Shown: positions 1 through 64,000 of the stretch, one piece after another | Position numbering within the stretch: the first letter of the stretch is position 1 | Layout of the letters: each line of letters begins with the position of its first letter | Source: Candidatus Poribacteria bacterium | Lineage (GTDB): Bacteria > Poribacteria > WGA-4E > WGA-3G | Assembly (NCBI GenBank): GCA_965205015.1 | Contig: OZ242029.1 | Span: 640,001 to 704,000 of the forward strand | DNA length: 64,000 bases | Reading direction: 5' to 3' | Program-made: the position numbers and the translations under genes | The notes under the pieces: generated by a model | Databases searched by the model: none | Told to the model about the DNA's origin: nothing | The model's input: only the letters and a program-made list of their open reading frames with translations

Positions 1-177
1 TTTTAGACGAATCTTATTGAACCTACTCGGGCTTCCCAACCGTTGCATAGGCGGTTCGTTGAGGGGGGATCCTATTAGTCTTTCCATCGGGGTCTGTAGT
101 ACGATTCGGCGGGAAATTTCAGGACTGACCTCAACCGTATCGCCATCAATGACTCCTGTCACAACATAAGTTTGCAT
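1..177 (-). CDS. Thermonuclease (SNase-like) family protein, 5' part only, runs off the window
   Basis: Manual translation MQTYVVTGVIDGDTVEV...FNKIRLK has the V.DGDT and IRL motifs; SD AAGGAG upstream; not in the ORF track. Confidence 0.75.
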   Translation of the reverse strand, partial: MQTYVVTGVIDGDTVEVSPEISRRIVLQTPMERLIGSPLNEPPMQRLGSPSRFNKIRLK

Positions 178-181
178 GGTT

Positions 182-352
182 CTACTCCTTTTCTCGTTTG
201 CCAACTTCTTCGGCGATGATCGTACGATTGTTTTCACGTTTGTTTCGTTTGTTTCGGAAGGCATGCGGTGAGGCGGGGTTAAGTCTACCCGCTTTTTTAC
301 TACGTCCTTCGTTGCGCCAGTACCAGATTTTACGCATTTTCTTGCGTGGCAT
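182..352 (-). CDS. Small basic hypothetical protein, 56 aa
   Basis: MPRKKMRKIWYWRNEGRSKKAGRLNPASPHAFRNKRNKRENNRTIIAEEVGKREKE; SD GAGGTG; its 3' end carries the SD of the thermonuclease gene. Confidence 0.55.
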   Translation of the reverse strand: MPRKKMRKIWYWRNEGRSKKAGRLNPASPHAFRNKRNKRENNRTIIAEEVGKREKE

Positions 353-512
353 ACCATCACCTCTTTTTAAGGAAGTGTAACAGAAATTGCCGAAAAAAGG
401 TCAGTGTTTTTAGTGGCACTGTTGGTCCAGATATAAATACAACCCATATTCGTTAGGTATTTGCAGAAGGTTCCCGTTTCTTGACAAGTTCTCTCAGGTT
501 ATTCGCCTAAGT

Positions 513-541
513 ATTATACCATACAAAAGCCCAGCGGTCAA
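513..541 (-). promoter_or_regulatory. Sigma70-type promoter for the small ORF and thermonuclease
   Basis: TTGACC-17 nt-TATAAT with TG extension on the minus strand. Confidence 0.6.
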
Positions 542-568
542 AAGATATTCACGCGGAAAATTTATGTG

Positions 569-3500
569 CTACGCCTCCTCAGAAATTTCTAATTTTGACA
601 ACTGCTCAACAATCTCCACCGTATCTAAGCTCACACTGATGACTTTCTGGATCAGATCCACGATGTAGGTTTCATCATTCGCACGGTTTGGATTGTTCTC
701 AATACCGCTCCGTCTATCTGTTTTTACGCGATACTGATCGACCACCCACTCCAACGCTGAACGATTTCCTAACCGATATTGAAACGCCTCTGCAGGAATC
801 CCGTCTAACGTGAGAAAATCGTTGTATTTTATCTGTGTTTTGTCTTTGGAAAACCGCATCTGCTCTACACGCCACTCCAGGGACATCCCCTCAGTTTCAA
901 TCAGATCGAGTTTATATTTCGGCTGGTCTTCATAGTGGACATGGATTTCCGCTAACCGTTTTCCCGCTTCGACAAATTCCCAGAACGCTGCCGCAAATGG
1001 GATATGCGGCAAATCCCGCTTGAGGTTCGCCTGATAGTGCTCGCGATATGTAGGATGGTGCAGGAGCGCGTAGATATAGTGGAAAATGTCCCACTTGGTG
1101 ATTTTCTCGTCTCCGTAATGTTCTCGGAACTGCGTCAATGCCCAATCTGTGATGTTCTCTCGTCGGTTTGTGCCATCTTCGTCGTAGATATAGAAGGGAA
1201 AGCACTGTCCAGGCGAGCCAAAACCGCCTGTCACAATATGTCCAGGAATAAGATTACTCATAAGACAGGTGAACGGTTTTTCTGGTGTCATATTTACACA
1301 GATTACGCGATTTTCTTTTTCTGTATCAGGGGTCGGAAAGATACGCGGAAAGACAAAGACTCGTTGATTCAACATTCTATCAAAGAATAGATTCGTCTTC
1401 GTAAATGGTCTATAGAGATGCCGTCTGATTTTTGACAGGGTAAACTCAGCGGTATGTCCACCCTTTAGTTGTGATTTTAAGCCTGAACTCCAACTAATCT
1501 GCTTGTTATCATAACTCACAAAATCGTCCACATCTTCATCTGGATTCTCTCTCCGTTCCCAGTTGAACACCTGCGAATTGTAAAACTTGATTGTCCCCTG
1601 TATATTCTGGGCAAGAGTATCTTGATTGAAGTTAATGACCCATGCATCCCGATTCGTCTGAACCCCACTGCTAAATTGGTGGAAAATCACACCCGCAACC
1701 TCCCCCTTCTCTGCTTTTGCTTGTTTACTCCCTATCGGCAGGAAGGTCTCAAAATCCTCGCGAAGTCCCTCGGTGAGCCATGTATGTCGTGCATCGGGTT
1801 GAATCGTTTGCCAATTGACACCGCCGACGTGTTTACATGTGTCCAGAAATTCAAACGTTGTTTCTTTGTTCATCTCAGCGGTCTCGCCGTTGTAAAAAAT
1901 ACGGGCAGGTCCTTTACCGCCTTGATGCTTTTTCACAAACAGGTTGATGCTCACCCCCACCTGAATATCGAAGACATTGGAATTGCCTGCGTGACCTTTA
2001 CGGACGTTACCACCCAAATCCAAGAGATAGATCGCATCACACGCCTCAGCGAGGTGTTTCCGCATCCCGTCGAATGCCTGACCGGTGATAAAGTTATGGT
2101 TCGTTACAAATGCGACAATCCCTTCCCCTTCAATCCGATTCAATGCCCAGAAAATTGCTTTGACGTAGGGATCGTAGAGTGAAGTTTTGTTCGTCGCATT
2201 GGAGGCTTGAGCATACGTCTCCTGAATCTGTTTATCCAATACAGGATATTTCCGATTCCGGTTGGCATCGTTTTCATCCATCTGGCGCGCATTGTAGGGT
2301 GGATTTCCGATCACAACAAACATCTCGGTTTGCTTCTGTTTTTCGACCCGACGGGTATTCTCTGGTGCGAACATGGATAACTGGCGTTCCGTTGTCAAGT
2401 CAAAGGTGTCCACAAGACAGAGGTTATCGAAAGGCTGATACTGTTTCGTGGCAACGTAGAACTCATGCTCAATGTTCATACTCGCAATGTAATACGGCAT
2501 CAGTAAGACTTCATTGCAGTGGAGTTCATCGCTATATTTCGCTTTGAGTGCGGTTTTGCTGATTTCTTGTATGAGTCGCACGACGAAGTTGCCAGTGCCG
2601 ACGAATGGGTCGATGAGGTGAACCCCTGTATCCGAAAGTGAACGTCCAAACTCGGTTTCAAGGAGATGTGCAACGCTTTTTACCATGAAATTGACAATCG
2701 GCTGCGGCGTATAGACGATGCCGTGTGTATCCGCAACCTTGACAGAGAACCCTTGAAAAAACTGCTCGTATACGGTATTGAGGAAATGCTGTTTCTGCGA
2801 GAAGTCGATGAAGGTTGCGGCGGCACGTTCAATGGCACTGTAGAATGGGCTGAGTTCTCGGAGGAGTTCGGAGCGATTATAGGATTGCTGTATGAGGGCA
2901 TCAATCACATTTTCAATTTCACGTGCGATGATATTTCGGCGTGTGAAATCGGGATTGTCAAAAACGGTGCGGAAAATCCGCTCTGTTAAGAGATGTTGGA
3001 TGAGCATCTCCTCCACAGCAGATTTTGAGAGGTTCGGATTAATCGCCTCTTGACACTGGCGGCAAAAATCCGCAAACGCCTCCTGAAATCGTGCGTTGAT
3101 CTCCCCTTCGTTTTGGATGAGTGCTGCGGCGCGTTGTCCGAGTGCTGGCACTCTGTCTTTGAATTCAACAACGGCACGTTCCCAATTGGTAATATCTGTT
3201 TGTTCGTACCTGAAGAAGGTGTGAAGGGCTCGGATAAATGCTTCTGGGTCGGCGACGTCTACATCCATGACCTCTTGTCCATCTTGATAGAGGACGGCGC
3301 GTTCTTGGGTCGTAAAGAGAATGTTATCTTGTGGATAGTCTACATCGAATTTCTCTCTAATCACTGTAGGGAAGGGGTCGTGGAGGTCTTTCGCTTCCCA
3401 GTAGCCGCGTGGCAAGCCGAAGTCGTTATCGGTGAGCATCCCATCGACGTAAATCGTCCTGTTTTGGGGCGTTCGGAGCGATTTCTCACAGATAAGCGTT

Positions 3501-3646
3501 AGATTATTTTGCCGGGCATAGTATTGGAGGAGCGTTGCAAAAGCGAGTCGGATTTCGGTTTCATTTGTCGCGCCAAGGCTTTCGTATTGTTTGAGTTCGG
3601 CGTAAAAGGCTTTTATCGGTTTGTGCGTCGGCTTGATGTCTCGCAT
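569..3646 (-). CDS. Single-polypeptide restriction-modification enzyme (N6-adenine MTase, type ISP-like C-terminal specificity domain, no helicase; type IIG/IIL-like)
   Basis: N-terminal VDG...WEAK nuclease motif; GIVYTP; motif I DPFVGTGNF; motif IV IGNPPY; C-terminal YRPF / Y.YALLH..YR..Y...L...LP.IP. Confidence 0.85.
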   Translation of the reverse strand: MRDIKPTHKPIKAFYAELKQYESLGATNETEIRLAFATLLQYYARQNNLTLICEKSLRTPQNRTIYVDGMLTDNDFGLPRGYWEAKDLHDPFPTVIREKFDVDYPQDNILFTTQERAVLYQDGQEVMDVDVADPEAFIRALHTFFRYEQTDITNWERAVVEFKDRVPALGQRAAALIQNEGEINARFQEAFADFCRQCQEAINPNLSKSAVEEMLIQHLLTERIFRTVFDNPDFTRRNIIAREIENVIDALIQQSYNRSELLRELSPFYSAIERAAATFIDFSQKQHFLNTVYEQFFQGFSVKVADTHGIVYTPQPIVNFMVKSVAHLLETEFGRSLSDTGVHLIDPFVGTGNFVVRLIQEISKTALKAKYSDELHCNEVLLMPYYIASMNIEHEFYVATKQYQPFDNLCLVDTFDLTTERQLSMFAPENTRRVEKQKQTEMFVVIGNPPYNARQMDENDANRNRKYPVLDKQIQETYAQASNATNKTSLYDPYVKAIFWALNRIEGEGIVAFVTNHNFITGQAFDGMRKHLAEACDAIYLLDLGGNVRKGHAGNSNVFDIQVGVSINLFVKKHQGGKGPARIFYNGETAEMNKETTFEFLDTCKHVGGVNWQTIQPDARHTWLTEGLREDFETFLPIGSKQAKAEKGEVAGVIFHQFSSGVQTNRDAWVINFNQDTLAQNIQGTIKFYNSQVFNWERRENPDEDVDDFVSYDNKQISWSSGLKSQLKGGHTAEFTLSKIRRHLYRPFTKTNLFFDRMLNQRVFVFPRIFPTPDTEKENRVICVNMTPEKPFTCLMSNLIPGHIVTGGFGSPGQCFPFYIYDEDGTNRRENITDWALTQFREHYGDEKITKWDIFHYIYALLHHPTYREHYQANLKRDLPHIPFAAAFWEFVEAGKRLAEIHVHYEDQPKYKLDLIETEGMSLEWRVEQMRFSKDKTQIKYNDFLTLDGIPAEAFQYRLGNRSALEWVVDQYRVKTDRRSGIENNPNRANDETYIVDLIQKVISVSLDTVEIVEQLSKLEISEEA

Positions 3647-3685
3647 CCTCGTGTTGTCTCCCTAATTCATCAATTTATGTGAAGT

Positions 3686-3714
3686 ATTGTAGATCAGTTC
3701 GCAGTAGATTGCAA
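3686..3714 (-). promoter_or_regulatory. Sigma70-type promoter for the R-M gene
   Basis: TTGCAA-17 nt-TACAAT. Confidence 0.5.
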
Positions 3715-3889
3715 GTGAAATTATTGATCCAAAAATTGAAAACCATGATGGATCCTAAACATAAGTAGACATCTTGTAGGGGGTTTTTGCTGGGGTGTTT
3801 CCTTAGGTCTTGTACCTGCCCACTCACAGCGTCCGCTCCTTAATTGTGGGATTTACCATAAATAGCCCTAATTAGTGATATATAATCCT

Positions 3890-3918
3890 TTGACAGAAAA
3901 TCGCTTCTGTAGTATAAT
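3890..3918 (+). promoter_or_regulatory. Consensus sigma70 promoter for the GT2 gene and downstream genes
   Basis: Perfect TTGACA-17 nt-TATAAT. Confidence 0.75.
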
Positions 3919-3929
3919 AATTGAGAAAT

Positions 3930-4592
3930 ATGAAAATATGTCTGCTGCTACCGGCTTACAACGAATCTAAAACAATTGGACAGATAATTCAGGAATCCTC
4001 TGCGTTTATCAGTGATATTGTTGTCATTGACGACGGTTCATCAGATGAAACAGCAGAGATCGCAGCTGCGTGCGGGGCAGTCTGTTTGACAAACCCGACG
4101 AACCGTGGGAAAGGGAACGCCTTACGAAAAGGGTTTGCCTATGCCCTCGAACACAGATATGAGTCGGTTTTCACGATGGATAGCGATGGGCAACATCAGC
4201 CTGCGGATATACCCCGTTTCTTGGAACACTTTGACGATACACGTCCGGACATACTCATAGGGGCAAGGGAAACCCAGGATTTTCGGACATCCATGCCGCT
4301 TCACAGACGGATGAATAACTGCTTCATTTCTTATGTCGGTTCAAAGTTGTGTGGGCAACGGGTGCCAGATTTTCAATCGGGATATCGGCTGATTCGTGCT
4401 GAAGTCCTGCGACAGGTTCATTTGGAGACAGAGCGTTACGAAACGGAATCGGAACTCCTGATAAAAGCAGGACGACTCGGGTTCCGAATCGAAAGTTTAC
4501 CGATTCAGACCCGTTACGGCGACGAGGTCAGCCATATCAAACCGCTTCGAGAGATATGGCTCTTTACAAAGTTGTTGCTTCGTAGTTTATGA
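3930..4592 (+). CDS. GT2 glycosyltransferase, DPM1-like
   Basis: PAYNE, IDDGSSD, NRGKG, MDSDGQH, DFQSGYR motifs; ATG 3930 preferred over TTG 3921, which lies too close to the -10 box. Confidence 0.9.
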   Translation: MKICLLLPAYNESKTIGQIIQESSAFISDIVVIDDGSSDETAEIAAACGAVCLTNPTNRGKGNALRKGFAYALEHRYESVFTMDSDGQHQPADIPRFLEHFDDTRPDILIGARETQDFRTSMPLHRRMNNCFISYVGSKLCGQRVPDFQSGYRLIRAEVLRQVHLETERYETESELLIKAGRLGFRIESLPIQTRYGDEVSHIKPLREIWLFTKLLLRSL

Positions 4593-4622
4593 GGAGATGA
4601 CCAGGGCCCATAGTTAAAAAAA

Positions 4623-5654
4623 ATGGATTCACTTCGGCTCTTTATTAACGGTTTTCTGATAGGCATCGCCAACATCATTCCCGGTATGAGTGGCGGGACG
4701 CTTGCCCTCGTTTTAGGTATCTATGAACGGCTCATCGGTGCATTACGGCGCATCGGGCTTTCAACGGTAAAAAAACTGCTCAGAGGTGCGACTTTAAGAA
4801 AAAATGCCCTTGCCGAAGCACGGGCAGAACTCCGGCGAATTGATTTCGGCTTTCTGGCACTCTTAGGAATCGGTGCGATAGTCGCTGTCCTGCTCACATC
4901 AAAACTGATTGTTTATCTGCTGAACCATCATCACGACGCGACTTACGGTTTCTTTAGCGGATTAATTCTAATCTCTATCCTGATACCGATCCGTATGCTA
5001 AAGGCATTCGGTTGGAAAGAACTGTTAGTACTATTGATTGCTGTCGCATTGATATTGAGCCTGTCTATCGGTACGACAGAAAAGCAGTTAGATCGAGTTG
5101 CATATAAATCTGGGGTAGAAACAACGGCAGGTAGCGAGATCTCCGAAGGCGGAACTGGGCTGCCAACGTACTGGGAACTCGTCCTCTTTTTCGGAAGTGG
5201 TGCCTTGGCGATTTCAGCGATGATCTTGCCCGGTATCAGCGGCTCGTTCCTGATGCTTGCGCTCGGGGTCTACTTCCCCCTTTTGACGGCGATCAACACA
5301 GCGTTAGAGGGTATCCCAGGATTGCTGAAAGGGATTTTCGAGGCATCGCTGCTGGGAAGTTTACTCATCATCGGTTTCACAACAGTTGGGTGCTTGTTCG
5401 GACTCTTAGCATTTACACGATTGCTCAACTATCTGCTGGAACGCTATCGTAACTTAACAATCAGTTTTCTCATTGGACTGATGGTGGGTTCACTCTACGG
5501 GTTATGGCCCTTCCGCGAGTTCGCAATGGTAGATGGGGAACGGATAGACACGGCTCACATCTTACCGCACCTTGATATGAACCTGCTTCTCACTACGGCG
5601 GCTTTTCTTATCGGTTGCGGTGTTATATATTTATTTACGCGCCTGGAGAATTAA
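4623..5654 (+). CDS. DUF368 membrane protein (putative undecaprenyl-phosphate translocase)
   Basis: ANIIPGMSGGT and AMILPGISGS duplicated motifs; multi-TM. Confidence 0.9.
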   Translation: MDSLRLFINGFLIGIANIIPGMSGGTLALVLGIYERLIGALRRIGLSTVKKLLRGATLRKNALAEARAELRRIDFGFLALLGIGAIVAVLLTSKLIVYLLNHHHDATYGFFSGLILISILIPIRMLKAFGWKELLVLLIAVALILSLSIGTTEKQLDRVAYKSGVETTAGSEISEGGTGLPTYWELVLFFGSGALAISAMILPGISGSFLMLALGVYFPLLTAINTALEGIPGLLKGIFEASLLGSLLIIGFTTVGCLFGLLAFTRLLNYLLERYRNLTISFLIGLMVGSLYGLWPFREFAMVDGERIDTAHILPHLDMNLLLTTAAFLIGCGVIYLFTRLEN

Positions 5655-5659
5655 ATGTA

Positions 5660-5772
5660 ATGGTTGTCGGTCTCCGGTTATTGGTTTTCGGTAGGGCGTG
5701 TGGCGGTTACAAAGTTTTGCCTGCCACAAACCGCTTTCAACCGACAACTGACAATTGACAACTGATAACCAT
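5660..5772. repeat. Repeat family A (palindromic element with heptamer arms)
   Basis: ATGGTTGTCGG...(ACTGACA/ACTGATA)n...GATAACCAT inverted arms. Confidence 0.8.
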
Positions 5773-5779
5773 AAAAACA

Positions 5780-6697
5780 ATGAAAAAAATCAAGAACGTC
5801 GGTTTATTTGTCAATACGACCAAAGCCAACGCGTCGGGGGTCGTCGAAGGCGTGTCTGCGTGGCTCCAAGAGCGAGGTATTGTCCCACTGCTACCAAAAG
5901 AGCAAGCGATTGAGTTGGGATGTCCGCGAACCGGTATTTCCAAAACAGAGGTCGTAGAGCAAGCAGATGTACTTCTCGTGCTTGGTGGCGATGGAACGCT
6001 CCTGAGCGCAGCACATACACCGAAAATTGAAAATGTGCCTATCTTAGCAATTAACATCGGAACACTTGGATTTTTGACGGACGCCTCGCTTGATGAACTC
6101 TACCCGACACTGAACGCGCTTTTGACAGGGGCTTATCGGATAGAACATCGGATGATGTTGGAAGTTATTGTAAACAGTCAAGTCCAAACTGATCCGACCG
6201 AACCGCAAGGCAAATTTAAAAAACCTTTTCAGGCTTTCGCGCTCAACGATGTTGTGATTCGGCACTACACACATCTTATCGAATTAGATGCTTACGTCGA
6301 TGGAGAACTCTTTATACCGTATAACGCCGATGGACTCATTATCGCGACGCCGAGCGGATCGACCGGATATTCGCTCTCCTGCGCGGGCACGATCGTCACA
6401 CCACAATTGGAGGCGATCCTGCTGACACCCATCGCACCTCATAGCTTGACAGTGCGTCCCTTCATCGCCGATGGCGCTGCGGAAATAACCGTCAAAATGC
6501 GTGCGGACTATCAGAGTGTAGATGTTTTTGTAGATGGACAACGTGAAACCCATAGTCTTACTGCGGGAGCAGTCATAAGGGTGAAAAAAGCGGAACGGAC
6601 GATTCAACTCATCCGTTCGCAGCACCATAGTTATTACAGAGCCTTGCGTGAAAAATTAATGTATGGCTATCAGCCATCGGCTATCAGTCGTCGGTAA
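5780..6697 (+). CDS. nadK: NAD kinase
   Basis: LGGDGT, GTLGFL, ALND, ADGLIIATPSGSTGYSLS motifs; next to recN. Confidence 0.95.
   Translation: MKKIKNVGLFVNTTKANASGVVEGVSAWLQERGIVPLLPKEQAIELGCPRTGISKTEVVEQADVLLVLGGDGTLLSAAHTPKIENVPILAINIGTLGFLTDASLDELYPTLNALLTGAYRIEHRMMLEVIVNSQVQTDPTEPQGKFKKPFQAFALNDVVIRHYTHLIELDAYVDGELFIPYNADGLIIATPSGSTGYSLSCAGTIVTPQLEAILLTPIAPHSLTVRPFIADGAAEITVKMRADYQSVDVFVDGQRETHSLTAGAVIRVKKAERTIQLIRSQHHSYYRALREKLMYGYQPSAISRR
6195..6223 (+). repeat. Repeat family B 3' fragment inside nadK
   Basis: CGACCGAACCGCAAGGCAAATTTAAAAAA matches the copy at 41772-41807. Confidence 0.65.
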
Positions 6698-6772
6698 AGA
6701 AAGCGGTTTTCAATGAACCCACATCCGCTTGCTGACTGCTATTCTGCTAATCTATGCTACAAACTGGCAACT
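6663..6772. repeat. Repeat family A overlapping the nadK 3' end
   Basis: ATGGCTATCAGCCATCGGCTATCAGTCGTCGG...GCTGACTGCTAT; right boundary approximate. Confidence 0.75.
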
Positions 6773-6778
6773 TAGGTT

Positions 6779-8527
6779 ATGATAGACACACTCTCTATCC
6801 GCAACATTGCCCTCATAGATGAACTTGATTTGGAACTGGCGCCAGGCCTGAACATTTTCACGGGTGAGACGGGCGCTGGTAAGTCGGTTATCCTCAGGTC
6901 GATCGGATTGGTACTCGGTGAGAGAGCCTCCGCTGATATTGTCCGAGAAGACGCTGATTTCGCGGAAGTAGAGGCGAGCGTCATCCCTGACGATGAACAC
7001 CCGATCTGGCAGACAAACGGGGACGAAGCTACCGATACTCCGTTGAAAGGTGCCGTTAGCGATGTATTGGATCCGTCAGACGCCGTGATCCTCTCCAGAA
7101 GAATCACCGCCAACGGTAGAAGTCGTTGCCAAATCAACGGACGCTTGGTGAATTTGAAGCAGCTGCAAGCACTCGGAACATTCCTTGTAGATATCCACGG
7201 TCAACACGAACATCAATCGCTGTTTAGAACACAAACACACCTTAAACTTTTAGACGATTTCGGTGGCAACAGTGACGCGCAACGACACATTGGTAACATA
7301 TATGCTCAACTACGCGCCTTGCAACAAGAAGCCGCGTCCCTCACGGAGACCTTGAAAGCATCGGAACGGGAGAAGGAACTCCTTGAATTTGAAATCAAAG
7401 AACTGACCTCGGCAAATTTGGAGGAAGGTGAGGACGAAAAATTGGCGGATGAAGCGCGGATCCTGAAGAACGCGGAGGCGTTGCGCAAATCCGCAAACTA
7501 CGTGTATCAACAACTTGATAGCGGCAGTTCTGAGATCGGAAGTTACAGCAGTCCCCTTGAACGCTTGAGAGATGCCGCAAAGGAACTGATAAAATTGTCC
7601 GAAATCGATGAGAGCCTTTCGGAATTGGGAGATCGGTTGGAATCATCGCTTTACGAACTGGAGGACATCGCTTCACAGGTCGCTCACTACGCGGAAACGA
7701 TCGAATCTAACACAATGCGGTTGGATGAAGTGACCGATCGGTTGGCGCTGATAGCGAAACTCAAACGGCGTTACGGGAACTCCATTCCAGAGATACTGAC
7801 GTATCATGCCGAGGCAGAGGAAAAATTAGAGACGTTACACCTCGGTACAGAGAAACAGGATGTGCTACAAACGGAGATCCACAAAACGATTCAAGAAGCA
7901 CAGCGTCTATGCACCGCGCTCTCCGCGAAACGACAGCATGTTGCGAAACATCTTTCAGAACGGATCCAGAAGGAGTTACGCACCCTCGGTATGGACAAAG
8001 CGAAATTTCATGCGTCCGTTCAGCATATACCGGATGACCGGGGTCCGTTTCAGATGGACGGAAAACGCTATGCCTTCCGCGCGGACGGGATGGATGCTGT
8101 AGAATTCCTAATTGCGCCGAATATAGGCTCCGAAGCGCGTCCGATCGCCCGAATCGCATCAGGTGGTGAGATCTCGCGTATCATGCTCGCGTTAAAGACA
8201 GTGCTCGTTCAAGTTGATGAGATTCCGACACTGCTCTTTGACGAAATCGACAGCGGTATTGGCGGCAAAGTGGCAGACGTCGTTGGCAAAAAGTTGAAGG
8301 AACTCTCAGCATTCTCACAGGTTATTTGCATCACACATTTGCCTCAGATTGCCCGCTTTGCAGATAGACATTTTCGGGTAGAAAAGCAGGTGATTGGGGA
8401 GCGGACACTGATTACGGCGAAATCGTTGACTGCAGAAGAACAGGTTAATGAAATCGCCCGAATGCACGGCGGCAAAGAGACCAAAATAGGACTCGCACAT
8501 GCACGAGAGTTATTGTCTGAGAAATAG
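6779..8527 (+). CDS. recN: DNA repair protein RecN
   Basis: TGETGAGKS, DIHGQHEHQSL, ASGGEISR, FDEIDSGIGG, ITHLPQIA. Confidence 0.97.
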   Translation: MIDTLSIRNIALIDELDLELAPGLNIFTGETGAGKSVILRSIGLVLGERASADIVREDADFAEVEASVIPDDEHPIWQTNGDEATDTPLKGAVSDVLDPSDAVILSRRITANGRSRCQINGRLVNLKQLQALGTFLVDIHGQHEHQSLFRTQTHLKLLDDFGGNSDAQRHIGNIYAQLRALQQEAASLTETLKASEREKELLEFEIKELTSANLEEGEDEKLADEARILKNAEALRKSANYVYQQLDSGSSEIGSYSSPLERLRDAAKELIKLSEIDESLSELGDRLESSLYELEDIASQVAHYAETIESNTMRLDEVTDRLALIAKLKRRYGNSIPEILTYHAEAEEKLETLHLGTEKQDVLQTEIHKTIQEAQRLCTALSAKRQHVAKHLSERIQKELRTLGMDKAKFHASVQHIPDDRGPFQMDGKRYAFRADGMDAVEFLIAPNIGSEARPIARIASGGEISRIMLALKTVLVQVDEIPTLLFDEIDSGIGGKVADVVGKKLKELSAFSQVICITHLPQIARFADRHFRVEKQVIGERTLITAKSLTAEEQVNEIARMHGGKETKIGLAHARELLSEK

Positions 8528-8532
8528 GGAGA

Positions 8533-8617
8533 ATCGTTGTCAGTCGTCAGTTGTCGGTTAAGAGGTTCTCGTTTAACCAGATCCCTCTTTAACTGATAAC
8601 CGATAACCGACAACCAT
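8533..8617. repeat. Repeat family A
   Basis: ATCGTTGTCAGTCGTCAGTTGTCGGTTAAGAGG...CCTCTTTAACTGATAACCGATAACCGACAACCAT. Confidence 0.85.
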
Positions 8618-8624
8618 AAAAAAA

Positions 8625-11600
8625 ATGGACGATAGGTTTACACAAGCCAGTGGAACACATGTCTATACTGGATGCGAGTTATTAGTTAAGGGTGCCTTAG
8701 AGAGTGGTGTTAGCCTCCTCACAGGTTATCCCGGTTCCCCAATCGCCGAAGTATTTGACATTATCGAACGCAGTGCCGAATTGTTGAAAACCAATGGCAT
8801 CGTCGCGCAGATAGCCAACAATGAGGCATTGAGCATCGCGCGACTCAACGGTTCGCAGATGGCGGATGTCCGCGCGATTGCGTTTATGAAAAGCGTCGGT
8901 TTTCATGTCGCTTCCGATGCTCTGGCGATTAGTAACCTTGCCGGAACGACCAGTGGTGCAGTCGTGGTTGTCGGTGATGACACATGGTCGCACAGTACCC
9001 AGGTCCCCGCGGATTCCCGATTTTTGGCACGGCATGTCCAAACCCCTCTTATTGAACCTGCGACCTTTCAGGAACTTAAGGACTGGATTCACTGCGCCTT
9101 CAAGATTTCTGCAGCATCGAACCTCTATGTCTGTTATTTAACCACCGAAAATCAGGCAAGCGGAGGTGGTAATGTTGAACTCCACCCTAATATCTATCCC
9201 GAAATTAGCGACTTGCAGCAGATTAACTTGGATACCCACCTCATTGATGCCGATAAACGGGTTGTCCTACCGCCACATACTGCACAGATCGAAGTGGAGG
9301 CATTACGAGAACGGATCCCCGCCGCCCTTGAAACAGCACGGAACCTTGGGCTCAACACAATCCAATTCATGGGAGAAACGTCAAGTCGGAAGAAGCACCG
9401 TCTTGGATTTGTCAGTGCTGGCTTAGCTTACAGTTGCCTCCGCCACGCACTCGGGGAATTGCAGTTGGACGGTGAGATTCCAATTCTCAAACTCGGTATG
9501 ACACACCCTATTGACTTGGACCTCATCAGAGAGTTTACTGCACAGGTTGACGAAATCTACGTCGTTGAGGAAAAACGCCCGCTTTTAGAGAATGACATAA
9601 AAGCATTCATTACGCATGGCTATCAGAGTGGAGACATTGATCGATATGTAAACGTGTGGGGCAAACAATTTCCCAAAGGCATGGCAGGCATCCCGGTAAC
9701 TTCTGGTTTAGACGCTTCTATTCTTATTCAAAAACTCATCCCACTTCTCAAACACCTTCTCGGCAATGGCAGTCAGCCGTCAGCAGTCGGCGGTCAGCAA
9801 CGAGGTATTCCGTCCGCAGGCTTCCGACAGCCGGTTGCTGAAAGCCATACCGTAACCTACCATACTCCAAAAATTGATCTGGAACATTTCTCACGCGAAG
9901 AAACACTCCAAAAACAGGTCTCCGAACAGCACATCGACATTCCGCAACGGACGCCTACCTTTTGTCCGGGCTGTCCTCATCGTGATTCTTCGAGCGTCTT
10001 CCTTGAAATTACGAAGCAATTCATGGATGTGGACTATATGAAGAAGCATCATGATTCAGGTCCCATCGATCTCGTCTTTCACGGGGATATCGGTTGCTAT
10101 TCAATGCTCAAATATGAACCGTTTCCACGCCTCATGCACAACCTTTCGGCGATGGCGTTAGGTGGCGGTGCCGGGGCTGGTATTGACCCCTTTATCAAAA
10201 ACAAGCAGGTCGTTTTTATGGGGGATTCGACCTTTTTCCACGGCGGAATGGCAGCGATTTCGGATTCAATCAAGAACAACCAAGACATCGCCTACATTAT
10301 TTTAGATAACCAGACAACAGCGATGACTGGACATCAACCGACGCCTGCTGGTGAGTTGGACCTCCTCGGCAATCCGACGTTCGCACAAGACATTGAACAC
10401 GTCGCACAAGGACTCACCGGCGATTCCGATATAGAAATCGTGCGCACCAACCCAGAAGACAGGGTAAACTACAAAAAATATCTGGAGAAAACCATCCTCA
10501 AACCCGGCGTCAAAATCGTTATCGCCGATAAGGAGTGTGCGATCACCTATCAGCGTCGCCTCCGACGTGAACACCGGCAAACACTCGCTAAAGATGGTTT
10601 TCTTAAACACGAAAAGCATATCAATATAACCCCTGAGGTCTGTGAGTTTTGTCGAGAGTGTACCACTGCGACGGGATGTCCGGGTTTAAAAATAGTCGAT
10701 ACCGATTATGGCGATAAAATCGCCATCGATCAGTCAAATTGCGTCTCCGATGGGGCTTGTGCTCGAATCAAATACGCATGCCCGGCGTTTGAAGAGGTTA
10801 TCGTTACACGCAAACGTCCGCCTCAAAATCAAACAACAGAATCCAGAAATCGTTTGCTCCTGAGTGATGCCCCTTTACCACCGCCCCCCCTACAGACGTT
10901 CGATCGGAGTTGGAACATGTACGCTGCAGGTGTTGGGGGCATGGGGATTGGGACGATCTCGAAAGTCCTCGTTGTTGCAGGCTATCTTCAGGGCTATAAC
11001 GTGACGTTTTGCGATAGGAAAGGATTGGCAATCCGCAATGGCGGGGTCTATACACACATCGTGTATACGCAACCGGGTGTTCACGCCTGTCCGATGATTC
11101 CTTATGGCAAAGCAGATCTCCTATTAGGACTTGATATTTTAGAGGCGGTCCGTGGTATCACTGGACAATCCCTTTTCCGCATCGCATCATCGAATCGAAC
11201 CACTGCAGTCGTGAATACAGCGAAAACTGAAACGATCACCACGCTTATTGGTAAGGACCATTTCGATCCCGAGACACTTGAGGAATCACTTCAGACCTAT
11301 ACGAACGCGGACACGTATTTTGGGACGGATCTATTTACAGTCTCTGAGCAATTGTTCGGCAACAAACTGTACGCGAATATGATGCTTCTGGGGACTGCTT
11401 TCCAACGTCAATTGATACCTCTCGAATTGGAACCTCTCCAATTGGCACTGAAGCAGATGATGCCACACGCTGATTTGGATACCAATATGAAAGCATTCAC
11501 CGTTGGACGGCGTCTTGCATTAGAAGACCCTAAATCCGTTGTGGAGACAGGTTCAGAAAATCCTCTGGGAACTTATGCCGAAATGCTTTCTGCAAAACAA

Positions 11601-12308
11601 CAGATCTTAGAAAAAAAACGCAATGGGAAACGTTTAACGCGAGAATACGTAACACTTGTTAAAAGTACCGTTGAGACACTTGATCTCGATTTAGACAGCA
11701 TCCACCGGATCCTCGCCCTCTATATCTATGATTTGATTCAGTTCGAGGATATCAACTACGCGCGCGCATACGTTGAAAAGATTAAACAGGTCCATGCGCA
11801 TGACTCAGAAGCATACCAGTATCGGGCGACAAAAGCCGCGATTCGTTATCTTCACAAGGTGATGCTCATCAAAGACGAAGTCTACGTCGCACATCTGCTA
11901 ACGAGCGAAGAAAAATTGCAGCGGGATAAGGAATTGTATAAGGTTGACACAGCAAACGGCGATAGGATTAAATACGTCCATCTCAATCGTCCACACTTCA
12001 CCGTCATGGGGCTTGATTTTGAAGGGGACATTGACACACGCAATTGGCAATTGCATCTGATGAAACGGATGAAGTTCCTAAGACGTTGGCTTCCAGAGTG
12101 GCACGCCAAGGAAAAAGCGTTCCGAGAGTGGTATATTACTCGCGTAATCGATACCTTCTCACCGACTGACACTGAGACGTACGAGAAGCATCTCCAAGCG
12201 TTAGAATGTGTAGAGGAAGTCCGTGGCTATCGAGACATTCGCTATCCGAAAATGGAAGCGGCAAAACAGAAAGTTGAAGAATGGTTGTCGGTTGGCAGCC
12301 GTCAGTAG
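8625..12308 (+). CDS. Fused indolepyruvate ferredoxin oxidoreductase-family protein (alpha+beta)
   Basis: TGYPGSP, FCPGCPH, GDIGCY, GDSTFFH TPP motif, CEFCREC ferredoxin motif, GVGGMG POR domain, C-terminal DUF6537-like region. Confidence 0.9.
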   Translation: MDDRFTQASGTHVYTGCELLVKGALESGVSLLTGYPGSPIAEVFDIIERSAELLKTNGIVAQIANNEALSIARLNGSQMADVRAIAFMKSVGFHVASDALAISNLAGTTSGAVVVVGDDTWSHSTQVPADSRFLARHVQTPLIEPATFQELKDWIHCAFKISAASNLYVCYLTTENQASGGGNVELHPNIYPEISDLQQINLDTHLIDADKRVVLPPHTAQIEVEALRERIPAALETARNLGLNTIQFMGETSSRKKHRLGFVSAGLAYSCLRHALGELQLDGEIPILKLGMTHPIDLDLIREFTAQVDEIYVVEEKRPLLENDIKAFITHGYQSGDIDRYVNVWGKQFPKGMAGIPVTSGLDASILIQKLIPLLKHLLGNGSQPSAVGGQQRGIPSAGFRQPVAESHTVTYHTPKIDLEHFSREETLQKQVSEQHIDIPQRTPTFCPGCPHRDSSSVFLEITKQFMDVDYMKKHHDSGPIDLVFHGDIGCYSMLKYEPFPRLMHNLSAMALGGGAGAGIDPFIKNKQVVFMGDSTFFHGGMAAISDSIKNNQDIAYIILDNQTTAMTGHQPTPAGELDLLGNPTFAQDIEHVAQGLTGDSDIEIVRTNPEDRVNYKKYLEKTILKPGVKIVIADKECAITYQRRLRREHRQTLAKDGFLKHEKHINITPEVCEFCRECTTATGCPGLKIVDTDYGDKIAIDQSNCVSDGACARIKYACPAFEEVIVTRKRPPQNQTTESRNRLLLSDAPLPPPPLQTFDRSWNMYAAGVGGMGIGTISKVLVVAGYLQGYNVTFCDRKGLAIRNGGVYTHIVYTQPGVHACPMIPYGKADLLLGLDILEAVRGITGQSLFRIASSNRTTAVVNTAKTETITTLIGKDHFDPETLEESLQTYTNADTYFGTDLFTVSEQLFGNKLYANMMLLGTAFQRQLIPLELEPLQLALKQMMPHADLDTNMKAFTVGRRLALEDPKSVVETGSENPLGTYAEMLSAKQQILEKKRNGKRLTREYVTLVKSTVETLDLDLDSIHRILALYIYDLIQFEDINYARAYVEKIKQVHAHDSEAYQYRATKAAIRYLHKVMLIKDEVYVAHLLTSEEKLQRDKELYKVDTANGDRIKYVHLNRPHFTVMGLDFEGDIDTRNWQLHLMKRMKFLRRWLPEWHAKEKAFREWYITRVIDTFSPTDTETYEKHLQALECVEEVRGYRDIRYPKMEAAKQKVEEWLSVGSRQ
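9766..9848. repeat. Repeat family A inserted in frame in the oxidoreductase
   Basis: ATGGCAGTCAGCCGTCAGCAGTCGGCGGTCAGC...CCGACAGCCGGTTGCTGAAAGCCAT. Confidence 0.8.
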
Positions 12309-12383
12309 TCAGTGGCTTGGAAGATTGAGGCACCCATCCTTCTATTCCTCCATTTCTTCACTGATAACCGCTCACTGAAGACT
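12281..12383. repeat. Repeat family A overlapping the oxidoreductase 3' end
   Basis: ATGGTTGTCGGTTGGCAGCCGTCAGTAGTCAG...ACTGATAACCGCTCACTGAAGACT. Confidence 0.75.
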
Positions 12384-12391
12384 AAAAAACA

Positions 12392-13246
12392 ATGCAGACA
12401 CGACATATATTGACCGGACACACTCGTATTGTCGGTGTTATCGGTGATCCCGTTGAACACAGTCGTTCACCACAAATGCACAATGCCGCTTTTGCTGAAG
12501 CAGGTCTCGATTATGTATATGTCCCGTTTCATGTACGTCCCGATGATTTGGCAGATGCGATTGCTGGATTTAAAGCGATTAATGTTGTCGGTATTAACGT
12601 AACGCTCCCACACAAACAAGCAGTTATCCCGTTCCTTACATCGATCTCTCGGGAAGCGGAACTCATCGGTGCTGTGAACACACTGACGTTTGTTGAAGGG
12701 AACATACATGGCGATAATACAGATGCGCCGGGCGTCTTACAAGCTTTAGAAGAGGACGGAAACATGTCTGTCCCGATAGGCGAAAATGTCGTCATTTTAG
12801 GAGCAGGTGGGGCTGCACGGGCTGTCGTTGTTGCGTTAGCACTCAGGGGTGTAGCATCGATCACAATCGCCAATCGCACAGTGGAAAAAGCGGTTTCTTT
12901 AGCAGAAGAGATGGATCAGAAGACAGGGGTTTCCATGCAAGGCATCGGTCTCACAGATGAACGATTGCCTCTATCTGTTCGCAAGAGCAAACTCCTTGTC
13001 AACACGGCGACGACGAGCATGGATGTAACACAACCTTTGCTGATTTCTGCTGACTGGCTTCAACCAAATACTATTGTTTACGACATTGTGTATACACCCC
13101 CGGTCACACCTTTGATGCAAGCTGCGACTGCGCGCGGATGTCAAACGCTTGGCGGCATCGGGATGTTAGTCCATCAGGGGGCTATCGCTTTTGAAACGTG
13201 GACGGGTGTTACACCCTGTACTGAGACAATGCGTCAAGCCCTATAG
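12392..13246 (+). CDS. aroE: Shikimate dehydrogenase
   Basis: HSRSPQMHN, NVTLPHK, GAVNT, NTD, GAGGAA, DIVY.P, MLVHQG. Confidence 0.96.
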   Translation: MQTRHILTGHTRIVGVIGDPVEHSRSPQMHNAAFAEAGLDYVYVPFHVRPDDLADAIAGFKAINVVGINVTLPHKQAVIPFLTSISREAELIGAVNTLTFVEGNIHGDNTDAPGVLQALEEDGNMSVPIGENVVILGAGGAARAVVVALALRGVASITIANRTVEKAVSLAEEMDQKTGVSMQGIGLTDERLPLSVRKSKLLVNTATTSMDVTQPLLISADWLQPNTIVYDIVYTPPVTPLMQAATARGCQTLGGIGMLVHQGAIAFETWTGVTPCTETMRQAL

Positions 13247-13316
13247 ACCTGACTCTCCACTGGAGAGTTTCAAAGGAATTCCTTTTCGGCACACCAGCGA
13301 GGTGCCAGGTCTATAG
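13241..13316. repeat. 76-bp MITE-like palindromic element
   Basis: 11-bp terminal inverted repeats CTATAGACCTG/CAGGTCTATAG with two internal hairpins; contains the aroE stop codon. Confidence 0.7.
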
Positions 13317-13376
13317 AGTCATCTCACAATCCTATATGGTTCACTAAGACATACGAAAGGGGTCAATAATAATACA

Positions 13377-13679
13377 ATGCAACAAGAACAGGATTTTATG
13401 CCGATTCGTTTCGTTATACTCGGCACACCTTATACCATAAAACCGACAGAAGAACTCACGCCAGAAGCAATCAATGAACTGGTTGAATACGTCAAAAGTT
13501 TAGTTGAATCCTATCTCAGAAAAGGCTTTGATGAACAAAGGGTTCCCTTGCTGGTCGCTTTTCACATCGCTGATGAAAAACGGCGTCTTCAGGAAAAGTA
13601 TGAATCTCCGTTGCACCGAATAGCGGAGAGACTCCAATTTGGGATTGAAGAGGAGACGGAGGATCAGCGTTCCGATTGA
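13377..13679 (+). CDS. zapA: Cell division protein ZapA-like
   Basis: 100 aa, ILG..Y.I and LLVAFHIADE followed by a coiled coil. Confidence 0.7.
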   Translation: MQQEQDFMPIRFVILGTPYTIKPTEELTPEAINELVEYVKSLVESYLRKGFDEQRVPLLVAFHIADEKRRLQEKYESPLHRIAERLQFGIEEETEDQRSD

Positions 13680-13699
13680 AGTTTTTAAGCTATGGGACC

Positions 13700-15064
13700 C
13701 TAACGGAGCAACAGCACAGCGAGAATACCAAGTACCGGCAATAAGACGATTAGAACTTTGACTTCAACCAGATAATTTTTGTAACGTTGAACTGCAGAAT
13801 TCTGCTCTATCCACCGGTTGATGAATTCAATGCGTCGATGGATGGACGGATGGGTGTTGAAGATTTCAAAGAAACGCTGGATCGACCTGGGCACTGAATT
13901 CAGGACTGCGAGTTTCGCCAAAGCCCCTTTGAACGCTTCCGGTTTCTCCGTAAGCCTCACCGCATATAAGTCGGCTTGATGTTCACAACGCCTTGACAAA
14001 TACCGGAAGATAAATATGAAATAAATGATGAGAAAGGTCAGCGAACATAACGTCGATACCACTGAGAAAAAAGGGTGTGCTTCTCCAATGTATGCCACCA
14101 ACGGTTCTTCAACAAGGACAAAGAAAAAAGGATAATTCAAGAGATAGAAGAGTGAAAAAAGCATATATGTCGGAATGTGCCTATAGTGGATATGTCCAAG
14201 TTCATGAGCGACGACAGTTTCAATTTCGTCATCTGTGAAGTATTCAAGCAGCGCGTCTGTCAGAAAAATCCGACGATTCCATGAAAAGGTCCCCGCGACA
14301 GCTGCGTTGGCTATTAACAGTGAACCGGTTTGCCACACGACAACTTCCCGATATTTTATACCGCTCCGCCTCGTTAAACGGTCTAACTTCTCCTTGAGCA
14401 CGGAATCCACGGCGAGTCGGTCGGTTTTCCATAAAAATTGCATCAATAACGGGGCAAAGATATACATGGCAACAATTACCGGTAGAATCAGCCCAATGAG
14501 AATGTATGAATGCTCAACAATGAATACTTTTGCTGCATACGGGAGCCAGTGAATAGCGTCCATTATCACCAAATACAGGAACATCGGCAACAACGGGAAA
14601 AGCAAAAACTTGAATTGTAGACTGAGAATCTCTCTGTAATGCCCCGGTTGAAGCCTATTCACCCGATAAAACGCAAGTCGGATACAGATGAGTCCGATCA
14701 GTAGGGGCAGCAACGCGAGGGTCTGGCGTAAATGTGCCATCGGAAAGAAGGCAAAGTATTTGTCAATCAGCATCGGCAGATTCAATAGATACAGATTGCA
14801 GAGGTAGGCCGCTAAACTGAGGCACTCAAAAACAATCATGAAGCGTCGCAGGCGATAGAGAGCAGGTAGGTTCTCCTCTTCCTGGGCAGAAAAGGTTCTC
14901 GCAACATAGAATGTCACGAAACATGTGATAAGAATAGGGAATCCTGTCAAGACAATTGTCCAGAGGAGCACCTGCGCATCACTGATATTCATGCTTGTTT
15001 GCGGCGGCTCAAAGGAAAAAAGAAAGAGGAGCCCGGCAATTAAGATGATACTTATCTGTCCCAT
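13700..15064 (-). CDS. M48 family (Ste24/HtpX-like) membrane zinc metalloprotease
   Basis: ANAAVAG, AHELGH, EHQAD, THPS..RRI; multi-TM. Confidence 0.9.
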   Translation of the reverse strand: MGQISIILIAGLLFLFSFEPPQTSMNISDAQVLLWTIVLTGFPILITCFVTFYVARTFSAQEEENLPALYRLRRFMIVFECLSLAAYLCNLYLLNLPMLIDKYFAFFPMAHLRQTLALLPLLIGLICIRLAFYRVNRLQPGHYREILSLQFKFLLFPLLPMFLYLVIMDAIHWLPYAAKVFIVEHSYILIGLILPVIVAMYIFAPLLMQFLWKTDRLAVDSVLKEKLDRLTRRSGIKYREVVVWQTGSLLIANAAVAGTFSWNRRIFLTDALLEYFTDDEIETVVAHELGHIHYRHIPTYMLFSLFYLLNYPFFFVLVEEPLVAYIGEAHPFFSVVSTLCSLTFLIIYFIFIFRYLSRRCEHQADLYAVRLTEKPEAFKGALAKLAVLNSVPRSIQRFFEIFNTHPSIHRRIEFINRWIEQNSAVQRYKNYLVEVKVLIVLLPVLGILAVLLLR

Positions 15065-15069
15065 TCTAT

Positions 15070-15163
15070 TTTTCTAATTTTCCTTTTTTTAATTTACCTT
15101 GCGGTTAAACAACGTGGTATTGTGCTTTAAGGTGTTTTCTCAAATCCGCTTGTTGCAGGCTAC
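15070..15163 (-). repeat. Repeat family B upstream of the M48 gene
   Basis: GTAGCCTGCAACAAGCGGATTTGAG...AACCGCAAGGTAAATTAAAAAAAGGAAAATTAGAAAA on the minus strand. Confidence 0.75.
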
Positions 15164-15288
15164 ACACTTCGGACGAATCTTGCGATGGAATCTCTGGCGA
15201 GTCATAGAATTCTAACGTATCTCGTATCAAAAATCAAGGACGTTTTAAAGGCGTGTGCCAACTGCTTTCGCATTTGTGAAAAAAACTC

Positions 15289-15318
15289 TTGACTTTTTTT
15301 AGGAAAAAGTTGTATAAT
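15289..15318 (+). promoter_or_regulatory. Sigma70-type promoter about 280 nt upstream of the OmpA-family gene
   Basis: TTGACT-18 nt-TATAAT. Confidence 0.6.
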
Positions 15319-15595
15319 TGATAGTAAAAGTGTCTGTGAGCATAAACCGCTTGCAGGTCTCCCATATTGCAAGGTCGTGATGCAGTTTCGGTCTTTGAAA
15401 AACCGTGTCTGCGCGGGCAGTGAATTGTCCTGTTTGCATACATACACTGATGACGGGATTTGAGAAGAATTCCGGGGAAAATAATAGCGTACATCATATA
15501 GAAAGTTGATTTTTTGGCGTAAGTTGAGAGCCGGCTTCTTGACATCGGCTTGCAAGCAACGCACTAAATTGTTGTAAAAAACTTAGGAGGAATCC

Positions 15596-16474
15596 ATGAT
15601 AAGTAGAACCGCTTTCACAATTATCGCTCTTCTGGGTGTTGCACTTGTTGTGAGTAGTTGCGGCAAGTTAGATCAGGAAGAGTTTGAAATGTGGAAGAAT
15701 GAACATGTCTCGCAGATGGAACAAACTGACGCAGACCTGTCAAACAAAATTACAATGCTGGATAGCAAGGTTGATCAGCAGGGTACAGACCTAAAAGAAG
15801 CTATCTCCAGAGCGAAAGATGAGGCGATTGCCGCCTCCCAACAAGGAGATGCCGATAGTATTGCTGCTGCGAAGCAAAGTGCCAAAGAGCAGGATGCACA
15901 ACTTCGCGCCGATCTGACGAAGTCTATTGACATGCAAGGACAAAAAGCGATGGACTTTGCCAAAGGTGAAGATGCCAAACTGCAAAAACAACTTGATGCC
16001 CAGGGAGAAGCCGATACAGCCCAAGACGCAGCGATAAAGCAGCTTGAATCTAAAGTCATGGCTTTGGAGGAAGGTTTAGCCATGGTGGCAGAAGAGGTTG
16101 CTGCAGCACCGACACTGCTGGTTACTGTCACTTTCGCCAGTGGTCGTACCAGTTTATCCAGCGACGGCAAGCAGATGCTTGACGGTATCGTTGAACACCT
16201 CATGGAAGCTTCGGACGCAAAGATCAAGGTTGTTGGACACGCTGATGGCATGCCAGTCCTGAAGGGAAGTTACAGAAGTAATTGGGACCTCTCACAGGCA
16301 CGCGCGAACGCTGCTGCAAAGTACTTGCAATCCAAGGGAATCGCTGCTGGCAGAATTGAGGCTGTTGGTAAAGCACACACGGATCCTGTTGCGCCACAGA
16401 ACACTGCCGCCGGTAGAGCCATGAATCGTCGGGTCGAAGTTATTCTGGTTCCTGCACATAGCCATCCACATTAA
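15596..16474 (+). CDS. OmpA/MotB-domain lipoprotein with a long coiled coil
   Basis: Lipobox VSSC; SD AGGAGG; VVGHAD, NWDLSQARA, NRRVE motifs. Confidence 0.88.
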   Translation: MISRTAFTIIALLGVALVVSSCGKLDQEEFEMWKNEHVSQMEQTDADLSNKITMLDSKVDQQGTDLKEAISRAKDEAIAASQQGDADSIAAAKQSAKEQDAQLRADLTKSIDMQGQKAMDFAKGEDAKLQKQLDAQGEADTAQDAAIKQLESKVMALEEGLAMVAEEVAAAPTLLVTVTFASGRTSLSSDGKQMLDGIVEHLMEASDAKIKVVGHADGMPVLKGSYRSNWDLSQARANAAAKYLQSKGIAAGRIEAVGKAHTDPVAPQNTAAGRAMNRRVEVILVPAHSHPH

Positions 16475-16631
16475 TTCCAAATCATTCATTGGGCGGAAAC
16501 CGTTCTAATTCCTTCGGCCCAATGAGTGCAATCCAAGTATTTTTCTATCAATATAGAGGCGGGTCGTTGTACCCGCCTACTGCTGTCGTATCACTGTTCT
16601 ATACGCGCAGTGGATAAGGACTTCACCGCTC

Positions 16632-17315
16632 ATGCGTTTAGTATTTGCTTGTTGCTTGCTTCTGTTGTTAATTCCCTGCATAACACTTGCAGATACCACC
16701 GATGTGCAACCCCTACGCCCCTCCCCCGTCAGAGATTTTTTAGCGGAACACCTGCGATCTCCGTCGTTTCAATTGTCCCTATTTTCATACAAACCGGAGT
16801 TGGGCAGTTTAACCGATATCCTCCAGAGTGTTGGGGTAACGCGGATTCCGAGCCAACTGTTGCCCATGTTTTCGGTTGTATTTGAACATAGCACTGAATT
16901 AGATTCACGTTTGGAGATCGGCTATTGGCAAATGGAACTTAACATTCCGCCGCCTGTCTCAGCGAGTCTCTCTACCACGCTCATTCCGATTTCATATCAG
17001 TTTATCTATCGTCCGGTGCTGCTCTCCGAATATCTCCCAATCTACTTGGGGGGTGGGATCGGTTATTTGGGAGCAAGTTTTAGCGGTAACGCAATAGATC
17101 TCATTGAACAACAGGGCATCAGCTTTGGCAATAGCCCCTCAGGTCCAACAGGATACGTTCTCATCGGAGCAGAACTGCTGCAGTGGGACTCTAATTTTTC
17201 ACTCAATTTTGAGGTGAAACGGATACTCAAAACTGTGAAAACAACCGGCACTACACCCCTCGATCTGATTTTAGACGGCACCGCGATCGGTTTAGGCATC
17301 AAAATGCGGTTTTAA
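16632..17315 (+). CDS. Putative outer-membrane beta-barrel protein
   Basis: Signal peptide, YLGGGIGY strand pattern, C-terminal Phe. Confidence 0.65.
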   Translation: MRLVFACCLLLLLIPCITLADTTDVQPLRPSPVRDFLAEHLRSPSFQLSLFSYKPELGSLTDILQSVGVTRIPSQLLPMFSVVFEHSTELDSRLEIGYWQMELNIPPPVSASLSTTLIPISYQFIYRPVLLSEYLPIYLGGGIGYLGASFSGNAIDLIEQQGISFGNSPSGPTGYVLIGAELLQWDSNFSLNFEVKRILKTVKTTGTTPLDLILDGTAIGLGIKMRF

Positions 17316-17411
17316 ATGGCGATCAGCTGTCGGCTGTCGGTTATCGTTTAAGAAACGCCGCTTGCTGACGACTGACTGCGTCTTTGCTGATGGCTGAAGA
17401 CTGATGGCTAT
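17316..17411. repeat. Repeat family A
   Basis: ATGGCGATCAGCTGTCGGCTGTCGG...GCTGATGGCTGAAGACTGATGGCTAT. Confidence 0.8.
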
Positions 17412-17418
17412 CTCACCG

Positions 17419-18837
17419 ATGTTCTTAAAGCATGGTAAGCGTATTTTTCCATTTGTTGTCTGTCTCGTATTCGGCTATATCATCGGTGGTTACTCGGATA
17501 CGCCGCTCCCACTTCTGAGTTTACTGGCTGTAACGTGTGCTTTCGTCTTTTTAGGCATGGAGCTTGCAGTCTATCTGCTGTTAATCGCGCTCCCCTTTTC
17601 ATTTCGCTATATTCTCCCAGGCCGCTTCGAGATTCAAACACCGACAGAACCCCTCTTAGGGATGCTCGTCGCCGTTTATTGCGCGCGGCGAATCCTCGAT
17701 TGGGTGATCCGGTCAGGAATCGGAGTTCCCTCCTACGGGGACAAACCGAAAAATACCTTCCCGTTTTTTCTCCCACTTTGCCTCTACATCTTTGTTACCT
17801 TCCTGTCTGTAATCAACACCCCCGATCTTTTTGGCACACTGAAAGGGGCACTCCGAGCGACAGTCTACATGCTGTTTAGCGTGATTGTGCACGCCGTCAT
17901 CCAAAACAGGACTTCTCTGAAACGGCTTTTTATTGCCAGTTTTCCATCCGCTGCGGTTGCTGTCATTTGGACAGTTATTGTTCTGATTTATCACATAGAT
18001 GCGTGGCAGTGGACGAGCGCGTATCGGCGCGCGCCGTTTACGAACTATTCTGTTTACGGCGCGTTTACGGCACTCTTCTTCCTCGTCTGCCTGAGTCGTC
18101 TCCTCTTTGACAATAGTGGGTACGATCGTGTGCGCTGGACAGCATGGTTCTTATGCTTCGGCGTGGGGCTCCTCATGTGCTTTTCACGTGGGGTCTGGCT
18201 ATCGGTCATCGTTGCGATCGGTTTCATGCTGCTGCAACTCGGAAAAGGCGTTACGCATAAAAAGATTGTGTTTATCGGCACTGCGTGCCTTCTCTTATTG
18301 ATATGTCTGAATTTGCCGGGCATCTACAACATTCTCGTTGAACGTATTACATCCGCGATCGATCTTAGTTACGCTTCAAACCGAGCGCGCTTGTTACGAT
18401 GGGGACAGGCATTCGTGATGTTCTCTGAAAGTCCTATTTTGGGGAAGGGGTACGGTGCATTTGCGATGTTGTATGAGGAGGATGTCGCACTCGTTGGAAG
18501 TTATACGGCGCAGTACCAACTCGGTGCACACAGTGAATACCTTCAAGTAATGGCGGAATTGGGAATCGTTGGATTAGGGATATGGGTATGGCTGAATTTT
18601 GCCTTTCTACGCTACGGGTTTCGTGCCCTCCAAACGTTAGAAGACGGCTTTTACCGTGCCATGGTCATTGGATTAATGGCGGCAGAAATCTCATTGATGG
18701 TGCATTTCACAGTGAACAACCTATTGAACGGTGATGCCATTGGAGTCCCTTTCTGGGGTATCTATGGACTATTGCCGGCTGTCGTGCAAATGGCGAATCG
18801 CGAAAAGACTATACGCGAAACCGGACCAAGATTTTAG
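17419..18837 (+). CDS. O-antigen ligase (Wzy_C/WaaL-like) family protein
   Basis: FSRG, S..AR...W, PILGKGYG, AHSEYLQVMAELGIVG; ATG 17404 lies inside repeat A, so 17419 is preferred. Confidence 0.88.
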   Translation: MFLKHGKRIFPFVVCLVFGYIIGGYSDTPLPLLSLLAVTCAFVFLGMELAVYLLLIALPFSFRYILPGRFEIQTPTEPLLGMLVAVYCARRILDWVIRSGIGVPSYGDKPKNTFPFFLPLCLYIFVTFLSVINTPDLFGTLKGALRATVYMLFSVIVHAVIQNRTSLKRLFIASFPSAAVAVIWTVIVLIYHIDAWQWTSAYRRAPFTNYSVYGAFTALFFLVCLSRLLFDNSGYDRVRWTAWFLCFGVGLLMCFSRGVWLSVIVAIGFMLLQLGKGVTHKKIVFIGTACLLLLICLNLPGIYNILVERITSAIDLSYASNRARLLRWGQAFVMFSESPILGKGYGAFAMLYEEDVALVGSYTAQYQLGAHSEYLQVMAELGIVGLGIWVWLNFAFLRYGFRALQTLEDGFYRAMVIGLMAAEISLMVHFTVNNLLNGDAIGVPFWGIYGLLPAVVQMANREKTIRETGPRF

Positions 18838-18845
18838 TGATTTTT

Positions 18846-18937
18846 GTGATTTACTATGATAGAATGAGAAGATATCCAATAATCATGGTAGATCTGCCTT
18901 CTTATATTGCTGGCACATCAGTCTTTTGTAGACTTTT
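18846..18937. repeat. Repeat family C
   Basis: Near-identical to 23147-23239 (ATGATAGAATGA...CCAATAATCAYGGTARATCTGCCYTCTTATATYGCTGRCACATCA). Confidence 0.8.
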
Positions 18938-20311
18938 ATGGAGAAATTAACGATGAATATTATCCACATTATTTCAGATACATTTCGACGCGATAACCTC
19001 GCTATCTATGGCGGAAAAGGATACACGCCATCCCTGAATGCCTTCGCGGAAAAATGTGTCGTTTTTGACAAAGCGTATGTCTGTGGTTTTCCGACTGTTC
19101 CGATTCGTGGCGAACTCGTGACAGGACAAGTCAGTATCTGTCGAAGGGGGTGGGAACCTCTCAAACGAGATGTCTCCGTCATCGCTGATGACTTAACGAA
19201 CGCTGGGATTGTGAGTATGATGATTGCGGATACACCGCATCATATCAACAACGGTTTCTTTTACAACCGTGGATTCACCGGATGGAAGTGGATTCGCGGG
19301 CAAGAGGGTGATCATTTAGAGACGCAGCCCTACGATTATGAATCGAAAAAATCGTTGCAGTATCGTGAGTACACACGAACACACCCGAACAAATTGCCCG
19401 GTGGACTCGGCAACCATCTGAGAAATATGGCGTTCCGGCAGACCGAGGCGGACACTTACGTTGCGCAGACTATGCAGACGGCTTGCGACTGGTTGGAACG
19501 TAACCATCAGCACGAAAATTTCTACCTGATGGTGGACACCTTCGACCCACATGAACCGTGGGATGCCCCCGAATGGTATCTAAAGCGTTTCGATGCAAGC
19601 GATTACGATGGACCGGAACCGATCTATCCCCCCTACGGTCCCAATCCGATGAATGAACGCGAGACAGAACGTCTCAACGCCCTCTACCGTGCGGAAGCCT
19701 CACTGGTTGACAATTGGATCGGGCAACTCCTGCGAAAAATCGACTATATGGGCTTGATGGAAAACACAATGGTGATCTTCATGGCGGATCACGGTTTCCT
19801 ACTGGGCGAACACGGACTCCTCGCGAAGAACCTCAGCATGTATGAAGAGGTTATCCATATCCCACTCATGGTTTATCACCCAGAGGCGACACCCCGTCAC
19901 ACCAATGCGCTCGCCAGCATTATTGATATTCCGCCTACCGTTATTGATGTGTTCGATGTGGAACACGAGGCGCAAGTGGAAGGTAACAGTCTACTGCCGG
20001 TTATCATGGGAGATACGGATACAGGACGCGAGTATACCGTTACGCACGGCGCATGGGTCGGGGGCTGGAGTCCTGATGGTGGCAGCCCGCATGGGAGCAT
20101 CACGGATGGCACATGGTCTCTGCTTTTAGAGAACCAAGGCGCGCCGAAGCAAATCTTCCATTTACCCTCTGATCCGGAACAGATGAATAATCGGTTTGAA
20201 TCGGAGACATCAGAGGCGCGGCGACTCTACCAAGCATTTTTGGACTTCTTAGGGCAGCACGGTGCCCCCGACGCAATGGTGACGGAATTCCAGAGTCGGT
20301 GGCAAGATTGA
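18938..20311 (+). CDS. Sulfatase-like hydrolase (alkaline phosphatase superfamily); start may be 18953
   Basis: ISDTFRRD, DPHEPW, ADHG, IHIPL motifs; active-site motif is T-V-P-I-R. Confidence 0.88.
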   Translation: MEKLTMNIIHIISDTFRRDNLAIYGGKGYTPSLNAFAEKCVVFDKAYVCGFPTVPIRGELVTGQVSICRRGWEPLKRDVSVIADDLTNAGIVSMMIADTPHHINNGFFYNRGFTGWKWIRGQEGDHLETQPYDYESKKSLQYREYTRTHPNKLPGGLGNHLRNMAFRQTEADTYVAQTMQTACDWLERNHQHENFYLMVDTFDPHEPWDAPEWYLKRFDASDYDGPEPIYPPYGPNPMNERETERLNALYRAEASLVDNWIGQLLRKIDYMGLMENTMVIFMADHGFLLGEHGLLAKNLSMYEEVIHIPLMVYHPEATPRHTNALASIIDIPPTVIDVFDVEHEAQVEGNSLLPVIMGDTDTGREYTVTHGAWVGGWSPDGGSPHGSITDGTWSLLLENQGAPKQIFHLPSDPEQMNNRFESETSEARRLYQAFLDFLGQHGAPDAMVTEFQSRWQD

Positions 20312-20325
20312 TTTCTGTTAAAATA

Positions 20326-21330
20326 CTACCTCCAGTCCATAATGACGCCTAAGTATTCATCTTTGCGATCCGTCAATCCATCGTAGGCAGATTGTGCATC
20401 TTCCGGGTCAATCACGTGGGTCAGTAATTCTTCTACCTTGAACTTGCCCTCACATATCAGTGAATACACCAAGCGCGAGTTGCGTTCGAGTGAATGTTTG
20501 GATTCGCCAGAGTGCATCGTCGGATAGACCCACTCATGCGCACTTCTGAGCGTAATCGCGCCTAAGCCGATACTGTGGCTGTAGTTCAGGATCGCCGTTG
20601 CATTCGTGACGTATTCACCGCGCGGCGAACCCAATAAGATGACCTCTCCCTGTCTGCCGGTCAACTGATATGCTGTTTCAACGAGTCGTGGGTTTCCGAT
20701 CGCCTCAACGGTGACTGCCGCTTTCTCGCCGTTTGTCAAATCTATAACCCGTTCCAGCGCATCTTCCTCGTCTGGATTAATCAGGTGCTGGATCCCGCAC
20801 TGCCGGGCGATTTCAAGTCGGCGCGGCACCCGCTCAATACTGATGACTTTCATGCCTGCCAAGTTAAAGAGTTGTGATGCGGAGTTGCCGACCAACCCCA
20901 AACCGATAACCGCAACGGTATCCCCGAATTCGGCAGAAGATACCCGCAGGGAGGTCATGGCGACGGTTGCCATTCGGACGAACGGGACCAGTTTCTCGTC
21001 TATCTCTAAAGGGGGTTTGAACGCTAAAAGGACCGCCTCCGTTTTGGCGATAGAGGCGTGTGGACCATAGCAGAAGGCGAGGTCTCCGACGGCACATTTG
21101 GTCACGTTTTCACCGACTTTGAGGACCTCACCGATCGCCGTATAGCCAGAGCCGTGCGGGAACTGTGTCCCGCTTTCGAGTCCAGTATACCCTGCGCCTT
21201 CGGTGCCGGGACTAATCAAACTATAGCGCGTTTTTAACAGAATTTGGTTCGGCGTGAGTGTCTCGTCAAGCTCGAAATCCTCCAACGTCGCTGAGCGTTT
21301 CGCTGGCATCACAATCCGTTTGCCTTTCAT
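20326..21330 (-). CDS. MDR-family alcohol dehydrogenase-like oxidoreductase
   Basis: ISPGTE, GY...G.V..VG..V, GLGLVG Rossmann motif. Confidence 0.88.
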   Translation of the reverse strand: MKGKRIVMPAKRSATLEDFELDETLTPNQILLKTRYSLISPGTEGAGYTGLESGTQFPHGSGYTAIGEVLKVGENVTKCAVGDLAFCYGPHASIAKTEAVLLAFKPPLEIDEKLVPFVRMATVAMTSLRVSSAEFGDTVAVIGLGLVGNSASQLFNLAGMKVISIERVPRRLEIARQCGIQHLINPDEEDALERVIDLTNGEKAAVTVEAIGNPRLVETAYQLTGRQGEVILLGSPRGEYVTNATAILNYSHSIGLGAITLRSAHEWVYPTMHSGESKHSLERNSRLVYSLICEGKFKVEELLTHVIDPEDAQSAYDGLTDRKDEYLGVIMDWR

Positions 21331-21405
21331 TTCGTTATGCTCCTTGTTGAATTTTCTCTATTATGGTATCATATCTGCTAAACTTTAAGAAGGAGAAACT
21401 TCCTT

Positions 21406-22287
21406 ATGAGACTCACGCAAGAACAGTGCGAAACCTTCGAAACACAAGGCGTGCTCATCGTCAAAAACGCCTTGACTGACGAAGACCTACAGCCAGTAAT
21501 TGATGAGATTTCGGACTGGATTTCAGAACGCGCCCTTGCCTTAAAACAGGAAGGTAAAATCGAAGACCTGTATGAAGACGAACCCTTCGATAAACGGTTT
21601 GGTAAGCTGCTGGCACAGTCCAGCGAGATGGTCGGTGGCTTGGACATCATGCATTATCGCGGCAAAGCCATCTTTGAATTCCTGAAGAACGACCACCTTT
21701 TAGATGTTGTTGAAGGAATTGTGGGTCCCGAAATTACGTGCAACCCGATTCAGCATCTACGTGCAAAACCGCCCGTTATCGACGGGAACGCGAGTTGGGC
21801 AGGCGGTGTGCCGTGGCATCAGGATGCCGGCGTCATGATGCCGGAAGCAGAAGGGTCCACTATCGTTACATGCTGGCTCCCATTGGGTGATAGCACAGTA
21901 GAGATGGGGTGCCTTCAGGCATTACCGGGTATTACCGAGGAAAAGGGGTATCTGGTCCATCAGAAAGAGGGTGGGACGATGATCAAACCGGAGTTAATGC
22001 CGGATGTCGAACCGCTTATGCTGGAATGCTACCGCGGCGATATTATCTTACTGAGCCGTTTCACACCACATCGTTCGGAACCGAACACGTCTGACCGATG
22101 CCGCTGGTCATTGGATTTGCGCTATCAGACGACAGGGCAGCACACTGGACGGACAGCGCATCCCGACTTCATTGTGCGGAGTCGCAAGAATCCTGAAACT
22201 GTCCTCTCTGAACACCAAGCGTGGTGTGATATGTGGATAGATGCCTTTGAAAATCCGAGAGGTTTCGCAGGACATAGGTCGGTATAG
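21406..22287 (+). CDS. Phytanoyl-CoA dioxygenase (PhyH) family protein
   Basis: WHQD, GCL, H.S..N.S...R.S.D.R. Confidence 0.9.
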   Translation: MRLTQEQCETFETQGVLIVKNALTDEDLQPVIDEISDWISERALALKQEGKIEDLYEDEPFDKRFGKLLAQSSEMVGGLDIMHYRGKAIFEFLKNDHLLDVVEGIVGPEITCNPIQHLRAKPPVIDGNASWAGGVPWHQDAGVMMPEAEGSTIVTCWLPLGDSTVEMGCLQALPGITEEKGYLVHQKEGGTMIKPELMPDVEPLMLECYRGDIILLSRFTPHRSEPNTSDRCRWSLDLRYQTTGQHTGRTAHPDFIVRSRKNPETVLSEHQAWCDMWIDAFENPRGFAGHRSV

Positions 22288-22357
22288 CCGTCAGCAGCCG
22301 GCAGTCGGTTCTCGGTTAAGAGGGGTCATCTAACAAAGGGTTCCTCTTGAGATAGCA
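22284..22357. repeat. Repeat family A (left arm and hairpin)
   Basis: ATAGCCGTCAGCAGCCGGCAGTCGGTTCTCGGTTAAGAGG...CCTCTT; contains the PhyH stop codon. Confidence 0.75.
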
Positions 22358-22366
22358 TCAAAACCC

Positions 22367-22453
22367 GTAGCCCGTAATGGAATGGAGGGCGGATTTGGGG
22401 AACGCACGTAAAAGTCGAAACGTCCGTTGTTTCTCCGCAAGGTCAATTAAAAA
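22367..22453 (+). repeat. Repeat family B
   Basis: GTAGCCCGTAATGGAATGGAGGGCGGATTTGGGGAACGCACG...CTCCGCAAGGTCAATTAAAAA; close match to 32163-32272. Confidence 0.85.
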
Positions 22454-22454
22454 G

Positions 22455-23150
22455 ATGGAAGCGATTATTTTGTGTGGTGGTCTTGCCACGCGGCTCGGTG
22501 AAACAGCGAAAACACTTCCGAAGATTCTGCTGGAGATCGCTGGGAAAACAGTATTGGAATGGCAAATCCAATTGTTGAGAGATGTAGGTGTTACGACGGT
22601 CATCCTCGCCTCGGGACACCTTCACGATGTGCTTTATGAGCGCGTAGGAGACGCTTACGCTGGGATGTGCATCCGTTATGCCAAAGAGGAAAAGCGGCTC
22701 GGTACTGGCGGCGCGATTCAGAATGCGATGCAGCAGATTGATACATCACCTTTTTTTGTCCTAAATGGCGACATTTTGCTCGCCAACTTTTCGCTGCGGG
22801 ACATGTTGGTTCGATTTGACCAAGGAATGGCAGGCGTGCTGTTAAGCGTTCATGTCCCCGACACCCGTCCCTACGGCGAAATTGTATCGGACAGTGAGGG
22901 AAAAATTCAGGCATTCCGTGAGAAACAACCCATCTGCCGTGCGGGCTACGTCAACGGCGCGATATATCTTTTTGATCGAAGCATTGCTGAGGCGTTTCCA
23001 AACGATCAAGAGAATTTCTCTATGGAGCGAGACGTTTTTCCGTTCGTTTCTAATCTCTATACGTTACGAACGGACGCAGACTGGATCGACATCGGTGTTC
23101 CAGAGCGGTTAGCTTACGCGAGAGAGTATTTTCGACCAGGATCTCTGTGA
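22455..23150 (+). CDS. Nucleotidyltransferase (NDP-sugar synthase family)
   Basis: MEAIILCGGLATRL, PK, LGTGGA, LNGD, WIDIG; ORF-track extension to 22377 is repeat sequence. Confidence 0.9.
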   Translation: MEAIILCGGLATRLGETAKTLPKILLEIAGKTVLEWQIQLLRDVGVTTVILASGHLHDVLYERVGDAYAGMCIRYAKEEKRLGTGGAIQNAMQQIDTSPFFVLNGDILLANFSLRDMLVRFDQGMAGVLLSVHVPDTRPYGEIVSDSEGKIQAFREKQPICRAGYVNGAIYLFDRSIAEAFPNDQENFSMERDVFPFVSNLYTLRTDADWIDIGVPERLAYAREYFRPGSL

Positions 23151-23239
23151 TGTACCATGATAGAATGATTAACTCCCCAATAATCACGGTAAATCTGCCC
23201 TCTTATATCGCTGACACATCAATCATAGTTCAGACTTTT
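23147..23239. repeat. Repeat family C overlapping the rsgA 3' end
   Basis: Match to 18846-18937. Confidence 0.8.
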
Positions 23240-24181
23240 CTCTTCCGTCCGCAACACGACATAACTCCGATACCGTTCGGCATGTATTTCCCCGGCTTTA
23301 ACGGCATTCTGAACAGCACAATCAGGTTCCGCCACATGGGCACAATCGTTGTATTTGCATGTCCCGAGGTAAGGTTCCATTTCTGGGAAATAGTATTCTA
23401 AATTCTCCGTATCTACACCCCACAACCCAACTTCCCGTATCCCAGGTGTATCGGCGACCTCACCGCCGATGTCTAAAGGAAAGAGTTCAACAAGTGTCGT
23501 CGTATGGCGTCCCTTCTGCGTTCTGATACCGACTTCACCCGTGCGCAAGTCTAAACTGGGTTGGAGTGCATTCAGTAGGCTGGATTTGCCGACCCCAGAC
23601 GCGCCAACAATGACACTCAATTTATCCTTTAGCGTGTTTCGGAGCGCGTCGAGACTCTCAGGAACATTGATGCTGGTATAGATGACCCGGTACCCCAATT
23701 TTTCATAAACAGCAAAGATCTCTGTGAGTTCTGTCCGTTGGGCTTCATCCACTAAGTCCATCTTGTTGAGACATACCACCGCCTCCATGTCCCCTGCCTC
23801 CGCCAAGATAAGAAACCTATCCAGCGTCCGAAAATTAAGGGGCGGCATAAGCGTCGCGACGACAGCTACGATTTGATGTGCATTCGCAACGATAACCTGT
23901 TCAATGTCCCCATGTTTTCCGGCGTATTGCCGCGAAAACTTTGTCTGGCGAGGCAGAACATCCTCGACCACTCCCTCCTCCATATCAAGTTGCGTGAAGA
24001 TGACCCAATCGCCGACAGCAACTGGGTCGGCATAGAGTCTGCGTCCGGTTTCAGAGCGGTGTCTCCGTTTGAGTGTGCCGCGGAGTGTGCATCGCAGGAT
24101 AATATCATCGTGTTGGACATCGTAAAACCCTGTCCGCGCCCGGATAACTTTGCCTTGTTCGCGTGTAAGGATAAACGCCAC
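23219..24181 (-). CDS. rsgA: Ribosome small subunit-dependent GTPase A; start uncertain (24172-24211)
   Basis: NKMD, GASGVGKS, GRHTT, DTPG, CKYNDCAH..EPDC zinc finger. Confidence 0.95.
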   Translation of the reverse strand: MAFILTREQGKVIRARTGFYDVQHDDIILRCTLRGTLKRRHRSETGRRLYADPVAVGDWVIFTQLDMEEGVVEDVLPRQTKFSRQYAGKHGDIEQVIVANAHQIVAVVATLMPPLNFRTLDRFLILAEAGDMEAVVCLNKMDLVDEAQRTELTEIFAVYEKLGYRVIYTSINVPESLDALRNTLKDKLSVIVGASGVGKSSLLNALQPSLDLRTGEVGIRTQKGRHTTTLVELFPLDIGGEVADTPGIREVGLWGVDTENLEYYFPEMEPYLGTCKYNDCAHVAEPDCAVQNAVKAGEIHAERYRSYVVLRTEEKSLNYD

Positions 24182-24196
24182 CTCCCAAAAGAGGCT

Positions 24197-24225
24197 GTAG
24201 GGAAACCACAAGGGACCGCCTCTAC
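24197..24225. repeat. GTAG-type REP-like palindrome
   Basis: GTAGGGAAACCACAAGGGACCGCCTCTAC. Confidence 0.55.
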
Positions 24226-24236
24226 ATTAAAATCTG

Positions 24237-25004
24237 TCAGATATACGTTTTCATGGTTTCCAAAGCCACTTCAACATCCTCGTCAAAATTGTCAAACTTG
24301 CACTCACACGAGACGCGCCCGTCATAGCCTGCTTTTTGGAGTGCCGTGAAGAAATCTGTGAAATCGAAATCATCGTTTCCGGGATAGGAACGCTTGACAG
24401 GTTCGGCAATGTGAACATGCGCGAGCCATTCCGCAGCGTCAATGGTGTTTTGCATCGGTTCTTCTTCCTGATAGATGTGATAGAGATCCGCCAACGCTTT
24501 GATACCCGGACGATTCACGCGTTTTGCCATAGCGAGTCCATCTGCGACAGTCCGAAGAATGTTTCCCTCGCGCCAGCAAATTGGCTCGATGACGATCGTC
24601 ATATTGTAAGCTTCGGCATGATCCGCCGCCATATCAAGGAACTCAGCGATTTGCGCCAATGCCCATTCGCGCGAATAACCTTCCTCTATACTCCGGGAAC
24701 CGCTGCTGCCGTAGACGATAATCTCACCGCCAACTTCATTGCCCCTACGACATGCAGTCTCTACATACCGAGATAAACGTGGCAAATCAACAACATCCCC
24801 CACGACCCGCAAGTCACCGGGAATAAACCCCGAGTACGACTCCGGCTTTAACGGGGCCTTCGCTACCTGTTCACGAATTTTCTGGAATTCAGTCTCATCC
24901 GCCTCAGGCATCAACCCCGGACGTACACCTAATTCAATGTAGTCATATCCGACTTCTGCCAGCCGATTGACATTCTCTAAACCTGTACAAACCCCAAATC
25001 TCAT
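24237..25004 (-). CDS. Sugar phosphate isomerase/epimerase (xylose isomerase-like TIM barrel)
   Basis: GYDYIE, IEP, DLYH, HVHIA, GYDG.VS.E. Confidence 0.9.
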   Translation of the reverse strand: MRFGVCTGLENVNRLAEVGYDYIELGVRPGLMPEADETEFQKIREQVAKAPLKPESYSGFIPGDLRVVGDVVDLPRLSRYVETACRRGNEVGGEIIVYGSSGSRSIEEGYSREWALAQIAEFLDMAADHAEAYNMTIVIEPICWREGNILRTVADGLAMAKRVNRPGIKALADLYHIYQEEEPMQNTIDAAEWLAHVHIAEPVKRSYPGNDDFDFTDFFTALQKAGYDGRVSCECKFDNFDEDVEVALETMKTYI

Positions 25005-25018
25005 CCGTTGGCTCCTTC

Positions 25019-25822
25019 TTATTTTCCAAATCGTCGTTTTCGTTGGCTATAAGCCCGCAAAGCACGGAGAAAGTCAATTTTTCGAAACGAGGGCCAATAC
25101 GTATCACAGAAATAGAATTCCGAGTAAACGCTCTGCCAAAGTAAAAACCCCGATAACCGCACCTCACCGCTGGTGCGAATGATTAACTCAGGATCAGGCA
25201 GGTTTGACGTGTAAAGATAGGGTGCAATTTTATCCACTGTAAGTTCGTCTGCGATCTGGTGGATAGGTTTACCCCTCTCACTTTCGGCTTTGAGGTGCCC
25301 CCGAAATGCTTCAATAATCTCCTCTCGCCCACCATAAGCGACAGCGACATTTAAGATAAACTTATCGTAATGTTTCGTTGCTTCTTCTGCCTCCCGAATT
25401 GCTTCTTGCAGACTACTTGGTAACAACTCTATCTGCCCCATGGCACGTACTCTGATCTGGTTCGTATGGAGCCCTTCAATTGTGACGAGCTCCCGCATTT
25501 TCCTTTCAATCAGCCCCAGAATCCCTTCAACTTCGTGTGCCGCACGTTTGAAATTATCAAGCGAGAAAATCCAGATTGAGAAAATGTCAACGCCGAGTTC
25601 GTCACACCAATGGAGTACCTCTTCAAGTTTGTTCGCCCCTTCATGATGCCCTTCAATGACATCTTCAAGTCCACTGGCTTTCGCATAGCGACGATTTCCA
25701 TCTAAAATTACACCGATATGGCGTGGGATCTTCCATGCCTTGGCTTCGGATTCCAAACGCCTTTGATAAGCATTGTAAAAAAATCTTTCAACTCGATTTT
25801 TAATAGAGTGGAATGGCTTCAT
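25019..25822 (-). CDS. uppS: cis-Isoprenyl (undecaprenyl-type) diphosphate synthase
   Basis: HIGVILDGNRR, FSLDNF.R, YGGREEI, IRTSGEVRLSGFLLWQ. Confidence 0.92.
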   Translation of the reverse strand: MKPFHSIKNRVERFFYNAYQRRLESEAKAWKIPRHIGVILDGNRRYAKASGLEDVIEGHHEGANKLEEVLHWCDELGVDIFSIWIFSLDNFKRAAHEVEGILGLIERKMRELVTIEGLHTNQIRVRAMGQIELLPSSLQEAIREAEEATKHYDKFILNVAVAYGGREEIIEAFRGHLKAESERGKPIHQIADELTVDKIAPYLYTSNLPDPELIIRTSGEVRLSGFLLWQSVYSEFYFCDTYWPSFRKIDFLRALRAYSQRKRRFGK

Positions 25823-25890
25823 ATGTACATCCTAAGTTGTTACAGATGCAATGTAGGCACAACTTGTAGGTCTCCCATATTGCGATATTT

Positions 25891-25900
25891 ATTATAACAC
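25891..25900 (-). promoter_or_regulatory. Extended -10 promoter for uppS
   Basis: TGtTATAAT about 70 nt upstream of the ATG. Confidence 0.5.
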
Positions 25901-26144
25901 AGAAGGGTTATTTAGAAAAGTCTATTTTATGCCGAAGAAACTCGGTTTTCAGCGACTTCAAAACGATTGATGGATTAAGAAGTATAAGAGGTTTTAAAGT
26001 TGACTTGTTGAAGAAAGTGTGATAAATTTATTTAGAAATGTTCACAGATAGCGGTCGGCGTTTGTAGGGATCGCTAAAATCATACGTATCTATCTACTAT
26101 CAAGTTTGCAGTATATCTATGCGCAAATTCTTAAGCGCTGACGC

Positions 26145-26234
26145 GCAGCCCGTAACGAAGTGGAGGGCGGTTCTACAGAAAGGCACTTCATTCATCAAAC
26201 CCGCCTCAACGAACCGCAAGGAATAATTAAAAAA
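26145..26234 (+). repeat. Repeat family B overlapping the 5' end of the transporter ORF
   Basis: GCAGCCCGTAACGAAGTGGAGGGCGG...CGAACCGCAAGGAATAATTAAAAAA. Confidence 0.8.
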
Positions 26235-28208
26235 TTTGAAACTTCCTCGTCGCTCACATCATCACGAATTCCCGCCCACGGTGTCACCCTCAAATCTATT
26301 CTTATTGCTGTTATTCTAATACCGATTAACTGCTACTGGGTCATTGAGATGGAAGTTATTCGGTATTCAGGTCATCCTGTGACGATTTCGCTCTTTTTCA
26401 ATGTGATTTTCAGTCTGTTCTTGGTTATCGGTGTAAACTACCTATTGCGCCGTTTCATCCCGAGCCTCGCATTGGCACAAAGCGAGTTAGTCATTGTTTA
26501 CCTGATGCTTTCCATCGCTTCGGGAATTACGGGGCACGATATGCTTGAGATTTTGGTCCCGATGTTAGGGCATGCCTCCCGTTTCGCTACTCCGGAAAAC
26601 GAATGGCAACAGTTGTTTGTCCCCTTCCTGCCAAAGTGGCTCACCGTTAGCGACACGTCCCTTTTACACGGCTATTATGAGGGTGAGCTTCCTCTCTACA
26701 CAGTTGAAACATTGCTTGGCTGGGCAACGCCGGTCCTCTGGTGGACTGCCTTCATCACTATGTTGATTTTTGGCATGCTTTGCATCAATATAATTGTGCG
26801 TAAACAATGGATCGAACACGAGAAATTAAGTTACCCGATCATCCAACTCCCACTCCAATTGACGGAAACTCCACAGAACCGCCTCTTTCAAAATAAATTG
26901 ATGTGGCTCGGGTTTGGGATTGCTGGCGCGCTTGCGCTGTGGAATGGTGTTAATTTTCTGTATCCGGTTTTACCTGAACTCCGGACACGTGTGCGAAGCT
27001 TCCAAATTTTTACGGAGAGTCCGTGGAACGCTATGGGGAGAATCCCGTTTTCACTCTATCCATTCGCAATTGGACTTGGTTTCTTTATACCTCTTGATCT
27101 CTCGTTTTCATGCTGGTTCTTCTTCTGGTATTGGCGATTCATGCGAGTTCTCGGTGCCGCGCTTGGATTACGGAGTCTACCTCGTTTTCCGTACATGAAC
27201 GAGCAAGCAGCAGGTGGTTATCTCGCGCTATGCGTTTTGGCAATTTGGGCGAGTCGCAGACATCTATTGCATGTAGCGAAAACCGTTGTGGGACTCAATA
27301 CCCAACAGGACAATACTGCGATCAGCGCCTCAGGGCGCGAAACGCAGGAATCGATGTCCTATCGCGGGGCGACGCTCGGTCTTATCGCGGTAATGATATT
27401 TCTTGTGCTGTTCTGCTACTATGGCGGTGCTGAGCTTTGGGTAATGTTCGCATTTTTTGTTATCTATTACATGATTTCGATCGCCATAACTCGGATGCGC
27501 GCAGAACTCGGCACCCCTGTGCATGACCTGCACTACTCCGGTCCTGATGAAATTCTGACTCGGACTGTTGGAACACGGCGATTAGGGAGAGACAACCTTA
27601 TTATGTTTTCGATGTTTTGGTTTATCAATCGTGCGCATCGAAGCCATCCTATGCCGCACCAGCTCGAAGGTTTCAAAATCATGGAACGGACAAACATGAC
27701 GATGAACCGTATCATTTTCGCCTTGACACTTGCGACTATTTTGGGATCATTAGCAGGATTTTGGGCATTAATCGACCGCGGGTATCGGCTCGGCATGGAA
27801 GTACGCGCGTATTGGCCCTCTCTCAGTGCTTTTGGAATAGAACCGTATCGTCGCCTGGCGGGATGGTTGCAAGCCCCAGAAGAGACACTCATCCCTGAAA
27901 GCGGATTTATGGGCATAGGGTTCCTATTAACAACGGTGCTAATGTTCTTTCGCATGCGATTCGTATGGTGGCCATTTCATCCTGCAGGGTTCGCTATCTC
28001 CACGAGTTGGGGTATGAATGTCACGTGGAGCTGCCTCTTCATGAGCTGGTTAATCAAGTGGCTTATTCTTCAGTACGGCGGCGTCGTTCGGCACCGCAAG
28101 ATCGCTCCCTTTTTCTTAGGGTTAATTTTGGGGGAATTTACGGTCGGGAGTCTCTGGACAATCTTAGGGATTATCGCCGGTATTCCGACTTACGGGTTTT
28201 GGGTATAA
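26160..28208 (+). CDS. OPT-like (DUF6785/DUF6784) multi-pass peptide transporter-like protein; start uncertain
   Basis: RKQWIEHEKLSYPIIQLP, RMRAELG.P, WWPFHPAG, FFLGLILGE; many TM helices. Confidence 0.8.
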   Translation: MEGGSTERHFIHQTRLNEPQGIIKKFETSSSLTSSRIPAHGVTLKSILIAVILIPINCYWVIEMEVIRYSGHPVTISLFFNVIFSLFLVIGVNYLLRRFIPSLALAQSELVIVYLMLSIASGITGHDMLEILVPMLGHASRFATPENEWQQLFVPFLPKWLTVSDTSLLHGYYEGELPLYTVETLLGWATPVLWWTAFITMLIFGMLCINIIVRKQWIEHEKLSYPIIQLPLQLTETPQNRLFQNKLMWLGFGIAGALALWNGVNFLYPVLPELRTRVRSFQIFTESPWNAMGRIPFSLYPFAIGLGFFIPLDLSFSCWFFFWYWRFMRVLGAALGLRSLPRFPYMNEQAAGGYLALCVLAIWASRRHLLHVAKTVVGLNTQQDNTAISASGRETQESMSYRGATLGLIAVMIFLVLFCYYGGAELWVMFAFFVIYYMISIAITRMRAELGTPVHDLHYSGPDEILTRTVGTRRLGRDNLIMFSMFWFINRAHRSHPMPHQLEGFKIMERTNMTMNRIIFALTLATILGSLAGFWALIDRGYRLGMEVRAYWPSLSAFGIEPYRRLAGWLQAPEETLIPESGFMGIGFLLTTVLMFFRMRFVWWPFHPAGFAISTSWGMNVTWSCLFMSWLIKWLILQYGGVVRHRKIAPFFLGLILGEFTVGSLWTILGIIAGIPTYGFWV

Positions 28209-28267
28209 CAGTCGTCGAAGGATTTTCGGAGAAACCCGAACCAAAAGTAGTGACCAGACCTAATCGT

Positions 28268-31147
28268 TTAAAAATCGTCAGATCGCGACCCTACTGCCAA
28301 ATTCAGGGGCAATAACAGCAATGTTAGGCTAAACAGGAGCGTCCATTGCCATTGCCATTTGAGGGGTACCATTCCAAAAAATTGCGCTATCGGTTCAACA
28401 TAGAGCGTCGCCAAATGGAGTGCTATAATAACAAATGAAATAATGATGAGACGAGAGTTGGCAAGTACCCTTTGAACCAGCGATTCCCATGGATAACGTA
28501 ACGCTTGCCAACATGTAGCCAACTGCGTGAAAATCAGGGTGGTACACGCAGCGGTTCGCGCGATCGCAATATCCATAGCATTTGGATCTCCCATATCCCC
28601 AACGGAAAGGACATCTTTCATTAGCGTTGAAACACCGAGTGTATCGGACAATGCAGGTGAACGCCACAGGATAAAGAAGAAGGGAATAATTGTCATCAGA
28701 CTAATCGTCAGCGCGCGGCAAACGATGTCCAAGCCTGTCGTTTTTGAAAGGAAACGCGATCCCGAAAACAGCGTTGGACGGTGATGCCGGTTTGTATCGT
28801 TAGCATCCGCAAATATCCGTTCTGTGCCTGTAACGAAGGAGGGTAATAGCGTCAGGAGAAATTGGGTCCAAATTATCTGTGTTAACGTCAATGGCATAGG
28901 CATTTTATAGAGATAGTGTAGGACCGTCCCAAAAGCCAGTGTGAGAAGTAGGGAGAGCGTACAAGAAAAGTTCCACTGCAGAAAACTGGCGGCGTTATGG
29001 TAAGCCTCGCGCGCATGAAGCAGCACATCTCTTACCGCTTGAAAACCGCCCTTGTTAATGAGTCCATCGGCTGCGGCTTGTACAACATGTGATGCCTCGG
29101 ATCTATTCGCAAGTGTAATATCCGCAACCGTCATTGCTCGGAGGTCTATCCGACTTTGGCCCAAAAATCCTACTGCATGTCCTTGACGTTTTAAACTCAG
29201 GACGATATTCCGACGCTGATACCACGTTGGTTGCGAATAAGCAATCCACTTTGCTGTTTCACTATCGAGTTGTTCCCGCGAGACACTGTCAAGTTCCTCC
29301 CTTGACACCACTGCTTTTCGGTTATGGATAAGCCCAAGATCTTTTGCAAGATCGACCGTTTCTTGTTCTTCACCTTCAGTGACGAGGATAATTTTAAGCC
29401 CAGTATCAAGACTCGACTTCAGGATCGCCTTCGTCCGTTCATCGTTGTTGGCGGAAAAACTGATAAACCCTAAAAAGATAGGTGTGTATTCCATCTCTTG
29501 GGGTTTCAGAATAACATCAGAGGAATGAAAGGCGACGCCATAAGCCTGTGCTTTCGTACTCATCAGATAGTCTATGATTTCACTATATATTTCGTACCTA
29601 TCGTCCGATAAAGGGGTCGCTTCGCCATTAATGAGTACATAACCGCAAGTGTCAAGCACTGCTCGGGCGTCTCCAAAGATGACATTAAGATAATCCTCTG
29701 GTGCTGACTCAAAGACTTGCATTTGATACGGATAGTTCCGTGTGAAGGGATACGTATTCACCAAAGGAAGCCGAGTCCTCACACTTTCGAGTTGGTAGCC
29801 GAGTTTCTTCACATCCTTTTGAATGGCGATCTGGGGGGACAGTCCCATTTCGGAAGACATAGCTTCTGAAGTTGTCCGTAAGTTGAGGAGGTCGGCTCTG
29901 TCTGTATCCTGCCCATCAGAAGTACCGAGTCCCGCAGTGAACACTAAGTGTGGAGCACCCTGTGGAATTTTTCCGCCGGGTGACATTGACTCAATAGCTT
30001 TTTGTCGCTCTGTAGGGGTAAGCTCCTTGAGAGAATCTAACCAAGCGTTCCATGTTTTGCCATCCACCAATTGTTCATCAACGAAAAGATTTGAAATTGT
30101 TAGGGAGCGTGTCGTGGCAATCCCATTTTCATTGGCAAAAACAGTGGTAACGCGACTTAGTTTTTCAAGGCTACGTGAATTGCGTAGCACAACCCCTTTT
30201 TCCAACAATCTTTGGGCGTGTTTAGAAAAGAATAAACGGATCACTTGAATTACATCTTGCGGGGCAGATGCGACAGCAAATAGCATGCCTAAATGGATGA
30301 GAGATTGCCAATTGGTAGCCCGATTCTGATATTCAAACCACCACGCGATCGCAACGGCCACACCTCCCACAACCAGACCGATAATTTTTATTGTGGTATA
30401 TAAATCTCGTGTCTCACTTTCTGCGCGGGTATTCGCGATGATCGTTGGACGTGGATCCGGACGTTGCTTCCATATCTCCAATTGCCTCCCTGTTTGCACA
30501 ACGATCGCAAGTCCATGCCCTGCTACAACGTATGTCCCGCCGAACGCCATGTTTTTCTGTTTTTGAGGGGGTACAGCACTATCTTGAATATCCACCGCGA
30601 CCTTTTGCACAGGTTCCTCGGTCCCAAAGAGTCCTGATTCGTCAATCATCAGCCCTTCTGATTCAATGATCCTGGCATCAGCAGGTACATAGTCCCCTGC
30701 GCTGAAAGGGAGTAGATCCCCAGGCACGATGTCCTCTGGCGCGCACGCATCTAATTTCCCCTGTCGAATCACCTTGATACTATGTACCATACGCCTATTA
30801 TGGCGGGTATCACGGATGCGAATGCGATGTTCCATCATGTATGCAGACACGGCATGAATAACCAGAACGGCTCCAACAACACTGACTGCCTGAAGCGTAA
30901 CGTCGCTTGTACCGTTGGTCAAGGAAACACTCAGGATACCTGTGGCGACCCCTAAAACAATCACACGCCACGTGAGCAACGATTTAAGAAATGCTACAAA
31001 AGGAAACGCGTTTTCCTCTGGAGACACCTCGTTTTTACCGTGCCGTGCCTTCGCCTTTTGAAAGGCTTCCGCACTTAACCCCTGATCCATGTTGGAGTCG
31101 AATTTATTTAGTATTGATGCAATATTTTCCGCATGAAAATTTGACAT
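28268..31147 (-). CDS. P-type (P2A-like) cation ATPase homologue lacking catalytic motifs
   Basis: GLS..E......G.NE, IVPGD, GDYVPADAR, NMAFGGT.V..G.G..IV..TG, PLT..QI.W and the 10-TM layout are retained; DKTGT, TGES and GDGxND are absent. Confidence 0.85.
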   Translation of the reverse strand: MSNFHAENIASILNKFDSNMDQGLSAEAFQKAKARHGKNEVSPEENAFPFVAFLKSLLTWRVIVLGVATGILSVSLTNGTSDVTLQAVSVVGAVLVIHAVSAYMMEHRIRIRDTRHNRRMVHSIKVIRQGKLDACAPEDIVPGDLLPFSAGDYVPADARIIESEGLMIDESGLFGTEEPVQKVAVDIQDSAVPPQKQKNMAFGGTYVVAGHGLAIVVQTGRQLEIWKQRPDPRPTIIANTRAESETRDLYTTIKIIGLVVGGVAVAIAWWFEYQNRATNWQSLIHLGMLFAVASAPQDVIQVIRLFFSKHAQRLLEKGVVLRNSRSLEKLSRVTTVFANENGIATTRSLTISNLFVDEQLVDGKTWNAWLDSLKELTPTERQKAIESMSPGGKIPQGAPHLVFTAGLGTSDGQDTDRADLLNLRTTSEAMSSEMGLSPQIAIQKDVKKLGYQLESVRTRLPLVNTYPFTRNYPYQMQVFESAPEDYLNVIFGDARAVLDTCGYVLINGEATPLSDDRYEIYSEIIDYLMSTKAQAYGVAFHSSDVILKPQEMEYTPIFLGFISFSANNDERTKAILKSSLDTGLKIILVTEGEEQETVDLAKDLGLIHNRKAVVSREELDSVSREQLDSETAKWIAYSQPTWYQRRNIVLSLKRQGHAVGFLGQSRIDLRAMTVADITLANRSEASHVVQAAADGLINKGGFQAVRDVLLHAREAYHNAASFLQWNFSCTLSLLLTLAFGTVLHYLYKMPMPLTLTQIIWTQFLLTLLPSFVTGTERIFADANDTNRHHRPTLFSGSRFLSKTTGLDIVCRALTISLMTIIPFFFILWRSPALSDTLGVSTLMKDVLSVGDMGDPNAMDIAIARTAACTTLIFTQLATCWQALRYPWESLVQRVLANSRLIIISFVIIALHLATLYVEPIAQFFGMVPLKWQWQWTLLFSLTLLLLPLNLAVGSRSDDF

Positions 31148-31154
31148 GTTTTTA

Positions 31155-31218
31155 CTGGTTATCGGTTATCAGTTACAAGAGGGTGTTGTTAAACGAAAAC
31201 CTCTTAACCAACACCTAT
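31155..31218. repeat. Repeat family A
   Basis: GGTTATCGGTTATCAGTTACAAGAGG...CCTCTTAACC. Confidence 0.75.
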
Positions 31219-31244
31219 TAAGAGCGGTGCCCAGATTTAATCGC

Positions 31245-32162
31245 CTAAAAAACGCTTGCTCCGTGAGCATCCGGCTTCAAAATTTTAATATCGGATGCAA
31301 TCTCGTGCTTTTTAAAGGCAGTTTGCATCTTCTCAGCAACCTGTTCGGTATGCTCCAGACAATAGGCTGCGATAGTTGGTCCTGCTCCACTCAAAGCAAC
31401 GCTAAGGGCGCCAGCGGTGGTAGCGGCTTCTGCGACATCATCAAATCCTGGAATCAGTGAAGTACGATAAGGTTGATGCAACCTATCCTTCATTGCGACA
31501 CGCAACATTTCAAATTGTCTCGTGGCAATACTGGCGATTAGCAGTGTGCTCCGACTTGTATTGTAGATTGCATCTGCAAAACCGACTGATGTCGGTAATA
31601 CCCCGCGTGCTTGTTCCGTTGACAGTGGAAAATCAGGAATCGCCAATACAATCGAAAGGAGGGACGGACATTCTAATCGAACGGTATGAACCTGAGCATC
31701 CTCCTGCGCTGAAACGACGAGTCCACCATACAGTGAGGCGGCGACGTTATCCGGATGCCCTTCCAGTTCTGTTGCAAAATTGAGAAGTTCTTTGTCAGAA
31801 AATGGAGTGCCGCAGAGTGTGTTTGCAGTAAGCAACCCACCAAGAATAGCTGTTCCACTGCCGCCGAGACCACGAATCGCCGGGATCCCATTTTCGATCT
31901 GCAATCTGAAGCCTTTCGGACGTTTCGCGCCGCTGCGATGGAAAACGAGTTCTACCGCTTGAAACGCGACATGCGCCGGCGTACTCGGTATTTTATCGGC
32001 ATCTACACCGCTTACAATCACCTCAGTGCCGGTTTCAGAAGGTTCTAACGTAACGGTACTATAGAGTTGGAGAGCAAGCCCTAACACGTCGAATCCGGGT
32101 CCCAGATTCGTCGTGCTTGCCGGAATCCGCGCGGTAACTTTTCGGTTAAAAGTAGGAGGCAT
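31245..32162 (-). CDS. thrB: Homoserine kinase
   Basis: PASTTNLGPGFD, RGLGGS, EGHPDN, LHQPYR, LSGAGPT. Confidence 0.95.
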   Translation of the reverse strand: MPPTFNRKVTARIPASTTNLGPGFDVLGLALQLYSTVTLEPSETGTEVIVSGVDADKIPSTPAHVAFQAVELVFHRSGAKRPKGFRLQIENGIPAIRGLGGSGTAILGGLLTANTLCGTPFSDKELLNFATELEGHPDNVAASLYGGLVVSAQEDAQVHTVRLECPSLLSIVLAIPDFPLSTEQARGVLPTSVGFADAIYNTSRSTLLIASIATRQFEMLRVAMKDRLHQPYRTSLIPGFDDVAEAATTAGALSVALSGAGPTIAAYCLEHTEQVAEKMQTAFKKHEIASDIKILKPDAHGASVF

Positions 32163-32272
32163 TTTTAATTATACCTTGCGGAGGAACACCGGACGTTTCG
32201 AGTTTGACGTGCGTTCCTCATATCCGCCTGCGTGTTTTTGCTTGGGTATTTCTGCGTATTGTTGCAGGCTAC
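32163..32272 (-). repeat. Repeat family B abutting the thrB start codon
   Basis: GTAGCCTGCAAC...GCAGGCGGATATGAGGAACGCACGTCAAACTCGAAACGTCCGG...CCGCAAGGTATAATTAAAA-ATG. Confidence 0.85.
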
Positions 32273-32351
32273 GGTTTTTCAGTCTACAGTTTTCAGTGCG
32301 CTACGCTTTCAGTTTTGGGTTAACTGAAATCTCTTGTAACTGATAACTATT
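32273..32351. repeat. Repeat family A
   Basis: (TTTTCAG)n ... AACTGATAACTAT. Confidence 0.65.
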
Positions 32352-32353
32352 CG

Positions 32354-33526
32354 CTACAACTTTGAGATCGCAGTTTCCATTCTGCCCAACGCCTCTTGTA
32401 TATTATCTAATGAGTTGGCATACGAAAGACGAAGGTAACCATCACCATATTTGCCGAAAGAGGTACCAGGCAATAGGGCAACATCTGCTGCCTCCATGAG
32501 ATAATCGGCGAGTGCTTCACATGAAAGAGGCAGTTGCGTAACGTTGGGAAACACATAGAAGGCACCGAGCGGTTTGATACAACTGATCCCTTCAATGGCA
32601 TTCAGTCCATCTACAATTGCGTCACGTCGTTTCTGAAATTCTGAAACCATCTGAGTAACAGAGGCTTGCTGTCCTGTCAGCGCCTCCATCCCCGCGAGTT
32701 GTGTGAAGGTGGCAGTACAGGAATTGGAATTAATAGTTAACTGCGTGATTTTATCAGCGATTGCTTGAGGTGCAATACCGTACCCCAATCGCCATCCTGT
32801 CATTGCGTAAGTTTTAGAATGCCCTTCGATTAGAATTGTACGTTCCTTCATGCCGGGCAGACTGAGAACACTGTGGTGTTCACCTTCATAGAGAATGCGT
32901 GAATAGACCTCGTCTGTCAACACATAAAAATTATGTTTCTGCGCGAGTTCCGCGATTGCTTGAAGGTCTCCAAGGGTTAGCGTGCCACCTGTAGGATTTT
33001 GAGGTGAGTTGAGAATCAGTAGTTTCGTTCGATCAGAGATCGCAGCTTCAAGATCGTCAAGCCGGAATCGGAAATCTACCTCCTCACGAAGGGGTAGCGG
33101 TACCGCTTTTCCGCCGATGAAGTCGATAACAGATTCGTAGACGGGAAAACCCGGTTCGGGATAGATGACCTCATCATCATCATCGATTAACGCTAAAATA
33201 GTGAAGAAAATAATGGGTTTCGCTCCCGGTGTCACCGTAACTTCGTCAGGGTGTATGGTAACCCCACGCGTTTCGGTTATATGGTGTGCGACAACCTCAC
33301 GAAACTCCGGCACCCCAGCAGATGGGCAGTAGCCAGTATGCCCATCCTTCATTGCTTTGTACGCTGCCTCAATAATATTAATCGGTGTTGGAAAATCTGG
33401 CTGTCCTATTTCCAGATGGATAATGTCTTTGCCTTGCGCCTCTAACTGTTTGGCTTTAGCTAAGACTTCAAATGCAGATTCCGTTCCTAATCGACTCATC
33501 CGCGTTGCGAATGTGGATACTTCCAA
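32354..33526 (-). CDS. PLP-dependent class I/II (aspartate-type) aminotransferase
   Basis: GQPDF, NSPQNPTG, DEVY, SKTYAMTGWRLG, GAFY. Confidence 0.93.
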   Translation of the reverse strand: MEVSTFATRMSRLGTESAFEVLAKAKQLEAQGKDIIHLEIGQPDFPTPINIIEAAYKAMKDGHTGYCPSAGVPEFREVVAHHITETRGVTIHPDEVTVTPGAKPIIFFTILALIDDDDEVIYPEPGFPVYESVIDFIGGKAVPLPLREEVDFRFRLDDLEAAISDRTKLLILNSPQNPTGGTLTLGDLQAIAELAQKHNFYVLTDEVYSRILYEGEHHSVLSLPGMKERTILIEGHSKTYAMTGWRLGYGIAPQAIADKITQLTINSNSCTATFTQLAGMEALTGQQASVTQMVSEFQKRRDAIVDGLNAIEGISCIKPLGAFYVFPNVTQLPLSCEALADYLMEAADVALLPGTSFGKYGDGYLRLSYANSLDNIQEALGRMETAISKL

Positions 33527-33542
33527 AATTATACCTCCGCGT

Positions 33543-33660
33543 ATTGGCTATCGGCTGCCGGCTATCGGAACCATCGGAGACCACCGGTAAAGAGGTTTTC
33601 GTTTAACAATACCCTCTTACCGACTGCTGATGGCTGATAGCCATTCTTGCTGACGGCTAT
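33543..33660. repeat. Repeat family A
   Basis: GGCTATCGGCTGCCGGCTATCGG...AAGAGG...CCTCTTACCGACTGCTGATGGCTGATAGCC...GACGGCTAT. Confidence 0.8.
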
Positions 33661-34700
33661 TCTGCTTGCATGATCGCTCCGGTGGAACTCGCTACCCACA
33701 CGTTTTTTCCGTCAAGCACAAAAACTTTGACTAATTTTTCCTTGGAACCTTCAAGTTCCCAGGTTGCGCCACCATCACTGGTACGTAGGATGGCACCAAC
33801 GCCAAAGTCACCCCCAACAGCCCAACCGTTCTTCTCATCTGCGAACCCAACACTTCGTAGTGTCTCCTCTGTGCCACTGTCTTGGGGTTTCCATGATTCG
33901 CCGCCATCAGTGGTATGAAGAATTACACCATTTTCACCAACAGCCCAGCCCATTGACGCATCAAGGAAAAAGATATCTTCAAGGATATCCTCTCTGTTGG
34001 TCGCCTGCGTGACCCACGTCTGTGCGCCGTCCGTTGTTTTCTGAATCAAGGCATGTTGACCTTGCGTACTCGGACTCACGCGGACTCCGGCAACCCATCC
34101 CGTCTGTTCGTCAAGAAATTGAATGGCGTTGTACATATTTGCGTCATCATCGCCAACCGCACCGAGTTGTCCACCTTGAAGAACCTTCCATGAACGCCCA
34201 GCATTTTTGGTAGAAAGGATGGTGTCACTTTCTCCTACTGCGTACCCGACCTCTTTATTGACAAAATAGATACCTTTAAGTCCGTTGCCAACCTTGCTGG
34301 TTTGCATTTCCCAGTCTCTACCGTTATCCGTACCGACTATCGTACCGTTTGCGCCGACAGCCCAACCGTGTTTATCATCGAGGAAGTACACTTCTGCTAA
34401 ATCGGCAGGGATTTTGATTTCCGATTTTTGCCACGATTTACCACCATCCATGGTATATCCGATGAAACCTGGATTCTCAAAGTCTTCAAAGGATGCGGCA
34501 CCGACTACCCAACCAGTACTCTTGCCCGTAAAAGCGATTGACATATAATCTCGAACTTCTGGATCGCGTTCCTGTAAAACGTTCCAATTTCCTAACGCCG
34601 GTAGAACGGTCCCCAAAATACTGAGGGTCGCGAGTAGCATTATTCCCGTCAGTAGGCGTGACTCAAGCCTGTTCATTGTTATCGTATCTCCTTTTTTCAT
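33657..34700 (-). CDS. YCF48/BNR-repeat beta-propeller exported protein
   Basis: Signal peptide; repeated F.D...GWAVG..G.IL.T.DGG..W. Confidence 0.9.
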   Translation of the reverse strand: MKKGDTITMNRLESRLLTGIMLLATLSILGTVLPALGNWNVLQERDPEVRDYMSIAFTGKSTGWVVGAASFEDFENPGFIGYTMDGGKSWQKSEIKIPADLAEVYFLDDKHGWAVGANGTIVGTDNGRDWEMQTSKVGNGLKGIYFVNKEVGYAVGESDTILSTKNAGRSWKVLQGGQLGAVGDDDANMYNAIQFLDEQTGWVAGVRVSPSTQGQHALIQKTTDGAQTWVTQATNREDILEDIFFLDASMGWAVGENGVILHTTDGGESWKPQDSGTEETLRSVGFADEKNGWAVGGDFGVGAILRTSDGGATWELEGSKEKLVKVFVLDGKNVWVASSTGAIMQAE

Positions 34701-34770
34701 TGGTTTTCAGTTTTCAGTTAAGAGACTTTTGTTTAGCAAAACTTTCTTGTAACTGTTAACTGATAACTAT
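34699..34770. repeat. Repeat family A
   Basis: GGTTTTCAGTTTTCAGTTAAGAG...AACTGTTAACTGATAACTAT. Confidence 0.7.
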
Positions 34771-34913
34771 TTAACCCCGAATTAAAAATTAAGTCAATAA
34801 ATTTCTCCCAAGCACCCAAGCGACAGGAACGTTGAAAGCAATACGGATTCTACCCAGCAAAAATTAAAACGCCATATCTTTGCGAGGATGCGTTTTAATG
34901 CTATGTAGATCCC

Positions 34914-36302
34914 CTACTTTGCCACAATTAAAGTCCCAGTCTTAAAACTCTCTCCCACTTGAAGTTGGTAGACGTAAATGCCGCTTTCCACGATTTCACC
35001 GGATTCGTCGTGTCCATCCCAAATCAACTCCGTTTCACCCGGTAATGCCGTCAAAGTCTTAACGAGCATTCCGTCAATGTCAAAGATCAACACCGTGAAT
35101 TCACCCGATGTTTCTTCAAGGGCGCGCGCGGGAAAGACAACCCGATTGAAATCCTCGTCTGGAGAAAGCGGTGTAAAAGGATTCGGATAGGGTTTGTCAA
35201 AAATACGAAGCCTTTTTTCTGCAGGGATGGATTCGTTATTTGCCTCGTCAATGGCGATGACAGCATACGTAAAGCTGCCTATAGGTAGTGAGCGGTCATC
35301 AATAAATTTATATTCTGTTTTTAACTCATTGATTTCTGCAAGCGTAGTAAGTCCCTCCGCAATTCGGTAGGCGATTACATCACGACTGACGCTCGGTTTC
35401 CACAAAATTTCGACACCATCGCTTGATGGAGTGATGCTAAGCATTGTCGGTGGCTCTGGGGCAGCAGTATCCGGTGATACATTTACCGTTTGTATCGATG
35501 AGCGTTCCGACTGCAAGTAAAGCGTTTTGTAAGCGGTAATCTGATAGGTATGGTTTCCTGGAGGAACGTTTATATCGCGAAACGTCGTCGACGAACGGTT
35601 TTCGACCTGAATCGTAGAATCGTCCTTGTCTCTGTAGATGAGATAACCGTTGACATCTGAATCCGTTGATTTCTGCCAACGGAGGGTTACATCGTTTTCT
35701 CCAGTTTCATCGGCTTCAGCAGTGAAACCAGTCACCGGGTCAGGCGGCACATTCGGAATAACCTGTAAAGTAAAATCGTCGTTGTTGAGTTTTCCGTCTG
35801 CCTGCCCTGGTCGGATGAATTCACCGATGGGACCGTCTTGAAGATTGCGAAGACGGGCTCTGAAAACCGCCTCTGGAATCAGTGTATTCGGTGTCTGACA
35901 CTCAAAGGTAATTTCATAGAGCGAGTTCTGAAAATCAACGATAGCATCCGCGAGTTCAACGCGCAGAACACTTCCACCTGAGACGACAGCCCTTGCGACG
36001 ATTTGGTTGCCATCCCGTGAAATACCCCTGAAAAAAGAGGATTGGGTCAGAAATCCCCGTGGCATCGTGATTTCAATCGTTTTAATTTCTTCACCCGGCT
36101 CCGCCAGGGACCGGTCAATTACAAGCGTCACGAGCAATGGCACGGTTGAACTCGCAGGAACGACGCCTTCTTTTTGTCCTACGACGTTAATCTCTCCAAC
36201 AGAGGTAACCGCTCCATAACCCTTAGCGGAAACCAAGAGCAGACTCCCGATAAATATTAAAACAATGGATGTGTTTTTCATTTTTGACCAGTGATTTTCC
36301 AT
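34914..36302 (-). CDS. Exported fibronectin-III protein with a C-terminal FlgD-Ig/T9SS-CTD-like domain
   Basis: Signal peptide; two FN3-like repeats; YPNPFTP...WDGHDESG..V.SGIYVY...GTLIVAK. Confidence 0.8.
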   Translation of the reverse strand: MENHWSKMKNTSIVLIFIGSLLLVSAKGYGAVTSVGEINVVGQKEGVVPASSTVPLLVTLVIDRSLAEPGEEIKTIEITMPRGFLTQSSFFRGISRDGNQIVARAVVSGGSVLRVELADAIVDFQNSLYEITFECQTPNTLIPEAVFRARLRNLQDGPIGEFIRPGQADGKLNNDDFTLQVIPNVPPDPVTGFTAEADETGENDVTLRWQKSTDSDVNGYLIYRDKDDSTIQVENRSSTTFRDINVPPGNHTYQITAYKTLYLQSERSSIQTVNVSPDTAAPEPPTMLSITPSSDGVEILWKPSVSRDVIAYRIAEGLTTLAEINELKTEYKFIDDRSLPIGSFTYAVIAIDEANNESIPAEKRLRIFDKPYPNPFTPLSPDEDFNRVVFPARALEETSGEFTVLIFDIDGMLVKTLTALPGETELIWDGHDESGEIVESGIYVYQLQVGESFKTGTLIVAK

Positions 36303-36393
36303 GATGAAATTTTTGCCTTCTTATATCGGATAGCAGGGCAATCCTGCAATCAGGTAAATCACAGTTCAGACCTCTGCCGACTGCCGATAATGC

Positions 36394-37341
36394 TTAAAGC
36401 AAAAGATTAAGAGAGAACCGTTGTGTTGTATTGTCTCGGAAATCCCCACTTAGCAGTTGAAACCCATAATCGATCTGGAGGGCAGTACCACTGATTGGAA
36501 GTTTAGCACTTCCACCGAAACTCAGAGTCGTTGCCGAACTGCTCCCACTTTTCACACCATAACCGCCGCGAACAGCAATGGATTTATTCAACCAGACTTC
36601 CATTCCTGTGCGTATATAAATTTCGCCATTGCGAGAAGCAACTTCAAAACTCCCGAGACTGCCTCTCAACAAGTTGCTGACTGCCGCACCTTGCGCGCTT
36701 ATCTCCGCGATAGACGCGAGTCTGTACGCCAAACCAGCCCGAATGTTTAACGGCACAGGATCTGTTTGGGTGTCAGATATACTCATATTTGCGGGGAGCA
36801 GATTCTCTACCGATGCGCCAAGACTCAAACTCTGGACAGGTTTGGCAATGACGCCGAGATCAAAAGAAACGGCTGAACTGGAGGTTTTGACGAAATATGG
36901 ATTCTCTGCGACGAATTCGTTTGTCGCGTCAAAAGAGGTCCGGAAGAGTTTCAGATTTGCTCCAATTGCGAATTGCTCGAAAAGCGCATTTCCGTAGGAG
37001 AGACGCACCGTCTGTTCATGATAAACTTCAGAGTCTTCCGCCAAGTCCCCGACACCCGCCCCAATCGCCCCCATTCTTCCGAGCGGAATAACGCCACTGA
37101 GGGCATTATAGGTAATGAGCCCCCTAAAGCGTTGTGCGTGCGTAGCACCGAGATGGATCCCATCCATATAACCTAATCCTGCGGCATTGTAATCTGCGGC
37201 GTTGTTATCATCGGCGAGCGCGACGAACGCTCCACCCAAACCTAACGGCCGCGCGCCAACCCCAATATTATTGAATGTAGCAGCGGCGACAGCAGGTAAA
37301 AGCAACACGATGAGTAGAATCAGACAGAATATATGTTTCAA
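36394..37341 (-). CDS. PorV/UPF0164-like outer-membrane beta-barrel protein
   Basis: GVGARPLGLGGAFVALADD..A..YNAAGL plug motif followed by amphipathic strands. Confidence 0.82.
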   Translation of the reverse strand: MKHIFCLILLIVLLLPAVAAATFNNIGVGARPLGLGGAFVALADDNNAADYNAAGLGYMDGIHLGATHAQRFRGLITYNALSGVIPLGRMGAIGAGVGDLAEDSEVYHEQTVRLSYGNALFEQFAIGANLKLFRTSFDATNEFVAENPYFVKTSSSAVSFDLGVIAKPVQSLSLGASVENLLPANMSISDTQTDPVPLNIRAGLAYRLASIAEISAQGAAVSNLLRGSLGSFEVASRNGEIYIRTGMEVWLNKSIAVRGGYGVKSGSSSATTLSFGGSAKLPISGTALQIDYGFQLLSGDFRDNTTQRFSLNLLL

Positions 37342-37430
37342 TTTTCTAATTTTCCTTGCGGATAAGTTATAGCGTTTGTGAATTTAACGGCTTTCGTGTT
37401 CGAGTCGCACTCCATTTCATTAGGTGCTGC
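37342..37430 (-). repeat. Repeat family B abutting the TTG start of the PorV-like gene
   Basis: GCAGCACCTAATGAAATGGAGTGCG...CCGCAAGGAAAATTAGAAAA-TTG. Confidence 0.75.
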
Positions 37431-37486
37431 TGAATGCTGATCGCTGATAACCGATGCCTCCGAAAACCGATATCTTGATAACAGAT

Positions 37487-38149
37487 TTAATTCAATCTAC
37501 CCGTCATCGGTACAAAACGGACAGGGATAATCTCAGTGGTTTCGAGAGATTGTACGGAATTCTCATCGGTTTGAAGTCCTTTTCGAATTAAAAGGAGATT
37601 TTGTTCAGAACCACCGACGGGGATCACCATCCTACCGCCTGGTTTGAGCTGCTGAATGAGCCATTCTGGCACGTTCGGAGGCGCTGCCGCGACAAGCACA
37701 GCATCATAAGGGGCGTGTTCTTGCCAACCATAATACCCATCCCCTTTTTTCAGATAAATGTTCCGATAGTTGAGTGCCTCTAACCGCGCTTTCGCACTTT
37801 CGAGAAGTCCGGATATAATTTCAACAGAATAAACATCTCTCGCCAATTCTGCCAGTACCGCTGTTTGATAGCCACACCCCGTTCCGATCTCAAGTACTTT
37901 TGAAGTTGAGGTGAGCTCGAGCAAATCCGTCATCAACGCGACGATATAGGGTTGCGAGATCGTTTGGTCACAATCAATCGGTAACGCCCCATCCTGATAT
38001 GCGACATTCAGATACTGCGGTTTTACAAACAGGTGCCGCTCCACCTTCCGCATAACAGCAAGCACTTGCGGATTGTGGATACCACGCGCTTCAATCTGAT
38101 TCCGAACCATTTTGCGACGGAGTGCCGCGTAGTTCTTGGCGAAAAGCAT
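37487..38149 (-). CDS. pcm: Protein-L-isoaspartate O-methyltransferase
   Basis: QTISQPY, VLEIGTGCGYQ, APYD, QLKPGG, VRFVPM. Confidence 0.95.
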   Translation of the reverse strand: MLFAKNYAALRRKMVRNQIEARGIHNPQVLAVMRKVERHLFVKPQYLNVAYQDGALPIDCDQTISQPYIVALMTDLLELTSTSKVLEIGTGCGYQTAVLAELARDVYSVEIISGLLESAKARLEALNYRNIYLKKGDGYYGWQEHAPYDAVLVAAAPPNVPEWLIQQLKPGGRMVIPVGGSEQNLLLIRKGLQTDENSVQSLETTEIIPVRFVPMTGRLN

Positions 38150-38156
38150 CTTTTTA

Positions 38157-38274
38157 GTAGCGGTCAGTCGTCAGTACGGATTTTTTCAAAAATCCTTTCA
38201 GTTTTCGTAAGGGTTGGGTTACCCAACCCTTACAGAGATGTTCGTTTAACTGATAACTGATAACTGACAACTAT
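38157..38274. repeat. Composite family A element enclosing a perfect GTAA palindrome (38207-38233)
   Basis: GTAAGGGTTGGGT-T-ACCCAACCCTTAC between heptamer arms; contains the sppA stop codon. Confidence 0.8.
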
Positions 38275-40763
38275 TCCACACTTATATGATAAGGCATGAG
38301 AAGAAATAATCGATGTTTCCTGATTGTATTTAGGAGCCTCGCGGTAGTACTCAAGCCCCCGTACTGTGTAATAAATTGCAGCCGAGACTTAGTTTCCACA
38401 TCTCTATCCTCTATGCTCAGGTTTCCTATAGACGAAACCTGTGGGGCAATGTTCCTAAAGGAATTGGGGGTTACAAACCCTTTCCACGAGACTAATGGAA
38501 GTCCGAGATTGTTGAGGAGTTGCGCCATCCATGTCTTTTTCGGAAATTCGACGATCTCAACTGATTCTCCTGCCAATCCTGCGTGCGCTCGCGCGGTTGC
38601 GATTGCGAGGCTTAAACCGCCCAATTCGTCCACAAGTCCGTTTTCCTTCGCCTGTCTGCCTGACCAGATGCGTCCTCGCCCAAGTCTATCTACATCCTCG
38701 ACTGTGAGTTCGGCTCGCCCGAGCGCAACTTTTTCAATGAAATCGTCATAAATTTCTTTAATCTGTTTCTGTACGATTGCTTTTTCAGCAAGCGAATAGT
38801 CTCCGTAATCGGTGTAAAAATCAGCGTGCTCGCCCCGTTTGAGGATCTCTTTATGGATACCGAGTTTCTCATAAAGCCCCTTGAAGCTATACTTACCCCC
38901 AACAACGCCGATAGACCCCGTAATCGTTCCGGGTTCAGCAACGATCACATCCGCGGGAGCCGCGATATAATAGCCACCGGATGCCGCCACATCTCCCATT
39001 GAGACCACGAACGGTTTAACCTCTTTAAGTTTTACCAACTCACGCCATATAGCGTCAGCAGCAACAACGAGCCCACCACCGCTGTCAATTCGCAACACAA
39101 CTGCTTTTATGGAATCGTCGTCTTTTACCCGTTTGATAATACCCGTGATTGTGTCCGCTCCCATCACCTGAGTGCCCATTAGCGGATCAACGAAACTATC
39201 GCCTGTCAACATCAATCCTTCAGCCTTAATGATGGCGACCTTCGGTTTTGGCACCTGCCACTCTTGTAAGGAGAGTCCATTTCTTAGGTATCCACTCAGT
39301 GGTACCAAATCGGTTTTGGCATCAGTGAGTTCAGTCACAACATCATGCAATTCATCTTCATAGACGAGTCTGTCCACCAGTTCAACGGCAAAGGCTTGAC
39401 GTGCTGTGTAAGGTCCGGCATCGATACGTTCTTTGACGTCTTCGTGCGTCCACCCACGTCCGTCTGCGATTGCCGCGACGAGCTGCGCATAGAGGTCATC
39501 CAAAATGATGTTTTGGATTTTTCGGTGTGCTTCGGACATCTCGCGCCGGGTGAACGCCTCGGATGCGGATTTGTATTCACCGAGATGCTCAAGATCCGCC
39601 CGAATACCGAGCATGTCTAAGGCACCTTTGTAGAAGGAGTGCTCTGTGCGTATCCCAATTAATCGGACCTCAGCAGACGGATGGATCAGGATACCGTCAC
39701 ACGCAGACGCGACAATATAGTCGCCAGTAGAACAATTAGAGAGATAGCAGAGAACAACACGTCCCGATTCCCTAAAATCCAAGATAGCATCTGCCATCTC
39801 TTGAAGCTGAGCGATACCGTACCCGCTCCCATCAATGCGGACAAGAACCCCAGCGACATCGTCATCCCATTTTGCGATAGGTAGGACCCGTTTGACGGCG
39901 CGCATCGGTAGGTCAAGGAATGTCCTACGGCGTGGCAGCGGTTTGGTTTTCGGCGCGTTGGAAAAATGAAAATAGCCGACCCCCGACCATGCTTCTCGAT
40001 TATTGTCAAAGGCATTGCCCGTTCCAAATCCCCAATTTCCGATATTTACACCGAAACGGACATCAAAACTCAAGTCGTTATTTACGGCACCACGGAGCAT
40101 GAATTCGCGAATAGGGCGGACCTCCAGCGCATAACGGAGTTCTACACCCTCAATTCCTTGCGTTTTCCGCATGTCAATTGAGAGGGTTGCGCGCCACGTC
40201 CCCGGCCGGAGTGCCATCCCTAAATCATAAGTACGTCCGAGTTTTTCTGCAAGCAATTTAGGACGATTGAGATCGCGTGCCGTTGCCCCAATTGAGAAAT
40301 AACGCCGCCGATACATTAAACCCATGGAGAGTGAACGGAACCTGTCGTATCCCTTATCGTCCGAATTCATCCAACTATAACTTGTTCCCCAATAGAGGGC
40401 ACTTCCGAGGTGGTACCCACCCGAAAACGTATAGCGCGTGAAGTCGGTATCGGCATCGGCGGTACCGAATTCTATACCGAAACCTGCGCCAGGGATAGCA
40501 AGGAAGAAAGCATCATCGCCTGCCCAATCGCTTTGATATGTTCGGAGGTAGTATAAATTCAGCCCGCGTCCCGCAGCAAGTCCGGATGGATTAAAGAAGG
40601 TGGCGAGGGCATCATCGCTCATAGCAATGGAACTTGCAGGCAAATGGGTCCGCGCCTTTGGCGGCGCGGCAACACAAAATGTGCTTATCCCACAAATGAA
40701 CACGACGGAGATAACATTCCTACCAATGCGCCCTAAATGCTCACTCAATAAAGATGAAACCAT
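38271..40763 (-). CDS. sppA: Signal peptide peptidase SppA (two S49 domains) with an N-terminal beta-barrel-like domain
   Basis: GEYKSA Lys, LRIDSGGG, VAASGGY Ser, TGSIGV, GRIWSG; N-terminal DD....FNPSGL plus beta-strands. Confidence 0.9.
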   Translation of the reverse strand: MVSSLLSEHLGRIGRNVISVVFICGISTFCVAAPPKARTHLPASSIAMSDDALATFFNPSGLAAGRGLNLYYLRTYQSDWAGDDAFFLAIPGAGFGIEFGTADADTDFTRYTFSGGYHLGSALYWGTSYSWMNSDDKGYDRFRSLSMGLMYRRRYFSIGATARDLNRPKLLAEKLGRTYDLGMALRPGTWRATLSIDMRKTQGIEGVELRYALEVRPIREFMLRGAVNNDLSFDVRFGVNIGNWGFGTGNAFDNNREAWSGVGYFHFSNAPKTKPLPRRRTFLDLPMRAVKRVLPIAKWDDDVAGVLVRIDGSGYGIAQLQEMADAILDFRESGRVVLCYLSNCSTGDYIVASACDGILIHPSAEVRLIGIRTEHSFYKGALDMLGIRADLEHLGEYKSASEAFTRREMSEAHRKIQNIILDDLYAQLVAAIADGRGWTHEDVKERIDAGPYTARQAFAVELVDRLVYEDELHDVVTELTDAKTDLVPLSGYLRNGLSLQEWQVPKPKVAIIKAEGLMLTGDSFVDPLMGTQVMGADTITGIIKRVKDDDSIKAVVLRIDSGGGLVVAADAIWRELVKLKEVKPFVVSMGDVAASGGYYIAAPADVIVAEPGTITGSIGVVGGKYSFKGLYEKLGIHKEILKRGEHADFYTDYGDYSLAEKAIVQKQIKEIYDDFIEKVALGRAELTVEDVDRLGRGRIWSGRQAKENGLVDELGGLSLAIATARAHAGLAGESVEIVEFPKKTWMAQLLNNLGLPLVSWKGFVTPNSFRNIAPQVSSIGNLSIEDRDVETKSRLQFITQYGGLSTTARLLNTIRKHRLFLLMPYHISVE

Positions 40764-40788
40764 AAATCTGTTTTTTTATTTCATTCCA

Positions 40789-40900
40789 TATCAGGACGGA
40801 TTGTTTCAAAAAAATCCTTTCAGTCTGCCTCACAGTGAGGGTTTTCAAAAAGAGCGAGAGGCCTATGGTATCCTTCTTTTAACTGACGGCTGATGGCTAC
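40789..40900. repeat. Repeat family A variant
   Basis: Shares ACGGATT.TTTCAAAAA..TCCTTTCAGT with the 38157-38274 copy; ends AACTGACGGCTGATGGCTAC. Confidence 0.65.
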
Positions 40901-40955
40901 TCCACTACTATAGAATACCACAAAAGCGTCGGGATTGCAATTGAAACACCAAAAC

Positions 40956-41771
40956 CTATAAGCGTCGGGCGTACTGCGGAAACAATTCGTCATGAATGTC
41001 GCTGCATTGCTGAAGATGGATCTGCCGCCCAGCGTCTGCAGTGTCAACCATTGTTGGGAAAAACATCCCCGCGCCCGTTTCAATTTTATATCCGCCTGCT
41101 GAATGGACGCTCAAGTACTGATGAAGCGTTTCTAAATCCGGTTCGGTCGTGCAATGTTGCGTACAATTCATGGTGAACATCCGCCGCCGGGTACCGCCGC
41201 CAAACGCTGCATGATAGGTGTCGTGGTTGAAAATCACGACATCGCCGGGTGTACTTTCCAACGCGACGCTGGTTGGAAAATCACGCGGCTGGATACCGTA
41301 CAATGCCTCTGATTGATTTGGGTCAATCTTTTCAGCTCTGACAAAGTGTGCGGGGTTTTGGCTACCCGGAATGATACGTAAGCACCCGGTATCTTTCGTC
41401 AAGGGATCAAGGTAAAACGCCACCTTACAAGCGAAGAGACGTCCCCAACTTCCATCCGGATGCCAACCGGTGTCGCCAGCGTAATAGTTTCCGTCGCCCC
41501 CAGCGTAGTTGAAGTCTTCACCGATCACACCCCCAATGAGTCCTTTAACCCGTTCATCATCGAGTAAAGTACAGAGTCGAGGGCGATGCTCAATGGGACC
41601 ACCGAACATTGTGCGACGTGTTCCATCATGATCTTTGCCACCCCCAAATTCTTGAATCGATATTTCAAATTCTTCGATAATCCATTCCATCTCGCTTGGC
41701 GAAAACATACCGGGTATTGCGAGATAACCGAAAGTATTGAAAAAATTCACTTGATGTTCTGTCAACTTCAT
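40956..41771 (-). CDS. PhyH family dioxygenase
   Basis: WHPD, GCLRIIPGS, PGDVVIF...H. Confidence 0.9.
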   Translation of the reverse strand: MKLTEHQVNFFNTFGYLAIPGMFSPSEMEWIIEEFEISIQEFGGGKDHDGTRRTMFGGPIEHRPRLCTLLDDERVKGLIGGVIGEDFNYAGGDGNYYAGDTGWHPDGSWGRLFACKVAFYLDPLTKDTGCLRIIPGSQNPAHFVRAEKIDPNQSEALYGIQPRDFPTSVALESTPGDVVIFNHDTYHAAFGGGTRRRMFTMNCTQHCTTEPDLETLHQYLSVHSAGGYKIETGAGMFFPTMVDTADAGRQIHLQQCSDIHDELFPQYARRL

Positions 41772-41807
41772 TTTTTAATTTTCCTCGCGGTTCGGTCAGG
41801 TGCGTTG
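41772..41807 (-). repeat. Repeat family B 3' fragment abutting an ATG
   Basis: CAACGCACCTGACCGAACCGCGAGGAAAATTAAAAA-ATG. Confidence 0.7.
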
Positions 41808-41813
41808 TTCATA

Positions 41814-42644
41814 TTATTCCCATCGCGCCCAGACGTTCGGTGTGACATATCCTTCGCCACTGTACGGATCTTCGCCCGCGACGGTAACAACCCCACGGTA
41901 ATTCCGTTGTCCCTTCCAACCTAACCACGAGGCTGTTGAACAGTAGTGGCTCACAAGGATCCGCCGGAAGGTATCACTTCGATTCTTTTTCGAGCGGTGC
42001 AAAAGATAGCCGTTGAAAAAGAGAACGCTACCGGCTGACATCTCAATTGGGATTTCGTCTGTGTCATCAAAGCCGGCTGCTTCATGACAACTGTCGAATT
42101 CATGGCGTTTATCGTGTGGAAAACGGTCGTAAATTACACCGGAACGGTGGCTGTTCGGCAAAACCCAGAGACACCCGTTTTCAACCGTGGCATCATCTAA
42201 TGTAATCCACGCACCGATGAGCGATCTGTCCCGTGTCGGAATCGGGTGTTCATCCTGATGCCATGGATTCCCGGTATGCCCCGGCACCTTGCCTAACATC
42301 ATTGACTGCATACATTTCACGCCACCCTCCCAAAACGGGATATGTGCCCCAACGATCACCCGGAGGACTTCACAGATTTTTGGATGTTCAATGTAACGCC
42401 GAACCAACGGACTAAAGACATGGGGTTCGCCGACACACATAATTCTATCCAAAACTTCCATTTCGCTTGTTGTCTCCGGCATGGGTGGGATCGCCTCACA
42501 CGGGTAATCTCCACGAAAAATTTTCAGCATTTCTGCTTTCAGGTCATTGCATTCTTCCTGCGTAATGATATCTGGAAGCAGTAAATATCCGTCATTGATG
42601 TATGATTTTGCCCAAAGATTGGATTGCGCTTGTACCATTCTCAA
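41814..42644 (-). CDS. PhyH family dioxygenase
   Basis: WHQD, ENGCLWVLP.SH, LHRS..NRS. Confidence 0.9.
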   Translation of the reverse strand: MRMVQAQSNLWAKSYINDGYLLLPDIITQEECNDLKAEMLKIFRGDYPCEAIPPMPETTSEMEVLDRIMCVGEPHVFSPLVRRYIEHPKICEVLRVIVGAHIPFWEGGVKCMQSMMLGKVPGHTGNPWHQDEHPIPTRDRSLIGAWITLDDATVENGCLWVLPNSHRSGVIYDRFPHDKRHEFDSCHEAAGFDDTDEIPIEMSAGSVLFFNGYLLHRSKKNRSDTFRRILVSHYCSTASWLGWKGQRNYRGVVTVAGEDPYSGEGYVTPNVWARWE

Positions 42645-42788
42645 ATCCTTTTTTTAATTATGGTCAAACTCTCATCGTTTCTCTACAGAGATTTCACCCC
42701 TACGGGGTTCAACTCTACTGAAATTCACCAACCCCTGTCCGCAACGGAATAGAGGACAGCGCGAGCGGCAATAAATTAGAACCATGGA

Positions 42789-43889
42789 TTATTCCGCTCG
42801 GATAATGCGCCACGTTTCCGCTTCATTCGCGAAAACCAACGTCAATTTGCCAGACGTCTGTTCAACCTGCCCATTCGCTTTCGGGGCATATTGCAACGTG
42901 TAGCCACCCGTTACAATCGCCGTATCATCAACGATGTTCGGATGGATGTCGATGTCGGTCAACGTCATGTCAATCTGATGATAGACTTCAAAAAAGTGGG
43001 CTGCCTTTGTTTTAACGTCTCGGTATGTGCGTCCGTTGGAGAGATAGGCTTTCGAAAAACAGGACATAACCTGCGTTAGGTTCGACATGTCGTATCCGAG
43101 TTCATACTTGTTTAGAACGCGCTGAATAATCTCTTTGATCGTTGGTTCGGTTTGAGGTTCACTCTCCTGTACCTCCGTTGCTACAGAATGCGCCATCGAT
43201 TCCGGCGGAATTCCTTGCGCAATCTGCTTGAGCGTATGTACCTCCGGGGCGGCATATCCCCAAACCTCCAATTCCATAACGCGCGCAATGCCGTCCACCT
43301 CATACACAGGTCGCCTCCCTGCCATGTGCTGGTAATTGCGTACTGTATCATTTGAAGAAACAGGAACGAGCCGTATTTTGCTCGCAATTAGGCGTTGATG
43401 GACTTCATGAACTCGCTTCCCTTTGGTATTATCTCGCGCCGTATACTGTTTATCTTTGGTATCGCCTGACGGAATAAGTCCCCAACCCGTGCCGTGCCAA
43501 TACTCAATCCGATAGTCCTTCAACCCAAATTGCGGTGCGGGATATTCCTCGGAGTCGATTGTCCACATAACGATCTTACGAATATCGACGGGTTTTGCGA
43601 GCGTCACTGACACATAAGGTCGCTTGTTTAGATCCGAGGTCCGTAGATGTTCTAAACTGCTCCCCCATCCACTGCCCTCATCCCACGTCTCGGAGTTGGT
43701 ATCACCGTCGATTATTTCCTCGGCACGATGGTTCGGAACGGATTGTGAGGCACGCGCGGTTGCTCCGTTACGGTTCAGCGCGAAATTGATAAGCGGCGGT
43801 GGCGGTTCTAAAAGATGTTCTTGCAGAGTTTGCGATTTACAACCCACTACGGAAAGTAAGAGTGTCAGACATGTACATACACGAAGCAT
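42789..43889 (-). CDS. Lipoprotein with discoidin/CBM32-like and NTF2/SnoaL-like domains
   Basis: Lipobox VVGC; NFAL...GA.A.AS...IDGD...ELEVWG; C-terminal F...Y...G and W.I motifs. Confidence 0.7.
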   Translation of the reverse strand: MLRVCTCLTLLLSVVGCKSQTLQEHLLEPPPPLINFALNRNGATARASQSVPNHRAEEIIDGDTNSETWDEGSGWGSSLEHLRTSDLNKRPYVSVTLAKPVDIRKIVMWTIDSEEYPAPQFGLKDYRIEYWHGTGWGLIPSGDTKDKQYTARDNTKGKRVHEVHQRLIASKIRLVPVSSNDTVRNYQHMAGRRPVYEVDGIARVMELEVWGYAAPEVHTLKQIAQGIPPESMAHSVATEVQESEPQTEPTIKEIIQRVLNKYELGYDMSNLTQVMSCFSKAYLSNGRTYRDVKTKAAHFFEVYHQIDMTLTDIDIHPNIVDDTAIVTGGYTLQYAPKANGQVEQTSGKLTLVFANEAETWRIIRAE

Positions 43890-43908
43890 CGTTAACCTCC
43901 TTATTGTT

Positions 43909-46539
43909 TTACCGTAACACTGCTAAACGTCCGAGTGTCTGCGCTGTCTGGTCTCCAAGGACAGCGCGTATTTTGAAAAAATAGACTCCATTGGCAAGCA
44001 ATATACCGTCAGCGTCTCGGGCATCCCACATAAATTCGTTGTAGCCTTCATTCCCAGAAGCCCCTTTCAAGACATTCACGACTCGTCCGGATGTGGCGTA
44101 AATAGTGATAGAGACTTCATCGGCATCCAACGATAATTGATAGGTAAACGTTGTTTCTTCTTTCAGAGGATTCGGATAGTTGTGAACGTCCCAAACTCGG
44201 AAAGGGGTTTCCTCCGGCGAGAAACCCTCGTCGTGTTTCTGGAGCGTTTTATAATCGAAACTCGTTAACCAAGCAACTTCCGCGTTTAAGGTACTCAGCA
44301 ACTCCGCTTCAATCGTCCGATGCGAATATCCGAAGAGCGGGATAAATTCCTCAATCCCTTTAATATGGGGTTGTATGGACTTCGAGAATTCTATCGCACT
44401 CGTGATTTTTGCCCGGATTGCTTCTTCCGTCCCCGGTTCGTAGCCGAGTGCTATTGCTTCTACCAACTTGGCTCGACTTTCAAAGAAGAGGACCCATAGT
44501 TCCATCAAGTGAACGGCATCGCGTAAATCCTCAGTCGCTTCCAGATCAAAGGGTTCTGCGATCTCACTCGCTACCCGTATCTCGTTTGCAGCCTGCTGTT
44601 GGGGTGCCAAAAGTGCGGTGAACCGGTTCACGGCGAGTTTCGCGATGTCCAGTTCCGGGATAGCCAATGTATCCTCAACAGTCCGGGGTCCAATTAACGT
44701 CCAAAATCGCGTCGCGAGTCCAGCCGACCCACTGCCGTATGTGCCGCCAACAGTCAAGGATCCAGCATAATCTGAGAAATAACTTGCCATGTTCCATCCG
44801 TTGACCCGTAAGGCGCTCAAGATGTGTGGGGCGGCTTCGGCACCGTATCGGGCGATCAATTCGTTTCGGAGGAGTTGATAATGGTCAAGGTTGACATCCC
44901 AATTGAGACTTGCACTGACAAGCCGGTCGAGGTATCCCAATCCTTGTGTTGCACCTTGAACGGTAAACCCACCGAGCCCGACGACCTCTGGGTTATTGGC
45001 AAGTTGCCGAACCCCTTGCACAAACAGATCGCTCTCCAGCATCCAGAACGGCATGAGCTCCTCTACCTCATGTGAAAGGACGATAAAGCGATGTCCGATT
45101 TCTCCGAGTGCTCTGACTTGTGGGATAGGCACCCCTGCGCTCGCGACGGGTTCACCATCTGCGCCCCATTTTCGCGAGAAAATAGTCCCTTTCGGCAACT
45201 GCTGTGCATAAACACCTGCGGCATCCTTGAGCCAACTACTGTCATACCCGGAGATATAAAATTTGAAGTCCGGACGCACCTCTCGTGCGGCGTTGATAAT
45301 CGTAAAGTAGACTTGCCAAAGTTTTGCTTGTCCCTGTTCCGTCCTATCACCGCAGTCAGGACAATCACATGCGCGTGTCTCATGTCCCCAAGAACGTAGA
45401 TGAAAACCCGCAAGTGCCGGATAGGTGCGCACGATCGCTTGTGTCAGTTCCTTCGCGAGCGTATGAAACGCCGGTTTGGACCAACAAAACGGCCGATAAG
45501 AGACTTCGTTCCGAGACGCCCCGTAAAGCACCGTCGGTCCAAGGACATCAGGCCGCTGCCGGATCAGTGCTTCCGTCGGTTCACCAGTTACGTACATGAA
45601 AAGATAAGCATCAATACCCCGTCGTTTGAGCGCATTAAACCGATTTTGTAGATCCGCGATACGTTCTCGCCGCTGTCCTATCGGCTCATCTTGCAAGGCT
45701 TCAAACGCAGGCGTATCCACATATTTAAACGCCGTTCCGAACCCATCTTCAATACCCGTGCCTGTCCATACCCCCTCGCCACCACTCATGTTGATACGGT
45801 GACGCGCAAGCCAGTCAGGATCCTCTATCTCCAACACAGCACGCACGGGGTAAAATGGTGAAGAGGTCTCGTTCATGAACGGTACGAGGAGTGCTTGCGC
45901 TTTGGCAACCGGTAACTCTGGATGGACGGGCTTCAAACCCGTTAGCGCTGTAATACAATTTTCTATGAAGGCGTACGCCCCATAAACCACGCCTCTCTCG
46001 GTGTGCGCCGTCACAACGATGACGATCTCTCTGCCGACCTCCACTGTTTTGATACGATAGCCTTCGTCTCCGAGTTCTTTTGCCAAAGTCAATTCTACGT
46101 TCGCCTGTAATCCTGCGATCGTTGGATTCGACTTTGGGGTGCCGAGTACAATCACGGTTTGCGTTTCCGTTTGTTGGCGATTGGTACGGATGTCGAGTTT
46201 GGCACCAGTGAATTGCTGGATAAAGGTTTGGATTTCAGCGGCTGCGAACTGTTCCTGTTCCGAGGCGTTCGCGCCAACCTGAAGCGTCGCCCGCGGTGTA
46301 CCGGATACTGCGATAGGAATTTGATCACCCCTCGCTGGGAGAACGAACACGACACTACAGAAGATAGCCGTCAGTAAAGAAGCCATCAGCGATCGGCGAT
46401 CAGCTATCAGCAAAGAGGAGCGTGCAGCGGTGAAAATCGTTTGCAACTGCCCTAATGATTTACTGATCACTGAAAGTTTTTTTTCGGAAGAAAAAAAACG
46501 ACCTGATTGCCGACGGCTATTCTTAGTGAAAATGTTCAC
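43909..46539 (-). CDS. Exported glycoside-hydrolase-like protein with a FlgD-Ig/T9SS-CTD-like C-terminus; start 46539 (GTG) or 46386 (ATG)
   Basis: GH20b/GH67N-like E..AA.E...EGY.I...RG..YG.Y; C-terminal NYPNP...WDARD..G..LANGVYFFKI...GRLAVLR. Confidence 0.75.
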   Translation of the reverse strand: MNIFTKNSRRQSGRFFSSEKKLSVISKSLGQLQTIFTAARSSLLIADRRSLMASLLTAIFCSVVFVLPARGDQIPIAVSGTPRATLQVGANASEQEQFAAAEIQTFIQQFTGAKLDIRTNRQQTETQTVIVLGTPKSNPTIAGLQANVELTLAKELGDEGYRIKTVEVGREIVIVVTAHTERGVVYGAYAFIENCITALTGLKPVHPELPVAKAQALLVPFMNETSSPFYPVRAVLEIEDPDWLARHRINMSGGEGVWTGTGIEDGFGTAFKYVDTPAFEALQDEPIGQRRERIADLQNRFNALKRRGIDAYLFMYVTGEPTEALIRQRPDVLGPTVLYGASRNEVSYRPFCWSKPAFHTLAKELTQAIVRTYPALAGFHLRSWGHETRACDCPDCGDRTEQGQAKLWQVYFTIINAAREVRPDFKFYISGYDSSWLKDAAGVYAQQLPKGTIFSRKWGADGEPVASAGVPIPQVRALGEIGHRFIVLSHEVEELMPFWMLESDLFVQGVRQLANNPEVVGLGGFTVQGATQGLGYLDRLVSASLNWDVNLDHYQLLRNELIARYGAEAAPHILSALRVNGWNMASYFSDYAGSLTVGGTYGSGSAGLATRFWTLIGPRTVEDTLAIPELDIAKLAVNRFTALLAPQQQAANEIRVASEIAEPFDLEATEDLRDAVHLMELWVLFFESRAKLVEAIALGYEPGTEEAIRAKITSAIEFSKSIQPHIKGIEEFIPLFGYSHRTIEAELLSTLNAEVAWLTSFDYKTLQKHDEGFSPEETPFRVWDVHNYPNPLKEETTFTYQLSLDADEVSITIYATSGRVVNVLKGASGNEGYNEFMWDARDADGILLANGVYFFKIRAVLGDQTAQTLGRLAVLR
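46364..46520. repeat. Repeat family A read in frame through the signal-peptide region
   Basis: 9-bp terminal inverted repeat ATAGCCGTC/GACGGCTAT; heptamer arms. Confidence 0.8.
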
Positions 46540-47272
46540 CCTCAAATCCCTGCAAGAAATAGATAACACAAAAGGTTAAAACGAATCCGATGACAAAAAG
46601 CACTTTGGCAAAACGACTCAGGTTTCCTGCTCTTTCGATGGTATAGTTGCCACGAAATCCATCCATTACGACGTGTAAGAGTGTGCCCACAGCGAACGCT
46701 GTCAGGTAGTCTGTCAATTCACCGAAAGCACCGCGGAGGAGCTGCTCCCCCAATGCTACTCCGATAACCGGTCCAAGTATCAGCGGTGTCAGTCGAATGA
46801 GTGCCTTAACAAAAGTTTGATTTCGGAGGAGTGCGACGGTGATAAGCGTTCCGACCGGTAGGCGATGGACCAATATGCCGAATGCGAGTGCGCCGCCGAG
46901 CATCTCCTCTCTCGCGGCGATAACCAAATTAAGTCCATCTGCCAGTGAGTGCAGCGACAGTCCAAGAACGGTTAAGTTGATGCCCCATCTCTTGTCTGTC
47001 CCGTTTGTGTGTCGCTCCGTGTCCGCGCGTTGATGTGTCGTGAGATGTTCTATTGCCGAAATTAAGAAAAACCCGCCCCACATTACAAGGATCGTGATGT
47101 AACCGACCTTGTCGTAAAGGTGCATCATCATCACCAAGACGATGCCGAGTACTGCGCCCGCTGTCAATCCAAAAATGTGTCCGAAAAGTCGTTGCTGCTC
47201 CCGCGAAATAAAAGCGATTCCTGCCCCGAGTGGAACCGTCAACACCGCAATTGCCAGATAGAATATAAGCAT
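46523..47272 (-). CDS. ZIP-like divalent metal permease
   Basis: About 8 TM helices; LHSLADG and HRLP motifs; His-containing loop. Confidence 0.7.
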   Translation of the reverse strand: MLIFYLAIAVLTVPLGAGIAFISREQQRLFGHIFGLTAGAVLGIVLVMMMHLYDKVGYITILVMWGGFFLISAIEHLTTHQRADTERHTNGTDKRWGINLTVLGLSLHSLADGLNLVIAAREEMLGGALAFGILVHRLPVGTLITVALLRNQTFVKALIRLTPLILGPVIGVALGEQLLRGAFGELTDYLTAFAVGTLLHVVMDGFRGNYTIERAGNLSRFAKVLFVIGFVLTFCVIYFLQGFEGEHFH

Positions 47273-47278
47273 AGTCTA

Positions 47279-47307
47279 AGTATAACAGACTTCGGATCGC
47301 AATGCAA
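47279..47307 (-). promoter_or_regulatory. Promoter predicting a leaderless mRNA for the ZIP-like gene
   Basis: TTGCAT-17 nt-TATACT (TG-extended), ATG 6 nt downstream. Confidence 0.55.
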
Positions 47308-47432
47308 TCGAAATTCCACGGCTCTTCGGTTTTCGGTCCTCAATTGGTTTTATGTAGTGTGTCGCGATTTGGATACTTTTTCTACATCAGAGCATCTCGA
47401 TTGCAGATTGTTGGATGAATTTATTTTTTTGC

Positions 47433-47461
47433 TTGACGTGTTTGCATATTAATGTTAAAAT
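47433..47461 (+). promoter_or_regulatory. Sigma70-type promoter
   Basis: TTGACG-17 nt-TAAAAT with TG extension. Confidence 0.55.
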
Positions 47462-47521
47462 TCTTTTCCCTTACACACGGATTAGCACGAACTAAACCCG
47501 AGTGGGTGCTATGTTTACAAT

Positions 47522-47986
47522 TTGCTACATGATAAAGGATTAATAGAAATGTTAGACAAAATTTTTGATAGTATTGTTGGATTTATGCTTAATCGAGACT
47601 TGGAAAAAGCGATCGGCATTCGGCATAATTTATTGAAAGGTAAAGTGGTACAGATCCCCTCAAAAATCTTAGACAGATTCATAGATTTTATGATAAGCAC
47701 TCGGTACTCTTACTACTTAAAGATGCGAAGCAATATGCTCGAGGGAGGTGTTGTTGAGATGCCTTCAAATATCTTCGACTGGAAAGCACTTGAACGCGCC
47801 AGTGGTTATCTACGCGTCTATATGGAAGAGTGCCACGATCAGTTCAAGGAAGAGTATGACGGAAATTTTCTCGATGAAGATTTTAAAGAATGGTTCCGTC
47901 ATTTTCATATTGAACGTCCGGCGCGTAAAGCGGCGAAAAAATCTGTTTCCGAGGCATTACTCGCGGACGACCTACCAAGGGTTTGA
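47522..47986 (+). CDS. Hypothetical protein with internal ~35-aa repeats
   Basis: AT-rich ORF with its own promoter; family not recognised. Confidence 0.55.
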   Translation: MLHDKGLIEMLDKIFDSIVGFMLNRDLEKAIGIRHNLLKGKVVQIPSKILDRFIDFMISTRYSYYLKMRSNMLEGGVVEMPSNIFDWKALERASGYLRVYMEECHDQFKEEYDGNFLDEDFKEWFRHFHIERPARKAAKKSVSEALLADDLPRV

Positions 47987-48022
47987 GGTTAAAGTTCTAA
48001 GATGCCGGATTTGGCGAGAGGT

Positions 48023-48763
48023 TCAGACCGGCATCTCATCATAAGTCCGTTTATCCAACTCCCGTCCTGTTTTCAATTTGCGTTTGCCACCCCACTGTTT
48101 AAAGAAAAACGGGACTTTGGCATCCACACACTGATCCCGGATGTCAATGACCCATTCCTTCTGCATTTCGCGGGCACCGGGACCGGACTCACCGCCCACA
48201 ATAACCCAGTCTATTCCCTCCAACGCCAAATTTGGGAGGGCACCCAATAGTGGTTCGAGTGAGAGAAATTTGATCTGCGCACCGGTTTGACAGAGCGCGT
48301 CAATCCGATGTGTCACGCGATTGTCTTCAACGCTAACCCCCATCCAGACATTCGAGGGCCATGGCAACTTCGGACTGAATTCCAGTAGTTGTTCGGATCG
48401 CTTCGTTAAGACTTGGAATTGGTGCCAATGCGCCCTTTCCATTACAGAAAAAACCTTCTGAATGTAGGACAACTCGATCTTTTCATGAAACAGGTCGCTC
48501 ATGGAGTTGACGAAGATTCGACGCGGTGTTTTCCACTTCAGCGGTTCGTTAAGCAGCTTCGGAACAGGGCGTACCTCTTTTGTCCACCGCGGTCCTGCCT
48601 CGGTATTCTCAGCCAAACCTTCGTAAGCCATACCTCTGCCGGAAAACCGCGCTGCTATCCGTTCGGCGTAACAGAACCGACAGCCCTCGGAAACACGGGT
48701 GCACCCACGCACAGGATTCCATGTGGATTCTGTCCACTCGATTTTTGAGGATTGAGTTGCCAT
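48023..48763 (-). CDS. DUF5131 / phage Gp37-Gp68 family three-Cys protein
   Basis: IEWTESTWNP..GC..VS.GC.FCYA, FVNSMSDLFH, LTKR, IVGGESG, FFFKQWG. Confidence 0.93.
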   Translation of the reverse strand: MATQSSKIEWTESTWNPVRGCTRVSEGCRFCYAERIAARFSGRGMAYEGLAENTEAGPRWTKEVRPVPKLLNEPLKWKTPRRIFVNSMSDLFHEKIELSYIQKVFSVMERAHWHQFQVLTKRSEQLLEFSPKLPWPSNVWMGVSVEDNRVTHRIDALCQTGAQIKFLSLEPLLGALPNLALEGIDWVIVGGESGPGAREMQKEWVIDIRDQCVDAKVPFFFKQWGGKRKLKTGRELDKRTYDEMPV

Positions 48764-48805
48764 TGGTTCACCTCTTATCCTAAGAGCGTTAGCTGTTAAG
48801 TCATG

Positions 48806-50428
48806 TCAAGTTAATTCTCTATTTTTTCTAAAATGATAGATAAAGCCGATAAGCCCACCCACAACCGTGACGCAATAGAAACCGTAATACAACCATAGAC
48901 TCAGCCAGAATGTCAAGAGTTGGATACCCGTGAAGGCGACAATGACGAAGAGACTTGCGAGAAAAGGGATTAACCCTGCACCCGCTATCTGACTTTGGAT
49001 GAATTCTCGGGCAAGTGGCAAGCCAGCGGACGGTTTTGGGAAAAGAATGACATAGTAGAGTAAAACGGTTAAGCAGGGCAAAACGTAAAATATACCTAAA
49101 ACTCCCCAAATAAGGGTGGCACTGCCAAACATCAAGAGCATACATGGCACCACAATGTAGAGAAGGGCGGTTATCTGGACACCTCGCCACAAGTCATTAG
49201 GGGCTGAAAGTGGCGCGAGCCTTAACATCCAAGACGCTTTCCAATGTTCTGAATATCTCACTGGTAAAATAAAACTGCTAACAATGCCCGTTCCGATACA
49301 GTAGAATATACCAGAGAAACCTGGACTGAGACCAATAGCGTCGGAGTGATGGGGCCATGTCAGATAAGACGAGCTGTCTCGAAGCAATAACACCACCAAC
49401 ATAATCATACTCCCAAGCGAGGCAAAAAACTGGCGTAATAGATGTTTATCGCGGCGCAGATACACAAAGGAGAGACACATCCCCGCACGGATCGTCCGGT
49501 TTCGGGACATTCGCGCAAACAGTGGCGTTTTCACCTGAAGTTTAGATCTTCGCCTGCTGCCCGATTCCAGTAGATAAGAGAGGTATTCTGAATAACTCTT
49601 TGCGATGCTGCGAAGCGGAACGAACACCAAAAAGAGGGTTGAAGCAATAGCGAATCCCGCTAAAATCAGAAAATGTCGCTCTATTTGTCCGAGCGCGAGT
49701 GAGACTGTTCCAGCGAACCAACCGTTCGGAAGTGCGTAGAACCATTTTAGGGCAGATGTTATTTTATCCTTTGGAATACTTGGTAATAGATGCGGAAAGA
49801 TGACCAACATTGCGGGAAAGAGAGTGGGAAATATAAACTGGGCGTATTGCGCGATATTTCTGAGGGTCTGTTTGGTATATAGTTTTGTCAAATAACCTGC
49901 GAAAGTCGTCATCACGCCGATTGTGAAAAGACCGGACATAAAGACGATCGGTAGGTAAACAAGAGGAAAAAGAAATTGGAACTGAGAAGATTCCTCTGCT
50001 CGAACCCAAATACCACCGATCGCAGGCATCAGGTTTAGACAGGCTAACAACCAGATAGTGTAGGTAACAACCTGCGTTAACTTCACAAGGAAGTAAGTCC
50101 GAGATGACACTGGCGTATGTGCAATAACGAGATAGTTTATAGGACTGAGAAGAATATCAAAGTATGGAATAGTCCAGATGCCTATCATCATCATAGACAT
50201 TGTTATGCCCGTAAGCGCGTAGGCGAATGTATCCATCGGAAGCAGGAAGGGCATAGCCGTAAGTAAGACACTGATTATGAAACAGACAGCGCAGGTCAAA
50301 GTAAGCGATAGGTGCGGGAGGCCATCTTTTCGTTCAAGAGCCCGCTTCTCCACGGTCTTCTCTATTTCTAAAAGGTATCTGTACTGAGTTGGCGAGGCAC
50401 CGAACATTACCGCGATCTTCTCAAACAT
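48806..50428 (-). CDS. ABC exporter permease
   Basis: Multi-TM; overlaps the ABC ATPase gene. Confidence 0.75.
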   Translation of the reverse strand: MFEKIAVMFGASPTQYRYLLEIEKTVEKRALERKDGLPHLSLTLTCAVCFIISVLLTAMPFLLPMDTFAYALTGITMSMMMIGIWTIPYFDILLSPINYLVIAHTPVSSRTYFLVKLTQVVTYTIWLLACLNLMPAIGGIWVRAEESSQFQFLFPLVYLPIVFMSGLFTIGVMTTFAGYLTKLYTKQTLRNIAQYAQFIFPTLFPAMLVIFPHLLPSIPKDKITSALKWFYALPNGWFAGTVSLALGQIERHFLILAGFAIASTLFLVFVPLRSIAKSYSEYLSYLLESGSRRRSKLQVKTPLFARMSRNRTIRAGMCLSFVYLRRDKHLLRQFFASLGSMIMLVVLLLRDSSSYLTWPHHSDAIGLSPGFSGIFYCIGTGIVSSFILPVRYSEHWKASWMLRLAPLSAPNDLWRGVQITALLYIVVPCMLLMFGSATLIWGVLGIFYVLPCLTVLLYYVILFPKPSAGLPLAREFIQSQIAGAGLIPFLASLFVIVAFTGIQLLTFWLSLWLYYGFYCVTVVGGLIGFIYHFRKNRELT

Positions 50429-51200
50429 CCGCGGTGCCCTCCATCACAATCCGAATGGCTTCCTCGGTTTTCTCGTCGATTCCTGTCGTTTCTGTCAGTT
50501 GCGTGAAAATCTCGTTGAGTGCCGTCTGATTCGTCTGCTGGCGTAATTCTGCCACCGGTGCATCGGCGATGAGTTTTCCGGCGTTGATAATCATAATTCG
50601 TGGACAGAGGGTCTCAGCAACTTCGAGAATATGTGTACAGTAGAGGATGGTTTTTCCCAACTCGGCTAAGCGTTGTAGCACCGTCTTCATGAACGTCACG
50701 GTCGTTACATCCAGATTGGTAAAGGGTTCATCTAAAAAGAGGACATCCGGGTTGTGCAGCAGCGCAGACATGATGAGGCACTTTTGACGCATGCCTTGCG
50801 AGAAACCGCTTATTCTTTGGTTCGCCTGCGCTTCCATGTCAAATAGTCTCGCCAAGTCTTTTATTTTTTGAGCGATTAACTTTTCTTCCACCTGATAGAG
50901 TCTGCCTATTAATTGGAGGTGTTCTACCAAGGTGAGGTGTTCGTAGAGTTGCGCCTCTTCTGGAACGTATCCGATACGCTGTTTGAGTTCCAGCAGTTCG
51001 GTTGCGGCGTTGTATCCCGCCACCGAGATATCACCGGATGTCGGTTGAAGCAAGCCGACGAGCATTTTAAGGGTTGTACTCTTTCCGGCGCCATTGGGAC
51101 CGAGATACCCGACGATTTCCCCTTGTTGAATGTCGAAGCTAATGTCATCAACTGCCGTAGTTTGCCCATATTTTTTGGTGAGATGCGAAACGCGAATCAT
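50421..51200 (-). CDS. ABC transporter ATP-binding protein
   Basis: GPNGAGKST, FSQGM, LFLDEP, H-loop. Confidence 0.95.
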   Translation of the reverse strand: MIRVSHLTKKYGQTTAVDDISFDIQQGEIVGYLGPNGAGKSTTLKMLVGLLQPTSGDISVAGYNAATELLELKQRIGYVPEEAQLYEHLTLVEHLQLIGRLYQVEEKLIAQKIKDLARLFDMEAQANQRISGFSQGMRQKCLIMSALLHNPDVLFLDEPFTNLDVTTVTFMKTVLQRLAELGKTILYCTHILEVAETLCPRIMIINAGKLIADAPVAELRQQTNQTALNEIFTQLTETTGIDEKTEEAIRIVMEGTADV

Positions 51201-51220
51201 GTCTTTATTTGTCCTTGAAA

Positions 51221-51308
51221 GTAGTTGTCAGCAATCAGCAGTCAGCGGTCAGGATGCCTTCGCGAGCAGAACTCGCTCCTACAGAAAAAGGTATCAGTAG
51301 ACAGTCGT
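51221..51308. repeat. Family A arm plus GTAG REP half-site
   Basis: GTTGTCAGCAATCAGCAGTCAGCGGTCAG followed by CGCGAGCAGAACTCGCTCCTAC. Confidence 0.65.
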
Positions 51309-51379
51309 TTCAATTTCTGCTATCATATTTAGACATTCCTATTCACCCCGATTTCTTAAGGCGATAAAGGAGCATACGC

Positions 51380-52195
51380 ATGGAATTCGTCCAACTGACA
51401 GACGCACAACGTGAGGAATTTGAGAAAAACGGATACTTCATCGTGCGGTCGGTACTTGACAGCGATATGATAGATCGCTTGACCGAGGCAGGAGACCGAC
51501 TCATGGAGTCGTTTGAATATAACGGCTACTATGCGCATAAGCGGGACGGTTTGGTGCAGGAGCCTGTCTTCGCGGAACTCACATCACAGACAACAGCGAT
51601 TCCCTTAATCATCCAACTGCTCGGCACAAATATCCATATCACGAATACCGCGCTCATCTACAAACATCCGCAACCGCCTGAGAAACTGGAGAGCCGTGGA
51701 TGGCATCGAGATGCGGGCATATTTTTAGACCTCGGATACAAGAATTGCCCACGCGTCGGCTTGAAAGTAGGCTACTGTTTGACGGATTTCACCGTGCCGA
51801 ATTCTGGTGGGACCCTGTTTGTTCCAAAAAGCCATCTATCCGACGAACCGTTGGGTATCCCCGAAGGCGAAATTGATCCAATCGAACCCTGCGATGAACC
51901 CGTTTTGCGTGCAGGCGATGCGTTTTTCTTTGAAAACCGTATCTACCATACCGCCGGTGTCAACTTTACAGAGAATGTCGCTAAAGTCGTTATCTACGGA
52001 TATCACTACGCATGGCTCAAGCCGGAACCTTATTTATTATATTACAACGACACACTCCAACCTGAAGCGTTGGTAATGGAGAATCTTGACGATCTTGGCA
52101 ATCAATTTCTCGGTGGCGGCGGGGGTGCAGCGGCGGAGTGGGCAGCAGCACATAATTTGCAGTTTGAGGAAGTCCCACACGTTGTGACAATCTGA
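51380..52195 (+). CDS. PhyH family dioxygenase
   Basis: WHRD, G.T.FVP.SH, AGDAFFF....YH; SD AAGGAG. Confidence 0.9.
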   Translation: MEFVQLTDAQREEFEKNGYFIVRSVLDSDMIDRLTEAGDRLMESFEYNGYYAHKRDGLVQEPVFAELTSQTTAIPLIIQLLGTNIHITNTALIYKHPQPPEKLESRGWHRDAGIFLDLGYKNCPRVGLKVGYCLTDFTVPNSGGTLFVPKSHLSDEPLGIPEGEIDPIEPCDEPVLRAGDAFFFENRIYHTAGVNFTENVAKVVIYGYHYAWLKPEPYLLYYNDTLQPEALVMENLDDLGNQFLGGGGGAAAEWAAAHNLQFEEVPHVVTI

Positions 52196-52209
52196 TGGCC
52201 ATCCGGATT

Positions 52210-53289
52210 TTAAAACTGATAGAGGGCGCGAGCGTTTTCTGCCATGATTTTGTGTCTGAGTGCTGGTGAGAGGCTTTTCGGCAGTGCTTGATCGGGAGAA
52301 TCGAAGTCCCAGTGCGGATAATCGGTTGCGAACATCAACCTATCATCCAAATCGAGTTGCGCGAGCAGTTGATCGAAGTATTCCTGTTTAGGTGGCTCCT
52401 CAATCGGCTGCGTTGTAATCCAGAAATGATCCTGGATGTACTCAGAAGGCAATCGTTTCAGCTCCGGCACCTCATCGTGTAGTTTTTTCCATGCCCGATC
52501 CAATCGCCACATCAACGGGGGTAGCCACGCGAAACCGCCCTCAATGAGAACGACCTTGAGTGTCGGGAATTGTTCAAAGACTCCTTCGCAAACGAGGCTG
52601 GTTACCTGCGTCTGAAACGCCTGTGTCATTCCGGCGTGGTCTTCAATGTAGTGTGAGGGTCTACCGACAGCGGTAATCGGTCCTACACCAACACCGGTGA
52701 AATGGATGCCGATCGGGAGGTCATGTTGGACTGCCGCTTCATACATCTTCCAGTATCTCCGTCTTCCTAAAGGTTCCATCGTGCGAGCGAGCAGCAGTAT
52801 TTGCACGAACCCCGGATGGTCTGCCACTCTATTGATCTCGGCGGTGGCGAATTCTGCGTCGTCGCAGGCGACGATGATGGAGGCACGGAGCCTCGGTTCT
52901 TTTTCAAGCCACTCTTCGATCTGCCAGTCGTTCACGGCACGTGCCCACGCCGCGGCGAATGCGAGATTGGGCATCTCACAGACCGGGGTCAAGCAGTTGA
53001 GGATACCGTATTCGATGTTGAATGCGTCCAGGAGCTGCTCACGCAGGAAATCGAGATCGGAGCCGGGACGGTGTCCGGAGGGTGTCCACGCATCGTATCT
53101 CGCACCGAAGGGGTGAGCGCGCGGGATATATGCGCCGACGCGGTCGGTTGTCCCGACCATACCGTGATGCTTGCGCCACCGTTCGGAGAGATACGGGTAC
53201 AACACCGTCTCGGAAGCGAGGGTGTTATGCACATCACAGTCGATAACGGATGGTCTCCGCCGTTGTTCAAGTGTCTCTGTCTTTGCCAT
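52210..53289 (-). CDS. Amidohydro_2 TIM-barrel protein with DxH motif (possible dinuclear oxygenase subunit)
   Basis: VIDCDVH, IH, IEGG..W, FATDYPHWD. Confidence 0.88.
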   Translation of the reverse strand: MAKTETLEQRRRPSVIDCDVHNTLASETVLYPYLSERWRKHHGMVGTTDRVGAYIPRAHPFGARYDAWTPSGHRPGSDLDFLREQLLDAFNIEYGILNCLTPVCEMPNLAFAAAWARAVNDWQIEEWLEKEPRLRASIIVACDDAEFATAEINRVADHPGFVQILLLARTMEPLGRRRYWKMYEAAVQHDLPIGIHFTGVGVGPITAVGRPSHYIEDHAGMTQAFQTQVTSLVCEGVFEQFPTLKVVLIEGGFAWLPPLMWRLDRAWKKLHDEVPELKRLPSEYIQDHFWITTQPIEEPPKQEYFDQLLAQLDLDDRLMFATDYPHWDFDSPDQALPKSLSPALRHKIMAENARALYQF

Positions 53290-53354
53290 CTTTATTGTCC
53301 TCGCCAGTGGGGTGAATTTAGCAAATAAACACGGATAATATCTCTGATAATCTC

Positions 53355-53386
53355 ATGGTGGTTCATGTAAATGGTGGTTCATGTAA
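53355..53386. repeat. Perfect 16-bp tandem duplication
   Basis: ATGGTGGTTCATGTAA x2. Confidence 0.9.
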
Positions 53387-53494
53387 AAAGTATGCGCTAT
53401 TGTTTTTACTGAAAGCAGTGGTCACGCGGGTTTTACTTTTTCATTTGCACAAAGTCTTTACATGAGCCTCCCATGGTTTATCAACTTAATCATT

Positions 53495-54535
53495 TCAGAC
53501 AATGTCCACGGTCAGTGGCTCACCAAGATCCGCAGCAATTTCATCAAGAAGGATTTTTTTCTTCTTAGTGCTATTGTGAGTCATTATGTAATATGGTCCG
53601 GATTGGCGTTGGATATATTTGTCATCTTTGTAGGTTGATATGAGAGGGATGATGTCTTCTTTGTTCAGATCCTTTACCCGCTTTATTCCTAATTTTTCAA
53701 TTACTTCAGTGAAGGTGGTTGCTGCATTGTTATGATCAATCACTGCTCCATTAGGCATAGTAACAACAAGACGTGTCTGCGGTGCCTTCTGTGTTCTACG
53801 CGTCCGAGGTTGTGTCGGTTGCACAGATGGAACAGATGGAGAGAAAACTTCTCGCCGGTCCAGTTCGGTTTCCCTCTTTAGGCTTTTTAGAAAACTTAAT
53901 ACTTGTTCATCGGACGGTCTATACCCACACAGGCTTTCGGTTTTCTCTGCCACGGCATGTAGCAAAAACTCATCTGCTTCCTCCACTAATTTGCTCCATG
54001 CTTCTGGTAACCGTGTTGCAACCTGTCTTTGCTGAACGACCTCCTCATAGTCCTTCTTGATGGTCCCAACAGCTTCATCCGTACGTATTGACTCGTAATT
54101 CAGATATCTGTTAATCCTTTCAGCATTTTCCTGACTATCTCCTGTGATAAGGTCAAATTCACAGACTTTACGTTCTGCCCACGTTCCTTCTCCTGTTGGG
54201 TGAAAAAATTGCCATTCCCGACCATCAGTAAGAACCGCGATTGGCACTCTAATGCGAGAATCATAGCCGAACAATTGTTCCTCTGCTCCTTTAATGTTAC
54301 CAACTTGTTTCGCCTCAATAAAGACGCGAGGTGTTGACGAAGGATGGCAAAGTGCGTAGTCCACATGACCGCTCCCGACGGGATATTCAGGAAAAACAAT
54401 CAGAGTATCGTCCGTCGGCCAACCCAAACTTCTAAGGAGAGGATCTACAATACCTTGACGAACTGCAGTTTCACTTTTAAAAATATTTTGTTCCAAACGC
54501 TTGCATATATCCTCAATATGCCTCTTAAGTGCCAT
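53495..54535 (-). CDS. HsdR_N-like PD-(D/E)xK restriction nuclease domain protein
   Basis: ETAVR...DPLL..LGW, PEY, VDYAL, IEAK, QL..Y, LTDG.EW. Confidence 0.82.
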   Translation of the reverse strand: MALKRHIEDICKRLEQNIFKSETAVRQGIVDPLLRSLGWPTDDTLIVFPEYPVGSGHVDYALCHPSSTPRVFIEAKQVGNIKGAEEQLFGYDSRIRVPIAVLTDGREWQFFHPTGEGTWAERKVCEFDLITGDSQENAERINRYLNYESIRTDEAVGTIKKDYEEVVQQRQVATRLPEAWSKLVEEADEFLLHAVAEKTESLCGYRPSDEQVLSFLKSLKRETELDRREVFSPSVPSVQPTQPRTRRTQKAPQTRLVVTMPNGAVIDHNNAATTFTEVIEKLGIKRVKDLNKEDIIPLISTYKDDKYIQRQSGPYYIMTHNSTKKKKILLDEIAADLGEPLTVDIV

Positions 54536-54651
54536 TGCTTAACAAATCATTCCTTTCAATTCCAATGAAAAATTTAGGGATAATGGGACTTACTGAAAAC
54601 CTTCCTACAACTCAAGACTTGCTTCAAAGTGAAGGAAGCAGTCGTGGGTAT

Positions 54652-54852
54652 TCATTGAATGCTTTGAATCAACCGCATACTACTGCGAATCCATTCATTC
54701 ACCAGTTCCTCAACATCCTTACCCGTCTCATCAGCGAGTTTACGCATGAATTCATCAACGTCCTTCTCTAAATAGATGGGGAGATTAAAAACGGCTTTTG
54801 GATCGTAGAACTTACCACGCTCCGCTTTTGAGAAGTCATATTCCGCTTTCAT
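54652..54852 (-). CDS. BrnA/CopG-like antitoxin, no cognate toxin adjacent
   Basis: MKAEYDFSKAERGKFY followed by an RHH-like region; SD GAGG. Confidence 0.8.
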   Translation of the reverse strand: MKAEYDFSKAERGKFYDPKAVFNLPIYLEKDVDEFMRKLADETGKDVEELVNEWIRSSMRLIQSIQ

Positions 54853-54898
54853 GGGTTAAATTCCTCGTAAAGAACTCATGGTCGATCCTAATTCCCTC

Positions 54899-54927
54899 AT
54901 TGTATCGGAGTTTTATCCAAATGTCAA
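54899..54927 (-). promoter_or_regulatory. Sigma70 promoter for the orphan antitoxin
   Basis: TTGACA-17 nt-TACAAT. Confidence 0.65.
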
Positions 54928-54956
54928 GAAAAATGCCGCGCCGACATCCATTGGAT

Positions 54957-55343
54957 TCACCATTCTCTACGTATCCCGTAAGCATCAAAGGCCGCGTCGG
55001 CACCAATTATCGGAAGATCTTCAACGAGTGCTTGCGCAATTATCAACCGGTCAAATGGATCTCGATGGTGAAAAGGTAAGGTGGTAAGTTTTGTCAGGCT
55101 ATCAACTGTGATGTCTAATATTTGAATACGATTGAAATAGAGTTGCTCTGGAAACAACCTCTCAAACGATTTATCTAAAACGAGTTTCCCTAAACTCACC
55201 TTAACGGCTATTTCCCAAAGGCTGACGATGCTGAGGAATTTTGAGTTACGTGGACTGTCGATTAGCTGTCGTGCTTTGTCACTGAGTTTTTTGTCACCCT
55301 GAAGAAACCAAAGCAGCGTATGTGTATCGAGCAAATATTTCAT
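54957..55343 (-). CDS. vapC: VapC PIN-domain toxin
   Basis: YLLDTHTLLW, SLWEI..K, HHRDPFDRLIIAQA, D..F..Y. Confidence 0.93.
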   Translation of the reverse strand: MKYLLDTHTLLWFLQGDKKLSDKARQLIDSPRNSKFLSIVSLWEIAVKVSLGKLVLDKSFERLFPEQLYFNRIQILDITVDSLTKLTTLPFHHRDPFDRLIIAQALVEDLPIIGADAAFDAYGIRREW

Positions 55344-56152
55344 TCTGTATACTCTTTGAAATCTGGAAGTTCATCGTCAAAATCTTCACTGACGTGAATA
55401 AGTCCTTTGGCACTCCCAAAGCCAACCCTTAACCAAGGCTCACAGAAAATGCTTTTCCATTCGTACTGATAGGTTGGCATCAAGGTATCTATTGATTCAG
55501 CGTGAAACAGAAAATGGTATTTGACATACGTCTGATCTAACAATTTAATGCAGTCATCTAACTCCTCGAAGGTAGGGACAGCTTCCGGCTCGCGCTTGTC
55601 CCAATGAGCAATCCGCTTATCAGCATATTCTCCATGTGTTTTTACGACAGATTCAAGTCGCGCTCGATCCTCTTTTACCATCTGTGGACAAACGTACTTC
55701 CCACTTGCATCTGCATATTGAGCGAATTCATCCATCTTTATGATTGTCTTTAATTCGGAAGAATCAGTAATCCCTACTGCTTCAACGGATGCCTTACCCA
55801 CCACTTGATCCAAGTCGGGTCCATTAGAATGCGGATGGCGGGAATTGAAGTAGCTGCGAGAGAGTTCTTCAGGATTTTCAGCAATTTCGCCAAGCAACCT
55901 TACAAAAGATATGCTATCCTTTTGCAATTCAGTTTGCCGATGGAGCCCAACTAATGCATGAGAAAGGTAAGTCCTCGCAAGATAGCCATAGAAAGCACTG
56001 GGTTTTTGGATACGTGAATTTTCGCGGATGATGTCTTGGACTTCCCAGAAGATGCTTGCATCTCGAACAAGTGCCAGAATTTCGTCGTGAATCGTCTCCA
56101 TCCATTTGAGCCACTTTTCCAATTTTTGACTTTTCTCAAATTTCTGATTCAT
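55340..56152 (-). CDS. HEPN/AbiU2-like protein fused to a VapB-type C-terminal tail
   Basis: SISF.RLL and DKRIAH motifs; tail FGSAKGLIHVSEDFDDELPDFKEY; ATGA overlap with vapC. Confidence 0.7.
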   Translation of the reverse strand: MNQKFEKSQKLEKWLKWMETIHDEILALVRDASIFWEVQDIIRENSRIQKPSAFYGYLARTYLSHALVGLHRQTELQKDSISFVRLLGEIAENPEELSRSYFNSRHPHSNGPDLDQVVGKASVEAVGITDSSELKTIIKMDEFAQYADASGKYVCPQMVKEDRARLESVVKTHGEYADKRIAHWDKREPEAVPTFEELDDCIKLLDQTYVKYHFLFHAESIDTLMPTYQYEWKSIFCEPWLRVGFGSAKGLIHVSEDFDDELPDFKEYTE

Positions 56153-56234
56153 TTTAGAGGCCTCCTAAATCGCCAATACCTTCACCAGAAAATATTGACA
56201 TAAGACTTTGACATTGCGAGACTTCATTGTTTTA

Positions 56235-56263
56235 AGTATATCATGAATTTTACGAACTGTCAA
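56235..56263 (-). promoter_or_regulatory. Sigma70 promoter for the HEPN-like/vapC operon
   Basis: TTGACA-17 nt-TATACT with TG extension. Confidence 0.7.
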
Positions 56264-56360
56264 TCTTTGAAGGAAACCGGCAATCATGACTTAGAAAGAG
56301 GTTGACCCTATGAGGTACGCTTATTTCTCAATACTCAGGTTTGCGCACCTGTTGGTTTTC

Positions 56361-57722
56361 TTAATGCGTCTTTTTCTCAAAATGTAGATTTCTGACCCTA
56401 TTTCCTGTCAACCTAAATCCTGTAATGTTCTCGGTATTGTCTTGGATAAAGTGAATCTCAGGAAAAAACCACACATCCCCACGGAAATGACCGTTGGTGT
56501 AGGTTAGCACGATGTCATTGTGTCGTCTGTGTTGCGCTACAAGTCCGCCCTCATGTCTAACGATGGTGTAGGTTGTATCCAGTTCTTCGGTATAATAATC
56601 TCCCTCGAATTCTGCCAACTGTTCTGGTGATAGAGGTTCAGATTTAATATCTTCAGCAGATTCCGTTGCTTTCTCCGGTTCGGATGTTTCTACGGAAGCA
56701 AGGACATCAGTAAGATAGAGGTCCGCAACCTTTTCTGCCAAATTGAGTGGATTAAAGGTGTCCAGATTGCATAGGATAACTACGCCAAATTTCTGATCTG
56801 GAAAACGCATCAAATGACTCCGAAATCCGCGCCATGATCCACTGTGTCCGACCGTTTTCAACCCTCTGTATTCACCAATGTTCAGCCCAAAAGCGTAATC
56901 AATTTGTTCTCCGTCGTTCAGCACGCCACGCTGGTGCATCTGCTCAATTACTGTTTGTTCACCAATACGCGTGTCATCAAAATTCAGGATCCATTTCGCC
57001 AGATCTTCCACTGTTGAATAGAGAGAACTTGAACCCAGAGCGGTTGTATTGTTAATGGCATGTTTAAACCCACCGTTTTCGACACTCTGATATGAATACG
57101 CTCGGTTCTTCAGAATCATTTCGTAGTCATCGTGAAAGTGGGAGTTGGTCATACCGAGAGGTTTGAAGATATGAGTGTTCGTCCACTCGCGGAATGAATC
57201 ACCTGTTACCCTTTCGACGATTTCTGCGAGTAGATTGTAACCCGTGTTGCTGTATAAAAACTCTGCTCCCGGCTCAAAATTGAGTGTCTTCTGATGCCGA
57301 GCCATCTTCAAGATGTGTTTAAAGGAAATCACGTCATCCATCATATCACCTGCAATGACAAGTGACTGGACCCAATCCCGGAGTCCGCTGGTGTGATGCA
57401 AGAGATGTCGAATTGTGATTGTGTTCCCGAAATCCGGGACATCGGGCAGATAGGTTCGGATGTCGTCATCCAACGAAAGTTTCCCTTCGTGTGATAATGT
57501 GGCGATAGCGAACCCCGCAAACTGCTTAGACACTGAAGCGATATCGAAAATGGTCGTCGTCGTGATTGGGATGTCATACTCCAGATTCGCCGTCCCGTAG
57601 CCCTGTTTATAAACGACTTCACCCTCTCTGACAATCGCTAAGGCGGCACCAGGGGAATCCGATTGACTCCATTCTGCAAACAATTGATCGACTTTTGCTT
57701 CACGTGTCTCATGGGTTGTCAT
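56361..57722 (-). CDS. Serine hydrolase, beta-lactamase class C/AmpC-like; start approximate
   Basis: IASVSK (SxxK), LLHHTSG, YSN, HSG. Confidence 0.9.
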   Translation of the reverse strand: MTTHETREAKVDQLFAEWSQSDSPGAALAIVREGEVVYKQGYGTANLEYDIPITTTTIFDIASVSKQFAGFAIATLSHEGKLSLDDDIRTYLPDVPDFGNTITIRHLLHHTSGLRDWVQSLVIAGDMMDDVISFKHILKMARHQKTLNFEPGAEFLYSNTGYNLLAEIVERVTGDSFREWTNTHIFKPLGMTNSHFHDDYEMILKNRAYSYQSVENGGFKHAINNTTALGSSSLYSTVEDLAKWILNFDDTRIGEQTVIEQMHQRGVLNDGEQIDYAFGLNIGEYRGLKTVGHSGSWRGFRSHLMRFPDQKFGVVILCNLDTFNPLNLAEKVADLYLTDVLASVETSEPEKATESAEDIKSEPLSPEQLAEFEGDYYTEELDTTYTIVRHEGGLVAQHRRHNDIVLTYTNGHFRGDVWFFPEIHFIQDNTENITGFRLTGNRVRNLHFEKKTH

Positions 57723-57992
57723 AGTCATTCCTCTTAGCAAAAGGTTTTGAAGTTATTTTCGCAGCACTCCATGTGAATTCAGCCAGTAGTTGCGTTTAAT
57801 CACGAATACATCCTATGATACCACATACCTCGTCGAAAGTTGAGATTTTTTGACTTTGCTTTATAACTTGGTTTAGAGAAGACATCAAGAAAGCAACTGT
57901 GTCTCCGAAGTTCGCCAAAAAACAAGTGTGCTAATTTTTCGGAGTTGAGGAGCAACAAAAAGTGGTACTTTACCATGCTGAGACAAAAATAT

Positions 57993-58014
57993 AGGTGCGG
58001 CTGAGACCGCACCT
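57993..58014. repeat. Palindrome / possible terminator hairpin
   Basis: AGGTGCGG-CTGAGA-CCGCACCT. Confidence 0.5.
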
Positions 58015-58058
58015 GTTAGTTTTATAGTAGAGTCAATAATTACTTGGGCACCCCGATT

Positions 58059-58116
58059 GTAGCGCAAACTGTTAGTTTGCGTGCCTCCCCTGCACAAACT
58101 GGACAGTTTGTGCTAC
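58059..58116. repeat. Inverted pair of GTAG REP-like palindromes
   Basis: GTAGCGCAAACTGTTAGTTTGCG...CACAAACTGGACAGTTTGTGCTAC. Confidence 0.7.
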
Positions 58117-58170
58117 GAATGTTCACTTATTTTTCGGTTTTACTATAAAATAAATTTGCAATGTTTTCTT

Positions 58171-59031
58171 TTACTGCTTAAGCCGTCCCCATGTCGTCGC
58201 GAGCTTTCCTCGTGCTTCAACTGCGAGTGCGCCACCCGTCTGCGCGCCATTTTTACCTACCAGATGATATGCGTTGCCCGATACGTCTGAGAATTCCCCT
58301 GTTCCGTCCGGTTCATCAAAATGCCATAAGGCAACCGTTTTTGCGTCATTTTCAAACTTGCCGCGCGGCATAAAATCTTTTTTCTCAACATCGTAACGGG
58401 CATCCGTTGAGATGCGAACCTCATCAATATATCCAGTGAAAGAATCATAAAACCATTTGTTCTTAAAAGGCATCTCAATTATTTTTCCAAACCCTCCAAG
58501 CACGAAGTCCTGTGGACGCGAAGCAAGGAGATCATGTCCGATAGGTGTCCCATGTTGCAGTATCTCTACGAGATCATTGACGATCGTTATTGTCTGATGC
58601 CCATTTGACTGGAAAGCGATGTGGTGCCATTGGTTCAGCAGAAGTGGGATTGGGAAAGGTCGGGTCAAACCGAAACGTCCCTCAAGATGAGCATTCATTC
58701 TTAAGATGAGTTTCCCTTTCGGGGGCTCGATATTTAGTCCCCGAAATTCACCCCTCACGATGAGCATAAGCAGTTGTTGATGTAGTATCGTCAGGGACGT
58801 ATTATTGTTGTCAGGCGGCATGGTAGGATATACCCAGGCTTCAATGGTGAATTCGTCCGTGCCGTCCGGTAAAAGATAACCAAAGGTTTCAAAATCCAGA
58901 ACGGCGTAGTCATCAACGCCGTCAAGGACCAAATAGTTGCCCCCTGCGGGTGAAGACGGCGGGAACGCCTTGGCACTCAGCGGAATTAATACAAAAAAAA
59001 AGAGGCATGTCAGAATGTGTCGATGTTTCAT
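58171..59031 (-). CDS. Exported LamG/concanavalin-like protein with a C-terminal AV..GKL.T.WG.LK motif
   Basis: Signal peptide; LDGVDDY, FTIEAWV.P, WHHIA, F.G.IDEVRIS...RY, LWHFDE. Confidence 0.88.
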   Translation of the reverse strand: MKHRHILTCLFFFVLIPLSAKAFPPSSPAGGNYLVLDGVDDYAVLDFETFGYLLPDGTDEFTIEAWVYPTMPPDNNNTSLTILHQQLLMLIVRGEFRGLNIEPPKGKLILRMNAHLEGRFGLTRPFPIPLLLNQWHHIAFQSNGHQTITIVNDLVEILQHGTPIGHDLLASRPQDFVLGGFGKIIEMPFKNKWFYDSFTGYIDEVRISTDARYDVEKKDFMPRGKFENDAKTVALWHFDEPDGTGEFSDVSGNAYHLVGKNGAQTGGALAVEARGKLATTWGRLKQ

Positions 59032-59185
59032 TTTGTATCTCCTTTTCGGTGAAAAAAGAAAAATCCGTGAATTTCGTTGTAAATCTCAGTCCCTAATCCG
59101 TACACGCAAACAATGACCTCAATAACGACAGATTTTCTACAAGTGAAAGTGTCTGACATTGAGCGGATCCCTCTATTCTCTGATT

Positions 59186-60286
59186 TTAAGGTTGATTTCG
59201 GTGTTTTGCTTTGAGTTCACCCCAGCGTGTAGGCAGTTTTCCTTGTGCTGTGACCGCACGAAAGCCGGTATCATATGCGACAACGTCTGGAAATAATTCC
59301 CAACCCTCTCCAGAACCTCCGAAAACATAAATCTTGCCGTTGACCGTCGCTGCACCCTGAGGTACAAGAGGTATTGGCATTGCAGGAAGATCGCGCCACG
59401 CATCTTTCTGTGGATTATACACATTCACACTTGCTAAAAACTCAAAGGGCCCGTTTTCCCGAAAGGAACCTCCACCCATCAGATAAATTTCATCCCTAAC
59501 AACAACCGTCGCGAACGAATCTCTGGCATCCAACATATCACCCCTCTTCCGCCATTGACGGCTTCTCGAATCATATTCCTCAATGACCGTAAGATAGGGA
59601 CCGATGCGAACGGGTGGCCATCCACGTCCACCGATGGCATAAATACGGTTGCCGACAACTCCCACACCTAAACTCGAGCGTGGGGTCGGCATTTCTCGAC
59701 CAGCCACCCATGTATCGGTGGCAGGGTTATAAACATCAACACGGCCTATGCGTTCACCACCTCCATCTCTGCGTATCGCACCTCCAATGATATAGATTTT
59801 TCCATCCACCACACCAATATTAAACTCGACACGAGAAACAGGCATCTCCTTTTTCTGGCTCCATGTATCGGTTTGAGGATTATATGCCTCTACGTTCACT
59901 GGATATTTCCTATTTGCCAACTCCCCGTCTTTCCCATGCCATCCTCCAAAGACAAAGATGGTGTCGTTAACAACCGCCGCTTTCGCACCATGGCGTGGCG
60001 TTGGCATATCTGCAACCCTCTGCCACGTGTTGGTCTGCGTGTCATACACCTCAACAGTTGAAATTCCATAGGGACCCTGGCCTGCTTTCACGTCCGCATA
60101 GAGGCTGCCACCGATGAGATAAATCTTATTACCCACAACAGCGGTCGCGAAAGTTATTCTCTCAGTGGAGAGCTGAGTTTTCAGTTCCCAGCTCTGATCC
60201 GCAAAGGATTCTATTTGCATGAGCGAGAGAATGAAAACAACGACGCCAATAACAATAGCTTTTTGGGAACTGAACACGGTTGACAT
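59186..60286 (-). CDS. Exported Kelch-repeat beta-propeller with the same C-terminal motif
   Basis: Six IY.IGG...Y.P..D.W.....MP..R repeats. Confidence 0.9.
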   Translation of the reverse strand: MSTVFSSQKAIVIGVVVFILSLMQIESFADQSWELKTQLSTERITFATAVVGNKIYLIGGSLYADVKAGQGPYGISTVEVYDTQTNTWQRVADMPTPRHGAKAAVVNDTIFVFGGWHGKDGELANRKYPVNVEAYNPQTDTWSQKKEMPVSRVEFNIGVVDGKIYIIGGAIRRDGGGERIGRVDVYNPATDTWVAGREMPTPRSSLGVGVVGNRIYAIGGRGWPPVRIGPYLTVIEEYDSRSRQWRKRGDMLDARDSFATVVVRDEIYLMGGGSFRENGPFEFLASVNVYNPQKDAWRDLPAMPIPLVPQGAATVNGKIYVFGGSGEGWELFPDVVAYDTGFRAVTAQGKLPTRWGELKAKHRNQP

Positions 60287-60447
60287 AGGTAATTCCCCCT
60301 TATATCGTTAACACAAACAATCTCTGGAACATCAAGAATCTGCAACAAACGGCAATATAACATATAAAGCGAGAACCTATAGAAAAATGAAAACAGCGAG
60401 GTCAATACCGTTTCGTCTATAGATCATATGACTCTGATAGTTTCTAT

Positions 60448-63363
60448 CTACCGTTCTTCGGAAACCAGGGACGTGTGAAATATTCCCTGCCCTTTGACGA
60501 TACTATAGAGTCTATCGTTCGTGATAGCGAGAGACACAATTTCATCTGGCACATTTGTAGAAACCCGCTTCCATCGACTATTGGTATCCAAGCGGTAGAC
60601 CCCCGCATCGCTAATACCATAAACTTTGCTCCCGTCTACAGCAAAGTTATTTATGATGGGACGCGCGCCTGTGCTATCGGTTGGCACGTACCACTGTTCC
60701 GCGGTTTTGAAAGCCATAACGCCACTATCTGTTGCGACGTAAAGAGTTGCCCCGACAAAGACCATATCTTCGAAGCGAGTGAAGGGGAGGGGTAGACTTG
60801 ATGTGATGTCTCTCCAACTCTCCCCTTCATCAAGCGATTGAAACAGCTTACCCTTCCGTTTGCCCACGTAGATGGTTTCCCCTAAAACCGCCAATTTGAA
60901 TCCGTTCTTGTAAGTATACCGATAATCATCATACCGATAATCGTCATCTACGAATCCAGTGCCTGTCCATTCTGGATCACCCAATTTCCATTTGTAGAGC
61001 TCGCCTCCGTATTCTACATAAAAGGTATCACGACTCGCCGCCGCAGTTTCCGTTCTCAGACGAAATACACGAATATACTCTCGATCTTCTGACTGATAAT
61101 AAAATTTTTCATAGCCAATTTTTCTACGATCAAAAATGGGGACATCTTGAACTGGAATTAGCATATTGCCCTCAGTCGATAAACGGAAAATACCCACATT
61201 GTCTACCCCGCCTTCTGGACCTACAAGAGAATAAAGAACGTCACCAACAGGTATCAGTTTTGGCGCGGAAATTATCTTGGTAGTAGGGATGTTGAGGACA
61301 GCTTCCCGCTCATGATTCCACAATTTTTCCCAAGACACGCCCCTATCCATCGATTGATAAACATCATAGCCGGTATGGGCGTATAATCCATTGTTAAACG
61401 CCACGAGATCCCTTACAGCAGTTCCCATCATCCCATTCATAAATATATGCCATGACGCGCCACCATTCGTCGTGCGGTGAATGCCTCCTAAATTCGCTTT
61501 GTAATATGTTCTCTCGTCAACCATCACGGCTGGAAGGCGACTCCTGCCCAAAAAATTCTGGTCAGCTTCAAGTTCTGTCCACGTTTGTCCACCATCTGTT
61601 GAACGAGATTGCGCCGCACTCAATACCAAGAGCGTTTTCCCCGTGGCTAAAACCGTTATACCTGCGGGTGAAGTTTTGCGAAGATGTTTACCGCCAAGCC
61701 TGATTTCAGTCCACGATGCTCCCACGTCAGTCGAATGGAATATCTTGGCAAAGTGTAAATCTCCGTGATCTATCTGTCGTAATTCCGCTCGCGTTAAACT
61801 CACCAATACCTCATGCCCTATTCCAGCATAAAGATCAGTCCCAGAGACTGCCAAGGAACAGATGGCGCCCGATGTATGCAATGGCAGTTTTTTCCAAGTA
61901 CCTGAATCGAGACGGTAGAGACTGTTCTCTGTTCCCGCAAACACTGTTTTTCCAATAGCAGTCATTGCGGAAATTTTTCCCGTTGTCAATCCGTCGTTCA
62001 GAGGACGCCAGTGCGCGCCACCCTCTGTGGATCGGAAGATTCCTTCATTTCTCAGTGCGAGATACATCGTAAAAGGTACTTGTGAACTGGACGCTTCTTC
62101 GGCATCTGTAATGACGAGTTCAACGGCATCTCCTTCGGGTCGGGGACCGAGCGTCCTCCACGTCTCCGCCCTGTTGTCTGAAGCAAATATCTCATCAGTA
62201 GAAACAATATAAAGCCTCTCCCCATGCGCTGCCATTGGCATGAACGCCTCGCCAATCGGGATACTCGCGTTGACGTTTGTCCATCCGGTTGCATCTGCCG
62301 TTAATCTGTATATCCCTGTTTGTATGACAGCATAGACGGTTCCATCGGATGTGGCGAAGATATTGCGGACAGGACCCGCTGGCGGTCCGTTTCCCTGCAT
62401 CCACTGCGCGGTAGAAAACTTGGCGGCATTCTCCGATGTAACAGATGCTGAGGTTACATTAGAAACCTGAGTGCCAGCACTGCTATTTTTGCCGGGAGTC
62501 GTAGCGCGTCCGGCTTGATTTCGCACAGCCGGTTTCGCTGCTATATCCAGGATGATAGGTACATCAATGATTTCAACCGTGGGTTCAGATTGTGCGTCGA
62601 AATTATACGGTTTCTGGAAACGGGTGAGGTATCGGTTGCTCGCGCCGAGGAATAAAACGATCAAAACCGCAGCTGCCCCTAAAGCCATCCATGGGAGGAA
62701 CGGTTTAGGAGTCGGAGTCGGTGCGGGGTTAATCTCAGAGACGTGCCGCATGATATTCTCGATTAAACTCGCCGGTATTTGTACGCTCCCGAGAACCTCT
62801 TGAATTAACGCCTCCTGCTGTTCTTGTAAACGCTTTCGCGCTCGCTGGAGGCGGCTTGTAATTGTGTTCACAGATACACCTAAGAATTTACTAATCTCCT
62901 TGGTCGTCATTTTACCGAGATAATAGAGCGTCACCACTGTGCGTTCGCTCTCCGGGAGCTTCGCGAGCAGTTTTTTCACGAGTTCATGGTGCTGTTCCGT
63001 GCGCTCTGCTTCTCGCTGTTCTGCTACGTGATGTGTATAAGAGGATCTCTCGATTTCTTCCACAGGTGTGTCCTCCAGCGATTGCATGACCGATTTATTC
63101 TTTTCGAGCCATTTAAGACAGAGTCGATTGGCAATGACATACATCCAACCTAAGAGTTGATTCGGATTCCTTAGCTGCGAGAGGTTTCTGTATACTTGGA
63201 GAAAAGTGTCTTGTGTAATTTCTTCAGCGATGTGAAAATCACCAATCTTCCGCCACGCAAGTGCATGAATACTCCCTTGGTGCTTTTGAACTAAGGTCTC
63301 AAATGCCGTATCGTCGCCTGATAAAATTCTACGAATGAGTTGAATATCGTCTTCTCTCTCCAT
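60448..63363 (-). CDS. ECF sigma factor fused to a TM helix and BNR-type beta-propeller domain
   Basis: Region 2 (AEEITQDTFL, W...IA) and region 4 (LP..ER, EIS.FLG.S..TI..RL.RAR); hydrophobic PWMALGAAAVLIVLFLGA; S.DGG.TW repeats. Confidence 0.9.
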   Translation of the reverse strand: MEREDDIQLIRRILSGDDTAFETLVQKHQGSIHALAWRKIGDFHIAEEITQDTFLQVYRNLSQLRNPNQLLGWMYVIANRLCLKWLEKNKSVMQSLEDTPVEEIERSSYTHHVAEQREAERTEQHHELVKKLLAKLPESERTVVTLYYLGKMTTKEISKFLGVSVNTITSRLQRARKRLQEQQEALIQEVLGSVQIPASLIENIMRHVSEINPAPTPTPKPFLPWMALGAAAVLIVLFLGASNRYLTRFQKPYNFDAQSEPTVEIIDVPIILDIAAKPAVRNQAGRATTPGKNSSAGTQVSNVTSASVTSENAAKFSTAQWMQGNGPPAGPVRNIFATSDGTVYAVIQTGIYRLTADATGWTNVNASIPIGEAFMPMAAHGERLYIVSTDEIFASDNRAETWRTLGPRPEGDAVELVITDAEEASSSQVPFTMYLALRNEGIFRSTEGGAHWRPLNDGLTTGKISAMTAIGKTVFAGTENSLYRLDSGTWKKLPLHTSGAICSLAVSGTDLYAGIGHEVLVSLTRAELRQIDHGDLHFAKIFHSTDVGASWTEIRLGGKHLRKTSPAGITVLATGKTLLVLSAAQSRSTDGGQTWTELEADQNFLGRSRLPAVMVDERTYYKANLGGIHRTTNGGASWHIFMNGMMGTAVRDLVAFNNGLYAHTGYDVYQSMDRGVSWEKLWNHEREAVLNIPTTKIISAPKLIPVGDVLYSLVGPEGGVDNVGIFRLSTEGNMLIPVQDVPIFDRRKIGYEKFYYQSEDREYIRVFRLRTETAAASRDTFYVEYGGELYKWKLGDPEWTGTGFVDDDYRYDDYRYTYKNGFKLAVLGETIYVGKRKGKLFQSLDEGESWRDITSSLPLPFTRFEDMVFVGATLYVATDSGVMAFKTAEQWYVPTDSTGARPIINNFAVDGSKVYGISDAGVYRLDTNSRWKRVSTNVPDEIVSLAITNDRLYSIVKGQGIFHTSLVSEER

Positions 63364-63500
63364 CAGGATACTCCATAATTAATAAATAGATTGAATAGGC
63401 AGCGTCTTTCAATACCGGGTTTCTATAGACATAGCAGCTCTACGGGGTGGGGAAATTACCCGAAAACCTTGTTGAAACCCCGAAAATTTGTGAGTTGCAA

Positions 63501-63534
63501 CTTGGGTTTTTATAATTCTTGGGTTTTTATAATT
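63501..63534. repeat. Perfect 17-bp tandem duplication
   Basis: CTTGGGTTTTTATAATT x2. Confidence 0.9.
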
Positions 63535-63710
63535 AAAGATACGTTTTTAGGATAGAAAACGTGCATAATGTGAAAAAAAATGAATGAGATATGGATTTAT
63601 GAAAAGATGTTTCGGGGAATTAGGTGGGAAACTCGCTAAATCGCCAATTGGGACGAATACACAGAAACTGTCTCGGAAATGCATTTTAGTGGACAGCATT
63701 CAGGACACGC

Positions 63711-64000
63711 TCAAAAGCGATAGAATTCCCTCGCGTTTTCGGATAAGATTTTGCGTGCCAACGATTGAGGCAGTTGCACAGGAAAAGCCTCATCAGGTGA
63801 ATCGTAGTGCCAGTGGGGATAGTCACTTGAAAACATCAACATGTCCTCGGAATCGAGTTGACCGACGATCTGAAGGAGTTCTGCCGCGGTTGGGGGGGCA
63901 TCAATCGGTTGAAGCGTCATGCGCATGTGCTGGCGGATATACGCTGACGGTGGTTGTTTGACCCACGGTGTAAGATGTCGTAAGCCGCGCCACTCTTTAT
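63711..64000 (-). CDS. Amidohydro_2 family protein, 3' part (5' end outside the window)
   Basis: Frame open to the edge: KEWRGLRHLTPWVKQPPSAYIRQH...FSSDYPHWH...KILSENAREFYRF. Confidence 0.88.
   Translation of the reverse strand, partial: KEWRGLRHLTPWVKQPPSAYIRQHMRMTLQPIDAPPTAAELLQIVGQLDSEDMLMFSSDYPHWHYDSPDEAFPVQLPQSLARKILSENAREFYRF

Follow-up and report, generated by a model that had tools for sequence, protein, structure and literature searches.

Family B is a modular intergenic repeat of about 90 bases, specific to a clade of the sponge-symbiont Poribacteria and present there in hundreds of copies. It probably acts as a portable translation-initiation leader whose 3' end is the ribosome-binding region of the gene that it abuts. 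From 5' to 3', the element is composed of a GTAG-led hairpin, a stretch of some 45 bases with little structure, and an end of almost constant sequence made of CCGCAAGG, two or three bases, and AATTAAAAA. On the mRNA, AAGG, the weak Shine-Dalgarno (SD) core of this end, would pair with CCUU of the 16S 3' end (...CACCUCCUUUCU), and in the A/U-rich, structure-free spacer of 11-13 nt that follows it, the A-rich stretch would prevent the start region from folding; in this way, the element would supply a uniform, insulated initiation site. A translation-initiation role for the 3' end had been proposed in the initial annotation of this DNA, and it was supported by the analyses reported here.

The DNA analyzed was a 64-kb stretch, called the window throughout. 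A scan for the end motif CCGCRAGG-N3-ATTARAAA with up to two mismatches returned seven matches in the window against 0.16 expected, and none of 100 shuffles reached seven. An nhmmer profile made from 66 aligned copies, two of which came from the window and match by construction, gave the same seven copies at E<=1 and no others. Both searches recovered exactly the copies that the initial annotation had placed (Table 1). All of them were on the strand of the gene that they precede or occupy, five of the six intergenic ones lay between co-oriented genes, and four of the seven ended 0-1 nt from a start codon. Five cases of an A-tract 0-5 nt before a start had originally been counted; this was correct for c22, c32, c37, and c41, and c15 reached 4 nt only after its duplicated second tail. 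The placement of c26 beside a start did not stand, because the TTG at 26236 opens a different frame from that of the 26160-28208 ORF and meets a stop after 27 codons, leaving this copy without a canonical start next to it. Its tail has overwritten the native ATG GAA GTT seen in element-free relatives, no in-frame canonical start follows the tail, and the reading frame of the host gene passes through the element; an upstream GTG was ruled out as the start of this gene because one relative has an in-frame stop. The partial copy c06 was positioned between two Pfam NAD-kinase domains.

Table 1. Copies of family B in the window, with the extents from the profile search and the end-motif scan.
Copy	Form	Extent (strand)	Profile match	End-motif match	Details	Gene preceded or occupied	A-run to start
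c06	3' partial ('solo box')	6179..6224 (+)	6179-6224	6203-6221 (+)	in frame, residues ~134-148	nadK	
c15	full	15065..15163 (-)	15163-15083	15086-15104 (-)	hairpin shortened; second tail duplicated	peptidase M48, ATG 15064 (-)	4 nt past second A-run
c22	full	22366..22454 (+)	22366-22456	22435-22453 (+)	GTAG 22367-22370; hairpin arms GCCC 22370-22373 and GGGC 22387-22390; box CCGCAAGG 22435-22442; A-rich tail to 22453	NTP_transferase, ATG 22455 (+)	1 nt
c26	full	26145..26236 (+)	26145-26236	26214-26232 (+)	in 5' region of gene	DUF6785/DUF6784 membrane protein	
c32	full	32163..32272 (-)	32272-32161	32163-32181 (-)	extra ~28-nt module within hairpin loop	GHMP-kinase, ATG 32162, abuts tail (-)	0 nt
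c37	full	37342..37429 (-)	37429-37339	37343-37361 (-)	hairpin GCAC/GTGC; tail variant ATTAGAAAA	exported (signal-peptide) protein, TTG 37341, one base from copy (-)	1 nt
c41	3' partial	41772..41814 (-)	41814-41770	41772-41790 (-)	box variant CCGCGAGG; fills 42-nt spacer of two co-oriented genes	PhyH-family, ATG 41771, abuts copy (-)	0 nt

The association with start codons extended to other genomes. A scan of the genomes of 185,579 species gave 146 boxes with exact ends, and at 77 of these an ATG, GTG, or TTG opening a frame of at least 50 codons was found at -3 to +5 nt, with such a start at 6-59 nt for a further 24. Abutment was exact, with the start at 0 or 1 nt, in 71 boxes. In the antisense control, only one of the 146 boxes had a start at 0 to 2 nt. 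The 77 adjoining starts were ATG in 70 cases, TTG in four, and GTG in three. In syntenic regions of relatives (n = 20; 63 profile matches), 39 matches stood at a start in the sense direction, 32 at a distance of 5 nt or less. Many copies occupied tiny spacers within gene strings, and no antisense copy was observed between co-oriented genes, either among the five of the window or among the 63 matches in relatives. The description of the repeat as always sense applied to the seven window copies and failed for the family, as some copies adjoined the stop codon of a convergent gene, away from any start (nine of the 146 exact boxes and 12 of the 63 syntenic matches). These copies at convergent stops fitted a leader function poorly, as did c26, with its native ATG overwritten, and c15, in which AAGG stands 17 nt and 36 nt from the ATG. 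In a sample of 120 genomes, 37 had at least 10 boxes and 72 had none, and 13 carried 190-285 exact ends each.

Orthologous sites showed that family B is dispersed and was at one time inserted, because empty and filled versions of the same sites were found and because in-frame insertions were present in nadK; on both grounds, the earlier proposal of a mobile element was borne out. At the GHMP-kinase gene (junction J32), the same ATG is preceded at 10 nt by a native AGGA-type site in distant relatives and by the element in the window clade, with full, 5'-cut, or tail-only forms in close relatives. At the exported-protein gene (J37), empty sites with a native AAAGGAAAT-type site were detected in L187 and L189-L191, of about 86% nucleotide identity, and empty orthologous sites were also found in the more distant L198-L206. 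The search for empty sites, suggested at the outset, returned element-free orthologues with native ribosome-binding sites at J32 and J37. The same ATG or TTG was observed at empty orthologous sites, indicating that the start codon belongs to the gene. Collectively, these comparisons showed that the element came by insertion or replacement to sites formerly equipped with their own ribosome-binding site. At the c41 junction, a similar short copy was present in L187, L190, and L199, the last being about 78% identical.

The tail without a preceding C was found 0-5 times per element-free genome, equal to the reversed-pattern control, and 20-48 times per element-rich genome; it is a part of the element and was not supplied by the target. 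Since it is at background level in element-free genomes, the idea that the element targets a native consensus site was ruled out. In three relatives with whole copies in frame at the position of c06, the nadK ORF was 367, 328, and 337 aa long, compared with 299 aa in an element-free relative and 305 aa in the window with its solo box, and these insertions indicate that the element can land outside ribosome sites.

Truncated copies were informative about the mode of spread. At J22, J32, and J37, some relatives retained just (A)AGG and the tail, and the cut in eight different junction sequences lay 0-1 nt from AAGG/GAGG, showing that copies which decay by deletion retain AAGG plus tail. The claim that partial copies keep the 3' end was in agreement with these remnants and with both partial copies of the window. 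The initial annotation had read 5' truncation with an A-rich tail as a possible sign of RNA-mediated insertion, that is, of a retroposon-like element copied via RNA. The sense orientation of all seven window copies, the 3' end kept in partial copies, and the nadK insertions, sense and in frame, go in that direction. However, the A-rich end is a fixed motif and not a variable poly-A, the nadK insertion site showed no target-site duplication, and the truncated forms share orthologous sites with full forms, nested in full-copy clades, so that they represent later deletions. Moreover, RVT_1 was detected in two of five element-rich genomes and was absent (E<=0.001) from two complete chromosomes with about 280 boxes each. 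Retroposition is, in our judgment, extremely improbable. The GTAGCC... and ...AATTAAAAA ends were non-complementary on direct reading, and with neither terminal inverted repeats nor a duplication at the nadK site, the features of a MITE were not seen either. Tandem copies were arranged head-to-tail and module mosaics were also present; turnover would proceed by deletion between repeats, tandem duplication, and module swapping.

REP sequences are reportedly recognized by a GTAG at the 5' end with a short imperfect palindrome behind it, and both are present in family B. Spread of the REP/RAYT type had been suggested on the basis of the GTAG, and it would make the repeat a REP/BIME-like selfish element that a RAYT (Y1/HUH) transposase mobilizes by recognizing the GTAG hairpin, its position at starts being the result of tolerated insertions. 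As in the REP/BIME of enterobacteria, pseudomonads, and Stenotrophomonas, a GTAG-type tetranucleotide stands beside a short GC-rich hairpin, and there are hundreds of extragenic copies, mosaic module clusters, and tandem arrays; Y1_Tnp genes were found in all five element-rich genomes, and the landings in nadK are outside ribosome sites. Nevertheless, among 33 PF01797 places in these five genomes, 26 were examined with flanks of 1-1.5 kb and none was flanked by the hairpin or the box, the sole nearby copy being an ordinary one 1.3 kb off at L137. Y1 matches occurred in 109 of the 120 sampled genomes and did not track element load, with 285 boxes and one Y1 match in one extreme (G099) and no boxes and 32 Y1 matches in the other (G030). 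Unlike REP/BIME, family B does not form inverted pairs, keeps a strict orientation between co-oriented genes, and has about 70 extra bases ending in a putative ribosome site, and its exact abutment on starts is hard to obtain by tolerance alone. The genomes examined gave no support for a link of the element to RAYT or to reverse transcriptase, and we regard movement by RAYT as quite unlikely.

The alignment of copies gave the consensus CGTAG followed by a stem of 4-6 bp, with the A and G of TAG at >=90%. Each of the 66 aligned copies preserved all four pairs of the 4-bp stem, and compensatory changes were observed at every pair (GC63/AU2/GU1; CG61/UA5; CG55/UA9/AU2; UA33/CG32/UG1), and the loop sequence was conserved alongside. 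These data upheld the 5' G(T/C)AG and hairpin of the initial annotation, and we infer that the hairpin at the GTAG end is under selection for pairing, with a recognition site for the copying machinery, a protein-binding site, and an mRNA processing or stability site as candidate roles. RNAalifold retained only this hairpin and the invariant CC/GG. A long-range helix between the bases after the hairpin and those before or at CCGC was unsupported, the pairs within the same copy giving -6.33 kcal/mol and cross pairs -6.00, with the observed value reached in 363 of 5000 shuffles. The CC-GCAA-GG end had also been drawn as a GNRA hairpin, and this was not sustained by 1,395 consensus boxes from five element-rich genomes, where single transitions that keep and that break the GNRA were equally common (CCGTAAGG 27 vs CCACAAGG 28; CCGCGAGG 6 vs CCGCAGGG 6).

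In the same 1,395 boxes, transitions within AAGG (6, 6, and 12) were 2-4 times rarer than within CCGC (22, 28, and 27). Because CCGC, outside the SD core, was almost as invariant as AAGG, SD pairing alone is an insufficient explanation for the end. Orthologous copies were 96% identical over their whole 92 nt, compared with 88-90% for the adjacent CDS and 78-81% for third positions, showing that whole copies are held more constant than neighboring coding DNA; this degree of identity may in part be due to gene conversion among copies and not to selection. Constraint of this kind could also come from a chiefly cis-acting RNA control or processing module, whose hairpin (and perhaps CCGCAAGG) serves as the binding site of a shared protein or RNase, so that hundreds of genes are co-regulated or operon mRNAs are cut and stabilized between genes, the ribosome site being only part of the package. 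The covarying stem with its conserved loop, the conservation of the entire copy and not the tail alone, the nearly invariant CCGC, and the co-oriented neighbors of five of the six intergenic window copies are in line with such a module. In addition, the Neisseria REP2 repeats, the closest known class, are tied to co-regulated genes in the passages of Delihas 2011 (PMC3184786) that deal with them. Yet the hairpin and everything 5' of AAGG were deleted in several lineages at three junctions with the genes persisting, only a 4-bp hairpin is supported and the long-range helix failed, and no Rfam family matched, so we hold this account to be unlikely.

A leader function was examined against the native start sites. 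The 16S 3' end was ...CACCTCCTTTCT in three of three genomes checked. Native spacing peaked at +9 for AAGG and +7 for GGAG, and the AAGG of the box was at +11 to +13, a range occupied by seven of 26 native AAGG; the box therefore offers a weak SD of 4-5 bp, placed 2-4 nt farther upstream than the native mode. The importance of SD pairing in this lineage may be small, since 53 of 113 other starts were without any SD 4-mer. Box-bearing starts (n = 13) had a predicted unpaired probability of 0.72 from -15 to +5, compared with 0.46 for the other starts (n = 117; Mann-Whitney p=4e-7, calculated with orthologues that are not independent).

A consensus scan limited to the sigma-70 type found no -35/-10 site over any of five window copies. 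Upstream of c26, a promoter-like site at 26000-26028, about 115 nt away, was conserved in element-free relatives, which places the element in the 5' UTR. The available RNA runs are assembled contigs of related strains with 90-99% likeness, strandless, without transcript ends, and possibly including DNA. Metatranscriptome contigs crossed the tail-only c32 junction from gene to gene, joining 32177 to 32337 in X2-X4, and many RNA contigs broke at element ends.

These observations bear on the idea that the box is a promoter -10 element for leaderless mRNAs, with a NANAAT hexamer after AAGG and the A of the start codon 6-7 nt on. The tails read TATAAT, TAAAAT, or AATAAT, then TAAAAA and ATG, 70 of the 77 adjacent starts are ATG, and the deletion remnants retain the hexamer besides AAGG, as this idea would have it. 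Against it, a -35 partner was lacking and a site with nine of 12 matches overlapped none of the five window copies, many copies sit in tiny spacers inside gene strings, and c26 has the conserved native promoter-like site upstream. TTG is a poor codon for leaderless initiation, and seven of the 77 starts are TTG or GTG, including the conserved TTG of c37. Moreover, a native gene (junction Jd) uses TATAAT as its SD-to-start spacer, 1 nt from a TTG, suggesting that such A/T hexamers are ordinary spacers here. The RNA contigs that span the tail-only junction are weak evidence in the same direction, because contigs do not prove single transcripts. A leaderless promoter is thus very unlikely, and translation initiation remains the reading that we prefer.

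Comparison with known systems gave partial resemblances. Rickettsia palindromic elements (RPE) are reportedly inserted in frame in conserved protein genes and translated as an extra peptide, similar to the read-through copies of nadK in three relatives and the solo box of the window; unlike family B, RPE are palindromic over their full length and not tied to start codons, and in-frame copies are the exception in family B. Mycobacterial interspersed repetitive units (MIRU) are said to be direct repeats in operon spacers, oriented with the genes and interacting with the flanking stop and start codons. Family B also consists of direct repeats in gene spacers, oriented with the genes and in contact with their stop and start codons, but it is a single unit ending in an SD-like motif and an A-run, unlike MIRU with their small overlapping ORFs, translational coupling, and variable tandem arrays. 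Searches of Rfam 15 gave no match at gathering score in the 64-kb window or in 140 kb of relatives, and no relevant one at E<=10 when restricted to 14900-42000 or to c22; weak matches to lysM-Prevotella (E 6.7) and sR28 (E 0.24) were outside the copies and at chance level. A motif named 'Poribacteria-1' has reportedly been described by Weinberg and colleagues. That word is absent from the main text of Weinberg et al. 2017, and no description of the element was found in the Poribacteria repeat and RNA-motif literature, in which this work is represented by its main text.

By description and not by sequence, family B most resembles the class formed by the Neisseria REP2 (contact-regulated element) and the Borrelia plasmid IR-A/IR-B sequences, as these are portrayed in the relevant passages of Delihas 2011 (PMC3184786). 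In that account, they are likewise dispersed, roughly 100 nt long, without terminal inverted repeats, and immediately upstream of ORFs, with stem-loop(s) near the 5' end, a ribosome-binding site, for which the AAGG of family B is the putative counterpart, and an open frame able to fuse with genes. The same passages give them two hairpins, a promoter, and an ATG of their own; in contrast, one covarying hairpin is supported in family B, no promoter-like site was found over its copies, and the start codon, ATG, TTG, or GTG, is the gene's own. Family B is also far more abundant, given the 23-26 copies per genome reported there for REP2 and the 190-285 exact ends in 13 of 120 genomes.

A bolder possibility, which we consider rather doubtful, is that several hundred genes per genome in one clade have had their initiation regions overwritten by a single self-propagating cassette, the GTAG hairpin being the handle for either the machinery that copies it or a global RNA-binding regulator, and that a selfish repeat has in this way become a standardized, genome-wide 'gene-start' system that tolerates translation inside proteins. 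If the leader function is true, the same imported sequence would start translation of about one gene in 10 in the window (six of about 50) and at no fewer than 280 sites per genome in relatives. Gene expression from such 'standard parts' would then occur naturally and on a large scale in a phylum of uncultured symbionts. Family B offers a defined leader for testing in heterologous expression, accounts for features that mislead annotation, such as unusual gene starts (c26) and in-frame inserts (nadK), and provides fast-changing markers for strain typing in Poribacteria. It also sharpens an older question, asked before about Neisseria REP2, of how repeats with expression signals can multiply when no transposase is evident.

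The seven copies of the element reported by the initial annotation were all recovered. The end motif occurred 7 times in the window against 0.16 expected, and a profile search found the same copies and no others at E ≤ 1, the profile having been built from 66 aligned copies, two of them window copies that match by construction. Five of the seven (named here by kb position) were full-length, at about 90 nt each except for c32, which an insert in the hairpin loop lengthens to 110 nt; c41 and c06, the latter inside nadK, were 3' partial copies. As had been proposed, all seven have the same orientation as the gene that follows or contains them. The downstream genes are mutually unrelated and encode six different products: peptidase M48, nucleotidyl transferase, DUF6785 membrane protein, GHMP kinase, exported protein and PhyH dioxygenase. 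The claim that the A-rich tail ends at a start codon was correct for four window copies, at 0-1 nt, and for c15 through a duplicated tail only; it failed for c26, where the TTG suggested as a start is out of frame.

Alignment of the 66 simple full copies over 101 columns revealed four common parts. The first is a 5' hairpin, composed of (C)GTAG and a 4-bp stem kept in 66/66 copies with compensatory changes at each pair, in agreement with the hairpin originally described; its loop has two conserved versions, and in one of these the stem is 6 bp long. This is followed by an A-rich, moderately conserved middle of about 45 nt, a box, CCGCAAGG, and a tail of 2-3 variable bases and then AATTAAAAA. 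When the bases after the hairpin were paired with those preceding the box, own pairs scored -6.33 kcal/mol, a mean that 363 of 5000 shuffles also attained, and mismatched partners scored -6.00 kcal/mol; helices other than the 5' hairpin are thus not supported. The element is a mosaic, in which hairpin and middle types combine freely, the loop carries extra modules, tails are duplicated and whole units stand in tandem. The loop of c32 holds a module of the GCAGAAATACCCAAGCAAAAAC type, which is found reversed (GGGTTTTTGCTTGGGTATTTCTGC type) in other copies at many loci, and its occurrence in both orientations indicates a separate small element landing in the hairpin.

The box had been read as a GNRA hairpin, CC-GCAA-GG. 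In five element-rich genomes, with 1,395 consensus boxes in total, single-transition variants that keep GNRA were as frequent as those that break it (CCGTAAGG, 27, versus CCACAAGG, 28; CCGCGAGG, 6, versus CCGCAGGG, 6), and the box is therefore probably not a functional GNRA hairpin. A further variant of the CCGC half, CTGCAAGG, was counted 22 times, and one of the AAGG half, CCGCAAAG, 12 times. The AAGG half was 2-4 times less variable, with A-to-G comparisons confounded by mutation bias, and CCGC was remarkably constant despite varying more than AAGG.

Exact ends were searched for in one genome per species across 185,579 species, and at least 130 stretches were found. Among 80 of the matches listed, 70 were titled Poribacteria, two belonged to an 'uncultured bacterium' MAG, one of these copies being near-identical to a copy in a Poribacteria record, and eight were isolated matches from Nostoc (5), Vibrio, Chitinophagaceae and Geothermocultor; in the four of these with inspected flanks, the hairpin module was absent. 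In a sample of 120 Poribacteria genomes, 48 had at least one exact end, 37 at least 10, 13 between 190 and 285, and 72 none, so the family belongs to one part of the phylum. The reversed pattern gave one match in total over the same genomes.

Next, we analyzed placement relative to genes in the 146 exact ends among the matches listed. The start codon of a frame of at least 50 codons lay at -3 to +5 nt in 77 of the 146 and at 6-59 nt in 24; a second box, from a tandem copy or a duplicated tail, stood no more than 130 nt away in 15, the stop of an opposite-strand frame adjoined 9, and none of these contexts applied to 21, at least seven of which were chance matches in other phyla. A mirror-image control, run on the opposite strand, had a start at 0 to 2 nt in 1/146 listed ends. 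A second set, of 63 profile matches in 20 syntenic regions of relatives, contained 39 in sense at a start, 32 of them no more than 5 nt from it, nine inside a sense frame (eight being c26 orthologues), 12 adjoining the stop of a convergent gene, at three loci, and three that were upstream tandem members or a c26 orthologue with a stop. At these convergent loci, the tail abuts or overlaps the opposite-strand stop, and its reverse complement contains TAA. No antisense copy between co-oriented genes was detected among the 63 matches or the window copies. Thus, 'always sense' holds in the informative context of co-oriented genes, but 'always at starts' does not, given the convergent-stop copies.

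The 16S rRNA of three genomes ends in ...CACCTCCTTTCT, whose CCUU can base-pair with AAGG(A). Of 113 other unambiguous starts, 60 carried a Shine-Dalgarno (SD) 4-mer, with modes AAGG+9, AGGA+7/8 and GGAG+7; the other 53 had none, and many end simply in an A-run. The box AAGG lies at +11 to +13, 2-4 nt past the native mode; 7 of 26 native AAGG stand at 11-13, so this spacing is inside the native range. The final 10 bases before the start were 95% A+T in box-bearing starts versus 64% in the others, and the predicted unpaired probability over -15 to +5 was 0.72 versus 0.46. We infer that the working part of the element would be a weak SD combined with an open, A-rich stretch. The tail could instead be the -10 hexamer of a promoter for leaderless starts, which it resembles and for which its distance to the start is right; this is very unlikely, since TTG and GTG starts occur, copies sit in very short spacers within operons, and one native gene has TATAAT as a spacer at 1 nt from its TTG. 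No sigma-70-like site was found over the element across the five window copies scanned. About 115 nt upstream of c26, a promoter-like site is conserved also in element-free relatives, placing c26 in a 5' UTR. RNA-library contigs of related strains span the tail-only c32 junction from gene to gene, although such contigs may combine several transcripts or derive from DNA. Separately, an invariant GGAGGTATAATT, a strong SD followed by a TATAAT-like spacer, was observed directly before a conserved TTG start in the window and 20/20 relatives.

To follow single sites, the region syntenic to window 22000-41990 was taken from 20 genomes (70-92% identity), and 13 gene junctions were cut out. At the GHMP-kinase junction (c32), nine more distant genomes conserve a native AGGA, 10 nt and ATG; the element is full in the window and four relatives, cut at its 5' side in two genomes, and reduced to AAGG and the tail in three. 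At the exported-protein junction (c37), a native AAAGGAAAT-type site was present in four relatives (~86% nucleotide identity) and all distant ones (L198-L206), the element in the window and three others, and only (A)AGG plus tail in four. At the P-type ATPase junction, the relation is the other way round, with the element in nine relatives (seven full, two 5'-cut) and a different repeat module, which ends in an A-run, in the window. At a further junction, the native GGAGG site of one genome is intact, with a copy inserted 20 nt upstream of it. Short copies similar to c41 occupy the same junction in L187, L190 and L199 (identity about 78% for L199), and c41 is therefore old. Per genome, the tail without a preceding C was found 0-5 times where the element is absent, 0-4 times in the reversed control and 20-48 times in element-rich genomes. 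This indicated that the tail is carried by the element, and landing of the element on a native consensus site was rejected, as the tail frequency equals background in element-free genomes.

The tail-only forms occur in a subclade nested among full-copy genomes and are most simply later deletions, which weakens 5' truncation as a sign of RNA-mediated insertion. Across eight distinct junction sequences, the deletions stop 0-1 nt from AAGG/GAGG, the outcome expected of selection for an SD and spacer. At two junctions (n=7 and n=5), identity between orthologous copies was 96%, compared with 88-90% over the neighbouring 600 nt of coding sequence and 78-81% at third positions. Copies at a third junction were only 85% identical because inserted modules differ. 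Such conservation points to either selection on the whole unit or homogenisation of copies by conversion, and despite it the 5' two-thirds can be lost.

Two copies lie within genes. The nadK frame has 299 aa in an element-free relative lacking the insert; in the window (305 aa), the solo box c06 is read as TEPQGKFKK between two Pfam domains. Three relatives (L212, L213 and L214; 367, 328 and 337 aa) carry at least one whole copy in frame at the same spot, translated ...RNEMEGG...TEPQGK... and adding 23-62 residues, and removal of the segment between two direct box repeats turns the longest form into that of the window. The empty site itself has CCGCAA and CAAGG, a single case that hints at microhomology with the box. 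At c26, the reading frame stays open across the element. In 10 genomes (window and L187-L195), the DUF6785 gene has had its native ATG GAA GTT overwritten by the element, and no canonical in-frame start follows in c26 or its orthologues. Because the box of L189 contains an in-frame TAA, translation there has to begin within ATA ATT AAA or in some unconventional way; a non-canonical ATA/ATT of the tail may thus serve as the actual start.

Other repeats were also noticed. Upstream of the c37 gene, L187, L189-L191 and L193-L195 carry 1-4 tandem units of a ~31-nt repeat with a GGGGTTTGTAACCCC hairpin. After stop codons, we observed arrays of 6-7-nt units (CAGTTAT, CAGTCGG and CGATAAC types), often with an AAGAGG...CCTCTT hairpin behind them and in some cases with a ...CCATAAAAAA end abutting ATG without an SD motif; these are probably the 'family A' of the initial annotation.

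Coordinates of the element copies and neighbouring features
Feature	Sequence	Position	Detail
Solo box c06	window	6179-6224	inside nadK
Second-repeat array	window	22288-22350	
Promoter-like site	window	26000-26028	TTGACT-17-TAAATT, TG before it
Region of c26	window	26145-26240	DUF6785 gene
Second-repeat array	window	31148-31244	
Loop module of c32	window	32226-32255	~25-30 nt
Second-repeat array	window	32290-32353	
Gene with conserved TTG start	window	32354-33526	
Invariant GGAGGTATAATT	window	33527-33540	
Second-repeat array	window	33527-33656	
Second-repeat array	window	38150-38270	
Second-repeat array	window	40764-40955	
Convergent-spacer copy	L194 (relative)	1254-1345	and orthologues
Convergent-spacer copy	L187 (relative)	19079-19254	and orthologues
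Convergent-spacer copy	L191 (relative)	5932-6041	and orthologues

REP/RAYT-type spread had been suggested from the 5' GTAG. Y1 transposase genes were present in 109/120 genomes, with no tracking of element load, and element copies flanked 0/26 of the Y1 loci examined, which argues against this mode. Insertion through RNA fared no better, as a reverse transcriptase was found in only 2/5 element-rich genomes. No terminal inverted repeats or target duplications of the element were seen; the visible turnover consists of deletions, tandem duplication, module swaps and wholesale spacer replacement.

Among the families and papers searched, no Rfam family or paper describing the element was found; a Poribacteria motif may be listed in the supplement of Weinberg 2017. 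The nearest described class is that of the Neisseria REP2 and Borrelia IR sequences, which Delihas (2011) describes as repeats without terminal inverted repeats that lie just upstream of genes, with a ribosome site, 5' stem-loops and an unknown mode of spread. Compared with these, the Poribacteria element has a roughly ten-fold higher copy number and a REP-like GTAG hairpin, but no detected promoter and no ATG of its own; in its in-frame copies, it is like the Rickettsia RPEs.

Follow-up and report, generated by a model that had tools for sequence, protein, structure and literature searches.

A P2A-type pump homologue of Poribacteria that retains the pump architecture with its catalytic residues replaced

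The gene and its architecture

The window analyzed here is a 64,000-nt stretch of a Candidatus Poribacteria contig (OZ242029.1, positions 640,001 to 704,000). On its minus strand, the coding sequence at 28268..31147 encodes P0001, a protein of 959 aa plus the stop codon, with an ATG start and 0 internal stops. The initial annotation described an intact 959-aa P-type ATPase homologue, and the open frame indeed aligned with P2-type pumps over its whole length (E-value of 3.1e-42 for human SPCA1, 8iww_A, in HMMER). An open frame of 2880 nt with such homology is far beyond chance. The frame was open in all 46 loci fetched (44 full-length, 2 cut by contig ends). The segment MSNFHxENIASILNKF was nearly invariant in the N-termini of these 46 loci, supporting the ATG at 31147.

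Pfam profile analysis gave scores above the cut-offs for PF00122 (E1-E2_ATPase, 79.8 bits), PF00689 (Cation_ATPase_C, 56.5 bits), and PF00690 (Cation_ATPase_N, 33.2 bits). The last of these corresponds to the N-terminal segment, residues 1-49 (31001..31147, minus strand). PF13246 scored below its cut-off (19.9 versus 21.7), and PF00702 (Hydrolase) was absent from the matches listed at E ≤ 0.1. Among the TIGRFAM models, TIGR01494 was above its cut-off (72.6 versus 62.3), whereas the Ca-pump equivalog profiles were far below theirs (TIGR01522, 200.5 versus 798.3 bits; TIGR01116, 133.8 versus 703.4 bits).

The AlphaFold2 (AF2) model was confident (pLDDT 84.9, pTM 0.77) and contained ten membrane helices, with M4 broken at residues 294-298. 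When this model was used for a Foldseek search, all 50 matches listed were P2 pumps. The best TM-scores were obtained with E1 states (8iwp, 0.74/0.79; 4h1w, 0.76; 8jfz and 8jbk, 0.75), whereas the E2/E2P states among the matches listed were mostly at about 0.61, except for one E2 entry, 5zmw, at 0.72; AF2 is unreliable for choosing between states. A search of the ESM Atlas gave nothing beyond ordinary Ca-ATPase clusters. The predicted structure was pump-shaped. The A, P, and N domains, about ten membrane helices, and the family profiles place the protein in the P-type ATPase superfamily by fold and homology. No part of the pump architecture is missing: the N-terminal tail is present, as are the three cytoplasmic domains (A, P, and N), the M4 proline kink, and all ten membrane helices, in agreement with the earlier statement that domain order, structural motifs, and transmembrane segments are preserved.

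P2A-type Ca2+/Mn2+ ATPases, namely human SPCA1 (8iwp/8iww), Listeria LMCA1 (6zhf/6zhh), and SERCA, were the best sequence matches (E-values of 3e-42 to 1e-39) and the best fold matches (TM-score up to 0.79). They have in common with the Poribacteria protein the domain order, the ten helices, the M4 proline kink, the VPGD and PAD motifs, the A-domain DES, and D707. However, identity is about 18-22%, and the Poribacteria protein lacks the Asp nucleophile, TGES, TGD/GDGxND, the KGAPE Lys, and the acidic Ca ligands.

Replaced catalytic and ion-binding residues

We counted residues at the functional positions in 121 close homologues, in 216 sequences of the wider family, and in 133 canonical comparators. 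The features described in this section lie on the minus strand. The five replaced motifs in the initial annotation (VFANENGIAT, DESGLFGTE, PQDV, LVTEG, and GQSRID) each read as described when aligned to SPCA1 by HMMER. The former phosphorylation loop VFANENGIAT (residues 336-345, 30113..30142) is opposite ICSDKTGTLT. The Asp nucleophile position is occupied by Asn339, codon AAT at exactly 30131-30133, as had been noted, and the Lys position by Glu340. Position 339 was Asn in 119 of the 121 close homologues and Asp in all 133 canonical comparators. Position 340 was Glu in 119/121, and the corresponding K352 position was Glu in 210 of the 216 sequences of the wider family.

The core of the actuator (A) domain (residues 119-240, 30428..30793; omega 0.11) contains FGTE instead of the TGES loop. 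DESGLFGTE (residues 169-177, 30617-30643) is opposite DESSLTGET; Phe174 was found in 121/121 close homologues, and the T181 position was Phe in 214/216. The position of Glu183 was Thr, Ala, Ser, or Ile.

The nucleotide-binding (N) domain homologue comprises residues 357-580 (29408..30079; omega 0.14). FGDAR (29666-29680) stands in place of KGAPE, with Phe491 at the Lys position in 121/121 close homologues. The protein of the window carries Gln at the R560 position and ANND for DPPR. The loop at residues 411-435 (29843-29917) is disordered in the model (pLDDT < 50) and fast-evolving (omega 0.445 for residues 405-437 around it).

The second half of the P domain (residues 581-700, 29048..29407) contains LVTEG (residues 588-592, 29372-29386) opposite MITGD, Arg645 at the K684 position (29213-29215), and GQSRID (residues 663-668, 29144-29161) opposite GDGVND. 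Thus, TGD, GDGxND, and K684 read TEG, GQSRID, and Arg. E591 and R645 were each present in 121/121 close homologues. Position 664, equivalent to D703, was Gln in 95, Glu in 25, and His in 1 of the close homologues, and was Asp in none of the 216 sequences of the wider family. The N706 position was variable, and D668, at the D707 position, was retained in 121/121.

The M4 kink motif APQDV (residues 295-299, 30251..30265) is opposite IPEGL. The Pro was retained in 116/121 close homologues; the next residue, at the Glu309 position, was hypervariable (Q56/H30/Y12/G12/S9), and position 298 was D89/N32. The former Ca ligands were located in the M5-M6 core (28838..28975), which includes the stretches WNFSCTLSLLL (28943-28975) and IIWTQFLLTLLPS (28838-28876). 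The ligand positions (N768, E771, N796, T799, and D800 in SERCA numbering) read T730, L733, Q762, L765, and T766. These residues were themselves largely fixed among the close homologues (T730 in 120/121, L733 and Q762 in 121/121, and T766 in 117/121). With variants included, the positions of E309, N768, E771, N796, T799, and D800 were Q/H/Y/G/S, T, L, Q, L/S/T, and T, respectively. The extra-cytoplasmic M7-M8 loop (residues 829-854, 28586..28663; pLDDT 71-75, omega 0.205) contains an insertion of about 22 residues (alignment columns 926-950), which is confined to the group of 936-976 aa that includes the protein of the window.

Replacement has therefore affected the aspartyl-phosphate nucleophile, TGES, the Mg2+/phosphate ligands (TGD and GDGxND), the adenine-pocket Lys, and every acidic Ca2+ ligand, and most of the new residues have become fixed. 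The conservation of the substitutions, which had been proposed as a check, was confirmed, with N339 in 119/121 and F174, F491, E591, R645, L733, and Q762 each in 121/121. The losses extend beyond those listed initially to the KGAPE Lys, DPPR, and the Ca-site ligands; Arg645 takes the K684 position, and D707 is retained. Residues invariant specifically in this family, among them W366, W369, L370, P395, R884, W887, E888, and R893, are candidates for an interface.

Distribution, selection, and gene neighbourhood

A match was found in 171 of 175 genomes of the sponge-associated phylum Poribacteria, mostly one per genome. The 150 matches listed fell into identity classes of 62-90% (65 genomes), 53-57% (5), 42-46% (39), 34-38% (39), and 28-31% (2). 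The 148 of them at 34-90% identity had no stop within the open frame; stops reported in some matches fall beyond the end of shorter orthologues. All relatives whose motifs were read (19-90% identity) were degenerate, and none carried the canonical motifs whose presence in close relatives would, according to the initial annotation, have spoken against a conserved loss. The nearest DKTGT pumps were at about 22-27% identity and at most 214 bits, versus 267-2108 bits for the degenerate family.

The degree of degeneracy differed between groups. The Asp was retained by orthologues of three groups (B, C, and D; 82/216), including group-C forms of the VCVDEVGNFM type, and groups B and C carried Glu or Asp beside the M4 proline and His and Asn in M6. 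Two groups had Lys or Arg at the D703 position, the others had Gln or Glu, and the L082 forms still hold GDxxND and the N-domain Lys. On a tree of 62 rows (D37, N21, E3, S1), the Asp position underwent at least 10 changes of state among D, N, E, and S, as read from a quick tree search with long-branch warnings. The non-Asp residues on this tree were all within the 47 degenerate rows.

Of the 111 genomes in the three nearest groups, 103 had exactly two PF00122 genes. The other gene was shorter, and in the one genome checked it was a P1B copper pump. The suggested search for an active paralogue came out negative for P2-type pumps in the related genomes.

Median dN/dS was 0.12 (range 0.07-0.29) in the 588 of 1081 pairs with dS of 0.05-1.5, well below 1 as anticipated. 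Purifying selection acts on all domains and is strongest in M5-M6 and the P domain: omega was 0.058 over residues 701-775 (M5-M6), the most constrained part of the protein, and 0.081 in the P domain, rising to 0.235 in M1-M2. The omega of the whole gene (0.127) was above that of six of seven neighbouring genes (0.036-0.085); that of the seventh was 0.119. The gene product therefore combines clear homology to an enzyme family and lost catalytic residues with purifying selection, as expected of a pseudoenzyme and not of a pseudogene.

A gene for a DUF6785/DUF6784 polytopic membrane protein (26160-28208) is convergent with the pump homologue across a gap of 59 nt. Of the 45 close loci with contig sequence beyond the 3' end of the pump homologue, 44 had this arrangement. 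The block of a thrB-like kinase, the pump homologue, and DUF6785 was syntenic in nearly all 46 close loci, as were about 12 flanking genes. In 20 deeper loci sampled, the upstream BNR, aminotransferase, and kinase genes were kept in 16, and DUF6785 was adjacent in 8, namely 8/8 loci at 42-57% identity versus 0/12 at 34-38% identity. We judge the conserved neighbourhood to reflect phylogenetic inertia, and no conserved partner gene was identified from the close loci and the 20 deeper ones.

Promoter and terminator scans gave counts that were not above those of shuffled sequence. In contigs from a sponge metatranscriptome (X1), pieces 95-97% identical to the gene were found at 28442-28993 and 30762-31242. 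There was some depth in every bin of the gene, and bins without cover lay at 27674-28341 and 31682-32015. These are contigs of an RNA library, in which strand and level are not readable and DNA carry-over is possible, and they give a weak hint of expression of the pump homologue.

Possible roles of the protein

P-type ATPases are defined by the aspartyl-phosphate cycle. Judged by its residues, the protein is very probably catalytically dead, having descended from a P2A-type (SPCA/LMCA1/SERCA-like) cation pump, and would be incapable of the E1-E1P-E2P-E2 cycle or of Ca2+ pumping. It is most likely a non-catalytic, pump-derived membrane protein. Because selection keeps the gene single-copy throughout the phylum despite the loss of the residues for ATP use and ion holding, it would have another job in the membrane, which may be that of a partner or scaffold or of a passive conduit. 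The initial annotation had likewise favoured a conserved non-pumping role over random decay, a view borne out by the fixed substitutions, the median dN/dS of 0.12, and the lack of a canonical close relative. We tentatively prefer a partner-binding or regulatory scaffold at rest in an E1-like shape. It would act non-enzymatically in the membrane, still exploiting the mechanical coupling of its cytoplasmic headpiece to the M4-M6 core. Guanylyl cyclases of ciliates and apicomplexans carry fused P4-ATPase-like domains that likewise have degenerate catalytic residues and a non-pumping role. Unlike these eukaryotic modules, the Poribacteria protein stands alone; proteins of 1680-4795 aa included no longer, fused version, which is weak evidence of this.

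Engineered pumps offer a parallel. According to the report on ERMA/TMEM94 (PMC13322241), SERCA D351N, Na,K-ATPase D369N, and H,K-ATPase D386N fail to form the phosphoenzyme and become locked in an E1-like state. The Poribacteria protein has the identical substitution at the identical position, and its AF2 model is nearest to E1 states. However, the engineered mutants carry a single change in pumps that are intact in other respects and remain able to bind ATP and ions, whereas in the Poribacteria protein the whole catalytic and ion apparatus is replaced, and the replacement is natural and ancient.

Motif loss alone is no proof of inactivity, because ERMA/TMEM94, a eukaryotic ER protein with a P-type fold and degenerate signatures, is reported to transport Mg2+ without TGES and with DKQGI for DKTGT and GSSANL for GDGVND, its Asp being present (PMC13322241). 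The Poribacteria protein might by analogy be a still-active, atypical ATP-driven transporter with non-canonical chemistry. The P domain is among its most conserved parts (omega 0.081), groups B, C, and D retain the Asp, Arg645 preserves the positive charge of K684 in 121/121, and D668 is invariant. However, ERMA retains the Asp and the adjacent Lys, and D427N is reported to abolish Mg2+ uptake (PMC13322241), whereas Asn-Glu occupies these positions here, with Asn in 119/121. Among orthologues, the Asp position has also switched at least 10 times between D, N, E, and S, the adjacent Lys is Glu in 210/216, the Mg2+ ligand D703 is Asp in 0/216, the adenine-pocket Lys is Phe in 121/121, the protein of the window has Gln at R560 and ANND for DPPR, and PF00702 is absent from the matches listed. 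ERMA is not closely related to the Poribacteria protein and was absent from the PDB sequence matches listed. We consider this kind of activity very improbable. An ATP-independent conduit, the main alternative to the scaffold, in which protons or a neutral or monovalent solute would take a passive or gated path through the membrane domain with the headpiece as gate, is unlikely to a lesser degree. It is favoured by the strong constraint on M5-M6 (omega 0.058), the M4 proline kink retained in 116/121, and the fixed uncharged polar residues at former ion-site positions (T730 in 120, Q762 in 121, and T766 in 117 of 121). The single carboxylate or amide held at position 298 (D89/N32) and the Glu or Asp beside the M4 proline with the M6 His and Asn in groups B and C point the same way. 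The palytoxin-opened channel form of Na,K-ATPase (9vj0) was among the better structural matches (TM-score 0.75), although other E1 states were among them too. Against a conduit, the Glu309 position is hypervariable even in close relatives (Q56/H30/Y12/G12/S9) and L733 and L765 are hydrophobic; the site residues vary from group to group, which leaves no one binding site conserved throughout.

The protein might instead serve the DUF6785/DUF6784 protein as a dedicated complex subunit, as KdpB does for its channel-like partner. The two genes are adjacent in 44/45 close loci and in the 8/8 sampled loci at 42-57% identity, and the neighbour, a polytopic membrane protein, is strongly constrained (omega 0.042). 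This adjacency says little because synteny in these genomes extends over the entire block of about 12 genes. Moreover, the neighbour is adjacent in 0/12 sampled loci at 34-38% identity, where the pump homologue is still there, and the convergent orientation rules out co-transcription. We regard such a complex as improbable. A pseudogene in slow decay, or a functionless annotation artefact, could account for the loss of all catalytic motifs and for an omega above that of most neighbours. It has practically no chance of being correct, since the frames are open in 46/46 loci, 148/150 matches listed have no stop inside the frame, omega is 0.12, the replacement residues are fixed, the fold is confident, and matches occur phylum-wide; barring misassembled orthologues, these observations refute it.

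A bolder extension of the preferred, non-catalytic reading is that an ancestral Poribacteria P2-type pump became an ATP-independent conformational device early in the phylum, and that most lineages kept no active P2-type pump. We consider this unlikely. In such a device, the protein's own side chains would fill the former Mg2+/phosphate pocket, with Lys/Arg or Gln/Glu at the D703 position, Glu at the K352 position, and Arg at the K684 position. The headpiece, settled in a single E1-like state, would report on or govern the state of the M4-M6 core, and the protein might serve either as a gated conduit or as the transducer of a partner. If true, this would be the first case in bacteria in which an entire P-type pump has been turned into a non-enzymatic machine, and the nested lineages, from the L082 forms to the fully stripped form of the window, would record the order in which pump parts became dispensable.

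A full-text literature search limited to main texts found no paper on this Poribacteria family or on a naturally dead, full-length bacterial P-type ATPase, and the searched passages of a 2023 review (PMC10654040) do not mention such dead pumps. Naturally dead, full-length P-type ATPases kept by selection in bacteria thus appear to be barely documented. The family, phylum-wide, usually single-copy, and graded in its degeneracy, is a natural experiment that separates structural from catalytic pump residues and bears on the uses of the scaffold without ATP. It is also relevant to the debate on ERMA/TMEM94 over how much of the canonical motif set a working P-type fold needs. Public records label these proteins 'cation-transporting P-type ATPase' or 'Ca2+-transporting ATPase', and because of these names, metabolic reconstructions of sponge symbionts may assign Poribacteria a calcium pump that is probably absent.

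A pump homologue with replaced motifs

The gene of P0001, the P-type ATPase homologue, lies at 28268-31147 on the minus strand and, as the initial annotation stated, is intact, with 959 codons from an ATG and no internal stop. Among Pfam models, E1-E2_ATPase (79.8 bits), Cation_ATPase_C (56.5), and Cation_ATPase_N (33.2) exceeded their cut-offs, and Cation_ATPase (PF13246) was slightly below (19.9 against 21.7). Hydrolase (PF00702) was absent from the Pfam matches listed. The generic P-type model TIGR01494 was the only NCBIfam model passed (72.6 versus 62.3); the protein scored far under all equivalog cut-offs, including that of the PMR1-type Ca pump (200.5 versus 798.3 bits).

The closest solved structures by sequence were human SPCA1, Listeria LMCA1, and SERCA2 (E values of 3e-42 to 1e-37). 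In the alignment with structure sequences, VFANENGIAT of P0001 was matched with ICSDKTGTLT, DESGLFGTE with DESSLTGET, APQDV with IPEGL, LVTEG with MITGD, and GQSRID with GDGVND. The annotated replacements of DKTGT, TGES, PEGL, TGD, and GDGxND were thus reproduced, and their coordinates were exact, including Asn339 (AAT, 30131-30133). Alignment with canonical pumps revealed additional losses, including FGDAR in place of KGAPE and ANND in place of DPPR. The Ca-ligand positions N768, E771, N796, T799, and D800 (SERCA numbering) are occupied by T, L, Q, L, and T.

An AlphaFold2 model of P0001 was built from a 101-sequence alignment (pLDDT 84.9, pTM 0.77), and weak confidence was restricted to residues 411-435 and the last seven C-terminal residues. 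The model contains the ten expected membrane helices, with M4 interrupted at 294-298 near a conserved proline, and only P2-type pumps appeared among the 50 Foldseek matches listed, so that the domain order and membrane segments noted initially also appear preserved in the predicted fold. The top TM-scores were obtained with E1-type states, namely SPCA1 CaE1 (0.74/0.79), SERCA E1 with sarcolipin (0.76), and Na,K-ATPase E1 forms (0.75); E2/E2P states mostly scored about 0.61, and the E2 entry 5zmw scored 0.72. The E1-like state is the choice of AlphaFold2 and is not strong evidence for conformation.

Fixation of the replacements and selection

We examined the conservation of the substitutions in 121 close homologues, consisting of P0001 and the 120 matches listed (62-100% identity) from a search of 5.8 billion proteins; all organisms named for these matches were Candidatus Poribacteria. 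N339 and E340 were each present in 119 of the 121 sequences and T730 in 120, and F174, F491, E591, R645, D668, L733, and Q762 were invariant. The reading frame was open at all 46 loci in species-representative genomes, two of which were cut at contig ends.

Nei-Gojobori dN/dS was calculated over 47 coding sequences, restricted to pairs whose dS was 0.05-1.5 (588 of 1081). The median was 0.12 (range 0.07-0.29), well under 1. All domains were under constraint, with omega values of 0.058 for M5-M6, 0.08 for the P domain, 0.087 for M7, 0.107 for M8-M10, 0.11 for the A domain, 0.14 for the N domain, 0.19 for M3-M4, and 0.235 for M1-M2; the value for residues 405-437, which contain the disordered loop 411-435, was 0.445. 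Over the same 311 pairs, omega was 0.127 for this gene versus 0.036-0.119 for seven neighbour genes. The constraint is genuine, yet somewhat weaker than on housekeeping enzymes. The gene is maintained and does not decay, in agreement with the initial view that the losses are not random. Judged by its sequence, P0001 retains an intact and constrained pump architecture from which the catalytic and ion-binding chemistry has gone, with the replacements fixed, and we class it as a putative pseudoenzyme derived from a P2-type pump.

Degenerate homologues across Poribacteria

When 1.8 billion cluster representatives were scanned in full with HMMER, relatives were detected at 56, 47, 36, 35, and 26-28% identity. 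We looked for canonical motifs among them, and every intermediate was degenerate; canonical DKTGT pumps came only after all of them, with scores no higher than 214 bits. Using the intermediates as seeds, a profile search gave several groups, for which all organisms named were Poribacteria. Group B carries VCVDEIGTFT, SVPDGI, MITDK, and GRRPLD; group C, VCVDEVGNFM, AIPEGI, TITDR, and GKSPLD; group D, FCSDEKGIAS, NESALFGSS, ATPHDL, and GQNAND; and a group near that of P0001, FCANEEGLS. Of the 175 genomes in the GTDB phylum to which the related locus L001 belongs, 171 had a family match at E ≤ 1e-20, mostly a single one. Among the 150 rows listed, identity was 62-90% in 65 genomes, 53-57% in 5, 42-46% in 39, 34-38% in 39, and 28-31% in 2.

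The most divergent forms occur in basal genomes of the phylum, where L082 (genome G004) and L079 (G005) represent a less degenerate form. L082 has ICSNKKGIMT, with the Lys beside the nucleophile position, the N-domain Lys (TKG), and most of GDGxND (GDSAND), and lacks the nucleophile Asp, TGES, and the acidic ion ligands. This form may represent the same decay at an early stage, or a separate decay. G005 additionally carries a canonical DKTGT pump, L087.

In a quick-search tree of 62 rows, which gave long-branch warnings, a fully supported branch had the 46 degenerate sequences on one side, with C, B, D, and then the group of P0001 branching in this order. The nucleophile position (D37, N21, E3, S1) switched at least 10 times, and non-Asp residues were confined to the 47 degenerate rows. 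Among 216 family sequences, the adjacent Lys is Glu in 210, the T181 position is Phe in 214, and Asp never occupies the position of the Mg2+ ligand D703 (Q114, K59, E27, R15, H1); all 133 canonical comparators have Asp at the nucleophile position. A residue that moves from Asp to Asn and back between orthologues is, on this pattern, not a catalytic nucleophile, and because of this drift the loss of function would be older than the split of the groups. The Asn of P0001 is then presumably one state of a position needing merely a small, polar residue.

Three complete related genomes contained only two E1-E2_ATPase genes each. The three nearest groups (G068-G175 and G001-G003) comprise 111 genomes; in the match table, 103 of these had exactly two matches, six had one, and two had three. 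The second gene was a P1B copper-type pump (TIGR01525, 618.8 bits) in the single genome examined, and tblastn with this pump and a canonical P2 pump detected no further P-type gene within the 64-kb window. No active P2-type paralogue was found in these related genomes.

Full-text literature searches found no paper describing a Poribacteria pseudo-pump family, and the searched passages of a 2023 review (PMC10654040) contained no mention of catalytically dead P-type members. The new elements are the phylum-wide, usually single-copy occurrence, the graded degeneracy series with repeated D/N/E/S switches, the absence from related genomes of any active P2-type paralogue, and the per-domain selection profile. 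Public records name P0008, P0028, P0093, P0125, and other family members "cation-transporting P-type ATPase" or "Ca2+-transporting ATPase". These names are probably functional misannotations, which probably pass into symbiont metabolic reconstructions.

Possible function and genomic context

According to passages of PMC13322241, Asp-to-Asn mutation of the nucleophile in SERCA, Na,K-ATPase, and H,K-ATPase, at the same position as Asn339, abolishes the phosphoenzyme and gives an E1-like trap. P0001 would be unable to cycle or pump. Since constraint is strongest in the P domain and M5-M6, the preserved element is probably a mechanical link from the headpiece to the membrane core. The conserved non-pumping role proposed initially gains support from selection and the fixed replacements, while any specific role is a suggestion. 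We tentatively favor a partner-binding or regulatory scaffold; an ATP-independent conduit ranks second and seems rather unlikely. Residual ATPase activity like that of ERMA (TMEM94), an atypical protein of the P-type fold, is very improbable, because ERMA relies on precisely the Asp that is missing or drifting in this family (PMC13322241). F355, V356, W366, W369, L370, and P395 at the N-domain start and Q881, R884, W887, E888, and R893 in the M8-M9 cytoplasmic loop are family-invariant and missing from canonical pumps; these residues are candidates for a new interface.

Genes for a Ycf48/BNR-like protein, a class I/II aminotransferase, and a GHMP (homoserine-kinase-like) kinase lie upstream on the same strand. 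Downstream and convergent, 59 nt from the stop of the P0001 gene, is the gene of a polytopic 682-aa DUF6785/DUF6784 membrane protein (26160-28208, plus strand; 547.9/118.6 bits), which is strongly constrained (omega 0.042). Among close relatives, 45 loci have a contig that reaches past the 3' end of the P0001 gene, and in 44 of these the two genes are adjacent; the gene order, like the entire surrounding block, is retained at nearly all of the 46 close loci. Of 20 deeper loci, 16 retain the three upstream genes and 8 retain the DUF6785 gene, all 8 at 42-57% identity. Because the whole block is syntenic and the DUF6785 gene persists in only these 8, the neighbourhood is weak evidence for any partnership. 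No fused longer forms of the homologue were found among proteins of 1680-4795 aa. An envelope/secretion-flavoured run upstream (33657-40763, minus strand), syntenic with the P0001 gene in close relatives, encodes a Ycf48/BNR-repeat protein, an fn3 and FlgD-Ig protein, a PorP/SprF-like protein (weak, 22.4 bits), and an 830-aa S49 (SppA-like) peptidase.

One sponge metatranscriptome contained contigs 95-97% identical to portions of the P0001 gene. One of them (30762-31242, 95% identical) covers the 5'-terminal 386 nt of the gene and all of the 97-nt spacer, ending 3 nt before the stop codon of the upstream kinase gene, and is compatible with read-through from that gene or with DNA carry-over. 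Expression is only hinted at, because these are contigs and carry-over is possible.

A short intergenic repeat that forms a hairpin, AAGAGG...TTAAACGAAAACCTCTT, has three copies in the window (31177-31209, 33586-33618, and 8560-8576) versus 0.01 expected by chance; 31165-31200/32312-32347 were also recorded for it. In all three runs of the contig search, depth was raised in intergenic stretches near 26145-26237, 31158-31209, and 32161-32279, and these stretches showed mutual joints, the pattern expected of a dispersed REP/MITE-like element.
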